Shown here: positions 1-64,000 of the stretch, piece by piece | Layout of the letters: the number at the start of each line of letters is the position of its first letter | Position numbering within the stretch: the stretch's first letter is position 1 | IMG/VR virus record: IMGVR_UViG_3300021431_000011 | Reading direction: 5' to 3' (one strand) | DNA from: an uncultured virus (IMG/VR IMGVR_UViG_3300021431_000011) | Lineage: Duplodnaviria; Heunggongvirae; Uroviricota; Caudoviricetes | DNA: 64,000 nucleotides | The notes under the pieces: generated by a model | The model's database searches: none | What the model was told of the DNA's origin: nothing | What the model saw: the letters and a program-made list of their open reading frames with translations, nothing else | Program-made: the position numbers and the translations under genes

Positions 1-2
1 AT

Positions 3-188
3 TACGATCTTCTTAAATGGATTGCACTTATTGTTCTTCCCGCTCTCGGTACTTTATATTTTGGACTTGCTAGGATTTGGGGACTCCCGTTCGGTGAGGA
101 AATTGTTGGTACTATTACTGTTATCGATACGTTTCTTGGCGCACTTCTTGGCGTTAGTACTAATAATTATTATAAGCAGAATGAGTAA
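3..188 (+). CDS. Holin, Dp-1 type (3' part; start lies outside the window)
   Basis: Frame 3 reads YDLLKWIALIVLPALGTLYFGLARIWGLPFGEEIVGTITVIDTFLGALLGVS..., the typical Dp-1 holin pattern with two hydrophobic segments; not in the ORF track. Confidence 0.85.
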   Translation, partial: YDLLKWIALIVLPALGTLYFGLARIWGLPFGEEIVGTITVIDTFLGALLGVSTNNYYKQNE

Positions 189-234
189 TTCGTTGAGCAG
201 TTAATGCTCCAAAGAAATAAAGGAGCATAAATGT

Positions 235-1245
235 ATGAATGATATGTTTTTAATGCATCACGGAATTAAAGGCATGAAGTGGGGAGTGCGTAGATTCGAG
301 GATGCGAATGGCCATCTTACGCCTGCCGGTAAGCGTCGATATGGAATACAAGATGCTCGTAAATATTACAAAATTAATAGACTTCAGCGAATGAGTGAGC
401 GAAGCAATAATCCTAAAATAAAGAAATTACTTTCTGGAGAAATTCGTCGAACGCAAACTCGTTCTGACAGAAAACATGCCGATTTAAATAAACAAGACAT
501 TAATGCTGGTAGAGAAATTGTTGCGAAGCACAGACTTAAATGGGCAGGATTTAATACTGCTGCTAAAGCCGCATTAACCGCTGCTGGAGCTGCGTATTTA
601 TATTCTAATCCTAATACTAGAGCACTTGCTCCTGTTGCATTAGCTGGTGGAGCAGCATTAACTTATGGTAGTGCTAAAAAAGTACCATATTACTTTATGG
701 AAAATCGTCGGTATAAACAAGTTAATCCGAAAAATGCTACAACAAAAGGATTAACTAAAAAGCAACAGGCACTTCGTAAAGCTGGAAAAATTGCATTAGG
801 AGTTGGAGCAACAGCAGCCGTAGCCGGAACAAGCGCATATTTGCTTAATAAAGCTGCTAGAAATAATGCTAATAACAATACACATAATGCCAATAAACAG
901 TATACTAGATCTAAAGCACAAGAAGCTGCTAATACGTCAACCAGAAATGCCGTTAGAAATGGTGTATCTCAAGCTGATCGAACTGTTAGAAATGCAGTAG
1001 GAAATGCTGCTCGAGCAGGTGTTCGAACTGCTAGAAATGCCGTGGTTAGTCGAGTTACACGGGATTTTGATCCGGATGATCCTAGTACATATATTACAGC
1101 TATTCGAAATGGCCGAGACATATATAATAATATTAATAATATTCGAACCAATGGTGCTCCGGCAGTGATTAGTATGGCGACACAAGCAACAATTGATGCG
1201 ACTAACGATTTAATTGAGCGTTATAGAAATCGTCGAATGTCTTAG
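235..1245 (+). CDS. HHGIKGMKWG-tag protein, basic, putative internal virion protein
   Basis: N-terminal LMHHGIKGMKWGVRR; AAGGAG RBS; K/R/A-rich body with hydrophobic Ala/Gly stretches. Confidence 0.8.
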   Translation: MNDMFLMHHGIKGMKWGVRRFEDANGHLTPAGKRRYGIQDARKYYKINRLQRMSERSNNPKIKKLLSGEIRRTQTRSDRKHADLNKQDINAGREIVAKHRLKWAGFNTAAKAALTAAGAAYLYSNPNTRALAPVALAGGAALTYGSAKKVPYYFMENRRYKQVNPKNATTKGLTKKQQALRKAGKIALGVGATAAVAGTSAYLLNKAARNNANNNTHNANKQYTRSKAQEAANTSTRNAVRNGVSQADRTVRNAVGNAARAGVRTARNAVVSRVTRDFDPDDPSTYITAIRNGRDIYNNINNIRTNGAPAVISMATQATIDATNDLIERYRNRRMS

Positions 1246-1256
1246 GAGATATTACT

Positions 1257-1550
1257 ATGAGTGATTTATACGGCGAAATGACTGATGAAAAGTTTAATAA
1301 ACTTGCTACTACTACCATCGCTAATTGGTGGAATAATCAGGATGAACTTGTCAGTATATTTGGTTCAATTTCTCCAGATGAAGTGTATACTACATGGAAA
1401 TGTAAAGCTATCGAGAATTTTAAAGGTTTATTCGGTGTTCCCCGCGATGGTGATGGATTATATTTCGAGTTTACATTCCATGGTAAGAAAAACTGCTGTT
1501 ATCTCGACGTTTATAAAAAGCAAACTCAAATAATCGTCGATCTTAATTAA
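1257..1550 (+). CDS. DUF6275-like phage protein
   Basis: VYTTWKCK..NFKGL..DGLYFEFTFHGKK..YLDVYKK pattern; GGAG RBS. Confidence 0.7.
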   Translation: MSDLYGEMTDEKFNKLATTTIANWWNNQDELVSIFGSISPDEVYTTWKCKAIENFKGLFGVPRDGDGLYFEFTFHGKKNCCYLDVYKKQTQIIVDLN

Positions 1551-1565
1551 AAACAGAATACAGTC

Positions 1566-1589
1566 CGCATAAAATACCTTTCCTACATT
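1566..1589 (+). promoter_or_regulatory. First copy of the phage promoter-like motif CG-N8-AC-N6-TWWWWT (other CG positions: 2426, 3263, 5896, 6285, 6626, 6946, 7219, 7527, 7705, 8024, 8423, 8769, 9227, 9780, 10046, 10270, 12597, 16385, 19319, 28856, 30983, 32115, 42320; minus strand 48457)
   Basis: Fixed-spacing motif, nearly always intergenic, often just downstream of a terminator and upstream of an RBS or structured RNA. Confidence 0.8.
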
Positions 1590-1632
1590 GAGAGATACAA
1601 GAGGTGTGTCTCATATTTTGAAAGGAGAAAAG

Positions 1633-2049
1633 GTGTTAATTCCGATTAAGTTTCTAGAGTACATGGGGTTTGTAAATGCGGAGATCAGTGAGGAAGAACC
1701 ATCTTCTAAAGATCTTTTGGAGGAGCATCTTAAAGAGTGCATAACTGAGAATGCGTTGGAGCACGTTGATACTGATAAAGCAACCAAGGGAGCACAGAAC
1801 ATCGAATTACTCACAAAGTCGATGGAGCATCTTGAAAAAGCAGAAGCAGAGCGACTTAAAGTCGAACTTCAGCTAGCAGAGGCTCGGAGACGACAATGGG
1901 TCAATTGGGATATTGTGCTGCCTAAAATGGTAGCAATAGGTGTCACAGGTGCCGTGACGGTGTTTTGGTTATGCCTCGAACAAGGTACTCCGATACCAAT
2001 GCGGTTAGTGAAGATGGCATCGGACTTGACTGTCCCACGCGGACTGTAA
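1633..2049 (+). CDS. Coiled-coil membrane protein
   Basis: GAAAGGAG RBS before GTG 1633; helical charged body, C-terminal hydrophobic segment. Confidence 0.65.
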   Translation: MLIPIKFLEYMGFVNAEISEEEPSSKDLLEEHLKECITENALEHVDTDKATKGAQNIELLTKSMEHLEKAEAERLKVELQLAEARRRQWVNWDIVLPKMVAIGVTGAVTVFWLCLEQGTPIPMRLVKMASDLTVPRGL

Positions 2050-2058
2050 AAACTCTAG

Positions 2059-2098
2059 AGGTGGTTAGTCAAAAGATTAACCACCTTTTCTTTTTTTT
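2059..2098 (+). terminator. Intrinsic terminator
   Basis: AGGTGGTTAGTC-AAAA-GATTAACCACCT followed by a T-run. Confidence 0.8.
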
Positions 2099-2112
2099 AA
2101 GGATTTTTCAAA

Positions 2113-2400
2113 ATGGAAGAAACGTTGTATATACTTATTAGAGAAAACATAAACCATGGAATTCGATCTTATCAAATTATTGATTACAATACCGACTATG
2201 ATGTTTTAAATAATCAACGCGAGTATTTAATTAACCGCATTTTTGAGCGTGGCGATGGTTGGCTCTCTGAATTTGCATATGATTCATTTGGAAAATCATC
2301 GATTGTTAGATACGCCATGCTTCGGGATACTATTAGAATTTGCTTTTCTGAAGAGAAAAGTGTAGGTATACAATTTAAAATAATAAACCTGACTCATTAG
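2113..2400 (+). CDS. Hypothetical protein
   Basis: ORF with AAGGA RBS. Confidence 0.6.
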   Translation: MEETLYILIRENINHGIRSYQIIDYNTDYDVLNNQREYLINRIFERGDGWLSEFAYDSFGKSSIVRYAMLRDTIRICFSEEKSVGIQFKIINLTH

Positions 2401-2449
2401 TTAACATTTTAGATCTAAATGAGTTCGCCAATTTTACCGCCTCTTATAT

Positions 2450-2541
2450 GAGAAGAATAGTAAAATAGTAGGTTAAAAGGGAAACCGCTATCACCGGACA
2501 GAATTACGGGTTCGAGCCCCGTCTATTTTACTATTCTTTTT
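2450..2541 (+). ncRNA. tRNA-like RNA without an anticodon loop
   Basis: 16-bp closing helix 2453-2468/2523-2538, D-arm GGTT/AACC, T-arm ACGGG-TTCGAGC-CCCGT, own promoter motif at 2426. Confidence 0.65.
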
Positions 2542-2575
2542 ATTTTTTAACTTCTATAAGAATAGGAGAGTAGAA

Positions 2576-3235
2576 GTGGAATACCTACCATCATTTATAG
2601 ATGATCTTCATATTGATATTAAGCCATCATTTATTGCCCATTCATTTAGAGATGAACATGATGCTAAAATGATGTACGGATTGCCTAAGGTAAAGAAATT
2701 TCCTATGCCTGATGCAAAACATGTACGATCTGCTATTAGGTTTTTTAACTATGCTAAACCATCTCAAGAACAAGAGTTAGCCAATGCTATTCTAGCTCGA
2801 ATGGATGACTATGGTATCGACCCTGATGATATTAATGTCGGTGATGATAATCGTTTTAAGAAATATTTACAGCATTCATATTTAGCACATCATGGCATTA
2901 AAGGAATGCATTGGGGTGTGAGACGCTATCAGAATTCTGATGGCAGTTTGACAAATGCTGGAAAACAACACTATAATACGAGATTGGCAAACAAAGGTGA
3001 CAAACTTCGATCAGAAGGTTACGATCTATCATCCAATAAATTAGCTTTAACTAAAAAAGAAAGAATAGCAAATTCTATAGCAGTAGGTGCAGGAATGGTT
3101 GCTAGTATAATCACTGAAAATCCTATACCACTTATGAGCACACAAGTAGCTATATTAGCGCAACATAAACGCAATCGCAAAGCAGTTTTAGAATCTATAA
3201 AACGTGAACGTAATACCAAAATTAAAGGTTCATAA
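2576..3235 (+). CDS. HHGIKG-tag protein with an extra N-terminal domain
   Basis: MEYLPSFID leader; YGLP..KKFPMPDAKHVRSAIRFFN domain; internal LAHHGIKGMHWGVRR. Confidence 0.8.
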   Translation: MEYLPSFIDDLHIDIKPSFIAHSFRDEHDAKMMYGLPKVKKFPMPDAKHVRSAIRFFNYAKPSQEQELANAILARMDDYGIDPDDINVGDDNRFKKYLQHSYLAHHGIKGMHWGVRRYQNSDGSLTNAGKQHYNTRLANKGDKLRSEGYDLSSNKLALTKKERIANSIAVGAGMVASIITENPIPLMSTQVAILAQHKRNRKAVLESIKRERNTKIKGS

Positions 3236-3329
3236 AAATTTGAAAACTTTTAGATTCATTTTCGCAGAAAAAACTCCTGCTCTTATAGCAAGAGTCCAAA
3301 AGGGACTTAACTATTGAGAGGAGTTGTAT

Positions 3330-3644
3330 ATGAGCGGGACGGCTATTCCAGCATATAACCATGACGATCGAAATCATCAGTTTATCTGGCATGTGTTGGC
3401 TCATAAGCTGACGAAGGAAGACTTCGAGGCAATTCAGTTGGCCCTCATCGAGCGCGAGGACGATCACAAAGCGATTGACAATACGCAGGTGGCGTTCTAT
3501 GAATTCGATAATGGATCTATGATGCAGCCTCGTCCTGTTCCTGAATCTTATAAGGAGAAGGCACATCGCTATGCAGACTGGTCATGCGCAATGGATATAT
3601 GCATGATCATCAGCAAGTATGCGGATTTTTTCTATAGTAAGTAA
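3330..3644 (+). CDS. Hypothetical early protein
   Basis: Promoter motif 3263, GAGGAG RBS, terminator at 3661. Confidence 0.7.
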   Translation: MSGTAIPAYNHDDRNHQFIWHVLAHKLTKEDFEAIQLALIEREDDHKAIDNTQVAFYEFDNGSMMQPRPVPESYKEKAHRYADWSCAMDICMIISKYADFFYSK

Positions 3645-3660
3645 TAAATGGCTTTTGAAA

Positions 3661-3698
3661 AAGGATTGTGAGGTCGAAAGACTTTACAATCCTTTTTT
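3661..3698 (+). terminator. Intrinsic terminator
   Basis: AAGGATTGTGAGGTC-GAAA-GACTTTACAATCCTT plus T-run. Confidence 0.85.
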
Positions 3699-3731
3699 CT
3701 TTTTACCATACTTTATTTTTTAGGAGGAATT

Positions 3732-4472
3732 GTGGAGTATCTTCCCACTTTTAGTGATCAATTAGATGTGGATTATATTTCACATCATGGTATTAAAGGA
3801 ATGCATTGGGGTATTAGAAGATACCAGAATCCTGATGGAACATTAACGGATGCTGGAAGAAAACACTATGCTGTTCGAGAATCTAAAGGTAGTTTTTTAG
3901 ATCTCAATCGAACTTTTATGGATGCCGATTTAAAGAAAGCAAATGAAAAAGGCGGACATGCTAATAGAGATGTCGTTTACAATCAGGCAATTAAAGCCCT
4001 TAAAAACGATCCAAAAATAAAAGCTGCAGAAGATGATTGTAAGAAGTCTGCAAGAGAAGCCTATGCTGCATATGCAGATTTATATAACAAAAAAGCTGCC
4101 GAACAAGGGGTCGATCATCGTCTTGATCCGAAAACTTTTAACTGGTATAAACAAATAAATGAATTAGATTATGATGTAGACATGGCAGTATGGGACGCAC
4201 GTGGAAAAGAAGCTGAAAAATGGTATAATGCACAAGATCGTCATGAGAATAATGTTGATAAATTAATGAATGCTTATGAGCAGGCTGAAAGTCGTTTTAT
4301 TAAGCAATATCATAATGCGGTTTTGACTGATATTCCAAATGACGGATCAAAGCAAGCTGTTAAAAGAATATTGGACCGTTATGGCGAGTTAAACACATTC
4401 GATTTTACTGAATCGCTTGACACAGATGGTCCGGACTATGGTTGGTCTACATATAATTTATTCGATGTTTAA
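3732..4472 (+). CDS. HHGIKG-tag protein, variable C-terminus
   Basis: MEYLPTFSDQLDVDYISHHGIKGMHWGIRRYQN; AGGAGG RBS. Confidence 0.8.
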   Translation: MEYLPTFSDQLDVDYISHHGIKGMHWGIRRYQNPDGTLTDAGRKHYAVRESKGSFLDLNRTFMDADLKKANEKGGHANRDVVYNQAIKALKNDPKIKAAEDDCKKSAREAYAAYADLYNKKAAEQGVDHRLDPKTFNWYKQINELDYDVDMAVWDARGKEAEKWYNAQDRHENNVDKLMNAYEQAESRFIKQYHNAVLTDIPNDGSKQAVKRILDRYGELNTFDFTESLDTDGPDYGWSTYNLFDV

Positions 4473-4601
4473 TAAAAAGAGCACTTATTGTTAACTAAAA
4501 CACTCTTACAAAACCCCAGGTAAACGGCTTGTTAAAAAGCGTTTTTAGAGCTTAAAAATTGACAAACGACTAATTACCCATGAAGTTTGGTGATTTTGAT
4601 T

Positions 4602-4973
4602 ATGTCATATGATAGAGATGGCGATATTTTTAAGCTTCATAATGCAGGAGTCTCGGATATGAAACTTTCAGAGTTTTATAAATTGTCTAAACAACGAATT
4701 TGCCAAATTATTTTTGAGCAACGTCGTAGACATAGAAAAGGTAACCCCGATATTCCACAAATTGATACCATGTGCAGAATTCTTGGTTGGAGAGAAAGCG
4801 ATAGAGGAAAACTCCAATCAATTTTACACAAGAACGGATACACTTCGTATGATGATAAATGGCGAGATTTATCCTCGGATGATATTTTAGCCATACCTTT
4901 GTTGGGGCATTCTGCTATGAGTGTCATATGGCTTGCTCAAAACATGGATGACGAAACGGATTCGACTAAATAG
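4602..4973 (+). CDS. HTH plus RNA polymerase alpha-CTD-like protein
   Basis: N-terminal HTH (LSEFYKLSKQRICQII); C-terminal L.KNGY...DLSSDDILAIPLLG resembles alpha-CTD/HhH. Confidence 0.55.
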   Translation: MSYDRDGDIFKLHNAGVSDMKLSEFYKLSKQRICQIIFEQRRRHRKGNPDIPQIDTMCRILGWRESDRGKLQSILHKNGYTSYDDKWRDLSSDDILAIPLLGHSAMSVIWLAQNMDDETDSTK

Positions 4974-4987
4974 GATTTGGATATTCA

Positions 4988-5173
4988 ATGGTACTTTTAG
5001 TTATTAGCATCTTAATGTCTATCTTTATAGACGCTTCGCTTAAGGTAATTAGTTTTATGAGTGCGTATTCGAGATATACGAGTTCTGCATATTTGAAATT
5101 TATTGGAGCGCAAATTGTTATTAGCATAGTCGAGCTATTTAGTATTGCATTGTTGATAGTTAAGTTAGGATAG
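4988..5173 (+). CDS. Small membrane protein
   Basis: Two hydrophobic segments. Confidence 0.5.
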   Translation: MVLLVISILMSIFIDASLKVISFMSAYSRYTSSAYLKFIGAQIVISIVELFSIALLIVKLG

Positions 5174-5195
5174 TAAAGAGAGGGAGATAAAGATT

Positions 5196-5858
5196 ATGGA
5201 GTATCTTCCGACTTTTATCGATCAATTAGATGTAGATTATATTTCACATCATGGAATTAAAGGAATGCATTGGGGTATAAGAAGGTATCAGAATACTGAT
5301 GGATCGTATACTTCTGCTGGTAAAGCCCGATATAATGCTAATCAATCGAATGGTAAGCGATCTTTTTCGAAATCTAAAGCTGCGAAAATTGCTGCTGGAG
5401 CGGCAATAACAGCGGCAGGTGTTGCTGCCTTAGCATATATGAATAATTCTGATTTGCCAACTATATCTGATAAAATGGCTGAAAAAGCAGTTAGCAATTA
5501 TTGCAAGAGGACTAGAAAAGCTGCTGGAGATTTGTATGACGAAACGGTAGATACTTACAATGCTTGTATAAAGGCTTTTGACGGTGATTGGCCTAGTATA
5601 GATGCGAAAACGTGTAGAGCAAATGCTCGACAAGTTCGAAAAGATGCAAATGATATGTTTCAGGCTCATTCTAAAAGTCGTATACCATTTGTCGATAAAG
5701 CTTGGCGTAATAGTGCAGGAACTTCTCGACGAAGTAAAGCTCGTAATGATATGATTAGAACCGACGAAGCGATTAGCAATTATCGTGATTCTATGCTAGA
5801 CTATGCTGATATTTACGATAGTATGGCTAAAGAATTAGATCGTCGACGTGGAAATTAA
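5196..5858 (+). CDS. HHGIKG-tag protein, variable C-terminus
   Basis: First ~36 codons nearly identical to 3732..4472, then unrelated. Confidence 0.8.
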   Translation: MEYLPTFIDQLDVDYISHHGIKGMHWGIRRYQNTDGSYTSAGKARYNANQSNGKRSFSKSKAAKIAAGAAITAAGVAALAYMNNSDLPTISDKMAEKAVSNYCKRTRKAAGDLYDETVDTYNACIKAFDGDWPSIDAKTCRANARQVRKDANDMFQAHSKSRIPFVDKAWRNSAGTSRRSKARNDMIRTDEAISNYRDSMLDYADIYDSMAKELDRRRGN

Positions 5859-5959
5859 TTTATGATAAATGAATGGGAAAGGTCATGGAGTAATTCGCAT
5901 ATTTTACTTCTTTCTATATAGGATTGACATTATTGTCAAAGACATGAAAGGAGTAGAGT

Positions 5960-6229
5960 ATGGACGACAAGGAGAACTCTGTGGAGAGGGCTTATCGCCT
6001 TATGGAGGAGTGCGACGACACTGTCGAGTTTCTTCGCGGTTGCGAGTTGGATATTCAGGAGCAGATCTCGAAGGCTGAGGAAGAGCTGAAGAAGATCGAT
6101 TCCCATATCCAGAAGCTTCACGAGGAGCTTGAGGAAGTGCGCTCAAGCAAGATGGATGAGCTGTACACCAAGATGGCTCTCCAGATGTTCGTCAGGTCCG
6201 GAGGTGGACTTGACATGATGATCAATTAG
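5960..6229 (+). CDS. Acidic coiled-coil early protein
   Basis: Promoter 5896, GAAAGGAG RBS, G/C-ending codons, terminator at 6237. Confidence 0.75.
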   Translation: MDDKENSVERAYRLMEECDDTVEFLRGCELDIQEQISKAEEELKKIDSHIQKLHEELEEVRSSKMDELYTKMALQMFVRSGGGLDMMIN

Positions 6230-6341
6230 TATATTTGGGGCTGGAGGTCGTAAGATTTCCAGCTCCTTATATTTTTGCCCATCTCGCTAAAATTACCTTT
6301 CTTATTATAGGAAAGGTTGGAAACAAGAGAAAGGCATTATC

Positions 6342-6521
6342 ATGGCTAAGATGAACAAGGTTCAGAAGGTTAGGCTCGTTGCAGAGATCAACCTTCTCAG
6401 AGGAGTTTGTCGCCTTGCTGCAAGGCATTACAAGGCGGAGGGGAATCTGACAAAGGTTAGGCACTGGAACGACCTTGCGTATAAGGGAGATGTTCTTTAC
6501 GGAATAGCCACAATGGCATAA
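6342..6521 (+). CDS. 59-aa early protein (MAKMNKVQKVRLVAEINLL...)
   Basis: Promoter 6285, GAAAGG RBS; below the ORF-track cutoff. Confidence 0.7.
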   Translation: MAKMNKVQKVRLVAEINLLRGVCRLAARHYKAEGNLTKVRHWNDLAYKGDVLYGIATMA

Positions 6522-6676
6522 GGCATAATTGGACAACCGTCCAAAAGAGAAGTTTATGTATAGAAAGTTTATACATGGACTTTCTCTTTTTCGTTATATT
6601 TATCTTCTATAAAAATTTTTGTCTTCGCATATTTTACTGCACATAATATGAGAAAGGAGCAAGAATAGAGGAGATT

Positions 6677-6886
6677 ATGAACAATCTTGGATTATTTGGA
6701 ATAATTGTTGTAGGAACAATGGTCGGGAATCGCATGTGCGATATAGCAGATTATATTTGTAAAAAGCGTAGAAGGGCTAAGGCAGTAGCCGAAGCAAACA
6801 AACGCGGAGGTCAACAATCTGCTCGTATAGAAAGTGATATGTATACTATTGAAGAATTAATTAAAAAGTATGGAGATTTGTTGTAA
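6677..6886 (+). CDS. Small protein with N-terminal hydrophobic segment
   Basis: Promoter 6626, GAGGAG RBS. Confidence 0.7.
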   Translation: MNNLGLFGIIVVGTMVGNRMCDIADYICKKRRRAKAVAEANKRGGQQSARIESDMYTIEELIKKYGDLL

Positions 6887-6997
6887 AAATCTAAATTTGC
6901 TCCTTTCTTTTTTGTCATATTTACCTTTTGTAAAAATTTTTGCCTCGTTAAATTTACCTTTTGTATTATAAGAAGGGCGCTAGAAGGAGCGATAAAA

Positions 6998-7162
6998 ATG
7001 AAAAAGAACAAATGTGAAATTTGTGGTAAGTATAATGGCAAGGTTTTTAAGAGCGACATATTTGGTAAGGTGCATTTGTGTGATAAATGCATTAGAGAAT
7101 ATGGAGGTGTTAAACGAACCATTGAAAGTTACGAGTTGGGCGATGTTATTTTGGTTAAGTAG
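6998..7162 (+). CDS. 54-aa zinc-finger protein
   Basis: MKKNKCEICG...HLCDKC (CxxC...CxxC); AAGGAG RBS; promoter 6946. Confidence 0.7.
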   Translation: MKKNKCEICGKYNGKVFKSDIFGKVHLCDKCIREYGGVKRTIESYELGDVILVK

Positions 7163-7265
7163 CGTAATAAAAGCGCCCTTCTTTTTTACCATTGATTATT
7201 TTTTTTTTACAATTTTTTCGCAGTTTTAACTATTCATATAATGAGGTCAAGAAAAGGAGACTTAA

Positions 7266-7466
7266 ATGAGTAACAAAGGTTGGATCATTATTGGAACAGT
7301 GATTAGTTACATGATTGTTAAGGCGATGACTGATGAGTTGAAACATGAGCGAGAAAAACAAGAAACAATGCTTATTGAAACGACTACGAGATCGTTGACA
7401 AATGCATTCATAAAAGACTTGGAAGATAAAAATAATGTTAGGCCAGAATTGAGACTTGTTAAGTAA
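7266..7466 (+). CDS. Small membrane-anchored protein
   Basis: Promoter 7219, AAGGAG RBS, N-terminal TM. Confidence 0.7.
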   Translation: MSNKGWIIIGTVISYMIVKAMTDELKHEREKQETMLIETTTRSLTNAFIKDLEDKNNVRPELRLVK

Positions 7467-7550
7467 ATTAATGTTCTTAGACCTCAAGTATAGACGCTGC
7501 TTTTACAGGGCGTTTATATTTTTCTTCGCCATAATAACCATTCATATAAT

Positions 7551-7691
7551 GAGGAAGAGGAGTATAAACCCCGGCAGGCTTAGGTGTCTTACCACTGCGC
7601 GGAGCCCTAAGTTAGGTCGGACAAATAGTTCAATGGTAGAACGCCGATCGATAATGACGGAGACTCAGGTTCGAAGCCTGAAACTTCCTTT
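7551..7691 (+). ncRNA. tRNA-like RNA with degenerate anticodon and acceptor arms
   Basis: TA-GTTC-AATGGTA-GAAC D-arm, TCAGG-TTCGAAG-CCTGA T-arm, closing AGGAAG/CTTCCT, promoter 7527. Confidence 0.6.
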
Positions 7692-7761
7692 ATATTTTTG
7701 CCTTCGCTAAAAATACCTTCTTTAATATAAGAAAGGTTGGACCTAGTAGAAAGGTACAAAA

Positions 7762-7938
7762 ATGATGTCAGAGAAGTTTATGAAAGTAACAACGGGTCTG
7801 CTAGTTACGACTATCATCAGCGGATTCGTGGTGAGCAAGTTTGCGCCACGAATTGGCGGTACGATAGCCTTGACGAGCTACATGTTGGCTGGAGCAACGT
7901 CTTTGGCCGGCGCAGTTTGCGCTTTCAAGGAGATCTAG
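7762..7938 (+). CDS. 58-aa two-TM membrane protein
   Basis: MMSEKFMKVTTGLLVTTIISGFVVSKF...; GAAAGG RBS; promoter 7705. Confidence 0.7.
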   Translation: MMSEKFMKVTTGLLVTTIISGFVVSKFAPRIGGTIALTSYMLAGATSLAGAVCAFKEI

Positions 7939-8075
7939 CCAAAAGGAGAAGTCTATGTATAGAAAGTTTATACATGGGCTTTCTCTTTTTCGTTATATTT
8001 ACTTTTTGTAAAAATTTTTGCCTCGTTGAAATTACCTTTCCTTATATAAGAAAGTCACAAACAAAGGAGATCATA

Positions 8076-8336
8076 ATGGCTACAAACTGTATTGTGAATT
8101 GCACGATATTTCGTGGAGCTGAAAAAGAGGTTAGTGAGAATATTGCAGAAAAGATTTTTGACAATTTTATAGACGCTTTCGCTTGGCTAGAGAACTTTTT
8201 AGACGAGCGATACAACGACTTTGAAGTGTCAGAAATCCGTAGAGCAGGTTTTCTTGACGAAACTATAGAACTTTCGAGATGGGATGAAGATCACAATTAT
8301 TGGTATACTGAGCTGTATGAAGTTGAACTTGTATAA
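8076..8336 (+). CDS. Acidic small early protein
   Basis: AAAGGAG RBS before ATG 8076; promoter 8024. Confidence 0.7.
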   Translation: MATNCIVNCTIFRGAEKEVSENIAEKIFDNFIDAFAWLENFLDERYNDFEVSEIRRAGFLDETIELSRWDEDHNYWYTELYEVELV

Positions 8337-8476
8337 GTAATTGAGAGAAGTCGATGTATAGAAAGTTTATACATGGGCTTTCTCTTTTTCGTTATATTTA
8401 CTTTTTGTAAAAATTTTTGCCTCGTTGAAATTACCATTCCTTATATAGGAAAGTAAAACTATTCAGGAGGTACAAA

Positions 8477-8683
8477 ATGAGTTTTTATAGTGTTTATGGC
8501 TATGCAGACAATGACTGTGGATGGACTGAAGATTTCAGCAATCTCGAAGATGCTAAGAATCGTCTTTCGGAGATTATGGCAGAAGACGAGATTACTGATA
8601 TTACAGAGACAGAAGGCGGCGAGAATAGCATAGTGCATTACAAGACAGAAGACGGATACAACTACGGAATTAGTTTGTTCTAA
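8477..8683 (+). CDS. Acidic small early protein
   Basis: AGGAGG RBS; promoter 8423. Confidence 0.7.
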   Translation: MSFYSVYGYADNDCGWTEDFSNLEDAKNRLSEIMAEDEITDITETEGGENSIVHYKTEDGYNYGISLF

Positions 8684-8817
8684 CCAAAAAGAGAGGTCAA
8701 CGTATAGAAAGTTTATACGTGGGCTTTCTCTTTTTCGTTATATTTACTTTTTGTAAAAATTTTTGTCTCGCTAAAAATACTATTCCTTTTACGAAGCTGA
8801 AAAGAAAGGAGAATGTT

Positions 8818-9177
8818 ATGAAATGCATTTATTGGGGAATTTTCGTTCCAAATTCTGGTGGAAAACTCGATAAGGTTGTGATATTTCAACATGTGACATA
8901 CGGTTTCAAAACCGAGTTTCCAGATGAGTTAGAAGGAAAATCGGCCGACGTTAAAGTTGTTGGCTATGGTAACAATGGCCAAAATGAAGCATATTTGGTT
9001 GAATTGCCAACATGGACAAAACAATATTACGGAGGTTCTTCGATTAAACATATAACTCTATCGGTAGCTTATGGGGGAAAACCTGTAGAAAGTCAATATT
9101 TGGATTTTGAACCTATTGACGAATTTGTATTGAACGGAATTTTCGGATATTTTGACGAAACAGGAATTCATCTATAA
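8818..9177 (+). CDS. 2H phosphoesterase family protein
   Basis: Two HxT motifs (QHVTY, KHITL); AAAGGAG RBS; promoter 8769. Confidence 0.7.
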   Translation: MKCIYWGIFVPNSGGKLDKVVIFQHVTYGFKTEFPDELEGKSADVKVVGYGNNGQNEAYLVELPTWTKQYYGGSSIKHITLSVAYGGKPVESQYLDFEPIDEFVLNGIFGYFDETGIHL

Positions 9178-9273
9178 ACAGCTTTATATAGGCCTTGTTA
9201 GAGTTTTAACAAGGCTTTATATTTTTCGCAATTTTAACTCATACTATATAAGATGGGTTAAGATTGGAGATTT

Positions 9274-9564
9274 ATGAAATACGAAATAAAAATTGCATGG
9301 TATTTATCAAAAAATTTACCAGTAATCGAACAAACTATTGGGTTTTGCAATAACAAAAAGAAAGCTTATAGATTGATTGTTGGTATAGCAAAAACGATTG
9401 CTAAGTATCAAACAATTGATTACAACTGTATAGAATTAAAAAATTGTAAACGAGGTGGTATATTTGGAAAGATTGCTATTATTGAACACTTAGATAAAAT
9501 GCAAAGAAAGTATGGTCCGTTTTACACCCACCCATTAGTATTGGGAAAACCCAAAAACTTTTAG
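9274..9564 (+). CDS. Basic hypothetical protein
   Basis: Promoter 9227, GGAG RBS. Confidence 0.6.
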   Translation: MKYEIKIAWYLSKNLPVIEQTIGFCNNKKKAYRLIVGIAKTIAKYQTIDYNCIELKNCKRGGIFGKIAIIEHLDKMQRKYGPFYTHPLVLGKPKNF

Positions 9565-9613
9565 CAAGTTGATATTTAACTTGCTTTTAGTTTTTTACGT
9601 TAGGAGATGTGTT

Positions 9614-9790
9614 ATGATAGATGAACAGAAAAAACTTAAAAAGATTCTCAATGATATTCAAGAAAAACTTACTCATTATCCTTCTATAGTGGATGAAGAT
9701 CCAAACCAAGATAAATATTATTTAGAGATTTTACCATTAACAAAATCTGAAATGCAAGCGTTAGAAAAACTTATATCTTTGCAATTTTAA
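9614..9790 (+). CDS. Hypothetical protein
   Basis: AGGAG RBS before ATG 9614. Confidence 0.55.
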   Translation: MIDEQKKLKKILNDIQEKLTHYPSIVDEDPNQDKYYLEILPLTKSEMQALEKLISLQF

Positions 9791-9811
9791 CTTGCGCTTA
9801 TATAGGAATCT

Positions 9812-10231
9812 TGTAGCGGACCTAGGTGGTATGAGGGAGACTAGGCAAAGAGGAATCGACAAAGGTCGAGCAGTTGATCTCATAGAAAGAAAAGAATTCG
9901 ATGGTATCAAAATTAATATCGTAACCGAAGCGAATGTATTCTGGATGATTCTTGAGCATGGAGAAGGATTGCCTATGCCAATACATATTCAGTAGTCTGT
10001 TCCGAGTATAGACGCCGCTTTTATAGGGCGTTTATATTTTTGCCTCGCCAAAATTACTGCATATATTTTAGAAAGGGAGAGAAACTAAGAGATCGTAGAG
10101 CCATTGCTGGTGAAAACCCAGCCATCTATGCGAACGGCCACCTGTAGTCAGCATAGACTCGTCCCTTTTACTGTAGTGGACCTAGGTGGTATGAGGGAGA
10201 CTAGGCAAAGAGGAATCGACAAAGGTCGAGC
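9812..10231 (+). repeat. 60-nt structured direct repeat (9812-9871, 10172-10231)
   Basis: 59/60 identity; hairpins CCTAG/CTAGG and TCGAC-AAAG-GTCGA. Confidence 0.9.
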
Positions 10232-10398
10232 GGTAAATCCGTGGGAAAAACAGGTATTTATTTTTTTCTCGCAAAAATTACGTTTCATATAATGAGATGG
10301 AGTAGAGTAAGAATGTAGCAGGTAAACAGTGCTTGTTATATTTTTATTGCTGCTCAAAATTTTTATGGCCAAAAGTGCCAAGAGAGGAGTTTTGTGGT

Positions 10399-10743
10399 AT
10401 GAAGCTATCAAAAGAGATTATGGATAAACTTCGTGATGCTTGGAAAGATCAAGGCGAGCTTTATCCGTGGACGACCTGTGCAGAGGTTCTTACAGGTATC
10501 ATGGTCATGGAAGGTGAGGAGCAAGATAAGGTCTCTGCGACCGATAAGAAATCGGCCAAGCCGATCTATAAAACTTATGAAGACCTTGCTTATATTTCAG
10601 CAATGGAAGCAACTCGCTGTCATATGTTGATCGATAAGCTTAAGGCCACTATCGATCTTCTTGATGCTCAACAGCAGTACTATGAAGCTATAAGTGCCAT
10701 TGAGCGTGATAATGAGTCGTTCGGATTTGATCTAGATATTTAA
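10399..10743 (+). CDS. Hypothetical protein
   Basis: GAGGAG RBS; terminator ~10755-10795. Confidence 0.7.
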   Translation: MKLSKEIMDKLRDAWKDQGELYPWTTCAEVLTGIMVMEGEEQDKVSATDKKSAKPIYKTYEDLAYISAMEATRCHMLIDKLKATIDLLDAQQQYYEAISAIERDNESFGFDLDI

Positions 10744-10813
10744 ATGTAATAAGAATATGAGAGGTGCTAATAGAATAAGCATCTCTCATATTTTTTACTG
10801 AAAGGTTTGTGCA

Positions 10814-11086
10814 ATGAGTAAAACATGGCTAAGCGAAGACGATATTGACCCATTTGATCAAGCAGCGGTGCGTGCTTACTTGCTAGACATTGAGCGAGAA
10901 TACAACAAAAAACGAGAACAACTCTATTATAAAACTCAATCATATTTTCATCAATCTATATCCAGCGATTACACTAAAGAAGAAGATCTTCATGAAATCA
11001 TTAATGAGTGTGAACGATTGAAGCAGCAACATAGAGATTTTAAAAAATTTGTATCCGATATTAGAGGAACTAAATACATTATTTAA
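10814..11086 (+). CDS. Hypothetical protein
   Basis: GAAAGG RBS. Confidence 0.65.
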   Translation: MSKTWLSEDDIDPFDQAAVRAYLLDIEREYNKKREQLYYKTQSYFHQSISSDYTKEEDLHEIINECERLKQQHRDFKKFVSDIRGTKYII

Positions 11087-11112
11087 ATAATCAAGATTAG
11101 AAAGGATCAATA

Positions 11113-11415
11113 ATGCTTGAAATACATGTTATATTTCCGGAGCAGAAAGATGCTTATGTAGCAAATACTAGAGTGTGCGAATTTTTTCAAGGTTCGTTAG
11201 CATTTATTGATAATAATATTGTCGTAACACCTGTTGTGTCAGAATACATAGGCGATCGTAAAACATGGGCGTTTGATATTTGCTTTTCCGATAAAGGCAC
11301 GGACCATAGACTTGTTATTACTGGCGGCGAGCTTCTTCTACAAAACGGCACGAGTAATGTATGGGCATTTAGTAAAGTGGACAATTATGTCAATCGAAAA
11401 GATAGCACGGAATAA
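11113..11415 (+). CDS. Hypothetical protein
   Basis: GAAAGGA RBS. Confidence 0.65.
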   Translation: MLEIHVIFPEQKDAYVANTRVCEFFQGSLAFIDNNIVVTPVVSEYIGDRKTWAFDICFSDKGTDHRLVITGGELLLQNGTSNVWAFSKVDNYVNRKDSTE

Positions 11416-11773
11416 AGAAATTTTGGCGAAACATCGAGCCGGATTGTCATATTCTGACTTAGCGAATGAATACGAAATTAGCATACCTAGAGTTCGACAA
11501 ATACTTCAAAAAGAACGAGCATATGGATTATCTAAGCCAAGCATGATATTTGAAATTAAACAATCATGCGAAGATTTTAATGCTGCAGATGGTATGCTTT
11601 TCAGAATTCTAAATGCTCTACATAACGAACGTATTGATATTCACGGCAGATGGCTAAAACTATCCAGAGAGGAGATGTTGTCAATACGAGGAATAGGTCA
11701 GCAAGCCGTTGATATTTTAATGCATGCACAAGAGATTGCAAAAAAAGTGAAAGGTGATGTACGACATGGGTAA
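11387..11773 (+). CDS. HTH plus RNA polymerase alpha-CTD-like protein
   Basis: RNKEI..GLSYSDLANEYEISIPRVRQIL HTH; RILNAL...LSREEMLSIRGIG alpha-CTD/HhH pattern; paralog of 4602..4973. Confidence 0.65.
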   Translation: MSIEKIARNKEILAKHRAGLSYSDLANEYEISIPRVRQILQKERAYGLSKPSMIFEIKQSCEDFNAADGMLFRILNALHNERIDIHGRWLKLSREEMLSIRGIGQQAVDILMHAQEIAKKVKGDVRHG

Positions 11774-12017
11774 GATTCGATTTTTTATTAAAGGTATGCA
11801 CACGACTTTTGATCTAGTTCTCATAGCAACGATATGGGCCCTTTCTGAAAAGAATACTCGTCTCGAAAATGAAATAAAAGATTTGACAAAGCAGAATCCT
11901 CGTTCGCCATATTGTTTTAAAAAGCAGTCAGCAACCAAATCTGTACCGAAAGAACAAGCTAAGTATCCTATCGGTTTTGCGTCAGTTCTTGATATTTTCG
12001 AGGATAATAATGATTGA
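11766..12017 (+). CDS. Hypothetical protein
   Basis: AAGGTG RBS, coupled to the upstream gene. Confidence 0.55.
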   Translation: MGKIRFFIKGMHTTFDLVLIATIWALSEKNTRLENEIKDLTKQNPRSPYCFKKQSATKSVPKEQAKYPIGFASVLDIFEDNND

Positions 12018-12300
12018 TGCACGTGATTATTCTACATCGGAAGAACTCAAAGAAGCAATGAAACGCGAATACAGAGCGCAGATTTTAGAAATCATGATGT
12101 CTGAATTGCGATCTTTAAATGCTGATATTTCCCAAATGCAAAGCTTGACCAACTATCCTTTTGTTAATGAAGTAGCGAATCTTAAACGTAATGATATTTA
12201 TTGGAAAGTAGATCGCATTCAAGAATTAGCAAAAAGAGTTGCTTATACAGCATCATCAATGAAAAACGTCTGTCGACTTATACCAGGAGATGATATTTAA
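12010..12300 (+). CDS. Hypothetical protein
   Basis: GAGG RBS, overlapping operon. Confidence 0.55.
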   Translation: MIDARDYSTSEELKEAMKREYRAQILEIMMSELRSLNADISQMQSLTNYPFVNEVANLKRNDIYWKVDRIQELAKRVAYTASSMKNVCRLIPGDDI

Positions 12301-12590
12301 TGAGGATGCCCGATTATCCGCATACTTCTGTGAAGCCTGAGGTTAGAGCTGCAATATTGGATGAGCCAGAAAAAAGATTAGATTTTTTAAAAAGTCAGGT
12401 GGCCTTTCTAGAAGAGAATCTGACGGATGATGAAAAATCCGACAAACTTATTGCAGCAAAGTTGGAAGCGTTGACGCAAAAAATTTCTCAGTTAGAAAAT
12501 TTAGTAAATCAAATGAATGACGCTTGCGAAAAAGGTGAGAAAGAAGTCATTGCATTACTTAACACTTTTGAGCCTATTAAACGCGATTGA
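12300..12590 (+). CDS. Coiled-coil hypothetical protein
   Basis: TAATG coupling, AGGAG RBS. Confidence 0.6.
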   Translation: MRMPDYPHTSVKPEVRAAILDEPEKRLDFLKSQVAFLEENLTDDEKSDKLIAAKLEALTQKISQLENLVNQMNDACEKGEKEVIALLNTFEPIKRD

Positions 12591-12649
12591 TATTCTCGCA
12601 ATTTTTACGTTTTGTATAATAGGTTAGGTAGGCATAGATTGAAAAGGAG

Positions 12650-12886
12650 ATGATTGCTATGCCGAGTGGAATCAAGATCGCAAAATTTGTTGGCGGCGTT
12701 ATTGAAGTCTGTTTTCTGATATCCTTCGTGTATGAAGTTGGTAGGGAAGCTGGACGAAAAGAGCAGGTGGAAGAAGCTGCTCAGCAAGTTCAGGAGAATA
12801 CGCTGAACATGGAGGATTTCATCAAGATGTTGAAGAACGTCGACAAGAATGTGGTCGACAAAGCTCGTTTGACGGTTGTCGGGTAA
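12650..12886 (+). CDS. Membrane-anchored small protein
   Basis: Promoter 12597, AAGGAG RBS, terminator ~12910. Confidence 0.7.
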   Translation: MIAMPSGIKIAKFVGGVIEVCFLISFVYEVGREAGRKEQVEEAAQQVQENTLNMEDFIKMLKNVDKNVVDKARLTVVG

Positions 12887-12966
12887 ATCAAGCCGCCGGA
12901 CCTATGGGGAAGGATCTGTAGAAATACAGGTCCTTCTTTTTTATTTTTTAAAGGAGAATTTTCAAC

Positions 12967-13332
12967 ATGCTTATTCCGCTAAAACTTTATGGATTTTTGT
13001 CAAATTTGCATGATGCTGTAATTGACGTGAAAAATGACAGTAAAACCAAAGCAGGAACAGTCATCGAATACATTATCGATAATCCAGATAAAGTAATTCT
13101 TGGAATTGGTACAGTAGCTAGTCTTTTGAGAGCTAGTCAAAGTCTTGTTGTAAGTCATCGAAATTATTCACAACGCAAGTATGCAGAACGGTCATATTAT
13201 GATCCGCATACGCATACTAAGTGGATGCTTCGCAGACAACTTACTAATTACGAAAAGAAATCGCTTAATCAACGAGTCAGCAATGGAGAAACTGCCGTTG
13301 ATATTTTAGAAGAAATGGGGGTACTTAAATGA
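12967..13332 (+). CDS. Conserved-type phage hypothetical protein
   Basis: AAGGAG RBS; YDP....W.LRR.LTN.E motif. Confidence 0.65.
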   Translation: MLIPLKLYGFLSNLHDAVIDVKNDSKTKAGTVIEYIIDNPDKVILGIGTVASLLRASQSLVVSHRNYSQRKYAERSYYDPHTHTKWMLRRQLTNYEKKSLNQRVSNGETAVDILEEMGVLK

Positions 13333-13673
13333 CAGAACAAACAGAGCCATTGGCAAACAAGTCTCAAAACGTTGTCTATTTATATTTATGTGACGGGAAA
13401 GCTTGTTCCGAAGAAGATAAAAAGTGTTGCTGGACATTAAATTTACCGCCCGATTTAACATGCAGACATACGACAAATGAAGAGCATTCATTAGCTAAAA
13501 AACTTAGAGGTTTAATTCCAACAAAATTCGATCCATTTTCAGAAAACAAGCATATTTTGGTCGAGCACTTTGATTATAAGTATGCAAAGAAAGATGCTTT
13601 AGAAAAATTTCTGAATTCTCTACCAAAAAAGAAAGACACTGGTGAATCAAATAATGACGAAGAACAAGAATAA
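13329..13673 (+). CDS. Cys/His-containing hypothetical protein
   Basis: YLCDGKAC...CRHTT...H motif. Confidence 0.6.
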   Translation: MTEQTEPLANKSQNVVYLYLCDGKACSEEDKKCCWTLNLPPDLTCRHTTNEEHSLAKKLRGLIPTKFDPFSENKHILVEHFDYKYAKKDALEKFLNSLPKKKDTGESNNDEEQE

Positions 13674-14139
13674 CCCATTTTATCAGGCATGTATTGATGC
13701 GTGCATCAAACTTGATAAGAAAAAGGGACTTGGAACTTACGCTTATAACATTTTAGATGATAATGGTATAGTTGAGCATATTCTTAACGGAACTTTGAAT
13801 TTGGATGATTATACCGATAGAGATTTGGAATCCTTTCGCGGATTGAGTTTTACCACTATCGAAATACTTCGCGTAGCATGGAATTTATATACGAAAAAGC
13901 CTTTGCAAAAAACATTGGATTTAGATCCAGCAATGCTGCGAGGATATTCTACTGGTAAAGATCTTATTCGATGGATTAAAGACCATAAGCTTGAGCACAA
14001 ACGAGTATATTATGCGCATCATGATTGTGTCGGTTTTGTAATAGAAACGCGCGAATTCGAGGGCATGGAGTATGACACCACTGCGGATCTAAATGTTATT
14101 AATGGCGATTATGTAGAAGTTCAGGAGCATATTTCATGA
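13654..14139 (+). CDS. Protein with an alpha-CTD-like N-terminal domain
   Basis: YAYNIL..NGI...YTDRDLESFRGLS..TIEIL. Confidence 0.5.
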   Translation: MTKNKNNPFYQACIDACIKLDKKKGLGTYAYNILDDNGIVEHILNGTLNLDDYTDRDLESFRGLSFTTIEILRVAWNLYTKKPLQKTLDLDPAMLRGYSTGKDLIRWIKDHKLEHKRVYYAHHDCVGFVIETREFEGMEYDTTADLNVINGDYVEVQEHIS

Positions 14140-14330
14140 GTGGACAAAATATTTATGCCATGTTCTGCAAAGTACTTGGTGGAGTGAAAAACGATGTTCG
14201 AATGTTTAAAACCTGCGGAGATCGGTCTATTATATTATACCTAACAAATGGTGAACTTCCGTTATTGTTTACAGTAGTCGATAGTCAAAAAGAGATTTGG
14301 ACATTAGAGCCTGTAATTAATACCAAATGA
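14136..14330 (+). CDS. Hypothetical protein
   Basis: ATGA coupling, AGGAG RBS. Confidence 0.6.
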   Translation: MSGQNIYAMFCKVLGGVKNDVRMFKTCGDRSIILYLTNGELPLLFTVVDSQKEIWTLEPVINTK

Positions 14331-14351
14331 TATTTTGAAAGAGGTTGCATA

Positions 14352-14843
14352 ATGAGTTTTAGTTTTTTAAACGGACTTGATTTAAATAATGGTAGAATTT
14401 TTATTATTATGGTCGGACCACCTGGAGCAGGGAAGACAACTGTGTCTAAGAAACTTGTAGATGATTACGGTTTTGTTCGAATTTGCCCGGATGATATTCG
14501 AGAGGAAATTACTGGTAACGCCAGTAATCAGGATCGTAACGAAGAGGTGTTCACCAAAGTTTATTCGAGACTTAGCGAATACCTGAATCAAGGCTTTAAT
14601 GTAGTTTATGATGCTACAAATTGTAGATCTGCATATCGTTTTAAAGTTCTTGATATTGCTCGAAAATCAGCTAATACGATAGTTTGTATGGTATCAACTA
14701 CTCCTATTAGCGATTGTTTGGAGCGTAATAAAAATCGCTATGAGCGTCATGTTCCAGAAGAAGTAATTGAGCGAATGTATTTTACACTTAAAAAGCATCC
14801 GCCAACGATTTTTGAAGGGTATGATTTAATTGTCGGTTTCTAA
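14352..14843 (+). CDS. P-loop kinase (polynucleotide kinase/AAA_33 type)
   Basis: GPPGAGKT, DDIR, DATN, C..RN..R..VP.EVI. Confidence 0.85.
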   Translation: MSFSFLNGLDLNNGRIFIIMVGPPGAGKTTVSKKLVDDYGFVRICPDDIREEITGNASNQDRNEEVFTKVYSRLSEYLNQGFNVVYDATNCRSAYRFKVLDIARKSANTIVCMVSTTPISDCLERNKNRYERHVPEEVIERMYFTLKKHPPTIFEGYDLIVGF

Positions 14844-15195
14844 TAAAGAGCATGATTCATGCTCTTCAGAATTATATTCGAATTTGGATAAAATTAGACA
14901 TTTAATTTCAGAACCAGCTCTATATGAGCAGATGGCAGAAGAATGTTCCGAGCTTAGTCAAGTACTTTTGAAAAAAGCTCGTAAATTGCGAAATGAAAAC
15001 TATACGCCAAAATCATATTCTGAAATTAATGACAATTTAATTGAAGAATACACGGATGTTAGACTTTGTGCAATGGTGCTTTCCTTATCAATTGATGAGA
15101 CAATTCTCTCTGAAAAACTAAATCGATGGATATTTCGAAATAGTGATATAGGAAAGAATCTTATGGCGAATGGAGAATCGTATGAAAATTCTTGA
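14830..15195 (+). CDS. MazG-like nucleotide pyrophosphohydrolase
   Basis: EECSEL...EEYTDV acidic motifs. Confidence 0.7.
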   Translation: MSVSNKEHDSCSSELYSNLDKIRHLISEPALYEQMAEECSELSQVLLKKARKLRNENYTPKSYSEINDNLIEEYTDVRLCAMVLSLSIDETILSEKLNRWIFRNSDIGKNLMANGESYENS

Positions 15196-15826
15196 CGCTT
15201 CTTACAAAATTGTGCGTCTTCAAAAAGAAATTGATGTAGATCAGATAAGCGATGCATATTGTATGTGCTACGAAACACCGCATCCCACATCATATGAAAA
15301 GCAATGTGATATCATTAGAAATCACAGAAAACATGGATCACCGCTTGAGCATTCTATTATGACCGTTGACTTCGTAATCAATCGTGGAATTAGTCATGAA
15401 TTGGTTCGCCATAGGCATACTGGATATTCTCAGCAGTCTACTCGCTATTGCAATTTTAGTAAAAACAAATTCGGCAATAGTGTAAGTTTCATTAAAGATT
15501 CCAGAATTTCAATCGATAATGCGGCACTATACGATCTATGGGTTCGTGGATTGCAAGCGGATGAAGACGAATATTTTGCTCGTTTGAACATGGGACAAAC
15601 ACCAGAGGAAGCACGAGGTTGTCTGCCGAATGATCTGGCAACACGACTGAAAGTATCGACTAATTTCCGTGAATGGCATGATATTTTCACTTTGCGTTGT
15701 GATACTCATGCTCATTATCAAATGCGAGAGATTATGAGGCCTTTATGCGAAGAGATGATTCGTGAGCTTCCTTGCATTTTTGATGACATTCATCCCGAGT
15801 TGGATTTTGTGGTGCTCGATGATTAA
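15182..15826 (+). CDS. thyX: FAD-dependent thymidylate synthase
   Basis: HGSPLEH and SHELVRHR-x7-S-TRY motifs, EARG.LP. Confidence 0.95.
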   Translation: MKILDASYKIVRLQKEIDVDQISDAYCMCYETPHPTSYEKQCDIIRNHRKHGSPLEHSIMTVDFVINRGISHELVRHRHTGYSQQSTRYCNFSKNKFGNSVSFIKDSRISIDNAALYDLWVRGLQADEDEYFARLNMGQTPEEARGCLPNDLATRLKVSTNFREWHDIFTLRCDTHAHYQMREIMRPLCEEMIRELPCIFDDIHPELDFVVLDD

Positions 15827-16043
15827 TAACTGGGAATTTCGGCAAGAGATTAAGCGTAATGCTTTGAAAAGAATTGTTCAAGATGGGAATTCTTTACAAT
15901 CATTAATTGGTGTTTTAGATTTACAACTTAGTACTGATCAAAAAGATGACGCTGTCGAAACGCTCTCATTTATAGAAACAATATTAACTCAAACGGATGC
16001 TGATTGTAGATCGTTGGATGCAGCATTGGATTACGAACAGTAA
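15819..16043 (+). CDS. Hypothetical protein
   Basis: Overlaps the thyX stop, operon-like. Confidence 0.5.
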   Translation: MINNWEFRQEIKRNALKRIVQDGNSLQSLIGVLDLQLSTDQKDDAVETLSFIETILTQTDADCRSLDAALDYEQ

Positions 16044-16056
16044 GGAATTATATTTT

Positions 16057-16380
16057 ATGGCTCAGCAGAAAGCATTTAAAGATCCTCGTCAAATGTCTGG
16101 AGAAAAGGAAGCAATTGATATTGTTTATAAATGGTATAAAAGTCAACATAGAAAAATTGATCGCGATTCAATCTATGTTGTATGGTTTGCTTTTGTCGGC
16201 TATAGCGGATTTAAATGCATGATTACATCGCATGATTATAAAGATTATTTCTTTGAGATTACCATGAATAAGCGAACGGGTGAAATGCGATGCGACTGCT
16301 TTAAGCGCTTTGAATATATTGTAAAACCCGCTGACCATGATAAGCGTGAATCCGATTCTAATGATATTTCGCTTATATAA
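16057..16380 (+). CDS. DUF6275-like phage protein (second copy)
   Basis: IYVVWF...FKCMI...YFFEIT.N...E...D.FKR. Confidence 0.6.
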   Translation: MAQQKAFKDPRQMSGEKEAIDIVYKWYKSQHRKIDRDSIYVVWFAFVGYSGFKCMITSHDYKDYFFEITMNKRTGEMRCDCFKRFEYIVKPADHDKRESDSNDISLI

Positions 16381-16444
16381 CTCTCGCAGAATTAACTCGC
16401 ACTATAATAGGTAGGTATTACAAATACGTTTGAAAGGCGATGCA

Positions 16445-16618
16445 ATGAACGTTAGTGTTGTGTGCGAGTATCTGATTGACTCCATAATGATACTTGTCGG
16501 CATGGGTGTGCTGGTGCACATCTATGCAGAACAACGATATCAGGAAGGGATTGAAAAGGGAATGCGCATGCAGCGGAAGATTGATCGCGCTGCTAGACGC
16601 GGAGAGTTTTATCGGTAG
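16445..16618 (+). CDS. Small membrane protein
   Basis: Promoter 16385, GAAAGG RBS, terminator 16621-16657. Confidence 0.65.
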   Translation: MNVSVVCEYLIDSIMILVGMGVLVHIYAEQRYQEGIEKGMRMQRKIDRAARRGEFYR

Positions 16619-16696
16619 ATAAGAGGGGATCTATAGAAAATTATAGATCCCCTCTTTCATGTTTTTGCATGCTCTTCTTTAGAAAGGATTTCAGGC

Positions 16697-17446
16697 ATGA
16701 GTGGCACAATCAACGATGCGATTGTTGGCGCAGTTGTTGGAAATATTCTCGGAACTGATAGATGGCTAATTGGTCGTGATGAATCTAAAGAAACTTTAAA
16801 CGATGATATTCAAATGTATATAGAAAAATCGATGACGCTAAATGCTATGTCTAAAATCATTCGATCAATGAAACACTATGATGGTTTTTGCATTGATGAT
16901 ATTTCTTCAAAAATCAAAACGATCGACGGTCTGTGTAGTGGTAGCGAAAATTGCTATGTTACTCCCAATGATGGATCGGTTTTATGTTGGATTTATTTAG
17001 CCGCTTTTTCTGATATTTTCGTCGAGCATGATTATTCTTTAGATTTCACAATTAGTAGTATTTGTAAAGTCACACATGCCGATGATGACACTATAAATCT
17101 CTGCATCGAATATTGTCATCTTATTCATGATATTTTCTGTAATCATATGAATCAGGAAGGAATTCTACAAGTTCTTCCAGAACTTGATATTCTTGCTGGA
17201 GATGTTCCAATATATCGAGATGCAAAGTCAACGTTTTTCGCTGGACTTTGGGCATTTGTTCATGCAACGAATTACGAAAATGCTTTGTATAATTGTGCCG
17301 AACTTGATCATGGCCGAGGTTTTACAAATTGGATTCCAACAGTTGCTGGAACACTTGCTGGTTTATATTTCGGATCCGATTCAATTCCACAGTATCTTAT
17401 GAAGGATTTCAAAATCGATGACTATTTGAATAGCTTGACTTTTTAA
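16697..17446 (+). CDS. ADP-ribosylglycohydrolase-fold protein (degenerate active site)
   Basis: GAVVGNILG, NDDIQM, ND GSV, VTH, VAGTLAGLYFGSDSIP. Confidence 0.75.
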   Translation: MSGTINDAIVGAVVGNILGTDRWLIGRDESKETLNDDIQMYIEKSMTLNAMSKIIRSMKHYDGFCIDDISSKIKTIDGLCSGSENCYVTPNDGSVLCWIYLAAFSDIFVEHDYSLDFTISSICKVTHADDDTINLCIEYCHLIHDIFCNHMNQEGILQVLPELDILAGDVPIYRDAKSTFFAGLWAFVHATNYENALYNCAELDHGRGFTNWIPTVAGTLAGLYFGSDSIPQYLMKDFKIDDYLNSLTF

Positions 17447-17459
17447 GAGGCGAATTTTT

Positions 17460-17723
17460 ATGGAAAATCATATTGTAATTATTGCGTGTTTTGCATTCAT
17501 CGGCATGGTTATACTTTTGTTTGTAATAACATTTGCCACTTACCACGTTGGTTATAATAACGGCTATGCTACTGGGTATAAAGATAGCAGACGAGATATT
17601 CGACGAAAGCGAATAAATGCTAATTATTTTCAATCAACCAACAGTGTAAGAGTTTTGCCGCCGAATTCTAAAAAGCCGGTATATATTGATGGCCGTTATA
17701 GGTTTAACGAACACAATGATTAG
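17460..17723 (+). CDS. Membrane protein
   Basis: N-terminal TM, GY..GY..GY repeat. Confidence 0.6.
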   Translation: MENHIVIIACFAFIGMVILLFVITFATYHVGYNNGYATGYKDSRRDIRRKRINANYFQSTNSVRVLPPNSKKPVYIDGRYRFNEHND

Positions 17724-17746
17724 TATTTTTATAGAAAGGCTAATAA

Positions 17747-18484
17747 ATGCAATATTATGATTATGAATTATATCGTATTGATAAGGATGATAATCATAAA
17801 ATTTCTAAATTACCCAATCCAGATCGTTTCACAATAGATAATGAAGTGCAACGTTTTGGTGGATCATTGACGACTATCACCCTATCATGGAATTTATCAC
17901 TTTGGAATTTGTCAATTCCTCGCTTTCTTTATACTTATCATCCTGACTATAGATATATTTTACTTCAATATAAAGATGCTGACGAATGTCTCGCATATAT
18001 GATGAAAGCCACTGCCATTAATCGAGTCAGTGATGAATGCGAAGCAACTTTTCATGCTGTTTCACCAGATATGGATATTCTCAAAGCCGTGCTAGAATAT
18101 CGAGAGAAAACCAAATATTGTAGTGGTGTACGACGTATATCAAAGGAGCGTTTCATGTTTACGAATGCTTTGGAAAATGCACTCAACTCTGCTTTTGGAT
18201 ATGGAACTACTAATACACCGCTTATTAAAGAACTTTTCTATAATGAACCGCATACTATTGTTAAGTGGAATGACGGAACTACTACTGTGGTTGGCTGTGC
18301 AGAAGGTGAAGAATTCAGTAAAGAATTGGGTCTTTCTGTTGCCATTGCTGAAAAGTATTTCGAAGTTCTAGGTTTTCCTTATCCTCGAGCAGCTCTAAAG
18401 AAGTTGGCTGAAAATGGGCATGATCAAACGGCTAAGACAAAGGCTCGTAGGGATTTTAAAGCTGCTAAAAAGGCTAAAGAATAA
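17747..18484 (+). CDS. Hypothetical phage protein
   Basis: C-terminal P.TIV.W.DGT.TVV.C...E.F..E.G motif common in phages. Confidence 0.7.
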   Translation: MQYYDYELYRIDKDDNHKISKLPNPDRFTIDNEVQRFGGSLTTITLSWNLSLWNLSIPRFLYTYHPDYRYILLQYKDADECLAYMMKATAINRVSDECEATFHAVSPDMDILKAVLEYREKTKYCSGVRRISKERFMFTNALENALNSAFGYGTTNTPLIKELFYNEPHTIVKWNDGTTTVVGCAEGEEFSKELGLSVAIAEKYFEVLGFPYPRAALKKLAENGHDQTAKTKARRDFKAAKKAKE

Positions 18485-18515
18485 TTAAATTCTTTACAGA
18501 AAAGAGCGTGATATT

Positions 18516-18806
18516 TTGGTTCAATTAGAAGATGAAGTGTATGCTAAGCTTAAAAAAGATGCCGATGACAACCGGCAAATAGTAGCAATTGTTCGATGGG
18601 TTGTAATCGCTATCATGTTTCTTAGTATATTTTTCTTCTGGGGAAAGCAAATACTCGATATGGATATTCGACGTAGACAAATGGATCTCGAATGTCAACT
18701 GGCAATTACTAAAGCCGAGAATAATGTAGAAGTTAGGAAAATTGAATCTGAAGGCATGGATTTAGATGATTATATTCTATGGCTAAATGCTCGCGAAAAG
18801 GATTAG
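18516..18806 (+). CDS. Membrane protein
   Basis: Single TM segment. Confidence 0.6.
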   Translation: MVQLEDEVYAKLKKDADDNRQIVAIVRWVVIAIMFLSIFFFWGKQILDMDIRRRQMDLECQLAITKAENNVEVRKIESEGMDLDDYILWLNAREKD

Positions 18807-18950
18807 GGTGATGGAAATTGAACAAGTTTTAATGGCAGTAATCATATGCATATTAGCATGTGCAACAACTGCCATAATTATTCAAAGTTTGTTTTTGGTT
18901 AAAATGTTGGCATTAGTATTTATATTTTTATCGTGGGGTGTGTTGCTAAT

Positions 18951-19316
18951 ATGATTAGAAAAAACGGATACTATAAACTAAACATTGATGATTTTGTTAA
19001 AATTTGCAAGCATTTCGGTTTAAATCCAAATAGCACCACAGTTCAAACTTTTCCCGGAATGGTGTTTTCGGAATATCGTTTCTATGATATTTTTACTAAT
19101 GCCGAGTTAGTATCATTTTATGATCATGATGGAATGTTTCGAACTAGAAAGAATGCTACTGATTTTTATGAAGAGCCTATTAGTAACGTTCTCGGTAAAA
19201 ATCCTGATATGCCGCCATCCGATATGATGAGTGCTATTAAGAAAAATGTTCACAAAGCACCCGCAAAGATTCGGCAAAAAATTGCTGAAACTAAACAGCA
19301 AGTAGCAGATAAGTAG
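18951..19316 (+). CDS. Hypothetical protein
   Basis: ORF in operon. Confidence 0.55.
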   Translation: MIRKNGYYKLNIDDFVKICKHFGLNPNSTTVQTFPGMVFSEYRFYDIFTNAELVSFYDHDGMFRTRKNATDFYEEPISNVLGKNPDMPPSDMMSAIKKNVHKAPAKIRQKIAETKQQVADK

Positions 19317-19432
19317 TTCGCAAAAATTACCATTCCTTTAATGAGGAGATAGGAGAGTGAAGTACGTTGAGATTATACGAGAAGCTCTCCTTTATATTTT
19401 TCCTCATTAAATAAATCTCTTGAAAGGAGAAA

Positions 19433-19843
19433 ATGATGGCAGTCGGTATTACAGTCAATTTCGAAGAGTTTATGACTAAAAAGTGGAACGAGTTTCACCC
19501 CAATGAAAAGATGCCCGAGATTGGAACTAAGGAGTTTGTTGCCTTTTGTGACGAAGTTGCGGCAGCATCTCAGCCTGTTTCGGCAACTAATTCTAATAAT
19601 ACTAAGACAACCAGCAATACAAATACTTACGAGGACGATACCCATCGCTATACAAAGGTCGATGGGAAGTATATTCGTAAGATCATTAATGACTGGATTG
19701 ATGATAATCCTGGTAAGACTATTGGATTCGTATTTCTTGCTGGGGCTATTCTTACTTGCAAAGTCTTTCAGCATATTTGCACCAGGGCAGTGTACAAGGG
19801 CAATCTGCGTACCATCAAGTATTTGATGAAGTATTCTAAGTAA
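19433..19843 (+). CDS. Membrane-associated hypothetical protein
   Basis: Promoter 19319, GAAAGGAG RBS. Confidence 0.7.
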   Translation: MMAVGITVNFEEFMTKKWNEFHPNEKMPEIGTKEFVAFCDEVAAASQPVSATNSNNTKTTSNTNTYEDDTHRYTKVDGKYIRKIINDWIDDNPGKTIGFVFLAGAILTCKVFQHICTRAVYKGNLRTIKYLMKYSK

Positions 19844-19881
19844 ATGATATTTCATAAGCTCAATAGAAAGCGAGAACTAAA

Positions 19882-20340
19882 ATGACTAAGAAGTATATTC
19901 ATTATGGTGACACTGAATTCAAACTAGACAAATTCAATCCTATCACCAATTGTGTATGCTTCAGCAAACCAGAGGGTGGATTGTGGGCAAGTCCTTGTGA
20001 CTCGGATAATAATTGGTACGAATGGTGTTTGTATAATAATTTTCGCATAGAACGTTTAGCCGATTCGTTTATATTTACTATTAAGGACAACGCTCAAATT
20101 CTGAGTATCAAAAGCCGTGATGATCTGGTTCGCCTTAAGCAAAACGGTTTGTGTTTAGATTTTAGTTCTCGGTATCCATCTGCAAGGAATGAATTCTATC
20201 TGGACTTTGAGAAACTTCTCAAATTGGGTTGCGATGCAATAGAGGTTTATATTCGGGACACTATCTATATGGATCTCTATGGATGGGATTGCGATTCTTT
20301 GTTAGTTCTTAATCCGGATTGCATCATTCCAATAAAGTAA
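19882..20340 (+). CDS. Conserved-type phage hypothetical protein
   Basis: YIHYG, KPEGGLWASP, YGWDCDS motifs. Confidence 0.7.
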   Translation: MTKKYIHYGDTEFKLDKFNPITNCVCFSKPEGGLWASPCDSDNNWYEWCLYNNFRIERLADSFIFTIKDNAQILSIKSRDDLVRLKQNGLCLDFSSRYPSARNEFYLDFEKLLKLGCDAIEVYIRDTIYMDLYGWDCDSLLVLNPDCIIPIK

Positions 20341-20624
20341 GTTTATATTTGGTGGGTGTCAGGTTTTGCACAGGAGACTGACATAAAATCCAGAAAGTGT
20401 GTTTGATATTTGGTACTACTCGATCGAGACACTATAGAACCTAGGCTATAGTGGGCTGCTAGTACCGTAGGGGCAACTGGATATTTTTGGAGCCGTATAG
20501 TATGCGAGGCGGTTGAATCCGAGGGAGATTCGTAAAATACGTCCAACTGTATGGGTTTGTACGGCATGACTAGATTGGTGGGGATCTAGTCGTTTTATAT
20601 TCTTGAACAGAAAGCGATTTGGTC

Positions 20625-20816
20625 ATGGCTATTCATAAAGATGTGGAAGCGCATTGTCCGAGATGTGATACTGATGTTCATTTCCAAATTAATATGCGAT
20701 ATGTTGACTATAATGGCATCATTCCATGTTTGAGATGTCCTAGATGCAATATTGAATGTCCGGCATACGCGTTTAATGAATTTTTAAGAACCGGAAAGAT
20801 AGTTATTGGCGTGTAG
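20625..20816 (+). CDS. Zinc-ribbon protein
   Basis: CPRC...CPRC. Confidence 0.6.
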   Translation: MAIHKDVEAHCPRCDTDVHFQINMRYVDYNGIIPCLRCPRCNIECPAYAFNEFLRTGKIVIGV

Positions 20817-20823
20817 ATAATTT

Positions 20824-20899
20824 GCGCCCTTAGCTCAGTTGGCAGAGCAGGGGACTTTTAATCCCAAGGTCATGGGTTCGAGACCCATAGGGCGCACCA
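20824..20899 (+). tRNA. tRNA-Lys(UUU)
   Basis: Full cloverleaf GCGCCCT/AGGGCGC, loop CTTTTAA, encoded CCA. Confidence 0.95.
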
Positions 20900-20910
20900 T
20901 TTATATTCTA

Positions 20911-21091
20911 AAACGGCAAGAGTAACTTTAGTTAATCTGCAGAATGAACTAAAGAGATTTCCACCGGTAGCAACGGATGGGAGAATAGGATTCCCAATAA
21001 AGTCATGCGTATTGAGATTGGCCACTCGATGAAATATTCGGTATAGCATCGTAGATAGCGCGCACTGAATTAAATCGGAATGAAGCCGTTT
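20911..21091 (+). ncRNA. Putative multibranched ncRNA
   Basis: Closing stem AAACGGC/GCCGTTT with several internal hairpins; no credible ORF. Confidence 0.45.
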
Positions 21092-21122
21092 ATATTTTAA
21101 GCTCGAGAGAAAGCGAGAAGTA

Positions 21123-21392
21123 ATGAAGGTTGTAATCAACGATTGTTTCGGTGGGTTTTCTATTAATCATGAAATCGCCAAGAAATATTTCGATGGTGAA
21201 TGGTATGAAATAGAACGAACCAATAGCACTTTGATTAATCTTATAGAATCAGGTATAAATTGTAATGACTCAGATTCAGATTTAAAAGTAGTTGTTATTC
21301 CTGATGAGGCTACTGACTGGCGTATTGTTGCAGATGATGGTGCAGAGAATGTCATTTATGTAATTGATGGCAAAATGCATTTTATTTATTAA
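21123..21392 (+). CDS. Conserved-type phage hypothetical protein
   Basis: KVVINDCFGGFS...R....LI..IE...LKVV.IPD motif. Confidence 0.7.
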   Translation: MKVVINDCFGGFSINHEIAKKYFDGEWYEIERTNSTLINLIESGINCNDSDSDLKVVVIPDEATDWRIVADDGAENVIYVIDGKMHFIY

Positions 21393-21501
21393 TGATATTT
21401 ACGGGAGACATTTATTGTCGCAATGCCTAAAGTTGTAGGGAGTTCTGGTGGGGTTAGGCATTAAAATTTAGCTTGTTATATTTTCAGAATTAGGTGATGG
21501 A

Positions 21502-21729
21502 ATGAGTAAACATGGTCACCAAGCAAATTCTGCTAGATTTTGTAGTGCGGTATTCGCATTTATGGTAAGAGATTTTGATAGTTCAAAGAACTGCCTAATT
21601 GTTGAGCCAGTGTTTATTGTTGAACCGGTACTTAATAATACTAGCAAATACGAATCTGATATTACTCGAGTAAGCGATACGATTGCTAAGTATTTGAAAG
21701 AATCGTCGGCCAAGTGTAAAAGCGATTGA
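21502..21729 (+). CDS. Hypothetical protein
   Basis: AGGTG RBS. Confidence 0.5.
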   Translation: MSKHGHQANSARFCSAVFAFMVRDFDSSKNCLIVEPVFIVEPVLNNTSKYESDITRVSDTIAKYLKESSAKCKSD

Positions 21730-21872
21730 TATTTATGGGTGAGTTCCCGCCATTGGAAGCGTTCTAGAGTAGGCTTCTAATGGATAGGTGTTAGTGCAAC
21801 TCGAATTAGTAGCGGGGCTGGGTCTACTAATAACATTATATTTTAAAAGCTCAATAGAAAGCGAGACAATAA

Positions 21873-22145
21873 ATGACGGTATATGAATGGATTATATCAA
21901 AAGCTGATATCATTGTTAAATTCGATAAATACATCGATGGTGATTATACAGAAATTTTAAAAATACGAATGGATGCTAACTGTGTATATTTTACGCATAA
22001 TGATGATCGCACATTAACGCAATTTCCAATTACCATTAGAAAACTTTTTATGAATGATCAAATTCCACATAACGATGCTACTATGATAGTTGTTCTTGAT
22101 CAAATGTATCAAGATTTAATAAATTTCTATAATAGTATGAGTTAG
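21873..22145 (+). CDS. Hypothetical protein
   Basis: AGAAAGCGAG leader. Confidence 0.6.
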   Translation: MTVYEWIISKADIIVKFDKYIDGDYTEILKIRMDANCVYFTHNDDRTLTQFPITIRKLFMNDQIPHNDATMIVVLDQMYQDLINFYNSMS

Positions 22146-22172
22146 AATAACTTATACTGGTTTGTTATATTT

Positions 22173-22253
<81 letters not shown>

Positions 22254-22292
22254 CCTATTATATTTTTTCAACTTCTCATAGAAAGTAACAAA

Positions 22293-22523
22293 ATGATTAC
22301 TATAAATATTAGCCGTGATGACGCAATTTATCTGCAAGCAATTTTGCAAAGTGATAAGAGCGAATATTGCGATGGAATTATAAGTCTTGAAGGAATTAAG
22401 CAAACAGATCCAGATAGATTAATTGGTAAAAGATTACAAACACCAAGCGAGGCTATTGAGACTACTCAAAAAGCTATTAGTGTTTTAGATCGAGTACTTG
22501 AACAATTAGCGCAAAATATTTAA
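22293..22523 (+). CDS. Hypothetical protein
   Basis: AGAAAG RBS before ATG 22293. Confidence 0.6.
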   Translation: MITINISRDDAIYLQAILQSDKSEYCDGIISLEGIKQTDPDRLIGKRLQTPSEAIETTQKAISVLDRVLEQLAQNI

Positions 22524-22536
22524 ACTAAGGAATAAA

Positions 22537-22923
22537 ATGTTTAATTATATTGTTAGAAGTTATGGCAGTAGAAACATAATTGCTACAGCAATAGACGAAC
22601 AATCTATGCATGAGTTTTCCACAACCGATCATCGGTATGGTTGGTCACTTCCTGATATTCAAGATTATTTTGAAGCGGTTAATTATGGCTGTTGCGATTT
22701 GTCTATACAGACTGGAAAATTTATATTTTACTACAACAATCAAACATGGTGTTGGCTTCAAGCAAAAAATTGGTATGATGCTGTTGAAAAATTTAGAACA
22801 ATCGCTTATGGAAGACGAGAAGATTTTAAACATGTTCGGATACATAAATTTGGATCGGTAGAAATTATTCAAACAGATCCCGATAAATTAATCGGCAAAA
22901 AATTGATTATAGACTCTTTCTGA
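22537..22923 (+). CDS. Hypothetical protein
   Basis: AAGGA RBS. Confidence 0.65.
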   Translation: MFNYIVRSYGSRNIIATAIDEQSMHEFSTTDHRYGWSLPDIQDYFEAVNYGCCDLSIQTGKFIFYYNNQTWCWLQAKNWYDAVEKFRTIAYGRREDFKHVRIHKFGSVEIIQTDPDKLIGKKLIIDSF

Positions 22924-23060
22924 GGAATAAGTGGGTAAATCGCCACAGCCATCTGATAAATGGAAAGCGTGCAACGATTTGTATGATGAGCGTATCATAT
23001 AGGCAAGGGTGGGTCTCATCATTATATTTTTAAAAATTTTAGAAAGGTATCAAGATTCTA

Positions 23061-23252
23061 ATGAATAGATTCACAAAAGCAGTGCATGCATTCAGTGTAG
23101 GGAACATAGCATACGTTTTGTTATCGAATGCTATTAAACCTATGCTCGAAAAGTACAATGATTTCTTGGTAGATATTTTGCTAGGAATTACTACATGGTT
23201 GATATGCGTATGTCTTACATATGCAGTATTGTGGGTAGATGAAAAGCTATAA
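23061..23252 (+). CDS. Small membrane protein
   Basis: GAAAGG RBS, hydrophobic. Confidence 0.55.
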   Translation: MNRFTKAVHAFSVGNIAYVLLSNAIKPMLEKYNDFLVDILLGITTWLICVCLTYAVLWVDEKL

Positions 23253-23261
23253 GGTTTGAAA

Positions 23262-23684
23262 ATGAATACTCGAAAAACTGTAAAATTTAATCCGAATGAT
23301 ATTTTAGAAAAATTGGAAAATCTAGGTGTCAAACGATCGTATTTGGGTAATCAGAGTTCTATTTACTACATCGGATATTCTAATGCGATTATTAGCAAAG
23401 CATTTAGAACTGGTATGATACATCCAGATGTCTTAGACAAAATTAAAACTCTAATTACATATTTGAGCGATCCAAGTTTGAAACGTCCAACTATTGTTAA
23501 CTTTGTGGAATTACAAACTCGTAATGATATTCTGCAAAGACAAGTGGATTCTTTAAAGAATCGAGATGCTGATAAGGTGAAAGAGCTCGCGGATATTATT
23601 AAACAAGTATCGTCCGATCTTGTAGTCTATAGTGAGCAATTTCAGCGCGCTAGTAAATTCTTGGATTATTCTATAAAGAAATAA
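23262..23684 (+). CDS. Hypothetical protein, possible degenerate HTH plus coiled coil
   Basis: S.YYIGYS...ISKA..TG.I pattern. Confidence 0.55.
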   Translation: MNTRKTVKFNPNDILEKLENLGVKRSYLGNQSSIYYIGYSNAIISKAFRTGMIHPDVLDKIKTLITYLSDPSLKRPTIVNFVELQTRNDILQRQVDSLKNRDADKVKELADIIKQVSSDLVVYSEQFQRASKFLDYSIKK

Positions 23685-23692
23685 TGATATTT

Positions 23693-23768
23693 GCCCCTGT
23701 AGCTCAGTGGATAGAGCAGAGGTCTTCTAAACCTAAGGTCGCAGGTTCAAATCCTGTCAGGGGCACCA
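23693..23768 (+). tRNA. tRNA-Arg(UCU), copy 1
   Basis: GCCCCTG/CAGGGGC, loop CTTCTAA, CCA. Confidence 0.95.
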
Positions 23769-23897
23769 TTATGTTTTAGGAGTAACCATGAACGATCTCG
23801 ATGATTTTGCTTTTTTAGAAAAAATATTTGCAATGCTTAGTTATATTCATGTATTCATATTAATTTTAAGCATGTTTGGATAAGGAACAAGAATTTA

Positions 23898-24095
23898 ATG
23901 AATAATTGGAATAAATTTTTTATAAAAGATGTATTACTTGTGTCAATTGTGTCTACCATCGGATTCGTTTACTCGATTAGTGAAATGGCTAAGCTATGGT
24001 TTAATTATATTTTTGATCCGATGCGTCTAATACTCTTAGCCATATGTTTGTTTATCGTCCTCACGATTGTATTCATATTTGCAGGAAGAGTTTAG
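23898..24095 (+). CDS. Two-TM membrane protein
   Basis: AAGGA RBS, hydrophobic. Confidence 0.55.
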   Translation: MNNWNKFFIKDVLLVSIVSTIGFVYSISEMAKLWFNYIFDPMRLILLAICLFIVLTIVFIFAGRV

Positions 24096-24112
24096 ATAGC
24101 ATGCTGATTAAT

Positions 24113-24184
24113 GGCCCTGTAGCATAACGGTTAGTGCAGCCGGCTCATAACCGGTGGATCAGAGTTCAACTCTCTGCGGGGCCA
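24113..24184 (+). tRNA. tRNA with CAU anticodon, probably Ile2 (lysidine) rather than Met
   Basis: GGCCCTG/CGGGGCC, loop CTCATAA; paired 1:72 and no GGG/CCC run (not initiator); C4 and C5 in the acceptor stem as in Ile2. Confidence 0.85.
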
Positions 24185-24214
24185 CCTATTATATTTTTCA
24201 AAGAAGGTTATCTA

Positions 24215-24406
24215 ATGATTTCAATAATAGAAGCTGATAATATCGATCAGTGGTTAAGAAAATTTCAAAAAGAACATGGTAACAAAATGGACGTAAACGA
24301 TGATATTATTTGGGATCTAGCATGTGCTCTTTGTGATGATATTCCTTTAGGTTATGAAGCATCTCATAGACTTGCTAATTGGCTATTCTGTTATTTACAT
24401 ATTTAA
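24215..24406 (+). CDS. Hypothetical protein
   Basis: GAAGG RBS. Confidence 0.5.
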   Translation: MISIIEADNIDQWLRKFQKEHGNKMDVNDDIIWDLACALCDDIPLGYEASHRLANWLFCYLHI

Positions 24407-24432
24407 AGCTCAGAAGAAAGCGAGTGTTATTT

Positions 24433-24690
24433 ATGACAGGTCAACAACTAATTGATGCAATCCAAAAGTATCATCTTGAAGATCTTGATATTTTTTCTGC
24501 CGATACAGTGATATGTTTTGGAATTGTTATTGAATTTGATAATGGTGATATTGAGCTTCCTTATCCGGAATACAAAGATTTTCATTTGGATAAACCTGCT
24601 CATATTTATAAGTATAAGGTTCTCGAAGTAGATGACGACGGTAATAGCAGATGCTATGATAAAGAACTCTATAGTAGCATACATGGTTAA
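24433..24690 (+). CDS. Hypothetical protein
   Basis: AGAAAGCGAG leader; similar to the C-terminal half of 13654..14139 (TG..LI..I...HLE). Confidence 0.6.
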   Translation: MTGQQLIDAIQKYHLEDLDIFSADTVICFGIVIEFDNGDIELPYPEYKDFHLDKPAHIYKYKVLEVDDDGNSRCYDKELYSSIHG

Positions 24691-24708
24691 CTGATATTCG
24701 TGTTTAAT

Positions 24709-24784
24709 GCCCCTGTAGCTCAGTGGATAGAGCAGAGGTCTTCTAAACCTAAGGTCGCAGGTTCAAATCCTGTCAGGGGCACCA
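24709..24784 (+). tRNA. tRNA-Arg(UCU), copy 2
   Basis: Identical to 23693..23768. Confidence 0.95.
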
Positions 24785-24802
24785 TTTATATTTGGAGAAA
24801 TT

Positions 24803-25000
24803 ATGAAAATTGGTGTAGGTGCAACAGACGGTAAGCGATACGAATTGCTACAAGAATTTCCATCCGTAAATGATGCCGTTCAGCAAATAAAAGAAGCCAA
24901 TAGAATAGCAAATGCACAAAATCCTATCGAAATACCATGCAAGAACGACTATTATATTTTTAGTCATTGTATAGTATCTGTATACCCAATACTTTATTAA
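24803..25000 (+). CDS. Hypothetical protein
   Basis: GGAG RBS. Confidence 0.55.
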   Translation: MKIGVGATDGKRYELLQEFPSVNDAVQQIKEANRIANAQNPIEIPCKNDYYIFSHCIVSVYPILY

Positions 25001-25020
25001 AACAACACAATTGGAGAAGT

Positions 25021-25398
25021 ATGAAAAAGATGGGCGTTTGTCTCTCAATTATACTTGCAATTACTATTATATTTCTAACCTTGCCTGGTTGTACTGGTTG
25101 TACTGAAGCAGAACGTAAATCAACTGAAATTAGTCGTGAAGCAGACGAATTCAAAACTCCTAGAAAGCTAACGATCATCAATACTCGTACTGACAAAATT
25201 GTTCTAGAGTTTATAGGAACATTCTCAGTTCAGTCGAGTTCTGGAGCTATTGATATTTTGTGTGCTGTTGGAAATGATAAATACGAGAAACATTTCTTCA
25301 CTCTAAATGAATGGACGATCTACGTTGTAGAAGACATCTCAAGCAATGGCGGAGATTTATATTTTCGACAAATCAAATACTATCCAGAGAATCAATAA
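25021..25398 (+). CDS. Phage lipoprotein
   Basis: Signal peptide with LPGC lipobox-like site; AD.F...R.LT.INTRTD motif. Confidence 0.7.
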   Translation: MKKMGVCLSIILAITIIFLTLPGCTGCTEAERKSTEISREADEFKTPRKLTIINTRTDKIVLEFIGTFSVQSSSGAIDILCAVGNDKYEKHFFTLNEWTIYVVEDISSNGGDLYFRQIKYYPENQ

Positions 25399-25434
25399 AT
25401 AGTTTATTGATAGACAAAATTCTTTCTTCTATGG

Positions 25435-25683
25435 ATGAATAGATGTATGAAAATCGAAATACATAATAATACTGCTATTGGTTTACTAGAATTTTCTCCA
25501 GATGTAGAAATTCCAGAAGACGTTTTGTTCCAAATATGTTTCAAACTGTACAATATTCAAATTGATATTTGGTACGACCTAGAGCAAAATATTGTATTGG
25601 CAAAAATGAAAGGATCTATAGTAAGTATGATGCAATTTAAGAAGTTTATTCTAATGAATTGGCCAAATGCATTGAAAGAATAA
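25435..25683 (+). CDS. Hypothetical protein
   Basis: ORF in operon. Confidence 0.5.
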   Translation: MNRCMKIEIHNNTAIGLLEFSPDVEIPEDVLFQICFKLYNIQIDIWYDLEQNIVLAKMKGSIVSMMQFKKFILMNWPNALKE

Positions 25684-25689
25684 ATTCCT

Positions 25690-25989
25690 ATGATAGAACG
25701 ATATATTGATCAAATAAAAACGCTTCAGAATCTTGGCTATACTACAATGGAAATAGCCAAGAAATTACACATTAATCCGACTAGTTTATATTGTTACTTT
25801 CATACTCATAGGGAATTATTCCCAAGACAAAGATCATATAGAACAGTATCCGAAGAAGAAAGTGCGGATTTTTATAAAGAATGTATTGACGAAGGGTTGA
25901 CTCAAACCGAAATAGCAAAAAAGCATAATGTTGCTCCAGAAACTGTGCACCGTCATATTTTAAAACAAATTAAGAAGCATTCGAAATGA
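25690..25989 (+). CDS. Double HTH DNA-binding protein
   Basis: GYTTMEIAKKLHIN..SL and GLTQTEIAKKHNV..ETV. Confidence 0.75.
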   Translation: MIERYIDQIKTLQNLGYTTMEIAKKLHINPTSLYCYFHTHRELFPRQRSYRTVSEEESADFYKECIDEGLTQTEIAKKHNVAPETVHRHILKQIKKHSK

Positions 25990-26582
25990 TTGACTATATT
26001 CTACCAGTCCAACAAGAAGTTAAATCAGGAGAGTCTATTATGAGTCCGATTCACAATGGCAAAGGTATGATTGTTATTGGTTATCAAGGAATTGGTAAAA
26101 GTACTCTAGCATCAAAACGAGATGGTATTATTGATCTCGAATCTAGTAATTTTAAAATCGATGGTGAACGTGATGAAAATTGGTACATTATATATTGTCG
26201 CATAGCTGTATCACTTGCTCGTCAAGGTTATATTGTTCTAATCTCATCACACGAGTGCGTCAGATCGGAACTTCGAAAGTATAATCCAGAAGACAAGTAT
26301 ACCGTTGTGATTATTTGTCCGCATTATTCTCTCAAAGATCAGTGGATACATCGTCTATATGATCGTTATATTCATGATCCATCCAATAAGAACCATGCCG
26401 CATGGAAAGATGCTGAAGCCCATTTCACCGATTCAATCCAATCAATGACTCAAGGTGCGGTATTCTCTATTATATTCTTGAATTCTATGGATTACGATCT
26501 TGGCGGACTTATTATGTCTCTTTATCGAGCTAGTCAACCCAAAACACATTTTTCGCAACGAATTCGAGAAGAAGGATGTTAG
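25986..26582 (+). CDS. P-loop NTPase/kinase
   Basis: GYQGIGKST, IDLESS; start may be 26040. Confidence 0.75.
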   Translation: MIDYILPVQQEVKSGESIMSPIHNGKGMIVIGYQGIGKSTLASKRDGIIDLESSNFKIDGERDENWYIIYCRIAVSLARQGYIVLISSHECVRSELRKYNPEDKYTVVIICPHYSLKDQWIHRLYDRYIHDPSNKNHAAWKDAEAHFTDSIQSMTQGAVFSIIFLNSMDYDLGGLIMSLYRASQPKTHFSQRIREEGC

Positions 26583-26777
26583 ATATTTTATGGATAGACC
26601 AACTTTTGAAAAATTCTATCATGCATTGATAGCTATTCAAGTTATTGTTGGTTTGGTAAATGATGAAAGTTTTAGATTTTGGATATTTCATTTTCTAATT
26701 TTTACAATATTAGCTGCCTTACTACTTATAGTATCTAACCATACAGAATAATAGCTCTTGAAAGGAGAATTATATTT

Positions 26778-26984
26778 ATGGCAATTGAAGATGTTGCATC
26801 ACGTTTTAAATTTGTTAAGATGACTGATGAGCAAAAGCGGGCATCTGAAAAGATTCGAGAAGAGGTTCTTAATCTAGCAGACATTACTGATATTTATTGT
26901 ACAGATAGTCGAGAGAAATCTTTAGCATTAACCAAACTTCAAGAGTTTATGTTCTGGGTAAATGCATGTATTTCACATAACTAA
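26778..26984 (+). CDS. Acb2/Tad1-hairpin-like small protein
   Basis: DSREKSLALTKLQEFMFWVNACI resembles the Tad1 C-terminal helix (RE.A.ALT..EEA.MW.N). Confidence 0.55.
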   Translation: MAIEDVASRFKFVKMTDEQKRASEKIREEVLNLADITDIYCTDSREKSLALTKLQEFMFWVNACISHN

Positions 26985-27029
26985 TAGTTATATTTTCATA
27001 GTCAATACTCAAAAGAAAGTGAAAAGATC

Positions 27030-27566
27030 ATGACACAGGAAGTTAAGGTTGCTATTATTGCTACAACTGGTATGGTTGCTATAGTAGGTGCACTTATTTA
27101 TTCCAATCATGCTGAAAAGGAACGTCAACTTAAAGCAAAGCAGGAAAATCAAAAGCTTGAGGCCGAGACAAAGCTCAAGAAGGCTGAGATCGAAGGGTCA
27201 TATCCTCCAGAGTATTGGATTGCCAAGAAGGCTGAGGCAGAAGCTGATGCGCAAGTTCGTCAAGCGCGCATCGAATCGGAAGAGCGTCTTAAGATAGATC
27301 AGCGCAATAGGGAAGATGCTGATAGAAAGGCTCAGAGAGAATTCGAGAAGGATGCTCCTGAGTCATATTGGCAACATAAGCGCTTTAAGGAGGAAGAGGA
27401 GACCAAGCGTAAGCAACTTGAGATTGATGATCAGCGCAGGCGTCGTCTCGAGGAGCAAGAGCGTGATATTGCTGCTAAGCAAGTCAAGTCTCTTGAAGAG
27501 GGAACCAAAGCTCTAGAGAAAGCACTTAGAACTGCTAACTACGCATCCACTATGTTTGGATATTGA
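27030..27566 (+). CDS. Membrane-anchored coiled-coil protein
   Basis: N-terminal TM, two P.EYW/PESYW repeats. Confidence 0.7.
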   Translation: MTQEVKVAIIATTGMVAIVGALIYSNHAEKERQLKAKQENQKLEAETKLKKAEIEGSYPPEYWIAKKAEAEADAQVRQARIESEERLKIDQRNREDADRKAQREFEKDAPESYWQHKRFKEEEETKRKQLEIDDQRRRRLEEQERDIAAKQVKSLEEGTKALEKALRTANYASTMFGY

Positions 27567-27726
27567 TATTTTAGCCGGGAGCAGCGGTGTAGCCGATGTA
27601 GGAGCTATACTCGGGAATGAGATCTGCACGAGATAGTATATGGAGTAATTAGGTGGGGACTATCTCAATTATATTTTTAAATCTTTATAGAAAGCATTCC
27701 ATAAAATGATTGGTAATGGAGTAGAC

Positions 27727-27993
27727 ATGTATGATCTTGTCGTCGACGTACACGATAAGATGGACATTCGTTTGACACCAATGCCTGAAAAAATTTGGAT
27801 AGGAGTAATCGAAAAGATGAATCCTTCTCCACCAGTTCCTAGAAAGAAAACCAAATGCTATAGCCGACGTCAAGTATATTTGTATAATGGTCAACGTGTA
27901 TTCAGTATGGTTCGAGATTACGAAAAGAACGAATTCGATTTCTATTATATTCCAGATGACGAATTGTGCTTCATAGAGAAAGTAATGCTATGA
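27727..27993 (+). CDS. Hypothetical protein
   Basis: GGAG RBS. Confidence 0.55.
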   Translation: MYDLVVDVHDKMDIRLTPMPEKIWIGVIEKMNPSPPVPRKKTKCYSRRQVYLYNGQRVFSMVRDYEKNEFDFYYIPDDELCFIEKVML

Positions 27994-28553
27994 CATTTTT
28001 ACATCAACTATTCGAATTAAGAAAGCGTGGGGCAGAACGTTGCGATTGTACTGCTCCATATGATGTTATATTTAGATTCCCGAATAGACACCCAACTGTT
28101 AACCAATTTCTAAATAGCATTATAGCTCATAAGAACGACTGGGGGAAAGTACATATTTCACCTGGTTCAGCATATACTACTGTATGGGATCTTATGGGTT
28201 ATTATGGAAAGATTGACAGTCTTGAATACCGTTGGGGTGAATGGGTCAAAAACTATGATATTTTTGTAGAGAAGTATGGTGATCGAAAGATCAAATCCGC
28301 TACAGCTGATGGCGGATGGTCATTGATGGATTACACACTTCTTTTAGAGGATGACGACATGAAGTATGAAGAATTCGGCGACATTGATATTCCAGCGGAT
28401 TTCGAATTTTCTATAAAAGACGGTCGATCATGTATCGAACGAATGCATGAAGAAAAGTTGTTAACCACGTCTGAGTATAATTCTATAATGACAATTATTG
28501 ACGGTGCAGAAGCACGAAAGTACAAATCGATAAAGGCATTAAACAATGGCTGA
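27990..28553 (+). CDS. Hypothetical protein
   Basis: ATGA coupling; DCT.PY, DWG, GGWSLMDY. Confidence 0.6.
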   Translation: MTFLHQLFELRKRGAERCDCTAPYDVIFRFPNRHPTVNQFLNSIIAHKNDWGKVHISPGSAYTTVWDLMGYYGKIDSLEYRWGEWVKNYDIFVEKYGDRKIKSATADGGWSLMDYTLLLEDDDMKYEEFGDIDIPADFEFSIKDGRSCIERMHEEKLLTTSEYNSIMTIIDGAEARKYKSIKALNNG

Positions 28554-28836
28554 CAACGAACTTACTTTTAATTTTTTAAAAGGCCCGTTTCCTGAAAAGA
28601 TAGTTTTACAAAGACTATTTACAACTTTTGATGATCCAAAGACAGAAGAATCATATTTTAAACGAGTCTATTGCTATGCGATTATTCAAATGTACGATGA
28701 CGATAATGTTGTAGGAAGTTGTACATGTTCTAATTGCAATAACTCGTTGGGCCTTTTTGAAAAGTTTTGTCCGCATTGCGGAGCAAAAATTCAAGGAAAG
28801 AAAATTTTAGATAAGGATGGTAATGAAATTGATTGA
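28546..28836 (+). CDS. Zinc-ribbon protein
   Basis: CSNC...FCPHCGAK. Confidence 0.7.
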   Translation: MADNELTFNFLKGPFPEKIVLQRLFTTFDDPKTEESYFKRVYCYAIIQMYDDDNVVGSCTCSNCNNSLGLFEKFCPHCGAKIQGKKILDKDGNEID

Positions 28837-28924
28837 CTATTAGCATTGATATTTTCGCAAAATTTACTCTTTATTAGTTGACCGGACCAGCAATGGTCAG
28901 AAAAACTCTTGAAAGGAGATAGGA

Positions 28925-29167
28925 ATGGATACGGTCAAGAATGCACTGGGCAAGATTAAGAACTTTATATTTGGCATGAAGACTGAGCAGAAGATGAAGT
29001 TCGCAGCTTCGTTGCTTATGCTGTTCGGCAGCAGCGCATTGGCGTTGTCTGCTGCTCAGGATAGTGATGATGACATGATTGATATTTCTGATCAGGCCGA
29101 GGTACTGGATAGTTCTGAGGTTGTCGATACGATCGAGTCCGATACTATTGAGAGTGATACCGAGTAA
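28925..29167 (+). CDS. Membrane protein with acidic tail
   Basis: Promoter 28856, GAAAGGAG RBS, terminator ~29194. Confidence 0.7.
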   Translation: MDTVKNALGKIKNFIFGMKTEQKMKFAASLLMLFGSSALALSAAQDSDDDMIDISDQAEVLDSSEVVDTIESDTIESDTE

Positions 29168-29267
29168 ACTGATATTTGTTAATGTCGGTCAGAAAGTAAG
29201 GAGTCTGAATAAGGCTCCTTACTTTTTTACTTTTTATTACTATTTATATTTTTGTTAGGAGAAAACA

Positions 29268-29819
29268 TTGCCTAAGTTGTTTGTTAGTCTACCAATGAAT
29301 GGCCGAGAAATTGATGATATTCGTTCTGACATGCATGCAATCTGCCAGATTGTATCTGCAGAGATGGGCGAACAGTTCGAGCTGATAGATACCGTTTGGA
29401 CTGATGAGCCACCCATTGATATTCTGAATGATCCCGGATCTTGTGGAGCATGGTATTTAGGTAAGTCTATTAGCGCTCTCGCTGAGGCAGATCTTGCTGT
29501 ATTTGATAGCGATTGGCGTTTTGCTAGAGGATGCATCATTGAGCATATGATGTGTTCATTGTACAACATTCCGTATGTTGACATGAGTATGTCATATTCC
29601 GACGATGACGAGGACATTAACGATTATACAGTAGATCGTAATGAAGCTGCTAGAATTAATAACATTCTCAGCGAGGAGTACGAAGAAGATGCGCTCGGCT
29701 TCGAGCATGATGATATTTACGACTTAGAGGGCGAGGCTGAGGAGATTGAGGACGTCGAGGATGATGAAGACGATCCCGATGCTCTCGAGCCTGGTGAGTA
29801 TGATGCGGATACAGAATGA
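29268..29819 (+). CDS. DUF4406/nucleoside deoxyribosyltransferase-like fold with acidic tail
   Basis: KLFVSLPMNG, LGKSI..LAEAD, W..ARGC.IEH. Confidence 0.7.
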   Translation: MPKLFVSLPMNGREIDDIRSDMHAICQIVSAEMGEQFELIDTVWTDEPPIDILNDPGSCGAWYLGKSISALAEADLAVFDSDWRFARGCIIEHMMCSLYNIPYVDMSMSYSDDDEDINDYTVDRNEAARINNILSEEYEEDALGFEHDDIYDLEGEAEEIEDVEDDEDDPDALEPGEYDADTE

Positions 29820-30979
29820 TATTCGGTGAAAAAATTTTCAGGGCTTTAGGTGAGCTTCGAGCTGCCGAAGTTGATGACGATGACACTGATATTTCTCATC
29901 ACGGAATTAAAGGTCAGCAATGGGGTGTACGGAATGGCCCTCCATACCCATTGAATAGTCATCAGCGAATTTCTAAAAAGTCTTACGAAAAACTCAATGA
30001 TATTTATAAGTCGATGCCGTTATCAGATAGACGTTTAATCGATCCCGACACTAATGACGGTGACGGATATTTTTCGAGCTATCATGAATACAAAAAGCAA
30101 GTAGCCTATAATGGATTAGCTGATGATGGATTCATTATTGCTGAAAAAATTTCCAGCGAAGACAACGTCGACGGAACTCGTGGAGTTGAAATCGGAATAG
30201 GAGTCATATCTAAAGGCAAAGGAACCGGCACTCGATTAGTCGATGATATGAAAACTTGGTTTAATAATCAAGACGAGTATGATTCTATGTGGTGGCCAGT
30301 CGATAAGAATAACAAAGCCTCTATAGCACTTGCTAGAAAAGCTGGTTTTATAAAAGACCCTTATGGGAGTAATTATATTTACGGCAAAAAAGAAGCGATG
30401 AAAAAACTGGGCATACCACCCAAGAATACTGAAATGTTGCCTAATTATTCTGGGCATGCATATTTTATCTCGAGTAATGATTCATTAACCGAATTAGATC
30501 CTAGAGTACCTGATAATTTCTTTACAAGAAATGGCTATGAGGATTCTAATACTCCAAGAATTTCATTTGCCCCAAGTATTGATAAATGTTTAGCTGGACT
30601 ATCGCAAAATGTGGATGGCCAAACTTTTTCTGTATACGAGCCAAATGATATTTCGAAGCATACTGTATACAAGCCAAATACAAAAGCAGTTCCAGATTCT
30701 GGCATAACAGACGAATTGTGGATTTGCGAGAATGTTCCATTAAAGAAAAGCGGAACTATAACAGTAACCGGCAATCGAGGAGAAGCTGGTCGTATATTTT
30801 CATACGGAGATCAGCAAGCCGAGTTATTTGACGATTGGACTTATGAATCTAATCCGATAAAGCACGATGCGTCTACGTTATTCGGTGAACGAGTTACTTC
30901 TAATGATATTTATTACATGGAAATTCGAGAGAAACTTAATCCAGGTATACGTATTACTAGATATTATCCGAACAACTAA
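29816..30979 (+). CDS. HHGIKG-tag protein with GNAT domain and a possible ART-like C-terminal domain
   Basis: ISHHGIKGQQWGVRNGPPYPL; KGKGTGT..N.ASIALA.KAGF (GNAT); PRVP..PRISFAPSI..CL..VPD..T.ELW. Confidence 0.7.
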   Translation: MIFGEKIFRALGELRAAEVDDDDTDISHHGIKGQQWGVRNGPPYPLNSHQRISKKSYEKLNDIYKSMPLSDRRLIDPDTNDGDGYFSSYHEYKKQVAYNGLADDGFIIAEKISSEDNVDGTRGVEIGIGVISKGKGTGTRLVDDMKTWFNNQDEYDSMWWPVDKNNKASIALARKAGFIKDPYGSNYIYGKKEAMKKLGIPPKNTEMLPNYSGHAYFISSNDSLTELDPRVPDNFFTRNGYEDSNTPRISFAPSIDKCLAGLSQNVDGQTFSVYEPNDISKHTVYKPNTKAVPDSGITDELWICENVPLKKSGTITVTGNRGEAGRIFSYGDQQAELFDDWTYESNPIKHDASTLFGERVTSNDIYYMEIREKLNPGIRITRYYPNN

Positions 30980-31092
30980 CCTCGCAACTTTTCCAGCTCC
31001 TTAAGTGAGAGTATTAAATCTCAACAGAAAGGAATCACATGGAAAAGTAATACTTATATTTTTGTACGACAAAAATTAGGAAAGGAAACTAA

Positions 31093-31989
31093 ATGAAAGC
31101 AGGAGCTATCCTAAAGATTCAAAAGGTATTAGTAAAAAACGCACCAACAATACTGGCAGCAATGGGTGCTATTGGTACTATTGCTGCAGTGTGCATGAGT
31201 TCGGATGCCGCACTTAAAGCTAAGCAGGCTATTGAAGATGCTGAGCGAGAAGCCAAAGGCGATGACTACGAATTATATTCTGAGTGTAAGAAGCTTGCAA
31301 AGAAGGGCTATCAGGAGACGGCCATTGTTAAGAAGCTTGATATTTCAGAAGACAAGCTTGATGTAATTAAGTCGCCTCTTAGCAAGGCAGATAAGGCGTG
31401 GATCTATGCGAAGGCGTATGGTCCTACGGCTATCATGACGACTGCCAGTCTCGTGTGCATTTTCGGATCAAATCACATCAATAAGAAACGTATTGCCTCT
31501 CTTGCTGGTGCATATCTTATGAGTGAGACTGCACTGAAAGAGTATAAGGAGAAGGCTAAGGAAGTTGTTGGAGTCAAGAAAGCTCAGGAGATCTCTGATG
31601 AGATCATTCAGGACAAGGTAAACAATAATCCGCCTAATCCGGAAGCTGTGGCAAATGCTGATACGCCAGCTATGCGAAATGTCGTAGACCTAAGTCTATG
31701 GTATGATGTAGTTAGCGATAGATATTTCTACAGCAATGCCGATCAAATTCGTAGAGCAGAGCTAGAAGCTCAAAAGATGCTCAATAAGAACGGATTCGTA
31801 TCGATCAATGATATTTATGCAATACTTGGATTGCGTGATATTCCAATCGGAAACGACATTGGTTGGCAGAAAGATCGTAATAAGGATGTGGTGCTTGTGA
31901 TCGGCGGAGCACTCGATGATAATGGACAGCCTATTGGCACTATGGACATGGATGTTCATCCATCAAGTGCGTGGCTTAGTGAAGTATGA
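31093..31989 (+). CDS. DUF6353-like protein
   Basis: NAPTIL..TM, YGPT, RIASLAGAY, YD..S.RYF, S.ND.Y..LGL..G..IGW. Confidence 0.7.
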   Translation: MKAGAILKIQKVLVKNAPTILAAMGAIGTIAAVCMSSDAALKAKQAIEDAEREAKGDDYELYSECKKLAKKGYQETAIVKKLDISEDKLDVIKSPLSKADKAWIYAKAYGPTAIMTTASLVCIFGSNHINKKRIASLAGAYLMSETALKEYKEKAKEVVGVKKAQEISDEIIQDKVNNNPPNPEAVANADTPAMRNVVDLSLWYDVVSDRYFYSNADQIRRAELEAQKMLNKNGFVSINDIYAILGLRDIPIGNDIGWQKDRNKDVVLVIGGALDDNGQPIGTMDMDVHPSSAWLSEV

Positions 31990-32179
31990 AGAGGACTAAA
32001 CTACTGGAATGAATGATATTCAGATTAGAATAATTATATTCTAGTAAATAATCTTAGGATAGCATGGGTGAGTCTAGAACGGCTTACCCATGTTTTCTTT
32101 TTGACTGATATTCCCGCAAAAATTACCATCTCTATAATAGGCAGAGAGCATAAGGTTCTCTTTACGAAAGGAGATTGTA

Positions 32180-32530
32180 ATGGGACGTAAGATTATTATT
32201 GAGCAGGACGCGCCGAGTGCTTCGGATGCGGTGATCGAGGTGGTATCATCTCTGGGTGGTATTGCCTTTGCAGGCTGCACCAGCATGTATCTAGACAAGT
32301 TCCTTCCGGTTGCGGTGACTACTTTGGATAAGGTAGTTCGCTACACCACGGTAGGCCTTGGTGGACTTACAGCTGGTGTCGGTTGCGCGAAGGCGATCGA
32401 GACAGAAATGGTAGATGCCCGTGAGGTTGCCATTATGGCGAAGCTGCAGGCTAGCGGCTTGCTCACGAAAGAGGATGTCAAGACGATCGAGGACGAGAAG
32501 GAGGCCAACAAGGCCCCTGCCAAGAAGTAA
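32180..32530 (+). CDS. Membrane protein
   Basis: Promoter 32115, AAAGGAG RBS, terminator ~32539. Confidence 0.7.
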   Translation: MGRKIIIEQDAPSASDAVIEVVSSLGGIAFAGCTSMYLDKFLPVAVTTLDKVVRYTTVGLGGLTAGVGCAKAIETEMVDAREVAIMAKLQASGLLTKEDVKTIEDEKEANKAPAKK

Positions 32531-32614
32531 AAAGAATTGGAGCTGTTGAAAAACGGCTCCTTTCTTTTTGCTACTATTTATATTTTTCCCATAGAATGGA
32601 GAAAGGAAAAGAAG

Positions 32615-32887
32615 TTGGGAAATCGAGCAGTAGTTAAGCGGCATTTAGATCCTGATATTTTCAAAGCATTTATCAAAAGTAAGGGATTGTCGATACGTCA
32701 ACTTGGAGATCTTTGCTCTACGACGGAGCGTACAATTCGTAGGTGCATTAAAGATCAAGAAGTAACTCTCACTATCGCGCTCGATCTATGCGCATATTTT
32801 CAGTGTAACTTCAATCAGCTCTTTGGACCTGATGACTCTCCTGAATGGCGAAAGAATTTAGTTGATATTTTAAAGCGGGTGCGATAA
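32615..32887 (+). CDS. Cro/CI-type HTH protein
   Basis: GLSIRQLG..C.TTERTIRR. Confidence 0.7.
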   Translation: MGNRAVVKRHLDPDIFKAFIKSKGLSIRQLGDLCSTTERTIRRCIKDQEVTLTIALDLCAYFQCNFNQLFGPDDSPEWRKNLVDILKRVR

Positions 32888-32900
32888 GAGAGGAGATTTT

Positions 32901-33581
32901 ATGGCAACTCGTAGTGTTCCGTCGGGTGACGAAATGCGAAAACAGTATCAAGGAAACTCTTTTAAGCAACGAGATGAGGTAGAAGAAGCTCTTACTAAAG
33001 CAGTATCTGAGGCAAAGCCGAAGGTTAAGCAAGTTGCTAAAGGCAAAGTTCGAAAGCAGTCGATGCTTAAGAAATTTACGCGTTATATTATCGAAGACAG
33101 TGTTGAGACTGCCAGAGAGAAGACGCTTGGTGAAATCATTATTCCTGGCGTAAAGACATTGATATTTGATACGCTTACCGACATGCTCGACATCATGTTG
33201 TTCGGAGGTAATGGCGCACCTATGGGAAGGTATGCGGCATCTCCTCGAGCACGTAAAGGCCAGACAAGTTACGATAAGTACTACAATAATAAAACAACTG
33301 GCAATGGTAGTCGAAATGGGTCATATCGTGATGTGCCCTATGATCCAGACGATATTATTCTAGATACTCGAGCACAGGCGAATAATGCGTTAAACGAGCT
33401 TAACAGCATTATCATGAAGTACGGTCAGGCATCTGTGGCCAATTTCTATGATATTGTTGGAGTAACTGGAGAGTGGACGGATAATCGATACGGTTGGACG
33501 TCGCTTCGCGGTGCGGGCATTAAGCCTGTTCGAGATGGGTTCATGATAATTCTTCCGCCAACAGTTGTTCTCGATGACTAA
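32901..33581 (+). CDS. Conserved-type phage hypothetical protein
   Basis: YG.ASVA.FYD.VG...TD..YGW..L motif. Confidence 0.75.
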   Translation: MATRSVPSGDEMRKQYQGNSFKQRDEVEEALTKAVSEAKPKVKQVAKGKVRKQSMLKKFTRYIIEDSVETAREKTLGEIIIPGVKTLIFDTLTDMLDIMLFGGNGAPMGRYAASPRARKGQTSYDKYYNNKTTGNGSRNGSYRDVPYDPDDIILDTRAQANNALNELNSIIMKYGQASVANFYDIVGVTGEWTDNRYGWTSLRGAGIKPVRDGFMIILPPTVVLDD

Positions 33582-33622
33582 CTATAAAACTTACAATTAT
33601 ATTTTTCGAAAAGGAGATAATA

Positions 33623-34564
33623 ATGGGTATGGCATCTATCATTAAGCATGTAAAGGTTCCATCAAGCATGGCAAAGATTGCACTTAAAGCTAAGAAGCAT
33701 GCTCCCGAGATTATGATTGTGACCGGAACAGTTCTTGTGGTTGGCAGTGCTGTGATGGCATGCAAGCAGACTCTCAAGGCTCATGAGGTTCTTGAGAAGG
33801 CTAATGCGGATCTTGATGAGGTTAGTAAGGCGCTTGAGACTTGTGACGAGGCGTCATATTCTCCTGAGGACGCTAAGAAGGATCGCCGCAACGTTTATAT
33901 TAAGACGGGCTGGGAGCTTACTAAGACGTATGGTCCGTCAATCATCGGTGGTATTGTCGGTTTCAGCCTGATATTTGGAGCACACAAGATTCTTCGCGGT
34001 CGTAATGCAGCTCTTACTCTTGCATACACGAATCTTCTCAGCTCCTATAATAGGTATCGTAAGCATATTGCTGACGAGTTTGGCGAGGAGAAGGAGAAGC
34101 TTCTTGCAGCAGGTGCCGAGACGACTGATATTTCTGTCGTGAATGAGGATGGCACTGTCGAGGAGGTTAAGAACGCTTCTGTAATTCATGATACCAGTAA
34201 GAACCATTCGCCGTATGCTCGGATATATGAGGCAACCAATAACAATTGGTCTCCTAACCCGGCAACGAATCTTTACTGGCTTCGCTCTCAGGAGAATTAC
34301 GCGAATGAGAAGCTTCAGGCAGATGGATATTTGTTCCTGAATGACGTCTATCAGATGCTGGGATTTCCTCGCACGTCCGAGGGTCAGATTGTCGGTTGGG
34401 TTTATGATCCCAATAATCCAGAGCATAATGGCGATAATCATGTCGATTTTGGAATCTATGATCTTCTTTACAAGGGCAAGGAGAAGGCGGATTTCATCAA
34501 CGGTTATAATCCCTGCATCTGGCTTGATTTCAATGTTGATGGCGTAATTTACGACCTTATTTGA
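33623..34564 (+). CDS. DUF6353-like protein (second paralog)
   Basis: KHAPEI, SPYAR, GYLFLNDVY..LG, GQIVGW, LDFNVDG.I. Confidence 0.75.
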   Translation: MGMASIIKHVKVPSSMAKIALKAKKHAPEIMIVTGTVLVVGSAVMACKQTLKAHEVLEKANADLDEVSKALETCDEASYSPEDAKKDRRNVYIKTGWELTKTYGPSIIGGIVGFSLIFGAHKILRGRNAALTLAYTNLLSSYNRYRKHIADEFGEEKEKLLAAGAETTDISVVNEDGTVEEVKNASVIHDTSKNHSPYARIYEATNNNWSPNPATNLYWLRSQENYANEKLQADGYLFLNDVYQMLGFPRTSEGQIVGWVYDPNNPEHNGDNHVDFGIYDLLYKGKEKADFINGYNPCIWLDFNVDGVIYDLI

Positions 34565-34658
34565 GATCGAGATGGTTTAAAAGCTGTGGGTAGTGGTATA
34601 TTTGAACAAGATGTACTAGACTACCCATGGCTTTACACCTTTGAAGGAGGTGGTTACT

Positions 34659-35675
34659 GTGATTAATGGTCTTGCGAAAGCTGGATATTTGTTAATCGGC
34701 GCCGGAATTGGGGTGTTTGCATCGTCATTTGTGCTATCATATGAATTTGATAGAGCAGTTGGAGAAATCGAAGAATTTATTCCAGAGGGAGATAATGATA
34801 TTTCAGATGGTCAAGAAGATGGCTCAGAAACTAGTGGACTTCATTCACAGGATGACTCGAAAAATTCGAATGATATTCGGAATGGTCGAGACACCGGAGG
34901 ACGATGTGGAGCAGGACTCGTCGGAGCAAGTGACGGTGACGGTGGAGAAGAAGATCACAAAGAATTCCAATCCAATCAAGCTCAGATTCTCGACTACTAC
35001 AAAAGCTCTGAAGGACATATTCAGGACAAAGAGAGACGAAACAAGTCGTCCAACTCTTCGAAGCGCTCTAAGCGCCGTCAAGAATTTGATAAGATGCGGG
35101 AAGAAGGCTACGCGAACCTAGGTACAAGATATTCTAAGATGTTCGGATCTGATAGTATGGAGAATGAGCAAAACATGACTGATATTCTCCATGCAGTTAG
35201 TTCAAAGACAGATACCAAGGATAGCTATAGCCAATATGAAAGAAAGGCTCGCCAAATGGACGAGTGGGATGATGGGCCATCTGATGATTCGGTAGATGAG
35301 TATCCACCAGGAGAAATTGATATTCATGACGAATACACACTAGAGCGAGTCGAAGATCATATTGAGATATATCTTGACGATAACCCAAATGATTTCACAA
35401 CGCTTGTGTGGTATCAGGGTGATGAAACCTTATGCGATGATGGCGAGCAGATCATTCCTAATCCGGAAGATGTTGTCGGCGAGGTTGCTATCGAGAGATT
35501 AGTGGAAGGCGGACCAGGAGCAGATGATGGAGTTATATTTGTGCACAACTTAAAGACTTGCATTGATTATGAGCTAGTTCTTGATATGGGTTGTTATTCC
35601 GAGACTGTTCTTGGCATGTTTGATGAACGTCAAAGCCGCCGAAATAATGGTGGTGGTAGGGATGGCAGTTCTTGA
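34659..35675 (+). CDS. Membrane-anchored acidic protein
   Basis: N-terminal TM; C-terminal Y..D.TL.D...VHN...DYE domain. Confidence 0.65.
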   Translation: MINGLAKAGYLLIGAGIGVFASSFVLSYEFDRAVGEIEEFIPEGDNDISDGQEDGSETSGLHSQDDSKNSNDIRNGRDTGGRCGAGLVGASDGDGGEEDHKEFQSNQAQILDYYKSSEGHIQDKERRNKSSNSSKRSKRRQEFDKMREEGYANLGTRYSKMFGSDSMENEQNMTDILHAVSSKTDTKDSYSQYERKARQMDEWDDGPSDDSVDEYPPGEIDIHDEYTLERVEDHIEIYLDDNPNDFTTLVWYQGDETLCDDGEQIIPNPEDVVGEVAIERLVEGGPGADDGVIFVHNLKTCIDYELVLDMGCYSETVLGMFDERQSRRNNGGGRDGSS

Positions 35676-36270
35676 TGAAAGTTACAAAGTTAATGTGCCA
35701 TATTTCGATAATAACTCTTATGTCGAATGGTTAGAGTCGTTTACTATTGATGAAACTATTGATGATGAACGACGTCCTTCTTATAAAAAGTTGATAAGAA
35801 AATTGTGGGATATTCCGTTTAGGCCATTACTCGGCAACGATGATGACCGAGCGGCTGAGGGACTTGAATTAAGGACTCGGTATAATTCAATTTTAGCGAA
35901 AAAGGCTGGAGAAGGAGAGTTTTATACTCCGAATGTTGATGCTATATTTGGAGAATGCCGAGTCCTTGAAATGCTGGTTGCTTTGTCAATGCGCATGTAT
36001 GATTTGATGCAGGACATGGGTTTATACAATAGTGTTAGCCGATGGTTCTGGGAGATCATGGCCAATGTGTCCTTTGATATTTTAGATGATGAAACGTGGT
36101 CGAGACGAATTCGATGCGATGAATTTGTCGAGAGAATTGTTTGCGGAATCATGGATGGACATGGTCATAGGGGTCGTCCTGGTGGTTGGTTTTATGTAAA
36201 TGGTTGGCAACATATGGAGATTTGGTATCAAATGCATGCGTATTTGAGTAGATATTTTCAGATTGATTGA
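35662..36270 (+). CDS. Conserved-type phage hypothetical protein
   Basis: D.DRA.EG.ELR, VLEMLVAL, WFWE, EIWYQM..YL. Confidence 0.7.
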   Translation: MAVLDESYKVNVPYFDNNSYVEWLESFTIDETIDDERRPSYKKLIRKLWDIPFRPLLGNDDDRAAEGLELRTRYNSILAKKAGEGEFYTPNVDAIFGECRVLEMLVALSMRMYDLMQDMGLYNSVSRWFWEIMANVSFDILDDETWSRRIRCDEFVERIVCGIMDGHGHRGRPGGWFYVNGWQHMEIWYQMHAYLSRYFQID

Positions 36271-36297
36271 TGGAAAAGTATGCTTCAAAAGACCTTG

Positions 36298-36502
36298 TCC
36301 CCCAAAAAATTCCCCTTTTTCCCATTTTTTTTATGTTTTCAACTTTTTTTATATTGTGTTTCAAATGTAATAATAACTTTTAATAAATTAAGAAAAAAAA
36401 GGGATTTTGGGGGATTTAGGAAAAAAATAGCCATCTACCTGCGGTTTTTCATCCCCCAAATTGTCCCCCAAAAATTTTTTATCCCCCAAAAAAATTGGGG
36501 GA
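36298..36502. repeat. Putative replication origin: TCCCCCAAA iterons around an AT-rich core
   Basis: Direct copies at 36298, 36452, 36464, 36482; inverted copies at 36406, 36495; immediately upstream of the replicase. Confidence 0.6.
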
Positions 36503-36545
36503 TTTTTTCAAGAAAGCTTTAAAACTATCGAAAGGAGGTGAGTAT

Positions 36546-39500
36546 TTGGATTTTTTCGCGATTCGAGCACGCAATACAAAAAGGGGGATTGAAATTTACC
36601 CCGATTTTATAGTCGGCAATCATGATGATTTCATGGTTCGTGGACATGCTTTCTATGCTATATTTGATAAGAGTACTGGCATGTGGTCTACTGATGAGAC
36701 TATGGTTCAGAAGATTGTCGACTCTGAATTGTATGAGTATGCTCAAAAACAGCAGGATGAATTCGAAGGGGTCATATCTGTTCAATACATGGCTAACTTC
36801 AGTTCGAACAGTTGGAGTAAGTATAAAAAATATTTAAAGGAAAGCGTTGATAATTATGTGCCTTTAGATCAGACGCTTACGTTCCAGAATCAAGTGTGTA
36901 AGAAAGAAGACTATGTTAGTAAGCGATTGCCATATTGTCTTGAAGATGGCGATCATTCTGCATGGGACGAACTTGTCGGGACATTATATTCTGATGAAGA
37001 GCGTGAGAAAATCGAATGGGCAATAGGTTCTGTTGTTTCCGGAGATTCTAAAAGAATTAGTAAATTCTTTGTACTCTATGGCGCACCAGGATCTGGCAAG
37101 GGAACGATTCTTGATATTATTGCAAAACTATTCAAGGGATATTATGGCATTATTGAATCTAAAGCATTGGGTAATAGAACATCTGAATTTAGTACTGCAG
37201 CTTTTAGAGATAATCCATTAGTAGCCCTCGAGTATGATAGTGATCTAAGCAAAATCGAGAATAATACCCGACTTAATTCTATTATATCTCACGAGACGAT
37301 TCCAGTTCGAGAATTGTATAAGGCAGCATACAATGTAAAGATCAACGCATTGATATTTTTGGCAACCAATAGTCCTGTTCAGATAACTGATTCGAAGTCT
37401 GGAATAATTAGACGACTGGTTGATATTAATCCATCTGGTTTGAAAATTCCTAGCAATAGGTATGTTAAACTTATTGAACAGATTAATTTCGAACTCGGGT
37501 CTATTGCACAGCATTGTTTAAATGTGTATAAGAAATTGGGGCTTCATTATTACGATGCCTATCGATCTATTGACATGATGGAGCGAACTGATATTTTCTT
37601 CAACTTTGTAGAAGAGTCATATTTTACGTTTAAGCAAGAAGATGGCGTAAGTCTTAAACGAGCATGGTCTATGTACAAAGAGTATAGCGAAGAATCCGGT
37701 TTGCAATATTTGATGCCTAAGCATAGATTTAAGCAAGAGCTTCGAGAATATTTTGACAAATTCATACCTGATACAAAACTTAAAGATGGCACAAGAATTA
37801 AGAATTATTACAGAGGCTTTTTGTCATGGAAGGTCGACGGCAAAAAAGATATTACAATGATTGCTGATGATGGTGATATATTTGACTTTGAACCCCCACC
37901 ATGGTTGCAATTGAGTGAAGAAGCAGCTTTAGATTCTATATTGGATGCTGAGCTTAGAGATTGTCCGGCACAGTACGCTAATGAAACGGGAACGCCGTTT
38001 ATAAAATGGGAAAATGTTAAGGGCACATTAAAAATGCTTAATACTCATTTTCTACATTATGTGCTTATGCCGGACAATTATATTGTGATCGATTTTGATT
38101 TAAAAGATCCAGAAACAGGCGAAAAATCGGCAAAATTAAATCTTGAAGCAGCTTCACATTGGCCTCCTACTTATGCTGAGTTTAGTAAAAGTGGCGCAGG
38201 GTTACATCTTCATTATATTTATGGTGGTGATGTAAATCTTTTAAAATCCATATATTCTGATGATATAGAAATTAAGGTGTTTAAGGGTAATAGTTCTTTA
38301 AGAAGACAACTTACCAAATGTAACAAAATTCCAATTCGAACGATTTCAAGTGGTTTGCCATTAAGAGAGGAGAAACGAGTGATCAATCACGAAGCTGTTA
38401 AAAGTGAACGAAAACTTCGCGAGTTGATTAGCAGATGTTTAGAAAAAGAGTTCGGCGCAACTAAGCCGTCGGTAGATTTTATTAATCATTTGCTTGTCGA
38501 AGCGAAAGAATCCGGTCTGTCATATGATGTGTCTGACATGAAGCAAGCAATAATGATATTTGCTATGAACAGTACACATCAGGCAGAGTATTGCATGAAG
38601 CTTGCTAGCGAAATGCCATATAAGTCAGAAGAGCCTAGTTCTAGTGGGAATGGTAAGTATGCTGACGATCGTTTGGTTTTCTTTGACGTAGAGGTTTTTC
38701 CAAATCTTTTTCTGATAAATTGGAAATTTGCTGGTTCTAGCGAATGCGTTAGGATGGTTAATCCTACTCCAGAAGAAGTTGGAGAGCTATTCAATTACAA
38801 GCTCGTAGGCTTTAACAATCGTAGGTATGACAATCATATTTTGTATGCTCGATACATCGGATACAATAATGAAGAACTTTATATTTTAAGCCAAAAAATT
38901 GTTAGTAATGATCGAAATGTTAATGCCACTTTTAGTGAAGCATACAATTTGTCATATACTGACGTATACGATTTCGCTTCTGCTGGACATAAAAAGTCTT
39001 TGAAGAAGTGGGAAATTGAACTTGGTTTGCATCATCAGGAGCTGGGATTGCCTTGGGATCAACCGGTTCCAGAAGAGCAGTGGAGTTTGGTTGCCGAGTA
39101 TTGCGACAATGATGTCATATCTACCGAAGCCGTATTCAACCACTTAAGCGGTGATTTTAGAGCTCGTGAAATTCTAGCTGATATTGCTGGAATGACTGTT
39201 AATGATAGCACAAATTCGTTAACAACCAGAATTATATTTGGGAAAGAGAAAAAGCCTAAACTTAATTGGTATGATCTTGCTGAGGAATTCCCTGGCTATC
39301 AGTATAAGTCAGGCAAGAACATGTACCGTGGCGATGATGTTGGTCGCGGTGGTTGGGTTTATGCTAATCCAGGAATGTATGGATATTGTAAGACATTCGA
39401 CGTCGCTTCTATGCATCCGCGTTCAATCATTGAAGAAAGATATTTGGGCGAGTATACAGATCGCTTTGAGGATCTCGTAAACATTCGTTTGTTCATTAAG

Positions 39501-40484
39501 CATGGCGATTATGATTCAGTTGCAAAGTTGTTTGATGGCAAACTTAGGCCATATTTAAACAATAAGAATGAGGCCAAAGATTTGTCGAATGCATTAAAGA
39601 CTGCTATCAATTCGGTGTATGGATTAACTTCGGCTTCTTTTGATAATCCATTCCGAGATAGGCGCAATAAGAATAATATTGTTGCGCTTCGCGGAGCATT
39701 ATTTATGCGGACACTTCAGGATGAAGTCGAAAGCCGTGGCTTTACAGTAGTGCATATTAAAACTGATTCAATAAAGATTGCAGATCCTACACCAGATATT
39801 GAGCAATTTGTTTATGAGTTTGGCAAAAAATACGGATACACTTTTGAAGTTGAAGCTGAATGGGAAAAACTTTGTTTGGTGAATAATGCGGTATTTATTG
39901 GCAAGCAAACTGTAACATCACCCCAAGCACCTGGCAAATGGACTGCTACTGGTAAGCAATTCCAAGAGCCTTATGTCTTTAAAAAGATATTTTCGCATGA
40001 GCCGATAACTTTCGATGACATGTGCATAACCATGACTTGCAAGTCTGCATTCTATTTGGACATGAATGAGCAATTACCGGAAGGTAGCTCTATGCCAGTA
40101 TTTATTGGACGAGCTGGTTCATTCTGTCCTATAGAGTCTGGTTATGGTGGTGGCATATTACTTCGAGCCGAGAGCGACGGACGATTGTCGGCCGCTTCTG
40201 GAACGAAGGGTTATCGATTCTTAGAGGCCGAAACAGTTCGTGGTACCGATCTAGAGAAACACGTAGATAGGTCATATTTCGAGAAGTTGGTTGACGATGC
40301 TATAACAGACATCTCAAAGTATGGTGACTTTTATAGTTTTGCTGCTGACGGAATAGATATTCCATGGGCCATGCCATGCGGTGATTTGCTAATTACTAGT
40401 TGTAAAGATTGCCCGCATTATATAGCCGATCATAGCCTATGCGATCTAGGCTTTGATATTTCTGATGTATTACTAAGAATGTAA
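36546..40484 (+). CDS. SF3 helicase-primase-3'-5' exonuclease-family B DNA polymerase fusion
   Basis: GAPGSGKG Walker A; DFD and SKSGAGLHLHY (prim-pol); FDVEV exo I; DVASMHP, K..INSVYG, IKTDS PolB motifs; AAGGAGG RBS before TTG 36546. Confidence 0.9.
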   Translation: MDFFAIRARNTKRGIEIYPDFIVGNHDDFMVRGHAFYAIFDKSTGMWSTDETMVQKIVDSELYEYAQKQQDEFEGVISVQYMANFSSNSWSKYKKYLKESVDNYVPLDQTLTFQNQVCKKEDYVSKRLPYCLEDGDHSAWDELVGTLYSDEEREKIEWAIGSVVSGDSKRISKFFVLYGAPGSGKGTILDIIAKLFKGYYGIIESKALGNRTSEFSTAAFRDNPLVALEYDSDLSKIENNTRLNSIISHETIPVRELYKAAYNVKINALIFLATNSPVQITDSKSGIIRRLVDINPSGLKIPSNRYVKLIEQINFELGSIAQHCLNVYKKLGLHYYDAYRSIDMMERTDIFFNFVEESYFTFKQEDGVSLKRAWSMYKEYSEESGLQYLMPKHRFKQELREYFDKFIPDTKLKDGTRIKNYYRGFLSWKVDGKKDITMIADDGDIFDFEPPPWLQLSEEAALDSILDAELRDCPAQYANETGTPFIKWENVKGTLKMLNTHFLHYVLMPDNYIVIDFDLKDPETGEKSAKLNLEAASHWPPTYAEFSKSGAGLHLHYIYGGDVNLLKSIYSDDIEIKVFKGNSSLRRQLTKCNKIPIRTISSGLPLREEKRVINHEAVKSERKLRELISRCLEKEFGATKPSVDFINHLLVEAKESGLSYDVSDMKQAIMIFAMNSTHQAEYCMKLASEMPYKSEEPSSSGNGKYADDRLVFFDVEVFPNLFLINWKFAGSSECVRMVNPTPEEVGELFNYKLVGFNNRRYDNHILYARYIGYNNEELYILSQKIVSNDRNVNATFSEAYNLSYTDVYDFASAGHKKSLKKWEIELGLHHQELGLPWDQPVPEEQWSLVAEYCDNDVISTEAVFNHLSGDFRAREILADIAGMTVNDSTNSLTTRIIFGKEKKPKLNWYDLAEEFPGYQYKSGKNMYRGDDVGRGGWVYANPGMYGYCKTFDVASMHPRSIIEERYLGEYTDRFEDLVNIRLFIKHGDYDSVAKLFDGKLRPYLNNKNEAKDLSNALKTAINSVYGLTSASFDNPFRDRRNKNNIVALRGALFMRTLQDEVESRGFTVVHIKTDSIKIADPTPDIEQFVYEFGKKYGYTFEVEAEWEKLCLVNNAVFIGKQTVTSPQAPGKWTATGKQFQEPYVFKKIFSHEPITFDDMCITMTCKSAFYLDMNEQLPEGSSMPVFIGRAGSFCPIESGYGGGILLRAESDGRLSAASGTKGYRFLEAETVRGTDLEKHVDRSYFEKLVDDAITDISKYGDFYSFAADGIDIPWAMPCGDLLITSCKDCPHYIADHSLCDLGFDISDVLLRM

Positions 40485-40615
40485 GGAGTTTTAAGGTGTC
40501 ATAAAAGTAGTATTGGGTTTCTTATCGATTATACCGATAACGCAGGCGTAAATGGCCTCTTATAAGCTCTGAGGCCTATTAGAAAGATATTTGTAGAGTA
40601 TTAAGGAGAATTACT

Positions 40616-41092
40616 ATGCCTCGTGAGAATTTTGCATCTATTAACATTCCCAACGCCAAGTTTATTTTCTATACCAATTTTAAGGGTGCTGCTGGTCCTT
40701 ACAATAATGAGGGTGAGAGAAACTTTAATGTCATATTGGAGGGCGATGCTCTTCAGCAGGCACTTGACTATGGTATGAATGTTAAGACCACTAAGCCTCG
40801 TGACGGGTATGAGCCTGTGAGTTATATTAAGGTTAATATTGGCTACAAGTATCGTGCCCCTATTGCTATGCTTATTAATTCTCAGGTTAAGCGTAATCTT
40901 ACCGAGCAGACTATTGGCCTTCTTGACGATTATGAGTACAGTAATGTTGATATTGTCATTAGGCCTAATAGGTGGCGTCGTCCCAATGGTGAGACTGGGG
41001 TTAATGCATATTTGCAGGCAATCTATGCAACGGTCGTAGAGGACCCGTTTGTCTCAAAGTACTATGATATTCCAGAGATTGAGTCTGAGTAG
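40616..41092 (+). CDS. Single-stranded DNA-binding protein
   Basis: NF.G....YN.EG.RNF, AYL..IY, acidic tail; position after the polymerase. Confidence 0.7.
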   Translation: MPRENFASINIPNAKFIFYTNFKGAAGPYNNEGERNFNVILEGDALQQALDYGMNVKTTKPRDGYEPVSYIKVNIGYKYRAPIAMLINSQVKRNLTEQTIGLLDDYEYSNVDIVIRPNRWRRPNGETGVNAYLQAIYATVVEDPFVSKYYDIPEIESE

Positions 41093-41095
41093 CAA

Positions 41096-42313
41096 ATGAT
41101 CGAGTTGCGTCCTGAACAGCAGGATGCTTTAGACAAGCTTAGAACCGGCTCCATCTTAGTTGGTGGGGTCGGTTCTGGCAAGTCTATCACTGCATTAGCA
41201 TATTTTTATAATAAAGTTTGCGGCGGTGATTATAAAAAGCTATCAATACCATTAAAGCCTCGTTCGTTGTATATTATTACTACTGCACGCAAAAGGGATA
41301 CATTAGAATGGGCCGATGAGTATCGAAAGTTTGGACTGTCGAGCGATCCTGCTTTTAGTATAGGAAAGATATTTGTACAAGTAGACTCATGGAACAACAT
41401 TACTAAGTATACAGATGTGAAAAATGCCTTTTTCATATTTGATGAGCAACGAGTAGTTGGATCAGGAGCATGGGTTAGGGCATTTATTAAAATAGCCAAA
41501 ACCAATGACTGGATTTTGTTAAGTGCTACTCCTGGCGATACATGGTCTGATTATATTCCCGTATTTGTAGCTAACGGCTTTTACAAAAATCGTACAGAGT
41601 TTATTCGTAGGCATGCCATATTTGATCGCTTTGCTAAATACCCTAAAATTGTTAGATATGTTGAAACCGAAGTATTGGAAAGGTATAGAAAACGAATTCT
41701 TGTTACTATGCGAGATCGTCGTCATACCATACGTCATGTAGTAGATGTTCAAGTTGGTTACCAAAAAGATATTTACGACTTAGCTTTTAAGAATCGATGG
41801 AACCCATTTGATGAAGAGCCAATTCGCGATGCTGGGCAATTGTGTCATATTCTAAGACGAATCGTTAACAATGATGAAAGTCGAATAGACAAATTGGCAG
41901 AACTATTAGAGAAACATGAAAAAGCGGTTATATTTTACAATCTTAATAGCGAATTAGATTTGTTAAGAGAAATACCGAAAAGATATTCTAAATTAAAAGA
42001 CTATTCGGTTGCTGAATGGAATGGGCACAAGCATGAACTAATTCCTAAAAGTAATAAGTGGATTTACTTAGTCCAGTATGGAGCTGGAGCAGAAGGTTGG
42101 AATTGTACGCAAACTGATACGGTTATATTTTACTCATTGAATTATTCGTATAAGATTATGGAACAGGCTTCCGGTAGAATAGATAGAATTAATACGCCGT
42201 ATACGCATTTGTATTATTATCGTTTATTATCTAAATCGTCCATCGATTCGGCTATATTATTGGCGCTGCAAAGTAAGAAAAATTTTAATGAGTCAGCATT
42301 TGTGCGGACATAA
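41096..42313 (+). CDS. SF2 DNA helicase
   Basis: GVGSGKS, DEQR, SATP, GAEGWN, QASGRIDR. Confidence 0.9.
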   Translation: MIELRPEQQDALDKLRTGSILVGGVGSGKSITALAYFYNKVCGGDYKKLSIPLKPRSLYIITTARKRDTLEWADEYRKFGLSSDPAFSIGKIFVQVDSWNNITKYTDVKNAFFIFDEQRVVGSGAWVRAFIKIAKTNDWILLSATPGDTWSDYIPVFVANGFYKNRTEFIRRHAIFDRFAKYPKIVRYVETEVLERYRKRILVTMRDRRHTIRHVVDVQVGYQKDIYDLAFKNRWNPFDEEPIRDAGQLCHILRRIVNNDESRIDKLAELLEKHEKAVIFYNLNSELDLLREIPKRYSKLKDYSVAEWNGHKHELIPKSNKWIYLVQYGAGAEGWNCTQTDTVIFYSLNYSYKIMEQASGRIDRINTPYTHLYYYRLLSKSSIDSAILLALQSKKNFNESAFVRT

Positions 42314-42436
42314 TGTCCGCGCAGAAAAAACTTACACTTATATAGGAGGAGTAAGATTTTTCGGATCTTACTCTTTCTATATTTTTTGTATGTTATGCCT
42401 TGTTTATTTTTTTTTTTCGCACTTGAAAGTACAGTA

Positions 42437-42736
42437 ATGAAAAAAGAGAACGCTTTTCAGTCTAATCTTATTAAAGAGTTAAAAAAGATATTTCCGGGTT
42501 GTATGGTTTTAAAGAACGATAGCTCTTACTATCAAGGTATTCCCGATTTATTAGTTTTGTTTAATGATAAATGGGCTATGCTAGAATGTAAGCGAAGTTC
42601 AACAGCCAGTCATCGACCGAATCAGGATTATTACATTGAGAAATTTGGTAAAATGTCTTATGCCAGTTTCATATCTCCTGACAATAAGGAAGAGGTCTTA
42701 GATGAACTTCAACAAGCATTTCGACTTGGAAGGTAA
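42437..42736 (+). CDS. VRR-NUC domain nuclease
   Basis: E..FQ, GIPDL, LECK, Q. Confidence 0.85.
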   Translation: MKKENAFQSNLIKELKKIFPGCMVLKNDSSYYQGIPDLLVLFNDKWAMLECKRSSTASHRPNQDYYIEKFGKMSYASFISPDNKEEVLDELQQAFRLGR

Positions 42737-43277
42737 ACATGCATTTTTAGGAGCGAGTAAATATTCTTGGCTCGGTTATGATGCTGAAAAGTTAAGAGAG
42801 TCATATTTGAGCAATCAAGCTCGATATAGAGGAACTCAGTTGCATGAGCTTGCTAGTCAACTTATTAAATTAGGCGTTAAGCTTCCTGATACTCATCAAA
42901 CGCTTAATTTGTTTGTTAACGATGCTATTGGCTATCGAATGCAATCTGAGCAAATTTTATATTATTCCAATAATTGTTTTGGAACTGCTGATGCTATATC
43001 CTATAAAGAACGTGATAAGAAACTCAGAATTCACGATCTTAAGACCGGAGTAACCCCAGCATCTATGAAGCAGTTGTATATTTACACAGCATTATTTTGC
43101 TTAGAGTATGCTATGGATCCACATCAAATGGACATAGAACTTCGTATTTATCAGTCAGATGATGTCGAAATTGAGATCCCTGAAACAACAGATATTTTGC
43201 AAGTTATGCAACAGATTCGCAGTTTCGACATGATTCTGAATGAACTTCGAGAAGAGGAGGAAAATGCATGGATGTAG
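42702..43277 (+). CDS. PD-(D/E)XK (Cas4/RecB-like) exonuclease
   Basis: GT.LH, E, GTADAI, IHDLKTG, QL.IY. Confidence 0.8.
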   Translation: MNFNKHFDLEGKHAFLGASKYSWLGYDAEKLRESYLSNQARYRGTQLHELASQLIKLGVKLPDTHQTLNLFVNDAIGYRMQSEQILYYSNNCFGTADAISYKERDKKLRIHDLKTGVTPASMKQLYIYTALFCLEYAMDPHQMDIELRIYQSDDVEIEIPETTDILQVMQQIRSFDMILNELREEEENAWM

Positions 43278-46030
43278 ACGAACGTGAGTATGCGTCATAT
43301 TTGATGCATTATGGTACTCCTCGTCATTCTGGTAGGTATCCGTGGGGTTCTGGCGATAATCCTTATCAGCGTAACGCTAATTTTAGGTCATATGTTCTAG
43401 ATCTTAGGCATCAAGGAATGAGCGATGCTGAAATTGCACGTGGCATGGGAATGACCAAGAACGAATTAGTGGCTGCTATGTCTCAAGCTCGTGCTGAGAA
43501 TAGAGCAGAAGATGTTGCTGAAGCTAAACGGCTTATAGCTAAGGGATATTCTCAGTCAGCAGCAGCTCGTCGTATGGGCATTAATGAATCGCAAGTACGA
43601 AATCTGCTTAAGGAAGATATTCAAGATCGAGCGAATCGTTCTGCTGATACTGCCGAATTGCTTAAGCGAGAGCTTGAAGAGCATGGGGGTTATATTGACA
43701 TCGGTCGTGGGTCAGAAGAGTATCTTGGTACTACGCAATATGTTCTAAAAAATGCCGTGGCTCAGCTTCATAACGAGGGTTACGAAATCCATAACGTTAA
43801 GGTACAACAAGCTGGAACAGGCAAAAACACGACTGTTCAAGTATTATGCCCTCCCGGTACTCCATGGGTAGAAGTTGCTAACAACAAGGGTGATATTCGG
43901 TTGGTTAATGCACCATATGATCCAACCAGTAGCACTGGCAGATCAATGCTTGGACTTGAAAAACCGGTTGGCATTGATCCAAAGCGTGTCATGATTCGGT
44001 ATGCGGATGATGTTGGTCCTGATGGCGGAAAGGGTATTGAGAAAGACGGCGTAATCGAGCTTCGTAGAGGTGTTGATGACATATCTTTAGGAAAAGCTAA
44101 TTACGCACAGGTTCGTATTAATGTTGGCGATACTCATTATTTAAAGGGCATGGCAGTTTATGGTGATAACATGCCAGATGGAGTAGATGTCATATTTAAT
44201 ACGAATAAGCATCGCGATACTCCTATGATGGGGACTAAAGACAATACCGTTCTAAAAGAAATGAAACGAAACAAAGAAACTGGCGAAATTGATTGGGATA
44301 ATCCATTTGGCGCCACTATAAAAACCGAAGGCGACACGAGTACCAGTCTAAAACTTGCACAAAGATATTATGTAGATAAGAACGGCAAAAAGAAATTATC
44401 GGCAATTAATGTAGTTAATGAAGAAGGCGATTGGGAAACTTGGGCACCCACATTGTCAAGCCAGTTCTTATCTAAGCAAACGCCAGCTATGGCAAAACGT
44501 CAGCTTAAGATTGCATCTGATGCACGTCAAGCAGAATATGACGACATAATGACATTAACCAATCCGACTGTAAAAAAGAAGCTATTACTTGAATTTGCTG
44601 ATGAATGTGATTCTGCAGCTGTTCATTTAAAGGCTGCTGCTTTGCCTAGACAGTCTAGTCATGTCATATTACCAGTACCAGGAATTAAAGAAAATGAGAT
44701 ATTTGCTCCAAATTATCGAAATGGAGAGCAAGTAGCTCTTGTTCGACATCCTCATGCGGGTCGCTTTGAGATTCCTCTCCTTACGGTAAACAACAATTCT
44801 AAAGAAGCCGCAAGAGTTATGGGAAAAAATTCACCAGATGCGGTTGGTATCAATGCTAAAACTGCGGCCATATTATCTGGCGCAGATTTTGACGGCGATA
44901 GCGTTCTTGTTATTCCTACTAAAGGTACTAATCTTAAAGCGCAAGCTCCTCTTAAAGGGCTTAAAGACTTCGAGCCAAAAGATGCATATCGTGCATATCC
45001 TGGAATGCCTGAAACATCTAAGAAAAATGGTTTTAACAAACAGATAGAAATGGGTAAAGTTTCTAATCTAATTACAGATATGACCTTAAAAGGTGCTAAT
45101 GACGAAGAACTTGCTAGAGCGGTTAGGCATTCTATGGTTGTAATAGATGCCGAAAAGCATAATTTGGATTGGCGACGTTCTGCTAGAGAAAATGGCATAT
45201 CTGAACTTAAGAAAAAGTATCAAGGCGGCCCCAATTCTGGAGCATCAACATTAATTTCTAAAGCTAAAAGCATGGCTGTAGTTCCTGACCGTAAGGAAAT
45301 ATCGCCCGATAAACGTACTGGCGAACGGCGTTATATTCCTACTGGCAAAACGCATAAAGATAGAAAAACTGGTAAAGATGTTCTTAATACTACAGTAACC
45401 ACCAAAATGTTCGAAGCAAAAGATGCCAATGATTTGTCTTCTGGCACCGTTATGGAGAACATATATGCCGCTCATGCTAATAAGCTTAAAAGTCTTGCTA
45501 ACCAAGCCCGAAAAGAAGCTCTTTCTTCGGAATCTGTGCCATATTCTGCATCTGCTAGAAAAGCTTATGCTAAAGAGGTTGCTTCTTTGGATGGAAAGTA
45601 CAAACTTGCTCAACGCAATAAACCATTAGAGCGTCAAGCACAGCTTATTGCAGAAACTGTGGTAAAAGCTAAAATAAGAGCTAATCCAGAACTTAAAGAT
45701 GACAAAGATCATTTGAAGAAAGTTCAGCAACAAGCTCTTAGAGAAGCTAGAGAACGTACTGGTGCTAAGAAACGTGATTTCGACATTACCGATAAGGAGT
45801 GGGAAGCTATTCAAGCTGGAGCAATACATAAGACTCGCTTAGAAGCATTGTTGGCTACTGCTGATAGCGATCGTGTTCATGAGCTTGCTATGCCTAAAAC
45901 TACTCGTACTGTCAACCCTAATGTCATATCTAGAGCTAAAGCTATGCAGGCATCTGGTAAGACTCAAGCTGAAATCGCAGATGCTCTTGGTGTTAGTACT
46001 ACTACAGTCAATACAATCCTGCGGAATTAG
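43268..46030 (+). CDS. Single-chain two-barrel (DFDGD) RNA polymerase with HTH domains
   Basis: RHPHAG..E.P and GADFDGD catalytic motif; two N-terminal HTHs and one C-terminal HTH; N-terminal LMHYG..WG tag variant. Confidence 0.75.
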   Translation: MDVDEREYASYLMHYGTPRHSGRYPWGSGDNPYQRNANFRSYVLDLRHQGMSDAEIARGMGMTKNELVAAMSQARAENRAEDVAEAKRLIAKGYSQSAAARRMGINESQVRNLLKEDIQDRANRSADTAELLKRELEEHGGYIDIGRGSEEYLGTTQYVLKNAVAQLHNEGYEIHNVKVQQAGTGKNTTVQVLCPPGTPWVEVANNKGDIRLVNAPYDPTSSTGRSMLGLEKPVGIDPKRVMIRYADDVGPDGGKGIEKDGVIELRRGVDDISLGKANYAQVRINVGDTHYLKGMAVYGDNMPDGVDVIFNTNKHRDTPMMGTKDNTVLKEMKRNKETGEIDWDNPFGATIKTEGDTSTSLKLAQRYYVDKNGKKKLSAINVVNEEGDWETWAPTLSSQFLSKQTPAMAKRQLKIASDARQAEYDDIMTLTNPTVKKKLLLEFADECDSAAVHLKAAALPRQSSHVILPVPGIKENEIFAPNYRNGEQVALVRHPHAGRFEIPLLTVNNNSKEAARVMGKNSPDAVGINAKTAAILSGADFDGDSVLVIPTKGTNLKAQAPLKGLKDFEPKDAYRAYPGMPETSKKNGFNKQIEMGKVSNLITDMTLKGANDEELARAVRHSMVVIDAEKHNLDWRRSARENGISELKKKYQGGPNSGASTLISKAKSMAVVPDRKEISPDKRTGERRYIPTGKTHKDRKTGKDVLNTTVTTKMFEAKDANDLSSGTVMENIYAAHANKLKSLANQARKEALSSESVPYSASARKAYAKEVASLDGKYKLAQRNKPLERQAQLIAETVVKAKIRANPELKDDKDHLKKVQQQALREARERTGAKKRDFDITDKEWEAIQAGAIHKTRLEALLATADSDRVHELAMPKTTRTVNPNVISRAKAMQASGKTQAEIADALGVSTTTVNTILRN

Positions 46031-46048
46031 TGTGAGGGGGGTTATATT

Positions 46049-46351
46049 TTGGATACAGTTTACATGCTTACTACTAAAGACAATCCATACAATCCCTTTA
46101 CACACTATGATGAATGGGATACATGGGATCGGTTTCATGGGTGGCATATAGAACCTGATGGCAGTATTAAGTTAGGCTATTATACAAGTGCATATTTAGG
46201 AAGAGTGGCTGCAACATCTGACGAAATTAGTCCTGCACAGTATACTAGGGCCATTAATGACGCTATCGATGAAATCGTTAGCTACAACATCACTGGCAAT
46301 TATGTTAAAGTACAAGAATCCGATTACAAAAATTGGAAACCAGTAACGTAG
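46049..46351 (+). CDS. Conserved-type phage hypothetical protein
   Basis: MLTTKDNPYNPF..DEW...GY....YL.R..AIDEI. Confidence 0.7.
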   Translation: MDTVYMLTTKDNPYNPFTHYDEWDTWDRFHGWHIEPDGSIKLGYYTSAYLGRVAATSDEISPAQYTRAINDAIDEIVSYNITGNYVKVQESDYKNWKPVT

Positions 46352-47090
46352 GTCATATTTTAGGGGTGCTCGCTACTTAATGTAACGGGCACCTCTTATA
46401 AGATAGGGTCATATTTGTCTATTTGTCATTAGAGTTGTAATTAGAAAATTACTTGATCTTATTCAAATTTTAGGTCATATTTGACTATTTGATCTAAAAT
46501 GCTTTAAAAACATTACTTAATTACATTCGAATTTTATGTCGTATTTGACTATTTTATGTAAAATACATTAAAACGCTGCTTAATTACGTCCAAATTTTAG
46601 GTCATATTTAGCCTATAATAGTTAAAAAATCATTTACAATAAAAATTTTGAATAATAACGATACTATGCCTATATACGGGTCATATTTGACTCATTTTAA
46701 TGCTCAAAAACGGCCTTATATGGGGCTTCTATATAGGCCTCTATATAGGGCTTCTATATGGGTCATATTTCAGCAGTTAAAACTCCCTTATGGTCCTACT
46801 AGTATACTGAATAGCTAACTATCCATAGTAGTTTACTACTGTAATAGATCTATATAGGGTCATATTTCAGCAGCTGAAACTCTACTTATGATCCTACTGT
46901 ATACTGAGTAACTAACTACTCATAGTAGTTTACTACTGTAATAGTTCTATATAGGGTCATATTTTAGTAGTTAAACTTACTTATGATCCTACCGTATACT
47001 AAGTAACTAACTATTCATAGTAGTTTACTACTGTAATAGCTAACTATTCGCACTAGTCTACTACCCCAATAGCTATCACGGGTCATATTT
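46351..47090 (+). repeat. GGTCATATTT iterons with 63-66-bp and 97-bp tandem units
   Basis: Copies at 46351, 46407, 46473, (46537), 46600, 46679, 46761, 46858, 46955, 47081. Confidence 0.9.
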
Positions 47091-47242
47091 TGAGAGCCAA
47101 CCCCCTATGCCAAAAATTGATGAATATCAGTAATATTCATAAAAATCGCAAATAGACCAAAAAACTGATCTTTTTTGCCTTTTTCTGATATAAAATTGCT
47201 AATAGGGGGGAGGGGATGCCAAAAATTTGGATGCCTCCAAAT

Positions 47243-47251
47243 CGCCGCACT
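47243..47251. other. Probable cos site (CGCCGCACT)
   Basis: Between GGGGGAGGGG and CCCCGGGG, upstream of small terminase/HNH; resembles the 9-nt CGCCG..CT 3' overhangs recalled for related actinophages. Confidence 0.6.
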
Positions 47252-47481
47252 CTCTAAAAATTCCCCGGGGGTACTATTTAAGGACTTCTTTCCATACTTT
47301 TTCGCGGAGCTCTCTTTGTTTTATCCTCTCCGACTTATGTGCCTATTGCATTTTCTCGATATTCCGCTCATCGAGATCTCCTTTCAAGAGTCTTAGCTGA
47401 TAAAAGTCTCTTAAAACTTAGAGAGTTCCACGAAGAAGTATGGGAAAACTTACCAAAAAGTATATTTAAATTGGAGAAAAC

Positions 47482-47811
47482 ATGGCAACAAAACGAGAAA
47501 AGCCAATTGGAACTTCTAAAAGAACTTCTCCACCAGCTCGATCACTTGAAAATCGAGAGAATCAGCTTATAGAAAAAGCTTATGCGCTTGTCGAAGAGCG
47601 TATAGACAATGGTACAGCCTCTGCTCAAGAGATTGTACATTTTTTAAAGATGGGTGCTGCCAAATCTCAGCTTGAAAAAGAGAAGCTTGAAGCAGAAGTG
47701 CAGCTTCTTGCTTCTAAGAAAGAGATTATCGACGCCAATAAGCAAAGTAGCGAAGCATATGCTGAAGCACTTGCGGCATTTAGATCATATAACGGAAGTT
47801 CTGATGAATAA
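47482..47811 (+). CDS. Probable terminase small subunit
   Basis: First gene after cos; RENQLI..A..L.E.RI..GTASAQ...HFLK. Confidence 0.6.
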   Translation: MATKREKPIGTSKRTSPPARSLENRENQLIEKAYALVEERIDNGTASAQEIVHFLKMGAAKSQLEKEKLEAEVQLLASKKEIIDANKQSSEAYAEALAAFRSYNGSSDE

Positions 47812-48217
47812 AATTAAATCGTATCATGAGATGCTACAATTTCCAACATTAGAAGAACGATTTCATTATCTTAGACTATTCGGGCATGTTGGCGAAGATA
47901 CGTTTGGTTTTAACAGATACGTTAATCAAGCTTTTTACACAAGTAGACGTTGGCGATCTATACGTTCGGAAGTCATAATCCGAGATGGTGCATGTAATCT
48001 TGCACATTCAGATTATCCGCTGTTCGGACGAGTTCACATTCATCACATCAACCCGGTTTCATTAGAAATGTTTGAGAATGAGGACCCATTATTGTTCGAT
48101 TTGGATAACCTTGTATGTACAGATGAGCAAACCCATAGAGCTATTCATTATGGCGATGAATCTTTACTTCCACAAGATTACAAACCAAGAACACCGGGTG
48201 ATACAAAATTGTGGTAA
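47804..48217 (+). CDS. HNH endonuclease (terminase-associated)
   Basis: W..IR..VI.RD, HHINP, NL, H.AIH. Confidence 0.85.
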   Translation: MNKIKSYHEMLQFPTLEERFHYLRLFGHVGEDTFGFNRYVNQAFYTSRRWRSIRSEVIIRDGACNLAHSDYPLFGRVHIHHINPVSLEMFENEDPLLFDLDNLVCTDEQTHRAIHYGDESLLPQDYKPRTPGDTKLW

Positions 48218-48283
48218 GGCAAAAAAAATAATAGATAGTAAATACAGAAAAAGAACGTAGACGAATTTTTTAGATTCCGATTC

Positions 48284-48400
48284 TTACAAGAACAAAACGC
48301 CTAATCTATACATTTTGTATACTACTCCACCGCATAATCCTACAGATAGAACTACTCCAGTAGCCAATACTGAGTATAGTATTACGTCGTTTTTATCCAT
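48284..48400 (-). CDS. 38-aa hydrophobic peptide
   Basis: MDKNDVILYSVLATGVVLSVGLCGGVVYKMYRLGVLFL; GAAAGGA RBS; minus-strand promoter motif at 48457. Confidence 0.7.
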   Translation of the reverse strand: MDKNDVILYSVLATGVVLSVGLCGGVVYKMYRLGVLFL

Positions 48401-48475
48401 TATAATTTCCTTTCCCAAATCGTCTACGTTCTCATATAATTAATAGTATTTTTAACGAAGTAAGAAAGGATAACC

Positions 48476-48742
48476 GTGTCTTGGGTTCGAGTTCGAATCG
48501 CGAATTGTAAAAAAGCATCTATTAGACGAACCCCATGGATTCCTTTGCATGACGAAGAAATTGTTGGAATTCGTGACGGTCCCGACCAAAAGTTAGATGC
48601 TGTCAAAACAGGCGATTTTATTGAGATTGATGTTGATCATTTTTGTTATGACTGGACAGATCGTAAATTTTATAAAGTTCGAAATCCGGAAGGATGGATT
48701 TATGAAGGATGTGTCGACTTAGGAGGTAATAACGATGGTTGA
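48476..48742 (+). CDS. SH3-like hypothetical protein
   Basis: C....IR..P...FYKV...EGWI. Confidence 0.55.
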   Translation: MSWVRVRIANCKKASIRRTPWIPLHDEEIVGIRDGPDQKLDAVKTGDFIEIDVDHFCYDWTDRKFYKVRNPEGWIYEGCVDLGGNNDG

Positions 48743-49094
48743 AGATACTGATGTAATTCTTGAAGAAGTAAAACGAATGCTCAGTATAGAGCCATCAGTT
48801 ACCGAGTACGACATAGATATTGCAACCCATATCAATTCTGCATTTTTTACATTATTTGAGCTTGGGGTAGGTCCATCGACTCCTTTTTACATTACTACTG
48901 ACACAACATGGGAATCGTTTGAAACGGCTGTTCCGAAACAAATTATTCTGGATTATTTATTTCTAAAAACTAAACTTATTTTTGATCCTCCAGCATCGTC
49001 ACCATTAATTGAGGCCATAAAAGATCGTATTTCTGAACTAGAGTTTCGAATGAACATTTACACCGATAACGGTGGAGGCGTTGTAAATGGGTAG
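48735..49094 (+). CDS. Head-tail connector/adaptor
   Basis: IL..VK.ML, HINSAF..L..LGVGP, FDPP, ELE.R. Confidence 0.7.
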   Translation: MVEDTDVILEEVKRMLSIEPSVTEYDIDIATHINSAFFTLFELGVGPSTPFYITTDTTWESFETAVPKQIILDYLFLKTKLIFDPPASSPLIEAIKDRISELEFRMNIYTDNGGGVVNG

Positions 49095-49116
49095 CAATTA
49101 AGATTGGAGTAATGAA

Positions 49117-50082
49117 ATGGGCTATGAAGATAATTATCTCATGCACCACGGAATTAAAGGTATGAAGTGGGGTGTTCGTCGTTTTCGCAATTACGACGGT
49201 ACTTTAACTAGTGCAGGTAAAGCTCAGCGTAGAGCACAGAGTTCTGGTGGCGGGTCCTCTCGCGGTGGTATGTCTTCTACGACCAAGAAGCGTCTTGCAA
49301 CCGCTGCAAAAGTTGCTGGAGCAGCAGCTGCCGTTGGCGGTGCGGCATATCTTGCTAATCGAGCCAGTGGTGGACAGCTTGCAAGTACTGCTCGTCGAGT
49401 TGCTGGTGACGCGAATGCTGCTCGACAGCTTGCCGGCGAAGCCGTGGCAAATTCTCGAGCTGGTCGCGCGGTAAAGCGTGCTGCTTCTAGCGCTCGTGGT
49501 ATTGCTAATACTGCTAGAGATAATGCTTCTCGTGTTGGTAGTAGAGCTGCTTCTAAGGGTCGTAGCTTGGCTATTGGAGCTGGTGCTACTGCTAGATCAG
49601 CCGCTAGTAGCGCTCGTGGTATTGCTAATACTACTAGAGATAATGCTTCTCGTGCTGGACAGCGGATAGCTTCTAAGAGTCGTAGCGCGGCTATTGGAGC
49701 AGGAGCAACTGCTCGTTCTGCTGCGGCTAGTGCTCGCGGTGCTGCTAATACTGCTAGAGAGAATCTTCGTCTTGCTGGTAGTAGAGCTGCTTCTAAGAGT
49801 CGTAGCACGGCTATCGGAGCAGGAGCAGGAGCTCGAGCTGCTGTTTCTAGGGCTCGAAGCTCTGCTGAGTACCTTCGTAGTCGGGCTAATGGCGGTGTTT
49901 ACAATACGTCTAGAGCAAAAGGCTCTGGGTCTAGACTCGTTGATGCAGCATATAATGCTGCTCGTAAGAAGACTGGGCGAAAGACGTCGTCTGGTAAGAG
50001 AGATTACGTTAGCGAGTTAGTTCGGGCTAGCATGGAAGATGGCGCACGTGCAACGCGTAGAGCACGTAAACGTTATTCGTAA
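49117..50082 (+). CDS. HHGIKG-tag protein, Ala/Arg/Ser-rich with 40-aa repeats
   Basis: LMHHGIKGMKWGVRR; ~3 x 120-bp repeats starting at 49492. Confidence 0.8.
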   Translation: MGYEDNYLMHHGIKGMKWGVRRFRNYDGTLTSAGKAQRRAQSSGGGSSRGGMSSTTKKRLATAAKVAGAAAAVGGAAYLANRASGGQLASTARRVAGDANAARQLAGEAVANSRAGRAVKRAASSARGIANTARDNASRVGSRAASKGRSLAIGAGATARSAASSARGIANTTRDNASRAGQRIASKSRSAAIGAGATARSAAASARGAANTARENLRLAGSRAASKSRSTAIGAGAGARAAVSRARSSAEYLRSRANGGVYNTSRAKGSGSRLVDAAYNAARKKTGRKTSSGKRDYVSELVRASMEDGARATRRARKRYS

Positions 50083-50103
50083 TTCAAAATGGAAGTGATG
50101 CCG

Positions 50104-50571
50104 ATGAATGAACTTTACCATCACGGTATTAAAGGCATGCATTGGGGAGTTCGTCGGTTTCAAAATCCTGATGGAACTCTAACTGATGCCGGTAAGCGCC
50201 GAGAACGTGCTATCGATGATCGACGTGCTAGACAAGAAGCTAAACAGCAACGCGAATGGAACGCTAAGAATGCTTCACAACTTAGCGATAAAGAATTAAC
50301 AGATCAAATCCTTCGCCTTCAACGAGAGAAGCAACTTAAAGATCTTACTGCACAGACTGTTAGACCAGGTAAGAAAAAAGTTCTTGATTATATGGATCGA
50401 TATGGTAGTCAAGCTCTAAGTGCTATAGTTACTGCTGGTACGGCTGCGTATGTCACCAATGCTATGACTGCTAGGTCGAATAAACGTCTTGCTGAAAAAG
50501 GATATCCCGTTAACATTAAGGGTTGGCATGTTGAAGATGGAACGCTTATCCCGAATGCAAATAATAACTAA
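50104..50571 (+). CDS. HHGIKG-tag protein
   Basis: ELYHHGIKGMHWGVRR; LSDKEL...I.RL..EKQ. Confidence 0.8.
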   Translation: MNELYHHGIKGMHWGVRRFQNPDGTLTDAGKRRERAIDDRRARQEAKQQREWNAKNASQLSDKELTDQILRLQREKQLKDLTAQTVRPGKKKVLDYMDRYGSQALSAIVTAGTAAYVTNAMTARSNKRLAEKGYPVNIKGWHVEDGTLIPNANNN

Positions 50572-50597
50572 AGTTTGAGAAAGAGGTGCGGCTGTAT

Positions 50598-52343
50598 ATG
50601 AGCCTATCTAATACGGCCGTGCCGAAGTATTACGGCCTATTTCGAGATGCTGTTATTCGAGGAGAGATTCCTGTAAACGAAGAGATTTCTATGGAGATGA
50701 ATCGTATAGATGATCTCATAGCAAATCCAGGAGTTTTTTATGATGATCAAGCCGTTGAAGGTTGGGTTCGTTTTTGTAATAATGAATTAACTTTAACAGA
50801 CGGTGCTGATTTAAATCTTCTCGATACTTTTAAGCTATGGGGCGAACAGGTATTCGGATGGTATTATTTTGTCGAAGGATCTGTTTGGGAGCCGTATGCT
50901 GATGGACATGGCGGTCATTATGTGCGTAAATCTATTAAGAAACGGCTTACCAATAAGCAATTTTTAATAGTAGCTAGAGGTGCTGCTAAGTCGATGTATG
51001 CGGCATCTATTCAAGCATATTTTGCGGCAGTTGATTCAACTACTACGGATCAAATAGTTACAGCTCCTACTATTCGACAAGCAGAAGAAACGCTGTCGCC
51101 CATTAGAACTGCATTGGCCAGAGCTAGAGGTCCACTTTTTAAATTTCTTACAGAAGGATCCATTAACAATACAACCGGATCTCGAATCAATAGACCAAAA
51201 CTTGCTTCTACAAAAAAGGGTATAGAAAATTTCTTAACAAATTCTATTATAGAATCACGACCTATGTCTATTGATAAACTTCAGGGTTCTCGTTGTCGAG
51301 TTGCAACGATTGACGAGTGGCTTTCTGGGGACATCCGAGAAGATGTTATTGGTGCAATCGAACAGGGCGCATCGAAGAATGACGACTATCTTATAATCGC
51401 AACTTCTTCAGAAGGTACTGTTCGAAATAGCGCCGGCGATACAATCAAAATGGAATTAATGTCCATTCTTAAGGGCGAGTACATTAATCCACATGTATCA
51501 ATCTGGTATTACAAATTAGATGATGTTAAAGAAGTTGCTGATCCGGCAATGTGGATGAAAGCTCAGCCCAATATTGGAAAGACTGTAAGCTATGAAGTTT
51601 ATCAGCTGGATGTAGAACGTGCGGAAAAGAATCCGTCGACGCGTAATGATATTCTTGCTAAGCGTTTTGGTATTCCAATGGAAGGCTATACGTATTTCTT
51701 TACGTATGAAGAAACGCTTCCCCATAGACAACACGACTTCTGGTCCATGCCATGTGCGCTTGGTGCAGACCTATCGCAGGGCGACGATTTTTGTGCTTTT
51801 ACATTCTTGTTTCCTTTGCGAGATGGCGCATTCGGTGTAAAAACCAGATGCTATGTTACCGAAGTTGCTGTTAAGAAATTACCTTTGGCAATGCGGCAAA
51901 AGTATGAAGAATTTATAAAAGAATGCAGCTTAGTAGTGTTGGGCGGAGCAGTTCTTGATATGATGGAAGTGTATCAAGATCTTGATGAATACATAGTAAA
52001 CTCCGATTATGATGTCGTGTGTTTTGGGTTTGATCCGTATAACGCTAAAGATTTTGTTGCTCGATGGGAAACTGAAAACGGTCCTTATGGAATCGAAAAA
52101 GTAATTCAAGGAGCTAGAACCGAATCGGTTCCTCTTGGTGATCTAAAACATTTGGCTGAAGAGCGATTGCTATTATTCGATCAAGAATTGATGTCATTCT
52201 GCATGGGAAACTGTATTACATTAGAAGATACTAATGGTAATAGAAAACTTCTTAAAAAGCGTAATGACAAAAAGATCGATAGCGTTGCAGCTATGATGGA
52301 TGCTTATGTGGCTTATAAGATACATCGTGACATGTTCGAATAG
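50598..52343 (+). CDS. Terminase large subunit
   Basis: ARGAAKS Walker A, DEW Walker B, GADLS nuclease motif, KIDSVAA. Confidence 0.95.
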   Translation: MSLSNTAVPKYYGLFRDAVIRGEIPVNEEISMEMNRIDDLIANPGVFYDDQAVEGWVRFCNNELTLTDGADLNLLDTFKLWGEQVFGWYYFVEGSVWEPYADGHGGHYVRKSIKKRLTNKQFLIVARGAAKSMYAASIQAYFAAVDSTTTDQIVTAPTIRQAEETLSPIRTALARARGPLFKFLTEGSINNTTGSRINRPKLASTKKGIENFLTNSIIESRPMSIDKLQGSRCRVATIDEWLSGDIREDVIGAIEQGASKNDDYLIIATSSEGTVRNSAGDTIKMELMSILKGEYINPHVSIWYYKLDDVKEVADPAMWMKAQPNIGKTVSYEVYQLDVERAEKNPSTRNDILAKRFGIPMEGYTYFFTYEETLPHRQHDFWSMPCALGADLSQGDDFCAFTFLFPLRDGAFGVKTRCYVTEVAVKKLPLAMRQKYEEFIKECSLVVLGGAVLDMMEVYQDLDEYIVNSDYDVVCFGFDPYNAKDFVARWETENGPYGIEKVIQGARTESVPLGDLKHLAEERLLLFDQELMSFCMGNCITLEDTNGNRKLLKKRNDKKIDSVAAMMDAYVAYKIHRDMFE

Positions 52344-52377
52344 ATTTAGATCCGAGTAAATAGTTGGGAGGTGACTA

Positions 52378-53799
52378 ATGTCATTAAAAGATCGTTTTGC
52401 TAGTGCTTGGAATGCATTTCAATCTGAGCCAAAAAGACAAGAAGAGACTACTGAGCAACATACTAATATTAGTTATGGGAATTTTGGCTCATCTAGTTTC
52501 TATAGAAATGATCGTCATAGACTTCGGTTCAATAACGATCGGTCTATTCTTAATACTATTTTTAATAGAATCGCTAATGACGTTGCGTCTGTTCAGATCC
52601 AACATATTAGAACGGATAGTAATGGACATTACCTCGAAACTATTAAATCCGGACTAAATGAATGCTTAACATTATCAGCTAATCTCGATCAGACATCTAG
52701 AGATTTCTGGTTAGATTTAGTTTTATCGATGCTTGATGAAGGTGCTGTTGCGGCAGTGCCAGTCGACACCGATAGAAATTTAGATCGAAATAATTCATTC
52801 GACATACTTTCCATTAGAACGGGTCGCATTATTAATTGGGAGCCAAGTTTCGTCAAAATGGAAGTATACAATGAACGTACCGGATCTCAGGAGCAGATAA
52901 CTCTACCAAAAGAAAAAGTTGCTATTCTTGAGAACCCGTTCTATTCAATAATGAACGAGCCGAATTCTACGCTAAAAAGGCTTGTTTATAAGATGAATTT
53001 GCTCGATCAGATTGACGGTCAAAAAGCTTCTACAAAACTTAACATGTTTATTAAATTGCCATATTCTTTAAAGTCTCCAACTCGTGTAGCACAAGCTGAA
53101 GAACGTAGAAAAACTATTGAAGATCAATTAGTTAATTCTAAATACGGTATCGCATATATTGATCAAGCTGAGCAAATTACACCATTGGGTCGATCTCTCG
53201 AGAATGATTTGCCAGCACAGATTCAAACACTAACTGATCAATTATATAATCAGATAGGTATTAGCGCAGATGTTTTTAAAGGTACTGCTAGTCAAGAGCA
53301 GCAGTTAATTTATAATAAAAAAGTTTTAAAGCCAATATTAGATTTGATAGAGTTGGAGTTTACAAGAAAATTTCTTACTCCAACCGCTAGGACTCAAGGT
53401 CAAAAAATAGGCTATTTCATTGACGCTTTCGATATGGTTACCCCGACGGAAGTTGGCGAAATGGCTAATGCTTTGAGTCGTAACGAAATTCTATCAGCTA
53501 ATGAGTTTAGATCTATTCTTGGTTATAGGCCTAACGATTCTGAAAGATCGAACCAGCTTATTAATAAGAACCTGCCGATTAATCAAGTTGATCCGAATGC
53601 TAATGCTGAAACTACTCAGCCGAAGTTAGATACTGAATCAATGGCATTACCCGAAGAAGTTGAGGAATATTTATCTCAATCCGACAAAATGGGAAAAGAA
53701 TCGCTAGAGCATGCTGAGTATGATCCGATAGTTAGGCGCGAACGTTATTTAAAGGACCGTGCAAAACTTGGAATAGGTAAAAGTAGCAAAAGAAGATAA
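52378..53799 (+). CDS. Portal protein
   Basis: Follows the terminase; NRIA.DVA, NE.R..LG..P. Confidence 0.9.
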   Translation: MSLKDRFASAWNAFQSEPKRQEETTEQHTNISYGNFGSSSFYRNDRHRLRFNNDRSILNTIFNRIANDVASVQIQHIRTDSNGHYLETIKSGLNECLTLSANLDQTSRDFWLDLVLSMLDEGAVAAVPVDTDRNLDRNNSFDILSIRTGRIINWEPSFVKMEVYNERTGSQEQITLPKEKVAILENPFYSIMNEPNSTLKRLVYKMNLLDQIDGQKASTKLNMFIKLPYSLKSPTRVAQAEERRKTIEDQLVNSKYGIAYIDQAEQITPLGRSLENDLPAQIQTLTDQLYNQIGISADVFKGTASQEQQLIYNKKVLKPILDLIELEFTRKFLTPTARTQGQKIGYFIDAFDMVTPTEVGEMANALSRNEILSANEFRSILGYRPNDSERSNQLINKNLPINQVDPNANAETTQPKLDTESMALPEEVEEYLSQSDKMGKESLEHAEYDPIVRRERYLKDRAKLGIGKSSKRR

Positions 53800-53839
53800 G
53801 GAAACTTTATAAAAAGTAAATATTTTTGGAGGATCTTAT

Positions 53840-55921
53840 ATGGATTACGATTTTTGTGGCTATGCCACTAAGAACGATCTGCTTTGTGCAGACGGTCGCG
53901 TAATCCGTCACGATGCCTTCAAGGAGAGTGATGGACAAATTGTGCCTCTTGTTTGGCAACATGTTCATTCTGATCCTAAAAATGTTTTGGGTCATGCGCT
54001 TCTTGAGAATCGTGATGATGGCGTGTATGCTTATGCGACGTTTAATAATACGCCGTCTGGTCAGCATGCAAAAGAGATGGTTAAACATGGTGATATTTCT
54101 GCCATGTCCATCTACGCGAATCGTCTTAAGCAATACGGTACGGATGTCGTTCACGGAATCATTCGTGAGGTAAGCCTCGTTCTTGCTGGCGCAAACCCTG
54201 GCGCATATATTGAAAACATTAGTTTTGCGCATGCTGATGGTACATACACAGATGTTGACGACGAAGCAGTCATTTATTCTGGACCAGATACTATCGACTA
54301 TATTAGCCATGCAGATGAGGAGGATGAAGTGGGAGACGATATTCTGGATCAGCTTTCTGATGAGCAGATCGATGCGATCAATCGAATCATTGATGCAGCC
54401 ATTAATGGCGCAATAGATGATCTTGACGATGAAGATGTTTTGGACGATCTTACGCCAGATCAGCTTGAGGCAATCGGCGATCTTATTGAGGATGCAGTAA
54501 GCGATGCTCTTGAGCATGCCGATGACGACGATGATGAGTATTACGACGATGACGACCTTGACGAAGACGACTATGATGAAGACGACTTCGACGAGGATGA
54601 AGACGAGGGCGATGACGTCCAGCATTCGTATTATGATGATGACGAGTATTATGATTACGATTATGATTATGATATTCGACATGCTGACGACGATCCTACT
54701 GTCGAGGATGTCTGGAATACTCTCAACGAAGAGCAAAAGAATTTAGTATATTTTCTGATTGGCCAGGCTAACGAGGATGATGCGGCCGAGCATAGCGCAA
54801 TCTATGATGGAGGTTTTGACATGAAGCACAACGTTTTCGACGACGCGTACTATGACGACGAGGATGTTCTTACTCACGATGAGTTCGACGCTATTATGGC
54901 GGATGCCTATAATGCGAACTCTCTTCGCGATGTCTTCCTCGCGCATGGTATTACCAATCTTGATGTTCTGTTCCCGGAGGCCAAGCTTGTTACCCCGACT
55001 CCTGAGATGATTTCTCGTGATATGGGCTGGGTTGATCAGCTTTGGAACGCTATTAAACGCACTCCTTTCGCGCGTATTAAGTCTACTGCTGCTAACATTA
55101 CCGCTCCTGAGGCTCGTGCAAGGGGTTATGTTAAGGGTAATCTGAAGGCTGAGGAGGTTATTGTTCTTCTTTCCCGTGAGACCTCCCCGCAGACGGTGTA
55201 TAAGAAGCAGAAGCTTGATCGCGATGACGTTATCGATATTACTGATATTGATGTCATTGCGTGGATGAAGCAGGAAATGCGCGTCATGCTTAATGAGGAG
55301 ATTTGCCGCGCTATTCTTGTCAGCGATGGTCGTGGTAGCACGCATGCTGATAAGATTAAGGAAGATAAGATTCGTCCTATTTATCAGGATACTGATGTCT
55401 ACACTATCCATTATGAGATCACGTATGGCGCCAATGATACCGAGGATCAGAAGGCTAGTAAGATTGCTGATGCTGCAGTCCGCGCTCGTAAAGATTACAA
55501 GGGTTCCGGTACTCCGTGGCTCTTTGCTTCTAACGAGGTTATCTCTGATATGATGCTTGCGAAGGACACCATTGGTCGTCGTCTCTATAAGGATGAGGAC
55601 GAGCTTAAGGCTGCTCTTCGCGTTTCCAAGATTGTCGAGTGCCCGATTCTCGAGAATGTTACTCGTAATCGTGCCGCTGATGCTACTGCTGGTATTACTG
55701 CTGCTACGATGGATCTTAAGGCTCTTATCTTCAACCCGATTGATTACACGGTTGGTGCCGATAAGGGTGGCGCGGTTTCGCTCTTTGATGACTTCGATAT
55801 CGACTACAACCAGATGAAGTATCTGATTGAGACTCGTATCTCGGGCGCGCTCACTAAGCCGTATAGTGCTATTGCTCTCGAGGTTGAGCATCCTGCTACG
55901 ACTGGTGGTAATGAGGGTTAA
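53840..55921 (+). CDS. Prohead protease-acidic linker-major capsid protein fusion
   Basis: HK97-type protease (WQH, MSI, EVSLV..GANP) then D/E-rich linker, then capsid domain (EEI.RAIL..DGR, ETR.SGAL). Confidence 0.9.
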   Translation: MDYDFCGYATKNDLLCADGRVIRHDAFKESDGQIVPLVWQHVHSDPKNVLGHALLENRDDGVYAYATFNNTPSGQHAKEMVKHGDISAMSIYANRLKQYGTDVVHGIIREVSLVLAGANPGAYIENISFAHADGTYTDVDDEAVIYSGPDTIDYISHADEEDEVGDDILDQLSDEQIDAINRIIDAAINGAIDDLDDEDVLDDLTPDQLEAIGDLIEDAVSDALEHADDDDDEYYDDDDLDEDDYDEDDFDEDEDEGDDVQHSYYDDDEYYDYDYDYDIRHADDDPTVEDVWNTLNEEQKNLVYFLIGQANEDDAAEHSAIYDGGFDMKHNVFDDAYYDDEDVLTHDEFDAIMADAYNANSLRDVFLAHGITNLDVLFPEAKLVTPTPEMISRDMGWVDQLWNAIKRTPFARIKSTAANITAPEARARGYVKGNLKAEEVIVLLSRETSPQTVYKKQKLDRDDVIDITDIDVIAWMKQEMRVMLNEEICRAILVSDGRGSTHADKIKEDKIRPIYQDTDVYTIHYEITYGANDTEDQKASKIADAAVRARKDYKGSGTPWLFASNEVISDMMLAKDTIGRRLYKDEDELKAALRVSKIVECPILENVTRNRAADATAGITAATMDLKALIFNPIDYTVGADKGGAVSLFDDFDIDYNQMKYLIETRISGALTKPYSAIALEVEHPATTGGNEG

Positions 55922-55959
55922 GTCTTAGATAAATCAAAATGGAAGGAGGGGTCGGCTAC

Positions 55960-56328
55960 ATGGGAGTATTTTATGGTCCGATAGGATTCGTTGAAACTGT
56001 CGAGGATCCGGAAGGATCTGGTATTTGGGTTGAAGTTCCAATCGAACGTAATTATCGAGGAGAGATCCAACGCAATACTAAGCGTTGGGATAGTGGGAAT
56101 AATGTAAATCCCAATCTCAATATTTCAAATACTATTTCTATAGTAGCCGATCCCTACTTTAACGATCATTTGAACAGTATTCGATATTTAAAGTGGCTTG
56201 GTGGATACTGGGAGATAACAAATGTTGATGTCGAATTACCTCGATTAATATTGAGTATTGGAGGTGTGTATAATGGACCGACGGTTGGAACTTCAGACAA
56301 TACTGGAGAACATCCTAGGATCCCGTAA
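55960..56328 (+). CDS. Head closure/stopper protein
   Basis: Position; G.W.E...ER.Y.G, ISIVADP. Confidence 0.7.
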   Translation: MGVFYGPIGFVETVEDPEGSGIWVEVPIERNYRGEIQRNTKRWDSGNNVNPNLNISNTISIVADPYFNDHLNSIRYLKWLGGYWEITNVDVELPRLILSIGGVYNGPTVGTSDNTGEHPRIP

Positions 56329-56578
56329 TGTATATTTTCAACCACCTTCTAATACTAAACTGTCCTATCCTTGTATCATATATAACCGAAGTAATATAGA
56401 GTCTAGGTATGCGAATAATGCTAAGTACAATACCAGAGTACGATATTCGCTTATGCTCATAGGAAGATCGCCAGAAAGTGAGCTTGTTGAAGAAATATTA
56501 AAGCTTCCTTACTGTTCCTATGATAGATTTTATACAGCTGATACTTTAAATCACGATACGTTTACTTTATATTATTAA
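56273..56578 (+). CDS. Tail terminator
   Basis: VYFQPP...YPCIIY, D.LNH..F. Confidence 0.75.
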   Translation: MDRRLELQTILENILGSRNVYFQPPSNTKLSYPCIIYNRSNIESRYANNAKYNTRVRYSLMLIGRSPESELVEEILKLPYCSYDRFYTADTLNHDTFTLYY

Positions 56579-56587
56579 GGAGTTAAC

Positions 56588-57274
56588 ATGCCCAATCCTA
56601 CCTTTGCGATTGAGTGGGACAAAGCCGGTGAGCGTCTTTATGAGACTGGTGTAGACCGCGTTGTCCTGTATCCCATTCGCGATACGATTACTGATCCCAC
56701 TGATCCTTATTCTGCTGGTGTTGCATGGAATGGCGTTACTTCTATTAGCCAGTCTGCATCCGGTGGCGAGCCTACTCCATTATGGGCTGACAACCTTAAG
56801 TATCTCAACCTGATGAGTGCCGAGGAGGCATCTTTATCTATTGAGTGCTACACTTATCCTGATGAGTTTGAGGAGTGCGATGGCTCTCGCGAGATTGTCA
56901 CTGGCGCTCGCATTGGCCAGCAGGCTCGTAAGATGTTCGGTCTTTCTTATCGCACGCTTGTTGGTAATGATCAGAAGCAGCAGGAGTTTGGCTATAAGCT
57001 GCATATTGTGTATGGCTGTCTTGCTTCGCCTTCTGAGCGTAGTTATTCTACTGTTAACGATTCGCCTGAGGCGATTAGCTTTAGTTATAGTATTACGACT
57101 ACGCCGGTCGATGTAACCGGGTTTAAGCCTACGTCTATTATTACTGTTGACAGTACTAAGACTGATACTTCTAAGCTGGCTGCTCTTGAGACCATTCTGT
57201 ATGGAACTGCTGGGCAGACCCCGGTCGACGCTAAGCTTCCTCTGCCTGCGGCAATTATTACGGCGCTTACGTAA
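56588..57274 (+). CDS. Major tail protein
   Basis: ERLYETGVD, AWNG, ADN.KY, TYPDEF, GYKLHIVY. Confidence 0.9.
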   Translation: MPNPTFAIEWDKAGERLYETGVDRVVLYPIRDTITDPTDPYSAGVAWNGVTSISQSASGGEPTPLWADNLKYLNLMSAEEASLSIECYTYPDEFEECDGSREIVTGARIGQQARKMFGLSYRTLVGNDQKQQEFGYKLHIVYGCLASPSERSYSTVNDSPEAISFSYSITTTPVDVTGFKPTSIITVDSTKTDTSKLAALETILYGTAGQTPVDAKLPLPAAIITALT

Positions 57275-57318
57275 TAATATTTATAGATATGTTGGACTCT
57301 TGAAAGGAACAATAGAGA

Positions 57319-57759
57319 ATGCTTAAGAAAACTATTACCTATGAAAATTATAACGGTGATACAGTTACTGACGATTTCTATTTTAACCTAACTAAAGTCG
57401 AATGTATGGAGTTAGAGTATAGTTTTGGCGCGAATAATACGTTGTCTAATACTATTACAACATTAGTCGAATCGAAAGATATTGGCGCACTTATTGCGGC
57501 AATTAAGAAAATTCTACTGATGTCTTATGGTGTAAAAACTCCAGATGGAAACCGTTTCATTAAGAATGACTCTGTTCGAGAAGAGTTCGAGCAGTCGCCT
57601 GCTTTTGAGAAAATTTATTGGGATTTGGTTACGAATCAGGACGAGGCCGCAAGTTTTATTAGTGGCATTGTTCCGCAAAACGTTCGCGATAGTCTTGGGG
57701 AGGATCCTAAGCAGGTGCTTCTTGATCGAATGCAGCAGTCTTTAAATGAGACCAAGTAA
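57319..57759 (+). CDS. Tail assembly chaperone
   Basis: MLKKTITY..YNG....DFYFNL; follows the major tail gene. Confidence 0.75.
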   Translation: MLKKTITYENYNGDTVTDDFYFNLTKVECMELEYSFGANNTLSNTITTLVESKDIGALIAAIKKILLMSYGVKTPDGNRFIKNDSVREEFEQSPAFEKIYWDLVTNQDEAASFISGIVPQNVRDSLGEDPKQVLLDRMQQSLNETK

Positions 57760-57781
57760 GTATTAATTATGGGAGGAGAGA

Positions 57782-58318
57782 ATGCTTCAAATTATTGTTC
57801 CTGGACGAGAATTATTTGATGAGGACACACTAACGTTTACTCAAACTTCTGATACTTGTCTAAAATTGGAGCATTCTCTCCTTTCCATTTCAAAATGGGA
57901 GTCAAAGTGGTGCAAACCATTTTTGGGACGGGAATCGCATAGTCCAACTGAGATGCTCGATTACATAAGATGCATGACATTGAATTCTGTTCCGAAAGAA
58001 GTTTACAATGCTTTGACTGAAGAAAACATGCGGGCTATATCTGACTATATAAATAGTCCGATGAGTGCTAGTAAAGTGTATACATCAGCACCTAATACTG
58101 GTAAGAAAGAAACTGTTACCTCCGAATTGATTTATTATTGGATGGTAACATATCAGATACCATTCGAATGCGAAAAGTGGCACATTAATCGTTTACTCAT
58201 GCTCATTCAAATTTGTAATGCTAAAAACAATACTAAGAAAATGAGTAGACAGGAAATATTAGCACAAAATAGAGCTCTGAACAAGGCTAGACGTAAAGCT
58301 CTTCATACGAAAGGTTAG
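57782..58318 (+). CDS. Tail assembly chaperone 2
   Basis: LEHSL.SISKWE, TSELIYYWM, WHINRL. Confidence 0.7.
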   Translation: MLQIIVPGRELFDEDTLTFTQTSDTCLKLEHSLLSISKWESKWCKPFLGRESHSPTEMLDYIRCMTLNSVPKEVYNALTEENMRAISDYINSPMSASKVYTSAPNTGKKETVTSELIYYWMVTYQIPFECEKWHINRLLMLIQICNAKNNTKKMSRQEILAQNRALNKARRKALHTKG

Positions 58319-58325
58319 TTTTGGT

Positions 58326-58706
58326 ATGATTAGAATTACTACTAAAGGCGATTTTAAAAACACCGAAGCATACCTAAACAAGTTAAAAGATACTAATCGC
58401 ATAATTGGTATTTTAAATAAGTATGGTGAACGCGGAGTTGAGCTATTGCGAATAGCTACGCCTGTAGATAGTGGACAAACGGCTTCTTCTTGGGGGTACG
58501 AAATCGTTTCGAATGGCGATGAACATTCCATACAATTTACTAATAGCAACGTTAATCGTGGTGTTAATATTGCTATAATTTTGCAGTATGGACATGGAAC
58601 TCGCAATGGCGGTTATGTCCAAGGTCGAGATTATATCAATCCAGCAATTCGTCAGGCATTTGATGAAATGCGCGATGAATTAATTAGGGAGGTTCAGCGT
58701 ATATGA
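58326..58706 (+). CDS. HK97 gp10-like tail/neck component
   Basis: TPVDSG.TA.SW, YGHGT, YINPA. Confidence 0.75.
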   Translation: MIRITTKGDFKNTEAYLNKLKDTNRIIGILNKYGERGVELLRIATPVDSGQTASSWGYEIVSNGDEHSIQFTNSNVNRGVNIAIILQYGHGTRNGGYVQGRDYINPAIRQAFDEMRDELIREVQRI

Positions 58707-61700
58707 GCGGTGTTATTGATACTAATGTTGTTAAGATGGTGTTTGAAAGCGCCGGCTTTGTGCAAAACGCTGAAAGCACTCTGTCTATACTGGATAGATT
58801 AAAGGGCGCTTTAAATTTTAAAGGCGCTGTTCAAGGATTAGAGAATATTGGTGCCAATGTTAAAAATATTGGCATGGATGGTCTTTATACAGGTGTTTAT
58901 AAAGTACAAGACAGTTTTAATGTTTTAGATGTTGTAGCTACTCGAGTTATTCAAAATATTACAGATCGTGTTCAAGGAGCAGTTCATCAATTAGCAACTG
59001 CCGCTATTACTAAGCCGCTTAAAGATGGTTTTGACGAATATCAAATGCAAATGGATTCCGTTCAGACGATTACCGCAAGTACTGGAGAATCTATTGCAAC
59101 GGTTAATGGATATTTGGATAAACTAAACGAGTATGCTGATAAAACTATATATTCATTTTCTGACATGACTTCTAATATTGGTAAATTTACCAATGCTGGT
59201 GTAAAATTAGATAGAGCTGTTGCTGCAATTCAGGGTATTAGTAATGTTGCTGCTGTTTCTGGTGCTAATACTAATGAAGCATCTCGAGCAATGTATAACT
59301 TTGCTCAGGCTTTATCAGCTGGATCAGTAAAATTAATTGACTGGAAATCTATCGAGAATGCCAACATGGCTACGGTAGAATTTAAAAACCAGTTAATTGA
59401 GACAGCTGTTGCGATGGGTACCCTTACAAAAAAGGGTGATGAATACGTTTCTACGACTAAAAACGCAAATGGTAAAACGTCTGAAGCATTTACTGCTACA
59501 AAAAACTTTAACGATTCTCTTCAATCACAATGGATGACAGAAGAAGTTCTTGTTCAAACTCTCGAGCAATATTCTACTGACGTCCGAGAAATGACTGCTG
59601 AAGAAGAAAAAGCATATCGTGCTAAATTAATGAGTATCTATGGTGATGAGAAAAAAGTTGATTCAATTATTGAGTTGGCTAAGAAAGCAGCCAACGCTGC
59701 AAAAGACGTTAAAACATTCCGTCAGCTTATAGATACTTTGAAGGAATCTTTAGGTTCCGGCTGGACTAAAACTTGGCAGTATATTTTCGGTGATTTAAAT
59801 GAAGCCAAAGCATTATGGACTGGCATAAATAATGTTTTAAGCGGTTTTATTGATAAAGTATCTGATTCCAGAAATGCTATGCTTGAGACGTGGCATAAAT
59901 CTGGTTATACTCTTAATAAGTACGGCGAAGTAATAAAAGCATACTATGATTCTGAGGGTAAACTAGTAGATAAATTACCTGAAAATGGTAAGTTATTTGA
60001 CAAACATGGTAAAGAAGTTAAAGCTGTTGTAGATGAAGAGACCAAAGAGATAGTTCCCGAATTAATTAAGAATGGTAAAATGATTCGGGAAGAAATGGGC
60101 GGTAGAGATTTTCTCATTGAGGGATTAAAAAACGATTACAATGTGTTTGCAACGGTTGCTAAGCAATTCACTAAATCATTAGATAAAAACTTTTTCGGCG
60201 ATGGCAAACAGTTACGTAATATTTCTATTACTGGGCAGACTCTTATTAGTCTTAGCGAAGCTTTTTATGATAGTAGTATAGCATTTAATGATGCTTGGAC
60301 TAAAATGAAAAAGGGTAAGCCGCAGGGATTGCTGAAAGAGCTTAGAGATAGTTTTGACTTCTTTACCACATCTTTACGAACGGGCGTTGAATCCGTTTCT
60401 GACATATTTTCTGGATTAGGTAATATTTTTAAAGCTTTTAAGTTATCGGACTTTTTCAATATTGGAACTCTTGATAGCATTATTACCTACTTTTCAAGTT
60501 TTGTTGGAGTATTAGATCGCTTTGGAGAAGCATTTAAAGAGAATTTTGGAAATGATGCGCTTGGACTCAATAAAAGCGGATTAATAACATTCTTTAATGC
60601 GATAGTCGATACTTTAGAGTCAAAAGCGTTTATTAAATTAGATTTAATGCTGGGCATTTTTGATGCATTAGGTTCAGTTCTTCAACACATAATTGCTCCT
60701 TTCGGGACATTTTCTCAGATTTTGGGAAATGTTAGCTCAAAATGGATTGATTTTGTTGATGCTGTTGAAAATGTATTTTATAACGAGGACGAATCTAAAT
60801 TTGAAAGTCTTTTTAAGACTTTAGCAGACAGCCTTAATCAATTTATTAATACTCTTAAAGATAAAGTTGATTTTTCTGCTTTTTCGGATCTGTTTGATTC
60901 GATAATAAAGATGATAAACAATAACGATACTACTATATTTGGAATTATTGCTGATTCTATAACTAGTATAACAAATGTCATAAAAACTTTTCTAGGCATT
61001 GCTTCACCATTGACGGCAGCACTTGCGAAAATACTTGGGCCATTTTTAGGAGATGCTGTACGTTGGATTGGTGATCTTGCTGCTCGATTTGAAGATTTTA
61101 CAGCTTCTTTAGTTCCAAATAGTAAAGTAATTAAAAGCTTGCAAACGCTATTCGAAGGTATTTTTAGCGTTTTAAGCTCTGTTGCAAATTTGATTGGCGA
61201 TGTTGTTATCGGTGCTTGGGATGCTTTAGGGTCTATATTTAAAGACATACTTCCTACCGATATGGCGCTTAGTGATACTCTTACCGGAGTTGGCAATACT
61301 CTTAAAAACGTGTCTAAAATAATAGATACGTTTGTCAGTGGTGATGGTGCACCAAAGCTATCTGACGTCATTAAAAAAATGGGCGAAAGATTTGGCGATT
61401 TGTTAAAAACAATCGGCAATATTAATCCGCTCGAAAAATTACGTGACGTTTTTGTTAAATTGGGTGATGGCATTAAGCATGCTCTTGGCGGAAGCAAGGA
61501 CATGAGCCTTCTCGATACCATAACTGAAAAGATAAAGAAGTTTTTACAGGCATTTAAGGATATGATTTCTGATAGTAATGGTAACTTAGATGCAGTAAAG
61601 TTATTTGAAGCTGGCGGAATAGGTTACGGTATAAAGAAACTTATCGATCTTTTCAAAGAACTTAAAAGCGGCACTGGTAATTTAAAGGGCGTCCTTACTA

Positions 61701-64000
61701 TTATTAGCGATTTTAAGAAAATTCTTGAAGATTTCGTCGAATCACTTGGCGATAAATTCAAAGCTGAAGTTATTAAAGCTGTCGGTGTCGCGATGCTTGA
61801 AGTTGCTGGCGCCATGTTTATTTTGTCTATGATAGATTCTAGTGCATTAGCAAAATCTATTGCAGCAATGATGACGATTTTTAGAGAAATTGAACGAATT
61901 CTCGTAATTCTAAGCTCTTTAGATAAAGGTAAGGTTGCCGCTGGAGCAGCTGCAATAGGAGCAATGGGTACTGCTATACTCGAATTATCTGCGGCTATTG
62001 CCATTCTTGGTGGTATGGAGCTTGGCTCTATGGTACAAGGATTGGTAGGCGTAAGTATATTATTAGGAGAGCTTACCGCGGTTGCTTATGCATTTTCTAA
62101 GTTCGATAATGATTTAGCAAAGGGCGCTGCTGGATTAGTTTTGTTAGCATTTGCTCTTGATTTATTGGTTATTCCAGTTAAATCGTTTAGTAAACTTTCT
62201 TGGGAAAATTTGATAAAAGGTTTACTGGGTGTAACCGTGTTGTTAGGTGGATTAGTAGTCGCGGTCGATAAAATGGCCGATAAAACTGAAAACATGGTTA
62301 AAGCTGGTATTGGCATATTACTCATATCAAAGGGTGTTGGAATACTTGCTAAAGCAGTTGTTGCAATAAGCGGACTTTCTTGGGAAGGATTATCGAAGGG
62401 CTTAGCAGTTTTCGCGGTTTCATTAGTTGCTATGGTTAAAGCAGCACAGGTTATATCTGATGGCAATCTTGCACCATCTTTGTTAGCTCTTGGCGGAGCC
62501 ATGATGATGCTCGGAGTCGCGATGAATTTTCTTGCTGCTGCTGGCATAGTGATGATGGCAGTATCGTGGGAAAGTTTAGGCAAGATGGCTGTTGTTCTCG
62601 CCGGTGCTTTAATTATGCTGGGAACAGCTTCATATTTGATAAACGGTCCAAATTTATTAATGGTCGCTGGAGCAATAGCACTAGTGGCTACCGCATTTCT
62701 TGAGCTTAATGCTGCTGTTGGTATTGCGAAAATTGTCGGACCACTATGCACATCTATTGGGTTAGCTATTGAGGGTATGAGCTCTTCACTACAGTCTTTT
62801 GCCAGAAGTGAAGCGGCAAATGCTTTCCTATCATTCTTAGAGAATGCTATATTATTCCTTCCGAAGCTAGCCGTTGGTTTGGCAAAAGCGATAATTGCAC
62901 TGATCGTCGAACTTGGTAATGGAATTGCACAAATCGTTAGTTCCATTGTCAAAATAGGCAAAGCAATCCTAGTCGGCATTGCTACCTTGATATCTGAAAC
63001 TAGCGGTCTTATCATAAAGACCATTGTGCAATTGGGTAAAGACATACTTCAGGGAATCAGTGCATTACTTCCCGACATATTTAATCTTATTGCACAGGCT
63101 CTTAGTCAAATACTTATATTCTTAGTCACAATGACGCCTCGAATAGCTGCGGCAGCATTAGTAATGCTCGAGCAATTTATGGCAATAATGACTACGCATA
63201 TACCAGTTATTGCAAATCTTGGTATGGAAATGGTAATTGCATTTATTAATGGTTTGGCAAATGCAATTGATACTAACAGCGAGGCTCTTCTTGCTGCGGT
63301 GCAACACCTTATTACATCATTAGTCATGTTCTTGCTCAATTCTGCGGGAATGTTGTTTGAAACAGCCGGAACATTAATATCCACATTTATATCTGGTATA
63401 TTTGCTCAATCTGGTTCTGTTTCTGGTAGTGGTTCTTCGATTGTAGCATCATTAGTCAGAGCACTACTTGGCGGTGCTGGTAAGGTTATGTCTTCGGCAT
63501 TCTCACTTATGGGTAACTTTGTAAAATCTATAGTGCAGCGAATACCACAAGTTGCGTCAGCTGCAGGACAGATGATTTCAAGATTTGTATCCGGAATAGC
63601 AGCAAAAGCAGGCAGTGTTATTTCTGCTGGAGCGAATCTAATCAGTAAGGTTAAAGCTGGTATATCAAGAGGCATCGGTTCCTTATACAGTTCTGGAGTA
63701 AATGCAATACAAGGCTTTATTAATGGTATGACTAGTAAAGCTGGTGCGATTTGGAGTACGGCTGCATCGCTAGCCCAAAGTGCATGGAATGCTGTTAGAA
63801 AAAAGCTCAAAGAGCATTCACCGTCTCGAGTAATGTTTGCAAGTGGTGTTAACTTTGCTCAGGGTTTTATTAATGGTTCTCAATCAAAGAATTCGGACAT
63901 AGATAAGAATTCGAAAGCTCTAGTTGATACAGCAATGCATGCTTTCGATAAAGCTAATTCTACCGAGCATGAATTTAGCATTACTCCAGTTATTGATGAC
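58703..64000 (+). CDS. Tape measure protein (runs off the window)
   Basis: ATGA-coupled ORF MSGVIDTNVVKMVFE...LNEYADKTIYSF..M; long Ala/Gly/Ile-rich helical sequence; missing from the ORF track because it has no stop in the window. Confidence 0.9.
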   Translation, partial: MSGVIDTNVVKMVFESAGFVQNAESTLSILDRLKGALNFKGAVQGLENIGANVKNIGMDGLYTGVYKVQDSFNVLDVVATRVIQNITDRVQGAVHQLATAAITKPLKDGFDEYQMQMDSVQTITASTGESIATVNGYLDKLNEYADKTIYSFSDMTSNIGKFTNAGVKLDRAVAAIQGISNVAAVSGANTNEASRAMYNFAQALSAGSVKLIDWKSIENANMATVEFKNQLIETAVAMGTLTKKGDEYVSTTKNANGKTSEAFTATKNFNDSLQSQWMTEEVLVQTLEQYSTDVREMTAEEEKAYRAKLMSIYGDEKKVDSIIELAKKAANAAKDVKTFRQLIDTLKESLGSGWTKTWQYIFGDLNEAKALWTGINNVLSGFIDKVSDSRNAMLETWHKSGYTLNKYGEVIKAYYDSEGKLVDKLPENGKLFDKHGKEVKAVVDEETKEIVPELIKNGKMIREEMGGRDFLIEGLKNDYNVFATVAKQFTKSLDKNFFGDGKQLRNISITGQTLISLSEAFYDSSIAFNDAWTKMKKGKPQGLLKELRDSFDFFTTSLRTGVESVSDIFSGLGNIFKAFKLSDFFNIGTLDSIITYFSSFVGVLDRFGEAFKENFGNDALGLNKSGLITFFNAIVDTLESKAFIKLDLMLGIFDALGSVLQHIIAPFGTFSQILGNVSSKWIDFVDAVENVFYNEDESKFESLFKTLADSLNQFINTLKDKVDFSAFSDLFDSIIKMINNNDTTIFGIIADSITSITNVIKTFLGIASPLTAALAKILGPFLGDAVRWIGDLAARFEDFTASLVPNSKVIKSLQTLFEGIFSVLSSVANLIGDVVIGAWDALGSIFKDILPTDMALSDTLTGVGNTLKNVSKIIDTFVSGDGAPKLSDVIKKMGERFGDLLKTIGNINPLEKLRDVFVKLGDGIKHALGGSKDMSLLDTITEKIKKFLQAFKDMISDSNGNLDAVKLFEAGGIGYGIKKLIDLFKELKSGTGNLKGVLTIISDFKKILEDFVESLGDKFKAEVIKAVGVAMLEVAGAMFILSMIDSSALAKSIAAMMTIFREIERILVILSSLDKGKVAAGAAAIGAMGTAILELSAAIAILGGMELGSMVQGLVGVSILLGELTAVAYAFSKFDNDLAKGAAGLVLLAFALDLLVIPVKSFSKLSWENLIKGLLGVTVLLGGLVVAVDKMADKTENMVKAGIGILLISKGVGILAKAVVAISGLSWEGLSKGLAVFAVSLVAMVKAAQVISDGNLAPSLLALGGAMMMLGVAMNFLAAAGIVMMAVSWESLGKMAVVLAGALIMLGTASYLINGPNLLMVAGAIALVATAFLELNAAVGIAKIVGPLCTSIGLAIEGMSSSLQSFARSEAANAFLSFLENAILFLPKLAVGLAKAIIALIVELGNGIAQIVSSIVKIGKAILVGIATLISETSGLIIKTIVQLGKDILQGISALLPDIFNLIAQALSQILIFLVTMTPRIAAAALVMLEQFMAIMTTHIPVIANLGMEMVIAFINGLANAIDTNSEALLAAVQHLITSLVMFLLNSAGMLFETAGTLISTFISGIFAQSGSVSGSGSSIVASLVRALLGGAGKVMSSAFSLMGNFVKSIVQRIPQVASAAGQMISRFVSGIAAKAGSVISAGANLISKVKAGISRGIGSLYSSGVNAIQGFINGMTSKAGAIWSTAASLAQSAWNAVRKKLKEHSPSRVMFASGVNFAQGFINGSQSKNSDIDKNSKALVDTAMHAFDKANSTEHEFSITPVIDD

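Follow-up and report, generated by a model that had tools for sequence, protein, structure and literature searches.

The window analyzed here, a 64,000-nucleotide stretch of DNA from an uncultured Caudoviricetes virus (IMG/VR IMGVR_UViG_3300021431_000011), carries many copies of a promoter-like motif, which raises the question of which RNA polymerase reads it. The original prediction described about 25 copies with near-invariant spacing, 17 of them within 1.5–10.3 kb, saw no copy in the structural genes after 48.5 kb, and named the phage's own DFDGD polymerase with HTH domains as the probable reader. A weight matrix refined iteratively on the window gave, at score ≥14, 23 strong copies on the + strand and one on the − strand (Table 1), against an average of 0.25 matches and never more than one in 20 dinucleotide shuffles, both strands together; the window itself supplied the training sites of this matrix, and the count matrices in general were trained on the genomes they scored. 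An independent matrix, built solely from 57 sites in five other phages, regained 11 of the 23 + strand copies at threshold 8 (2.3 in shuffles) and 7 at threshold 12 (0.45 in shuffles). A loose regular expression taken from the original description matched the window 21 times on the + strand and four times on the − strand. The copies share the consensus yT-CGCaaAWWTWAC-N6-TAWWAT-RRG and form a fixed 27-base signal: 16 + strand matches have a 7-base gap and a 6-base spacer, compared with none or one at any other gap or spacer tried. The weight-matrix positions place 17 copies between 1.5 and 10.3 kb, as had been claimed, and the letters at 10270 are identical to those originally quoted. The last + strand match is the copy at 42320, and the structural genes hold no strong weight-matrix copy, the best match there scoring 8.1 (− strand, 52489).

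Table 1 Motif copies in the window and the gene of their proposed reader. The position of a copy is that of the C of CGC; scores are those of the window weight matrix.
Feature	Position	Strand	Score or remark
Motif copy, CGCATAAAATAC-CTTTCC-TACATT-GAG	1566..1592	+	26.8
Motif copy upstream of tRNA-like small RNA	2426..2452	+	31.3
Motif copy	3263..3289	+	25.5
Motif copy	5896..5922	+	25.8
Motif copy	6285..6311	+	35.7
Motif copy, transcript with panhandle	6626..6652	+	27.1
Motif copy, transcript with panhandle	6946..6972	+	30.3
Motif copy	7219..7245	+	29.4
Motif copy upstream of non-coding stretch with tRNA-like 3′ part	7527..7553	+	30.9
Motif copy	7705..7731	+	30.5
Motif copy in 110-nt cassette	8024..8050	+	32.9
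Motif copy in 110-nt cassette	8423..8449	+	32.5
Motif copy in 110-nt cassette, degenerate hexamer TTTTAC	8769..8795	+	27.9
Motif copy, hexamer perhaps shifted one base	9227..9253	+	18.4 (lowest)
Motif copy, TGC replaces CGC	9780..9806	+	22.5
Motif copy	10046..10072	+	24.9
Motif copy, example of the original prediction	10270..10296	+	34.0
Motif copy, preceded by TGATATT	12597..12623	+	29.2
Weak second match near the 16385 copy	16370	+	11.3
Motif copy	16385..16411	+	30.4
Motif copy	19319..19345	+	36.6
Motif copy, degenerate hexamer TTAGTT	28856..28882	+	25.1
Weak candidate copy	30983..31009	+	10.4; also matched by the cross-phage matrix at threshold 8
Motif copy, also in the nearest relative record (G001)	32115..32141	+	34.3
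Motif copy before endonuclease-exonuclease-polymerase operon	42320..42346	+	24.8
Putative single-chain two-barrel RNA polymerase, 920 aa	43268..46030	+	proposed motif reader
Sole − strand motif copy	48431..48457	−	24.9

Twenty-three of the 24 copies point the same way as the genes, and behind the − strand copy at 48457 the sequence shows an open frame of 38 codons that this copy would drive. Copies lie a short way upstream of a ribosome-binding site, and those of the early cassettes directly 3′ of the preceding terminator hairpin. This arrangement argues against the motif being an operator or another protein site, serving early shut-off, replication or packaging, with transcription starting elsewhere. 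Such a site would suit the HTH proteins encoded in the window and a partial dyad around the hexamer, with pyrimidines before and purines after it; however, the arms of the dyad do not covary (3.46 for own arms vs 3.46 for cross-paired arms, p = 0.55) and no alternative promoter signal is enriched, and we regard this reading as very unlikely. Five early copies sit in a 110-nt terminator-plus-promoter cassette whose repeats are 66–97% identical, and are therefore not independent of one another. The repetition would fit a functionless residue of a duplicated intergenic cassette, an explanation that we consider barely credible, because the remaining 19 copies have unrelated flanks and the motif, rather than its flanks, is kept where the polymerase is merely 38–52% identical.

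Five named relatives carry this motif at identical spacing, and on the gene strand only (gene strand/other strand): Lactococcus phage 1706 (12/0), Faecalibacterium phage FP_oengus (15/0), contig89, an oral siphovirus with an oral high-GC host (7/0), Arthrobacter phage Circum (9/0) and Rhodococcus phage ReqiPoco6 (14/0), with shuffles giving at most 0.1. The copies fall in non-structural genes throughout, and all five relatives have a gene for a homologue of the window's 920-aa DFDGD protein with flanking HTH domains, so that motif and polymerase gene co-occur in phages of Actinobacteria and Firmicutes. Phages of the same hosts without the polymerase gene gave no match (SK1 and FP_Lugh) or a single one (Jasmine), and the annotated early promoters of SK1 are of the usual TTGACA-17-TATAAT form. 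The association also holds in reverse: ten viral contigs were picked by exact motif match alone, and of the nine that were analyzed eight encode the protein (E ≤ 1e-169), the single exception being a 66%-complete fragment. Furthermore, 43 of 67 relatives (37 distinct sequences; polymerase 47–92% identical; GC 31–57%) have a conserved + strand copy at 800–1350 nt (about 0.9 kb) upstream of their polymerase gene, compared with control counts of 12/67 on the − strand and 4/67 and 2/67 inside the gene. In the window this is the copy at 42320, behind which stand a hairpin of 20 pairs and a T-run. Because the motif is common to phages of unrelated bacteria that share one putative polymerase gene, it is most likely the promoter of that enzyme. 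The predicted link to the DFDGD/HTH polymerase is well supported, by comparative evidence that was absent from the original argument, which had relied on a presumed start site directly after the hexamer; the interpretation as a whole is partly supported.

The 920-aa protein carries two N-terminal HTH domains (about aa 44–126), a core with R493-x-P-H, DFDGD (aa 540–544) and SNLITDM (aa 599–605), and a C-terminal HTH resembling sigma-70 region 4 (about aa 890–919). The match to PHROG 4291 spans the full length of the protein, which is 38–52% identical to proteins of 250 phage records. SGADxDGD and R-x-P-H are invariant in 76/76 aligned diverse relatives, and at least 90% retain the F of DFDGD. 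Profile comparison with a five-member alignment of the YonO family aligned R-x-P-H, DxDGD and SN-x-IT in order (probability 76%, E 2.2e-5), R-x-P-H standing 47 aa before DxDGD here and 43 aa before it in YonO. The match covers only about aa 467–606, the HTH-bearing ends being unmatched, and single-sequence profile comparisons with YonO gave nothing (probability 1–2%); the family-level match is only moderate. Among solved polymerases, sequence searches gave only a chance-level match to the tape-measure polymerase of Thermus phage P23-45 (E 0.53). We infer that the protein is an active RNA polymerase and that it binds the motif. Each motif-bearing phage encodes other small HTH proteins besides the polymerase-like one; in the window, a small two-HTH protein at 25690–25989 could read the upstream motif element.

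The motif fits sigma-70 poorly, because no −35 element stands in register and the A at hexamer position 2, the key −10 base, is unconserved: it is present in 12/18 seed copies and in 27/37 of the conserved copies before the polymerase gene, and the FP_oengus type has T there. The original observation that no TTGACA element is present stands. In a sigma-70 scan, only copy 6946 was in register with its own hexamer (TTGCCT-18-TATTAT, 9 of 12), two further copies were overlapped out of register, and canonical sites showed no enrichment (76 vs 72.9, 67 vs 64.9 and 52 vs 56.6). Spacing in sigma-70 promoters is usually far less rigid than in the motif. These findings bear on the possibility that the copies are host sigma-A promoters, in which the hexamer is an ordinary −10, transcription starts 6–8 nt downstream, and CGC...AC is the site of a phage-encoded activator or repressor that replaces the −35, be it a small HTH protein such as that at 25690–25989 or the 920-aa protein as a mere DNA-binding factor. 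In favor of this possibility, five of six lineages have a TATAAT-like hexamer, all 18 seed copies have a purine at position 31, the expected sigma-70 start, some early copies carry TTGCCT 18 nt before the hexamer, and most phages use the host polymerase for their early genes. Nevertheless, the upstream element and its spacing are kept across two host phyla whose own promoters differ, and an activator for every early promoter would itself need to enter with the virion. Moreover, the conserved genes listed in the available text of Koert et al. (bioRxiv 10.1101/842583) include no DNA-binding protein except the polymerase-like one. We therefore consider host sigma-A promoters unlikely.

The position of the transcription start bears on the same choice. 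Paired 5′ arms of the downstream RNAs had been reported to begin at or within a few nucleotides of motif position 25. This was partly confirmed. Perfect long-range arms of 12–16 bp, with a T-run at the end, were present at four copies: a 12-bp 5′–3′ panhandle from position 25 in the 6946 transcript, a 12-bp panhandle from position 26 in the 6626 transcript, a 13-bp panhandle from position 26 that ends the − strand frame at 48457, and a 16-bp end-to-end stem from position 28 in the tRNA-like small RNA behind the 2426 copy. At 8793, 12621 and 28880, also cited originally, no arm reaching 8 bp came out of an ungapped search, and most local leader folds were no better than shuffles. Because positions 26–29 are invariant among the copies with arms, the panhandles show merely that position 30 is in the RNA, and a start at or before that position, compatible with host sigma-A promoters, is all that they require. 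Equally, the hairpins behind the conserved promoter may terminate transcripts reading through from upstream, in which case the start site would lie within the arm. A start close to the hexamer finds its best indirect support in Lactococcus phage 1706, where five of the first six copies have the Shine-Dalgarno-like AGAAAGAAGG directly 3′ of the hexamer and a start codon 18–19 nt past it; this placement suggests a close start, since one 6–8 nt past the hexamer would cut off the ribosome-binding sequence. A start directly after the hexamer is plausible.

Taken together, we propose that the 24 copies are probably promoters of the phage's own YonO-like two-barrel polymerase (43268–46030), serving early and middle genes. 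The fused HTH domains would bind the upstream part of the motif, where CGC (positions 1–3) and WTWAC (8–12) lie about one helical turn apart, and the A/T-rich hexamer at 19–24 would be the melting region. RNA synthesis would start in or just past the conserved purines at 25–27, which would make the signal one contiguous unit of 27–30 bp, as in T7-type promoters. The enzyme would transcribe the early genes, 17 single-gene cassettes each ending in a hairpin and TATATTTTT, as well as the middle and replication genes, its own operon included; the structural genes, having no motif copy, would need some other expression route. Since all early genes need the signal and the polymerase gene itself lies behind one copy, the first enzyme molecules probably arrive with the DNA as a virion protein. 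The gene stands at the far end of the replication module, a position unexpected for an early function if the enzyme is not packaged. For packaging itself, the evidence is a single GenBank label, 'structural protein', given to the 1706 homologue orf75; the ReqiPoco6 label was taken over from it by similarity.

T7-type promoters are contiguous, fixed-length signals, with an upstream recognition part, a TATA-like stretch by the start and a purine-rich initial transcript, and are found in many copies on one strand. The window motif is likewise contiguous, of fixed length and repeated on one strand, although T7 polymerase is a right-hand Pol I-like enzyme whose fold is unrelated to the two-barrel one. 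The protein family itself has been described: in the available text of Koert et al. (bioRxiv 10.1101/842583), the HTH-flanked 'putative RNA polymerase', with an HHpred match to the RdRP family, is among the few group-conserved genes and is a signature gene of a supercluster of Actinobacteria and Firmicutes phages that includes Lactococcus 1706, FP_oengus, Arthrobacter cluster AK and others. The window resembles this supercluster in its protein family (PHROG 4291) and in the gene order endonuclease-exonuclease-polymerase-small ORF by the genome end, and differs in being longer, of low GC (about 38%), from animal gut samples and equipped with tRNA genes. The word 'promoter', the repeated motif and any link of it to the gene are absent from that text, and we found no paper that describes the motif.

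YonO of the Bacillus prophage SPbeta, the one characterized enzyme of its branch, is a single-chain two-barrel DNA-dependent RNA polymerase that, in the available text, transcribes a late operon from one start site, its promoter sequence being left undetermined (PMC5467207). It is likewise a single chain (839 aa, vs 920 aa here) and serves late genes, whereas the signal described here stands at early and middle genes and is absent from late ones, a difference that counts against the proposed reading. Thermus phage P23-45, as described in the available text, has virion and non-virion two-barrel polymerases and conserved promoter motifs before its pre-early and early genes, late genes being left to the host enzyme (bioRxiv 10.1101/2022.12.01.518664). 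That study used the same comparative logic, the motif being present with the enzyme and absent without it. The P23-45 system differs in that its start sites were mapped experimentally and that the tape measure protein carries the virion enzyme as a fusion, with no HTH fusion described in that text. Finally, gp66 of the crAss-like phage phi14:2 is reported in the available text as a virion-packaged, rifampicin-resistant two-barrel polymerase that transcribes the early genes and leaves middle and late genes to the host enzyme (bioRxiv 10.1101/2020.03.07.982082), and transcription of early genes by a phage two-barrel polymerase is what we propose for the window.

The window is about 38% GC and carries almost all of its genes on the + strand; the DNA runs that contain its sequence are animal gut metagenomes, and among the matches listed for 1500-11000 all were DNA runs and none was an RNA run. 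The original prediction was of a recurring, promoter-like signal, and when its description was written as a loose expression, it matched 21 sites on the + strand and 4 on the - strand. An iterated weight matrix at a score of at least 14 gave 23 + strand matches and 1 - strand match, against 0.25 in 20 shuffles, with the consensus yT-CGCaaAWWTWAC-yNtyyn-TAWWAT-RRG and a purine excess that runs on to about position 32. With this matrix we recovered the predicted 17 copies within 1.5-10.3 kb and, as also predicted, no copies in the structural genes; the + strand carries 6 further copies between 12.6 and 42.3 kb, and the only - strand copy is at 48457 (copies are named by the position of the C in CGC). 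The claimed near-invariance of the spacing was borne out, with 16 matches at the gap and spacer of the motif against 0-1 at any other. Five of the early copies are not independent, because they are located in a 110-nt terminator-plus-promoter cassette. A matrix built from 57 sites of other phages only finds 11 of the 23 window copies at threshold 8 (2.3 in shuffles). The motif is a highly non-random, real feature, and it has the form looked for in a phage-polymerase promoter, namely a contiguous signal of fixed spacing with many co-oriented copies before phage genes.

The TATAAT-like hexamer raises the possibility of an ordinary sigma-70 promoter. Its position 6 is T in 17 of 18 seed copies, while position 2 is A in 12 of those 18 and in 27 of 37 conserved copies, and T in the consensus of the relative FP_oengus. 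In line with the prediction that a TTGACA element is lacking, the motif has no TTGACA-like -35 element 16-18 nt upstream of the hexamer: a sigma-70 scan placed only copy 6946 in register (9/12) and 2 further copies out of register. CGC, the conserved upstream element, is located 15 nt ahead of the hexamer rather than at 17 nt plus a hexamer, and canonical sigma-70 sites occurred at shuffle level in three 20-kb stretches (20001-24000 left out), for example 76 vs 72.9. Given the placement of CGC, the single in-register copy, the unenriched canonical sites and the variable A of the hexamer, the geometry of the motif does not fit a sigma-70 promoter. A DNA hairpin promoter like that of N4 was also considered and rejected. 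The pyrimidine spacer and purine tract resemble a dyad, yet the arms do not covary between copies, and a copy's own arms form as many base pairs as cross-paired arms (3.46 vs 3.46, permutation p = 0.55).

Comparative evidence is the core of the case for a putative link between the motif and the 920-aa protein, a candidate HTH-flanked RNA polymerase with a DFDGD motif. Full-length homologues of this protein (38-52% identity) were found in 250 phage records, with hosts that include Arthrobacter, Gordonia, Streptomyces, Lactococcus, Faecalibacterium and others, and in these phages the polymerase region keeps the same gene order and adjoins one genome end. In each of five relatives (Lactococcus phage 1706, FP_oengus, contig89, Circum and ReqiPoco6), the motif, its spacing unchanged, stands upstream of the small genes after the structural module. 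Per-phage matrices gave 12, 15, 7, 9 and 14 gene-strand copies, respectively, 0 on the opposite strand and at most 0.1 in shuffles. Kept across lineages are (C)GC at positions 1-3, C at 12, the hexamer at 19-24 (CTTTAT in the FP_oengus lineage) and purines at 25-27. Three same-host phages without the polymerase gene gave 0, 0 and 1 motif matches, and the annotated early promoters of Lactococcus phage SK1, which is without the gene, are canonical. Conversely, scanning IMG/VR for the exact pattern of the motif returned at least 143 stretches; 10 contigs were picked among the matches listed (5 with several matches, 5 with one), and 9 were examined. The polymerase is encoded by 8 of these 9, the exception being a 66%-complete fragment. 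The motif is thus present with the gene (5/5 relatives, 8/9 contigs) and absent without it (0, 0 and 1 in the controls). Furthermore, of 80 loci around homologues of the gene, 67 with at least 1400 nt upstream were counted, and 43 carry a copy 800-1350 nt upstream of the polymerase gene, before the endonuclease-exonuclease-polymerase operon; control counts were 12/67 on the opposite strand and 4/67 and 2/67 inside the gene. Window copy 42320 is this conserved copy. The nearest related record, a 48.7-kb fragment (G001), spans only the copies equivalent to 32115 and 42320. Judged from these sequence comparisons, the motif most likely serves as promoter for a phage RNA polymerase of the two-barrel type, as yet uncharacterised and fused to HTH domains.

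The 920-aa protein is matched end to end by PHROG 4291 ('RNA-dependent RNA polymerase'), and Pfam finds in it HTH families only, at aa 44-126 and at aa 890-919, where the match resembles sigma-70 region 4. Its family comprises at least 8000 proteins at E <= 1e-10 and 1159 clusters (50% identity) at E <= 1e-30. An alignment of 76 diverse members shows no variation in SGADxDGD, in R-x-P-H or in parts of SNLITDM, so that the three aspartates of the DxDGD loop and the upstream R-x-P-H are found in 76/76. The distance from R-x-P-H to DxDGD is 47 aa in the window protein, compared with 43 aa in YonO (DNDGD), the single-chain two-barrel polymerase of Bacillus prophage SPbeta. A profile of the 76 members matched a 5-member alignment of the YonO family with probability 76% and E 2.2e-5 over 132 columns, the three motifs lining up in order; comparison with the single YonO sequence gave no match (probability 1-2%). 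PDB sequence searches with the protein returned HTH matches only, plus a chance-level match to 8h2n, the tape-measure polymerase record of Thermus phage P23-45, and the ESM Atlas, which contains no model of the protein, returned only its own family. The accessible text of Koert et al. (bioRxiv 10.1101/842583) reports an HHpred match of this family to an RdRP family and places the same protein among the few genes common to the whole Actinobacteria/Firmicutes phage group. In the window a small ORF directly follows the polymerase gene, as a small ORF also does in 1706, Circum, ReqiPoco6 and FP_oengus; its product may be a cofactor. A separate 99-aa HTH protein, without BLASTP similarity to the polymerase, possibly regulates the same promoters. 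By eye, the N-terminus of the polymerase (YLMHYG...WG) is DUF7211-like; the Pfam model does not match it.

As to where transcription would begin, we lean slightly towards a start site adjoining the hexamer. The bases immediately after the hexamer are conserved purines, and in five of the first six copies of 1706 the hexamer is directly followed by AGAAAGAAGG, with a start codon 18-19 nt after it; both count in favour of an adjacent start. So do four window transcripts with perfect 12-16 bp end-to-end stems, whose 5' arms begin at positions 25-28 and whose 3' arms abut a T-run. Compensatory change among these stems is restricted to position 30 and beyond. The original prediction that paired 5' arms begin near position 25 stands for these four transcripts, while 3 of the 4 examples cited for it were not reproduced. 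Local folding of the leader after the motif was not significant for most copies. In addition, a hairpin followed by TATATTTTT lies after many conserved promoters, beginning at positions 13-34 with modes 23 and 27, and these positions can be read either way as to the start site. Such a hairpin could serve to terminate read-through from upstream, and RNA made from the promoter itself would avoid it if its start lay within the arm. Rfam found only five tRNAs above threshold in the window, and therefore none of the known RNA families fixes the position of a 5' end.

Several further elements accompany the motif in the window (Table). The stem of each apparently self-closing short transcript encloses a small ORF or a tRNA-like RNA. 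Neither ARAGORN nor Rfam called a tRNA in the two promoter-driven non-coding stretches, and the 87-nt repeat may be a duplicated small RNA. Terminators of this phage group, seen in the early region and in loci L007-L086, share a typical ending in which (T)TATATTTTT comes after a hairpin. Between 1 and 20 kb there is an excess of terminator-like sites (25 vs 11.1 in shuffles), and middle-gene copies of the motif are instead preceded by TGATATT. The genomes of the relatives end at the place corresponding to the GGTCATATTT repeats, which may be terminase-binding or origin repeats. The TTCCCA-17-TATAAT element is a candidate late promoter.

Table. Layout of the window and individual elements
Position	Strand	Feature
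0.2-12 kb		Numerous small genes with individual upstream signals and terminators
235, 2576, 3732, 5196, 49117, 50089		Starts of six paralogous genes with the DUF7211 motif (25 aa, HHGIKGMxWGVRR), two within the head-assembly module
2426-2545		Apparently self-closing short transcript
2450-2545 and 7555-7690		Promoter-driven non-coding stretches with T-arm-like GGTTCGA(A/G)CC element
6626-6910		Apparently self-closing short transcript
6946-7190		Apparently self-closing short transcript
9812-9898 and 10172-10258		87-nt direct repeat, 85% identity, downstream of copies 9780 and 10046, respectively
20.8-24.8 kb		tRNA genes (n = 5)
25690-25989		99-aa protein of two HTH motifs (HTH_23/HTH_7; sigma-70-region-4-like)
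29-46 kb		Replication genes: primase-polymerase fusion, annealing protein, helicase, endonuclease, Cas4-like exonuclease
29816		Seventh gene, weaker DUF7211 match
43268-46030	+	920-aa putative polymerase
46049-46351		Small ORF (PHROG 4303, no Pfam match)
46351-47090	+	Nine exact copies of GGTCATATTT, 56-127 nt apart, in a region with few genes that separates the small ORF from the packaging-side genes
48275-48391	-	38-codon, hydrophobic-looking open frame driven by the only - strand motif copy
48412-48440	+	Sigma-70-like TTCCCA-17-TATAAT, 35 nt upstream of the first structural gene, overlapping the - strand motif copy
48457-48270	-	Apparently self-closing short transcript
From 48.5 kb		Connector, large terminase, portal, protease-capsid, tail and tape measure genes

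Early and middle genes are the ones that the motif accompanies, and the structural genes are without it in the window and, within the stretches compared, in the five relatives. Since the polymerase operon itself stands behind a motif copy, an incoming enzyme would be the simplest way to start, and we regard delivery of the polymerase in the virion as an even prospect. The sole lead to its packaging comes from the 1706 record, in which orf75 is labelled 'structural protein'; the same label in ReqiPoco6 was assigned by similarity to that protein.

No published description of the motif was found in the portions of the literature searched; Summer et al. 2011 and Garneau et al. 2008 (1706) could mention promoters or virion proteomics. 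Supplements aside, the word 'promoter' has 0 occurrences in the Koert preprint (bioRxiv 10.1101/842583) and the Gordonia phage paper and, as far as the search index covers them, in the Arthrobacter and Microbacterium phage papers. Taken jointly, and tentatively, at somewhat less than even chances, the data would describe a self-contained transcription system of the ancient two-barrel type: one 100-kDa chain that has its own sigma-like HTH modules, uses a 27-bp promoter without a host factor, is delivered in the virion and is responsible for early and middle transcription, enzyme and promoter having been retained together in phages of both Actinobacteria and Firmicutes. If true, the pair would be orthogonal in the manner of T7 but based on the fold of cellular polymerases, and would be a direct model for promoter finding by a minimal two-barrel enzyme, and it would explain the early programme of this phage group in hosts of two phyla; a working pair would also be a candidate for orthogonal gene expression in Gram-positive bacteria.

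YonO-like single-chain two-barrel polymerases are without known promoters: the sections available of the YonO paper (PMC5467207) leave its promoter undetermined, and those of the report on the crAss-like virion enzyme (bioRxiv 10.1101/2020.03.07.982082) state that a common promoter motif was not seen. In the present case, a sharply defined and conserved candidate promoter accompanies a large protein family, and therefore polymerase activity, HTH promoter recognition and the choice of start site are directly testable, in cultivable hosts (Lactococcus, Arthrobacter and Streptomyces) and on a minimal relative of cellular RNA polymerase. For the crAss-like phage phi14:2 (same report) and for P23-45 (bioRxiv 10.1101/2022.12.01.518664), the accessible text assigns the early programme to the phage two-barrel enzyme and the late programme to the host enzyme. 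The early and middle timing of the window motif resembles that of these two phages and is opposite to that of YonO, as far as the available text of PMC5467207 describes it.

Follow-up and report, generated by a model that had tools for sequence, protein, structure and literature searches.

Known non-decoding tRNA look-alikes include tmRNA, Y RNA-like RNAs, viral 3′ tRNA-like ends and t-elements, and the non-decoding RNAs YrlA, T4 species 1 and T5 RNA1 each carry a tRNA-like module. The t-elements of plant mitochondria are tRNA-like and lie at mRNA ends, where they are proposed to act as RNase P / RNase Z signals (Forner et al. 2007, PMC1920247). Cleavage by RNase P of phage RNAs and mRNAs with tRNA-like features is described in the cited part of PMC11143913. 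The PeSL cassettes of T4-type phages, as set out in the cited section of Arbiol et al. (2010, PMC2839356), are modules of an early promoter and a stem-loop that lie between small early genes in a variable region. The described RNA nearest to the element reported here is the pneumococcal sRNA F41 of Streptococcus pneumoniae TIGR4, which is the seed of Rfam family RF02435 (SpF41_sRNA). According to the cited portions of the respective papers, F41 is a 103-nt sRNA validated by northern blotting, and infection is attenuated when it is deleted (PMC3395615); RNase Z and Cbf1 were recovered in its pull-down, Cbf1 being the protein that trims its 3′ end (PMC7196914); and it occurs in 4 of 385 strains (PMC12323649), which indicates that it is carried on accessory DNA; those portions do not call it a tRNA mimic. 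In the study of AcrIIIA1 (PMC11662646) host tRNA fragments are bound by a protein and no phage tRNA mimic is involved, and a survey of structured phage RNAs (PMC10690425) lists, in the part cited, tRNA-like candidates none of which could be linked to the family described here. In the literature on SpF41/F41, tRNA-like phage RNAs and RNase P we found no published description of this family.

Anatomy and surroundings of the element

The window, by which we mean the whole 64,000-nucleotide stretch of DNA that was analysed, comes from an uncultured virus. Direct reading of its sequence placed a tRNA-shaped element at 2453-2538 of the plus strand, and every part named in an earlier sequence-only reading was present at its site. 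The features of the element and of its surroundings are these:

2425..2451, + strand: 27-nt promoter-like motif TCGY-N5-WWAC-N6-TWWWWT-RR, with its TTATAT box at 2444-2449; predicted promoter activity
2450..2452, + strand: GAG, putative first transcribed bases, which may extend the helix by G.U, A-U and G.U pairs
2453..2468, + strand: 5′ strand of the closing helix, 16 of 16 positions in Watson-Crick pairs with 2523-2538
2462-2468, + strand: 5′ strand of the acceptor stem, from the Rfam tRNA alignment
2469..2470, + strand: TA, tRNA positions 8-9, from the Rfam tRNA alignment
2471..2486, + strand: D arm, GGTT / AAAAGGGA / AACC, with stem 2471-2474 paired to 2483-2486 and an 8-nt loop that includes GG
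2487, + strand: position 26, G here and A in variants
2488..2501, + strand: 14-nt hairpin CTATC / ACCG / GACAG, with five stem positions, a central A.C mismatch and the loop ACCG at 2493-2496
2502..2505, + strand: variable loop AATT, from the Rfam tRNA alignment; 2504 is T>A in variants
2506..2522, + strand: T arm, ACGGG / TTCGAGC / CCCGT, with a 5-bp stem, from the Rfam tRNA alignment
2523..2538, + strand: 3′ strand of the closing helix, including the acceptor 3′ strand at 2523-2529; no CCA
2530, + strand: A at the discriminator position, paired, read from the sequence
2539..2548, + strand: T-run TTTATTTTTT, putative termination tract
2564..2578, + strand: ribosome-binding site AGGAGAG and GTG start of the DUF7211 gene (2576-3235)
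36495-40484: primase-polymerase gene
43268-46030: gene for a 920-aa single-chain RNA polymerase (PHROG phrog_4291) with HTH and sigma-70 region-4-like ends

The acceptor, TA, D-arm and T-arm geometry that had been claimed for this DNA was found as described: with the Rfam tRNA model (RF00005) the element scored 41.8 bits against a gathering score of 29 (E 8e-8 for 301 nt), the match covering 2462-2530. The 14-nt hairpin with its 4-nt loop occupies the place of the 17-nt anticodon arm, also as claimed. A 7-nt anticodon loop with U33 and an anticodon at 34-36 is absent, the loop being the 4-nt ACCG, and ARAGORN, when run on the window, neither called the element as a tRNA nor found a tmRNA. The extended acceptor helix agreed with the earlier description as well, since all 16 pairs are present, TTTATTTTTT follows directly 3′ and CCA is not encoded. 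Discriminator and trailer pair with the leader, giving 14 contiguous leader-trailer pairs beyond the acceptor stem when G.U is included; the closing helix and the acceptor stem within it are A-U rich, and the helix encloses 54 nt. The fold energy was −31.6 kcal/mol with z = −3.4, and none of 200 shuffles folded as well. Note that the minimum-energy fold contains the long closing helix, lengthened to 21 pairs (G.U included), and that the cloverleaf is absent from it; the 14-nt hairpin of the window on its own gave 0.0 kcal/mol, that is, it is thermodynamically marginal and does not fold independently. A terminator scan at the element flagged the T-arm hairpin and tail only. With both ends held in the helix there would be no free acceptor end, and there is no anticodon; the RNA would therefore be neither charged nor able to read codons. 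We conclude that the element is a real and conserved non-decoding tRNA mimic, in which the top half and elbow of tRNA are kept, decoding is dropped and the ends are sealed. The sequence-only reading had likewise proposed a mimic in preference to a decoding tRNA, and the 4-nt loop, the sealed ends and the lack of an ARAGORN call bear this out.

Five real tRNA genes of the phage at 20.8-24.8 kb served as a control. Their leaders and trailers form at most one pair, their acceptor stems are G+C-rich, and they end in ACCA or ACCT. Identity between the core of the element and the phage's own tRNAs was 43-49% (32/74, 38/82, 32/73 and 37/75), indicating that the element is not a recent copy of one of them. 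No second copy was found in the window with our covariance model R1, run with filters off; apart from the element itself it matched the five tRNAs, at 18-28 bits, hairpins of plain terminators, and the reverse strand of the element, which is palindromic. An Rfam scan of the whole 64 kb missed the element, which was dropped by the fast filters. In the local scan none of the 11 Rfam matches with E up to 10 was to a Y RNA-like family. Genes of this sort are missed by tRNA finders and by the fast filters of Rfam, or are mislabelled as '???', Cys-ACA, Tyr-ATA and similar, which affects counts of phage tRNAs in metagenomes.

The element lies in a 175-nt gap between a 95-aa ORF (2113-2400) and the DUF7211 gene, both on the plus strand. 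The motif directly 5′ of it matched 15 times in the window against 0.04 expected, and 14 of the 15 matches are on the plus strand, from 2425 to 19344, with the copy at the element leftmost. Most of the copies examined lie immediately 5′ of genes, and a purine-rich start follows the box in every copy. A scan for the sigma-70 consensus listed nothing at the element. The earlier claim that the element is driven by a promoter therefore stood insofar as a repeated phage motif is directly upstream and fell insofar as a sigma-70 consensus is missing; from its sequence and placement we infer that the motif is a promoter, perhaps for the phage's own polymerase, with transcription starting right after the box. 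In the window the unit lies where a long block of small early genes begins, at the first of its motif copies; hairpin terminators lie between the motif copies, and simple hairpin and T-run terminators fill the equivalent gaps elsewhere. The word AAGAATAG, present at 2453 and 2558, was considered as a target-site duplication and rejected, since the second copy is missing from the related contig G004 and the word is what a purine-rich leader of the usual kind would look like.

The window has a G+C content of 38% and also encodes a large terminase, portal and head genes, and iteron-like tandem repeats are present at 46.4-47.1 kb. Among the 55 window ORFs scanned against Pfam there was no integrase, TROVE or Rsr domain. 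The DNA runs that contain parts of the region are recorded as bovine, goat and sheep gut metagenomes, and no RNA run was listed among the matches; a further library (X20), labelled metatranscriptomic, is probably DNA and does not cover the element, so that it has no bearing on expression. Related polymerase genes occur on contigs binned with a Bacillota, a Butyrivibrio and a Lachnospiraceae MAG, a binning that does not establish the host of the phage. Among GenBank phages nothing matched the region or the window element, nor the element of the more distant contig G006, and the nearest record, G001, had no match to the element region. Pattern scans of IMG/VR returned the three close relatives only (in one scan three of four matches were due to chance), and a pattern with 22 specified bases gave 0 matches in JGI metagenomes. 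In the 23 kb inspected of Streptomyces phage Scap1, a cultured relative by its RNA polymerase, no tRNA is annotated, and the 29 kb beside the RNA polymerase gene of a Lachnospiraceae MAG contig (G051:C130) held ordinary tRNA-Thr genes only.

Relatives and compensatory change

The element was present in three close IMG/VR contigs, G002, G003 and G004. In G003 it is identical to that of the window; in G002 it differs in the D-loop (2481 G>T and an inserted A), at position 26 and in the variable loop; and in G004 it differs in the D arm, at position 26, at one T-stem base, which changes an A-U to a G.U pair, and at one T-loop base. The window, G002 and G004 all have the 16-bp closing helix, and neither the 32 helix bases nor the 14-nt hairpin vary among the three variants or in two contigs from other studies, one of which (X5) is identical over 2450-2545 and the other of which (X6) has G002-type changes at unpaired positions only. 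Between the window and G004 the element is identical at 82 of 87 positions; the figures are 578 of 651 for the next gene, 84 of 100 when its third codon positions are taken alone, and 23 of 40 in the upstream 40 nt. The neighbours of the unit differ between these two genomes: in G004 the order is a strong terminator, the motif, the element, a T-run, a second motif and an unrelated small gene, and in the same contig the homologue of the gene that follows the element in the window comes with a separate box and a plain hairpin terminator. This arrangement indicates that the unit moves as a cassette and needs no particular mRNA. ARAGORN labelled the G002 copy 'tRNA-???' with a 2-nt anticodon.

For more distant relatives, the covariance model R1, built from the three variants, was run over 30 contigs with a related RNA polymerase, where it found G002 and G006, the latter at 46.8 bits and with a polymerase 53% identical. 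A second model, R2, gave 31.8 bits for G010 and 26.2 bits for G015, and 32.9 bits for G011 among 40 further records. As R2 is unspecific, ordinary bacterial tRNAs in three whole MAGs reaching up to 44.7 bits, the weaker matches (26-33 bits) were accepted by motif, position and reading of the arms and not by score. G006 has the motif, a 12-bp perfect helix and normal D and T arms; its third arm has an A.A mismatch, a 7-nt loop AAACAAT and A at position 33, and ARAGORN called it 'Cys ACA'. In G010 and G011 the motif precedes a helix of 10 bp, two of them G.U; the D stem has 5 bp, and GCAA caps an arm of 6 bp. G015 keeps the motif and the outer helix, with degraded acceptor and T stems and an Rfam tRNA score of 19.1 bits. 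An irregular candidate at G049:C117 44034-44146 (z = −1.1) lacks the motif upstream and contains an arm of 39 nt and a bulge of 2 nt; in both G015 and G049 the tRNA body is degraded, although the outer helix and T-run are still there. The motif is directly 5′ of the element in G004, G006, G010, G011 and G015, as in the window, and the helix begins 0-3 nt past the TATAAT-like box in every lineage examined. Between the element and the next gene no second full motif was seen in the window, G002, G003, G006, G010 or G015. The element was not found in G005 with filters off (80 kb, CheckV completeness 100, the closest complete genome outside the clade) or in G008 with default filters, and it is thus dispensable in some relatives. 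A match in G005 (L074:9938-10059) was rejected as a relative, since the sequence there is the start of a gene with its ribosome-binding site.

In G006 and G010 the unit lies directly 5′ of a DUF6353 gene heading the replication module; the DUF6353 genes of the window are at 31093 and 33623, with the unit 28.6 kb further upstream. We therefore searched 80 DUF6353 loci, each with at most 1.5 kb of flank, with R2 at default filters and E up to 0.05. Eleven loci gave 11 matches, all of them upstream of the gene and on its strand; the other 69 had no R2 match within the flank, although the filters may miss some. In all 11 units the 5′ strand is purine-rich and the 3′ one pyrimidine, in most cases with a T-run next, and the motif was visible in all nine loci with enough flank, L164 and L170 starting too near the locus end. 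ARAGORN reported five of the 11 as 'tRNA-???' and five as an isotype with the anticodon at position 33 or 35, and made no call for one. The same design of motif, purine 5′ strand, tRNA body, short capped hairpin, pyrimidine 3′ strand and T-run is thus found in the window, G002, G004, G006 (with its 7-nt loop), G010, G011 and the 11 loci. The phages sharing it are related, uncultured, from gut or rumen, and encode their own RNA polymerase.

The stems were compared in an alignment of 15 sequences, from which L195 (a long insert), L170 (the same as L164 in the R2 match), G015 and G049 were excluded. RNAalifold on this model-free MAFFT alignment gave 19 pairs, of which 10 are in the helix, 4 in the D stem and 5 in the T stem, and 15 of the 19 showed compensatory change. 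In the model-fitted alignment 12 of 30 pairs did so, a number reached by 0 of 500 shuffles; all 12 came from the comparison with G006. When the three good lineages are compared with one another, both partners have changed in 5-6 of the inner 10 helix pairs and in 1-3 of the 5 T-stem pairs, and pairing is lost at none of them. That the stems diverge and yet stay paired indicates a maintained mimic and not a dead tRNA, at least in the main lineages; for homologs and covariation, which the sequence-only reading had put forward as a check, the outcome was compensatory change and not neutral decay. G.U pairs on the plus-strand reading occur in the T stem of G004, the helix of G010 and G011, and the D and T stems of G011. 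Since these would be mismatches on the other strand, they argue for an RNA structure read from the plus strand. The stretch from D to T arm is 19-24 nt long in the 15 aligned sequences, and the third arm, folded alone, forms a hairpin with a 3-5-nt loop in 11 of the 15; the loops are GCAA, TATC, GTAA, TAT, TTCG, GAATA, TATAT, TGCC and GCGA. The third arm of G006 gave 4 bp and a 5-nt loop, and those of the three window-clade sequences did not fold alone.

Proposed role and rival explanations

We propose that this locus encodes, as a gene of its own, a tRNA mimic that is short, stable and unable to decode and that acts through readers of tRNA shape, and we put the probability of this reading at roughly 0.55. 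As judged from the flanking signals, the element is most likely made as a short, self-terminating RNA of its own. A phage-type promoter would fire just past the TATAAT-like box, and the RNA, about 90-95 nt long, would begin with the purine-rich 5′ strand of the long helix and fold to a tRNA body with a D-loop/T-loop elbow and a small capped hairpin where tRNAs have the anticodon arm; transcription would stop at the U-run, which follows the pyrimidine 3′ strand at the end of the RNA. The conserved parts are those that recognisers of tRNA shape, such as RNase Z, RNase P and modification enzymes, would be expected to read, and the RNA may act by binding or occupying a shape-reading partner early in infection. 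The bracketing of the unit in G004, the constant start motif and the usual T-run favour such a stand-alone RNA over a pure leader signal. The decoy for tRNA-targeting defence nucleases or RNase P that the sequence-only reading suggested is neither strengthened nor weakened by these results. A more specific version of our proposal, in which the mimic acts as a sponge that soaks up a tRNA-processing enzyme of the host, RNase Z being the leading candidate, seems to us doubtful. The RNA, made from the first early promoter, would here tie up the enzyme by which CCA-less tRNA precursors of the host are matured, and the phage's five tRNAs would be spared because of their ACCA or ACCT ends. If this were true, the phage would shut off its host, or counter its defences, through an RNA in a way that has not been described before.

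A possible but rather unlikely account is that the element is a leader signal in cis, either a promoter-proximal terminator or insulator or a cut mark for RNase P or RNase Z, and that it sets the ends or read-through level of the next mRNA as plant mitochondrial t-elements may do, with no role for the RNA itself. In every case the element has a start motif on its 5′ side and the next gene or unit on its 3′ side, and a T-rich run usually comes after it; plain hairpin and T-run terminators take the equivalent positions in other gaps of the window and 5′ of the homologous gene in G004; and G015 and G049 retain the outer helix and T-run around a degraded tRNA body. As there is no second full motif before the next gene in six genomes, a role in cis fits these as well. 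There are also precedents, in the cited parts of their sources, in t-elements as described cis-signals for RNase Z and/or RNase P (PMC1920247) and in phage and mRNA substrates cut by RNase P (PMC11143913). Against such a role, the G004 unit has a terminator upstream and a fresh motif downstream, so that no mRNA depends on it, and the D-loop GG, the T-loop and the capped third arm would be needless for a terminator and yet are kept across lineages. Moreover, leader and trailer are fully paired across the RNase P and RNase Z cleavage sites, and full pairing there should hinder both enzymes. We give only a slight chance to a tRNA gene that once decoded, lost three anticodon-loop bases and is now drifting. 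The arm is exactly 3 nt below the normal length, a 7-nt loop is still present in G006, G015 looks degraded and G005 has no element, all of which would fit; this idea is countered by the other stems, perfectly paired in three diverged lineages with compensatory change, by an arm neatly re-capped in many independent ways that include GNRA and UNCG loops, and by variation that falls at unpaired positions. Real tRNAs, furthermore, have no leader-trailer seal, and the core identity of 43-49% to the phage's own tRNAs argues against a recent copy.

The remaining three explanations we regard as very improbable. An unusual working tRNA, or a non-ribosomal carrier of amino acids, would have to be freed by RNase P and RNase Z and have CCA added; the element does pass the Rfam tRNA cut-off, and many Bacillota tRNA genes have no encoded CCA, but a 4-nt loop means no anticodon, and the capped loops vary freely between lineages. 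The acceptor stem is A-U rich and there is no G3:U70, long variable arm or G-1, so that the element presumably carries none of the anticodon-independent synthetase marks. Another of the three is that the RNA binds a Ro/Rsr-type protein in the manner of Y RNAs, or serves as a tether of some other sort; Y-RNA-like partners had been mentioned in the sequence-only reading. The long terminal helix with a tRNA-like module is loosely like that of bacterial YrlA RNAs, but the free-end stem of YrlA corresponds to the anticodon stem and not to the acceptor stem; the Rfam search with E up to 10 gave no Y RNA-like match, the perfect helix has no bulged protein-binding site, and neither TROVE nor Rsr was seen in the 55 ORFs scanned, and the Y-RNA idea accordingly gained no support. 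We find it equally hard to credit an element acting as DNA, whether by forming a cruciform, as an origin, or as an attachment site that arose from a tRNA gene. The sequence does form a long inverted repeat, and phage attachment sites often carry tRNA fragments; on the other hand, its G.U pairs would be A.C mismatches in DNA or on the other strand, it contains both halves of the tRNA instead of a 3′ fragment, the ORFs scanned showed no integrase domain, and the iteron-like repeats are elsewhere, at 46.4-47.1 kb.

Comparison with known systems

Like a canonical tRNA (RF00005), the element has acceptor, D and T arms, U8-A9, a D-loop with GG, a T-loop and a 4-nt variable loop; unlike one, it has a 4-nt loop in place of the 7-nt anticodon loop, no CCA, an A-U rich acceptor stem, and a discriminator and trailer that pair with the leader for 9 more bp. 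It differs from tmRNA, which joins a tRNA-like domain to a tag reading frame and of which ARAGORN found none in the window, and from YrlA, which has a bulged Ro-binding helix whereas the element has 16 of 16 pairs and no YrlA match in Rfam.

Besides tRNA, SpF41 is the only Rfam family that aligned end to end with the element (model positions 1-105). Its consensus has, like the element, a closing helix, a UAG..GG D-like region, a 14-nt hairpin region (3 + 8 + 3), a GGUUCGAAUCC T arm and a U-rich tail. The scores (window 29.8, G002 28.7, G004 26.5 and G006 25.4 bits) are below the SpF41_sRNA gathering score of 52 bits, and the element is therefore not a member of the family. F41, in contrast to the element, has a bulged helix and a further 21-nt stretch before its U-run, and it is a bacterial chromosomal sRNA that does not lie in a phage early unit.

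The t-elements and the PeSL cassettes offer partial analogies, the former for a possible role in cis and the latter for the cassette-like context. Like the element, t-elements are tRNA-like structures with no decoding role; they sit inside longer transcripts, whereas the element has its own start motif and T-run and in G004 is attached to no mRNA. The window resembles a PeSL region in its 14 plus-strand motif copies over 2.4-19.3 kb with hairpin terminators between them, but the PeSL stem-loop is a plain terminator, whereas the hairpin described here has an entire tRNA body as its loop. What is new relative to the known look-alikes is that a lineage of gut and rumen phages keeps a compact and separately started version with the anticodon capped off and the ends sealed, a design that retains only the features seen by shape-reading tRNA enzymes. 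If the RNA is stable and has a partner, these phages would be using tRNA shape alone to engage or jam host RNA processing or defence, and a function might then be suggested also for the unexplained pneumococcal sRNA F41, which is similar to the element.

Start motif and phage RNA polymerase

The 27-nt promoter-like start motif, TCGY-N5-WWAC-N6-TWWWWT-RR, was found in 15 copies in the window, against 0.04 expected, and it is kept 5' of the tRNA-like unit, a non-decoding tRNA mimic, even in phages whose RNA polymerase is just 48-53% identical. The phage-encoded polymerase may use this motif as its promoter. In GenBank phage records the 920-aa polymerase is labeled mostly as an HTH DNA-binding protein and in some cases as an "RNA-dependent RNA polymerase"; the HTH_23 and sigma-70 region-4-like matches at its ends fit a promoter-reading single-chain RNA polymerase.

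Start motif copies and polymerase gene
2425-19344, + strand: start motif copies
48432-48458, - strand: start motif copy
43268-46030: RNA polymerase, 920 aa; HTH_23 near the N-terminus, sigma-70 region-4-like HTH matches at the C-terminus

An irregular tRNA-like stretch and the real tRNA genes

At 4034-4146 (- strand) of locus L113, on a ~90-kb phage contig (G049:C117) from the bin of a Bacillota MAG, lies a tRNA-like stretch of irregular form whose arm is 39 nt long. It is followed by a T-run and by the start motif, and could be a relative of the tRNA-like unit that has diverged or is decaying. All five real tRNAs of the window have a TATATTT or TTTAAT box directly 5' and an ACC(A/T)-T-rich tail after them, as if each were laid out as a small unit of its own. 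The tRNA-Arg(UCU) gene is duplicated in identical copies (23693-23768 and 24709-24784).

Paralogous genes, kinase and neighbors

Seven paralogous genes, dispersed across the early and structural regions, have in common a short HHGIKGMHWG-type motif. Six of the seven gave a DUF7211 match, and the seventh (29816) was linked to them by the same motif in a repeat search. In X5 and X6, sequencing runs from other studies, 36-38 nt stand in place of window positions 2894-3258, a replacement that lies inside gene 2576-3235 and reaches just beyond its end. The P-loop kinase has a domain type also known from the polynucleotide kinases that belong to RNA-repair systems; the window ORFs that were scanned yielded no RNA ligase.

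Paralogues, kinase and neighbors
235, 2576, 3732, 5196, 29816, 49117, 50089: starts of genes sharing the HHGIKGMHWG-type motif
14352-14843: P-loop kinase, 163 aa (Pfam AAA_33, KTI12, Zeta_toxin-like)
15170-15826: ThyX
within 16697-17446: ADP-ribosylglycohydrolase-like tail

Repeats

Two sets of iteron-like repeats, spaced at ~63 nt and ~96 nt, could form a replication origin or a packaging region.

Repeats in the non-coding gap after the RNA polymerase gene
46440-46609: three tandem iteron-like repeats
46802-47070: three tandem iteron-like repeats

Between 6547 and 8800, a ~110-nt unit occurs in five copies that are 66-100% identical to the reference copy; all five overlap a start motif copy, and small genes flank them. 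In this overlap and in their sites between small genes, these repeats are reminiscent of the PeSL (early promoter plus stem-loop) cassettes of T4-type phages.

Follow-up and report, generated by a model that had tools for sequence, protein, structure and literature searches.

The stretch of DNA analysed here (the window; 64,000 nucleotides) comes from a tailed phage of ~82 kb that is recorded only from gut metagenomes. It encodes terminase, portal, protease and tape-measure genes, five tRNA genes, and a primase-polymerase with ~50% identity to its counterparts in Faecalibacterium and Arthrobacter phages; a search of the phage collection returned no near match to the window. The first 29 kb form an array of small genes, most of which carry their own copy of a conserved promoter motif. 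This motif consists, in order, of TCG, AAAWTTAC, a TATAAT-like box 6 nt further on and a purine-rich stretch, as represented in a logo drawn from 50 different instances across three genomes. It occurs 24 times on the plus strand and twice on the minus strand of the window. Many adjacent genes are parted by near-identical terminator-plus-promoter linkers, of which the window holds four copies (near 6540, 7948, 8350 and 8700).

Three relatives were identified, namely G002 (82,331 bp, 99% complete, 91–96% identity across aligned parts), G003 (a fragment of 30.6 kb) and the more distant 25-kb contig L020 (74–91% identity); in G001, the region is absent. The linker pattern, used as a query, retrieved only G002 and G003 from viral contigs, and only G002 again and a G003 copy from metagenome contigs, while protein and alignment queries with units 1 and 2 (see below) retrieved only G003, L020 and G002. 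Moreover, 57 loci with a DUF7211 protein were screened for the combination of an inverted repeat of at least 10 bp, a −10 box and a T-run, which was found only in L019 (= G003), L020 and L022 (= G002). Among the promoter-motif units of the DUF7211 loci, only those of L020 and L046 contained informative cassettes. Contigs from gut samples that cover units 1 and 2 were ~98% or more identical to the window, with 10–14 differing letters per 615–1149 bases and no covariation among the differences listed.

Gene content differs cassette by cassette among the window, G002, G003 and L020, which gives the region a mosaic structure. In contigs of other gut samples, the joints lie exactly at T-runs: in gut run X5, unit 3 (see below) has been lost through a joint from 7187 to 7519, and the divergence of a contig from run X3 begins exactly at 6908.

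Unit 1 (6624–6913, plus strand) starts with the promoter at 6624–6649, comprising TCG, AAAWTTAC and the TATAAT-like box. The promoter is followed by a Shine-Dalgarno-like 5' arm, AGAAAGGAGCAA (6651–6662), which is the exact reverse complement of the 3' arm at 6897–6908, and the 3' arm passes directly into a T-run (6909–6913). The arms enclose an open reading frame of 69 amino acids (6677–6886), taken from the ORF list and checked for a Shine-Dalgarno sequence. Its hydrophobic product with a membrane-like N-terminal segment is 72% identical to the copy in L020 and has no Pfam or PHROG match of note. Unit 2 (6944–7187, plus strand) is built in the same way, with the conserved promoter motif at 6944–6969, the 5' arm AAGAAGGGCGCT at 6970–6981, and its exact complement at 7172–7183 running into a T-run that ends at 7187. 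The enclosed frame (6998–7162) encodes 54 amino acids with a CxxC...CxxC pattern. This product is not hydrophobic and is predicted to be a soluble zinc-ribbon-like protein, for which no curated family match was found.

A third unit on the plus strand (promoter at 7217) is a borderline case. Its 5' arm (7242–7253) lies mostly upstream of the canonical start, and its 3' arm (7474–7486) is followed by a separate local hairpin of its own and a T-run at about 7497–7524. The product of 66 amino acids contains a hydrophobic segment and has no curated family match. On the minus strand, the same promoter motif (48459–48434) and an exact 13-bp 5' arm (48432–48420), together spanning 48420–48459, precede a frame that translates into a hydrophobic peptide of 38 amino acids (48284–48400), again without a curated family match. 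The 3' arm (48264–48252) and the T-run (48251–48247) close this unit at 48247–48264. The minus-strand unit is a clean insertion of ~215 bp made up of promoter, arm, gene, arm and T-run; it is shared by the window and G002, whereas the corresponding site of G001 lacks it. It is opposite in strand to its neighbours and has no upstream co-directional genes.

Two further units on the plus strand specify putative structured RNAs. At 2424–2548, a promoter, a closing helix and a T-run surround a tRNA-like sequence; here, the 16-bp helix 2453–2468/2523–2538 consists of a 7-bp acceptor stem and a 9-bp leader-trailer extension, which is followed by the T-run. The non-coding unit at 7525–7699 has a tRNA-like core of D, anticodon and T arms and a 7-bp helix (7551–7557/7684–7690) beside a T-run.

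The long inverted repeats are genuine and exceed chance. The window contains 11 exact inverted repeats of 12 bp or more at a spacing of 60–800 nt, as compared to 4.44 ± 2.04 in block-wise dinucleotide shuffles, none of which (0/100) reached 11. Eight pairs had been proposed in the initial annotation, and four of them hold. The pairs 6651–6662/6897–6908 and 6970–6981/7172–7183 are exact over 12 bp, the pair 48252–48264/48420–48432 is exact over 13 bp, and 7242–7253/7474–7486 pairs over 7 + 5 bp flanking a 1-nt bulge. In contrast, the four "shorter versions" (8794/9179, 10072/10162, 12619/12899 and 28879/29186) are at chance level, with 5–7 complementary bases in units that rank within the non-cognate controls. 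It was correctly noted that the arm sequence changes from unit to unit: the arms are cassette-specific, and every pair is different.

The register of the arms is constant. The left arm starts 1–4 nt past the −10 box of the conserved promoter in the three exact pairs and the bulged one. In all four long cases (units 1 and 2, the minus-strand unit and the tRNA-like unit at 2424), it lies 26–29 nt past the promoter anchor, and the right arm adjoins a T-run without a spacer; the separation between arms is 70–246 nt. Within the arms, AGAAAG-like and CTTTCT-like halves fit the general leader and tail consensus, respectively. The cassette-specific halves (GAGCAA, GGCGCT and CGTAGACGA) match exactly and are absent from any shared linker.

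The specificity of the pairing was assessed by scoring 5'/3' complementarity for the promoter units against controls. Units 1 and 2 (promoters 6624 and 6944) stood out, but most units did not. The cognate match of these two was 12 nt, as compared to a maximum of 8 nt in 49 and 48 non-cognate pairings, respectively. Across 51 promoter-unit instances from three genomes, a cognate match of 12–16 nt was seen in 6 instances, corresponding to 3 distinct units, whose leaders reached a non-cognate maximum of 7–8 nt. Judged by duplex energy, the cognate pairing surpassed all 34 non-cognate ones in 6624, 6944 and, by a narrow margin, 7217, whereas it did not in the other 15 of 18 units; anchor 356, located inside an ORF and devoid of a −10 box, was excluded from this test, as were the upstream half-anchors of tandem motifs (four). 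The margin for unit 3 was small (−18.9 for the cognate duplex vs −18.6 for the best non-cognate one). A search of the entire plus strand with the 36-nt leaders of 19 promoters gave no more than five complements of at least 12 nt. Three of the five (units 2424, 6624 and 6944) occur a short way downstream of the promoter to which they belong, with a T-run immediately after them, and the other two are low-complexity, Shine-Dalgarno-like matches.

The initial annotation had extended end pairing to each unit, which overstates its spread. Of 18 plus-strand units scored (the 19th was left out), 3 carry a 5' complement of at least 9 nt adjoining the T-run, and the minus strand adds one. One of these three plus-strand units is the tRNA-like gene at 2424, which had been overlooked, and the bulged unit 3 is not among them. 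A local hairpin of −10 kcal/mol or below lies beside the T-run in 12/18 plus-strand units, and unit 2 (6944) has both features. Together, these counts indicate that the design is real and confined to a minority of cassettes.

The end-paired T-runs differ from conventional terminators in their local folds. Eight conventional terminators in the window fold into long perfect hairpins (−14.5 to −25.5 kcal/mol), whereas the local hairpins at end-paired T-runs range from −4 to −13.7 kcal/mol overall, and a terminator consensus scan called none at these sites. The local folds directly before the T-runs amount to −5.2 (unit 1), −12.5 (unit 2) and −7.0 kcal/mol (minus-strand unit). The earlier description of these sites as lacking a local hairpin is thus roughly right in that the folds are weak, yet unit 2 keeps an alternative hairpin of −12.5 kcal/mol. 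This alternative weakens to −9.1 in G003 and to −4.0 kcal/mol, with the arm unpaired, in G002, where it is lost and both arms stay identical.

In thermodynamic folding, the minimum-energy structure of unit 1 contained the helix, at a pair probability of ~1 for three assumed transcription starts. The minus-strand helix is likewise part of the minimum-energy fold (pair probability ~1). For unit 2, the helix appeared in the minimum-energy fold only if transcription starts at the arm; with starts at 6975 and 6976, its pair probability dropped to 0.04 and 0.00, and the local hairpin formed instead. Further pairing inward from the arms was at chance in unit 1 (61/500 shuffles as good) and unit 2 (51/500). 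In the minus-strand unit, this inner extension reached −17.5 kcal/mol, which was equalled in 1/500 shuffles and 4/500 genomic windows, and the predicted pairing takes in both the ribosome-binding site and the start codon.

Comparison with the relatives revealed that the arms are kept while the sequence between them changes. In G002, the coding sequence of unit 2 retains 27/51 residues (53%), among them all four cysteines, and differs in 39/51 codons; only 2/9 bases of the 9-nt spacer after the stop codon are kept. Promoter, 5' arm, 5' UTR, 3' arm and T-run of the same unit are unchanged. In the L020 copy of unit 1, 41 of 260 aligned positions differ, 3 of which fall in the arms, and all three keep or improve pairing. 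Two of them form a double, compensatory change from C:G to T:A at window positions 6660/6899. The third is one-sided, a T to C change opposite G6650 (6650/6909) that turns a G.U into a G-C pair. The cognate duplexes of unit 1 in the window and L020 have energies of −18.9 and −18.5 kcal/mol, and the crossed window/L020 duplexes of −15.6 and −16.9 kcal/mol. Unit 3 showed no compensation in L020, where an extra G faces the bulged A. In the non-coding unit, the outer pair of the closing helix is G.U in three, A-U in one and G-C in one of five sequences. Altogether, the covariation in the arms comes to one double change and two one-sided changes, and the arms are otherwise invariant.

We propose that, in a minority of the small promoter-gene-terminator cassettes, the first bases of the transcript pair with its last bases. 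The set would comprise units 1 and 2, the minus-strand unit at 48.2–48.5 kb and the two tRNA-like RNA units. Since the cassette-specific helix directly abuts the U-tract, it would replace the local hairpin of an intrinsic terminator: the emerging 3' arm would pair with the free 5' end, whereupon the polymerase would let the transcript go. In the finished RNA, the same helix may conceal both ends from 5'- and 3'-dependent nucleases, and in the minus-strand unit it is predicted to reach the ribosome-binding site and the start codon. This reading is supported by the arms being cassette-specific, by their constant register after the promoter, by the right arm adjoining a T-run, by weak or absent local hairpins, by the conservation of the arms across diverged coding sequence, and by one compensatory change. 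From these features we infer helix formation in the RNA, termination by the helix and a stabilising effect on the message. The proposal of the initial annotation, that long-range helices act as terminator and/or shield both RNA ends, therefore appears, as far as sequence can tell, to be the best-supported one for this minority of units but not for every unit. We give a 5'–3' helix that serves as both terminator stem and end shield about an even chance of being correct. Several points count against it: a whole-gene loop of 190–235 nt must close within the pause at the U-tract, which is kinetically demanding; the covariation is thin; the inner extension is at chance in units 1 and 2; unit 3 lacks compensation in L020; a duplicated 3' arm of the tRNA-like unit decays in relatives (see below); and ordinary hairpins serve 12/18 units.

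The position of the arms relative to the promoter bears on this question. Sigma-70-type spacing would put the transcription start 5–6 nt inside the arms, and mRNA helices of 6–9 bp would remain. The complementarity that begins 1–4 nt past the box and the two pairing-preserving changes there suggest either an unusually close start or selection in read-through RNA. The helices might instead form mainly in longer RNAs that read through from upstream promoters, where each gene would be looped out on a stalk for insulation or processing, with termination being leaky or occurring via the weak local hairpins. The full 12–13 bp would then be available, as they are only in read-through RNA or with an unusual start. 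Both the G.U to G-C change in L020 and the variable outer pair of the non-coding unit fall in this upstream part, and neighbouring units are all co-oriented. However, every unit has a strong promoter motif of its own, and the minus-strand unit lacks upstream co-directional genes. The right arm always adjoins a T-run, which would be needless for a processing stalk, and helices of 12–13 bp are short substrates for a double-strand-specific nuclease. We therefore consider an origin of the helices in read-through RNA unlikely.

The hydrophobic products of the minus-strand unit (38 amino acids) and unit 1 (69 amino acids with a membrane-like segment) raise another explanation, namely that the minus-strand unit resembles a type I toxin gene, as unit 1 perhaps does too. 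Here, the main effect of the pairing would be to stabilise the full-length mRNA and to block its translation until 3' trimming, with termination as a by-product. A comparable use of a 5'–3' interaction is reported for the hok and aapA mRNAs. The autonomy of the minus-strand unit (~215 bp, on the opposite strand and missing in G001) and its predicted rod over the ribosome-binding site and start codon, better than chance, agree with such a role. On the other hand, the ribosome-binding sites of units 1 and 2 are not clearly sequestered, unit 2 encodes a soluble zinc-ribbon-like protein, and none of the products matched a toxin family. An antisense RNA gene was not found either: scanning the window revealed no phage-motif promoter opposite the end-paired units, and sigma-70-like matches near 48.4 kb were at shuffle level (6 found vs 6.8 expected), although a weak or unconventional promoter may have escaped these scans. 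A toxin-type lock is thus improbable as the purpose of the arms.

Alternatively, the repeats might lack any RNA function and be a by-product of cassette shuffling or of purine-rich leaders and pyrimidine-rich tails, kept only through close kinship of the genomes. Such an origin would fit the mosaic region with its breakpoints at T-runs (the X5 joint 7187 to 7519 and the X3 divergence at 6908), and half of each arm does fit the general leader and tail consensus. The tRNA-like unit offers a possible recombination footprint, because G003 and three gut runs carry a second copy of its 3' arm behind the next gene. This copy has no local structure (0.0 kcal/mol) and decays among the relatives: one mismatch is present in X6 and in X9, X3 shows two changes, G002 has lost part of the copy, and in the window another sequence stands in its place. 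Such decay suggests a remnant of recombination more than a terminator under selection. Yet shuffling does not account for the exact match of the private halves GAGCAA, GGCGCT and CGTAGACGA, for arms that remain identical around a unit 2 gene at 53% identity, or for the compensatory change in L020, and we know of no recombination mechanism that makes a different inverted repeat around each gene. Repeats without RNA function are accordingly quite improbable.

It is very unlikely that the conserved 34-bp promoter is read not by the host polymerase but by a single-chain two-barrel RNA polymerase of the phage itself, with transcription starting right after the TATAAT box and ending by end-paired release. 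If true, transcripts would carry a blunt, completely base-paired 5'-triphosphate terminus from the outset, the helix that releases the enzyme would come from the 5' end of the RNA itself, and the terminator would be coupled to the promoter, acting only on RNAs that start at the cassette promoter or carry its leader. A search of G002 for sigma region 2 (PF04542) gave no match. The profile PF00940 (T7-like RNA polymerase) did not match in G002 either; it also found nothing in its control, so that this blank carries no weight. An ORF of 920 amino acids with helix-turn-helix domains at both ends is the candidate for such a phage polymerase, and its product matched no solved structure by sequence.

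The arms were rejected as terminal repeats of a transposon-like or integron-like element because every pair differs and because promoter and T-run lie outside the arms. Local hairpins at the 5' terminus were likewise rejected as a general design of the array, given that a hairpin beginning close to the expected 5' end and matched in stability by few shuffles was present in only 3/19 leaders (3261, 5894 and 28854).

The end-paired cassettes resemble intrinsic (Rho-independent) terminators in that a G-C-containing helix is followed directly by a U-tract. They would differ in their loop, formed by the entire transcript (190–235 nt; 54 nt for the tRNA-like unit), and in drawing the upstream arm from the 5' end of the RNA itself. 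The claim of the initial annotation that this is an undescribed design proved too broad, since end pairing is an established feature of type I toxin mRNAs, and the aapA1, hok and hbs mRNAs are described as pairing their ends; for phages, however, the literature search yielded no description of end-paired cassettes. In hok/Sok of plasmid R1, end-to-end pairing closes the full-length mRNA and renders it compact and long-lived. This pairing is backed by coupled covariations in the hok family, and hok requires 3' trimming and an antisense RNA. In the cassettes described here, full-length mRNA closure by end pairing, as in the hok/aapA class, was found in silico; unlike for hok, neither 3' trimming nor an antisense RNA is evidenced, and covariation is confined to one pair.

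End pairing of the hok family is also cited in PMC6733600. A close resemblance is to the aapA1 mRNA of H. pylori, in which an 11-bp 5'–3' helix reportedly ends transcription and makes the message more stable, and for which end pairing is also said to explain poor translation (Arnion et al. 2017, PMC5416894). As in aapA1/IsoA1, which involves a transcript of ~250 nt, a small hydrophobic peptide and an end helix of ~11 bp (PMC5416894; Masachis et al. 2019, PMC6733600), the transcripts predicted here are small and would be closed by a helix of similar length; hydrophobic products are encoded by the minus-strand unit and unit 1. Unlike aapA1/IsoA1, our cassettes yielded no antisense antitoxin RNA in the scans and belong to a shuffled phage array; the product of one unit is a soluble zinc-ribbon-like protein, and coverage of the ribosome-binding site is clear for the minus-strand unit alone (by prediction).

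In the hbs mRNA of B. subtilis, a 14-nt stretch of the 5' UTR is fully complementary to sequence just upstream of the terminator, and the long-range interaction, tested with compensatory mutations, shields the 5' region from cleavage (Braun et al. 2017, PMC5737220). The hbs mRNA retains a canonical terminator hairpin of its own, as well as local hairpins at the 5' end, whereas here the long-range helix adjoins the U-tract and strong local hairpins are missing. Regarding genome organisation, the array is similar to the PeSL (promoter-early stem-loop) cassettes of T4-type phages, with repeated terminator-plus-promoter linkers, small orphan genes, a gene content that is mosaic among near relatives, and exchanges at linkers (Arbiol et al. 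2010, PMC2839356). The PeSL terminators are local stem-loops common to the cassettes, whereas the arms here are private to each gene and flank it.

Relative to these systems, the difference is that helices private to each shuffled phage cassette would replace the local terminator hairpin, with no antisense partner found. If the end-pairing reading is correct, termination and RNA stability would depend on where the RNA starts, linking the choice of promoter to the formation of the 3' end. Each mobile mini-gene would thereby obtain a portable, self-contained message ending and protection in any genomic context. A mechanism so far suggested for the mRNA of a bacterial toxin would also be extended to accessory genes of phages, one of them not toxin-like, and the cassettes could serve as natural parts for compact, insulated expression units.

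The identity of the two tRNA-like RNAs was examined with Rfam models. The tRNA model matched at 2462–2530 with 41.8 bits (cut-off 29), in permissive mode only, the match being missed in the default search; this sequence has a shortened anticodon arm and was not called by ARAGORN. The non-coding unit at 7525 scored 27.8 bits, below the 29-bit cut-off. An HDV-like match at 6295–6358 (25.7 vs a cut-off of 44 bits) and weak matches to snoRNA families were taken as chance. The folds of 7552–7700 and 10071–10262 were no more stable than shuffles (z = −1.05 and 0.13, respectively). The T arm of the non-coding unit contains three compensatory pairs.

Positions 7551-7697 on the plus strand of the window specify a conserved RNA, roughly 145 nt long, which is served by a promoter and a T-run of its own. 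Other copies were found in three viral loci fetched with a DUF7211 protein, at 9770-9917 in L003, 8097-8245 in L020 and, on the minus strand, 2145-2291 in L046. The RNA possesses a tRNA-like core of D, anticodon and T arms. Ahead of this core, an additional hairpin domain (some 50 nt) separates the D arm from the 5' strand of the closing helix. In the L046 copy, three pairs of the T arm are compensatory. No Rfam family matched the RNA above cut-off.

A tRNA-like gene was detected by the Rfam tRNA model at 2462-2530 on the plus strand, in the permissive search only (41.8 bits), and was not called by ARAGORN. Its acceptor stem is A/U-rich and its anticodon arm is shortened. The architectural likeness of this gene to the Streptococcus sRNA SpF41 is weak (29.8 bits, cut-off 52).

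Further candidate short RNAs were observed on the same strand. A repeated 60-nt element (9810-9874 and 10170-10235), 98% identical to its counterpart in the related contig G002, has a promoter-like motif ahead of each copy and contains no ORF; this element, too, may encode a small RNA. The predicted fold of 10071-10262 was no more stable than those of shuffled sequences. At 19317-19400, a promoter motif directly adjoins a hairpin (GGAGAG...CTCTCC, approximately 45 nt), which is succeeded by a T-run, the unit facing a minus-strand ORF at 19373-19855. It may represent an attenuator, or else a transcript of very small size.

At the promoters at 8022, 8421, 7703 and 6283, the surroundings of the TATAAT box form a near-palindrome (CTTTC..TATA..GAAAG), which partly explains the purine-rich consensus of the leaders and might serve a dimeric regulator as its operator. 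A candidate reader of the conserved promoter motif could be the 920-aa protein encoded at 43268-46030 on the plus strand. This protein matched PHROG 4291 ('RNA-dependent RNA polymerase') from end to end (E = 0, 1162 bits), contains a GADFDGD motif and has helix-turn-helix domains at its N- and C-terminal ends. Most likely, it is a YonO-like enzyme (PMC5467207), a DNA-dependent RNA polymerase of the single-chain, two-barrel type.

Five paralogous plus-strand genes (235-1245, 2576-3235, 3732-4472, 5196-5858 and 49117-50082) have in common the short motif of DUF7211 as well as DNA repeats, each around 100 nt in length, with relatives in 57 viral loci. Inside one paralogue, a perfect TTGACA-18-TATAAT match is located at 2948-2977.

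Finally, the region 47100-47300 is devoid of genes, contains G-runs and coincides with both the start and the end of contig G002; it is probably where the genome terminates or is packaged. Downstream lie an ORF resembling a small terminase and a gene for an HNH endonuclease.
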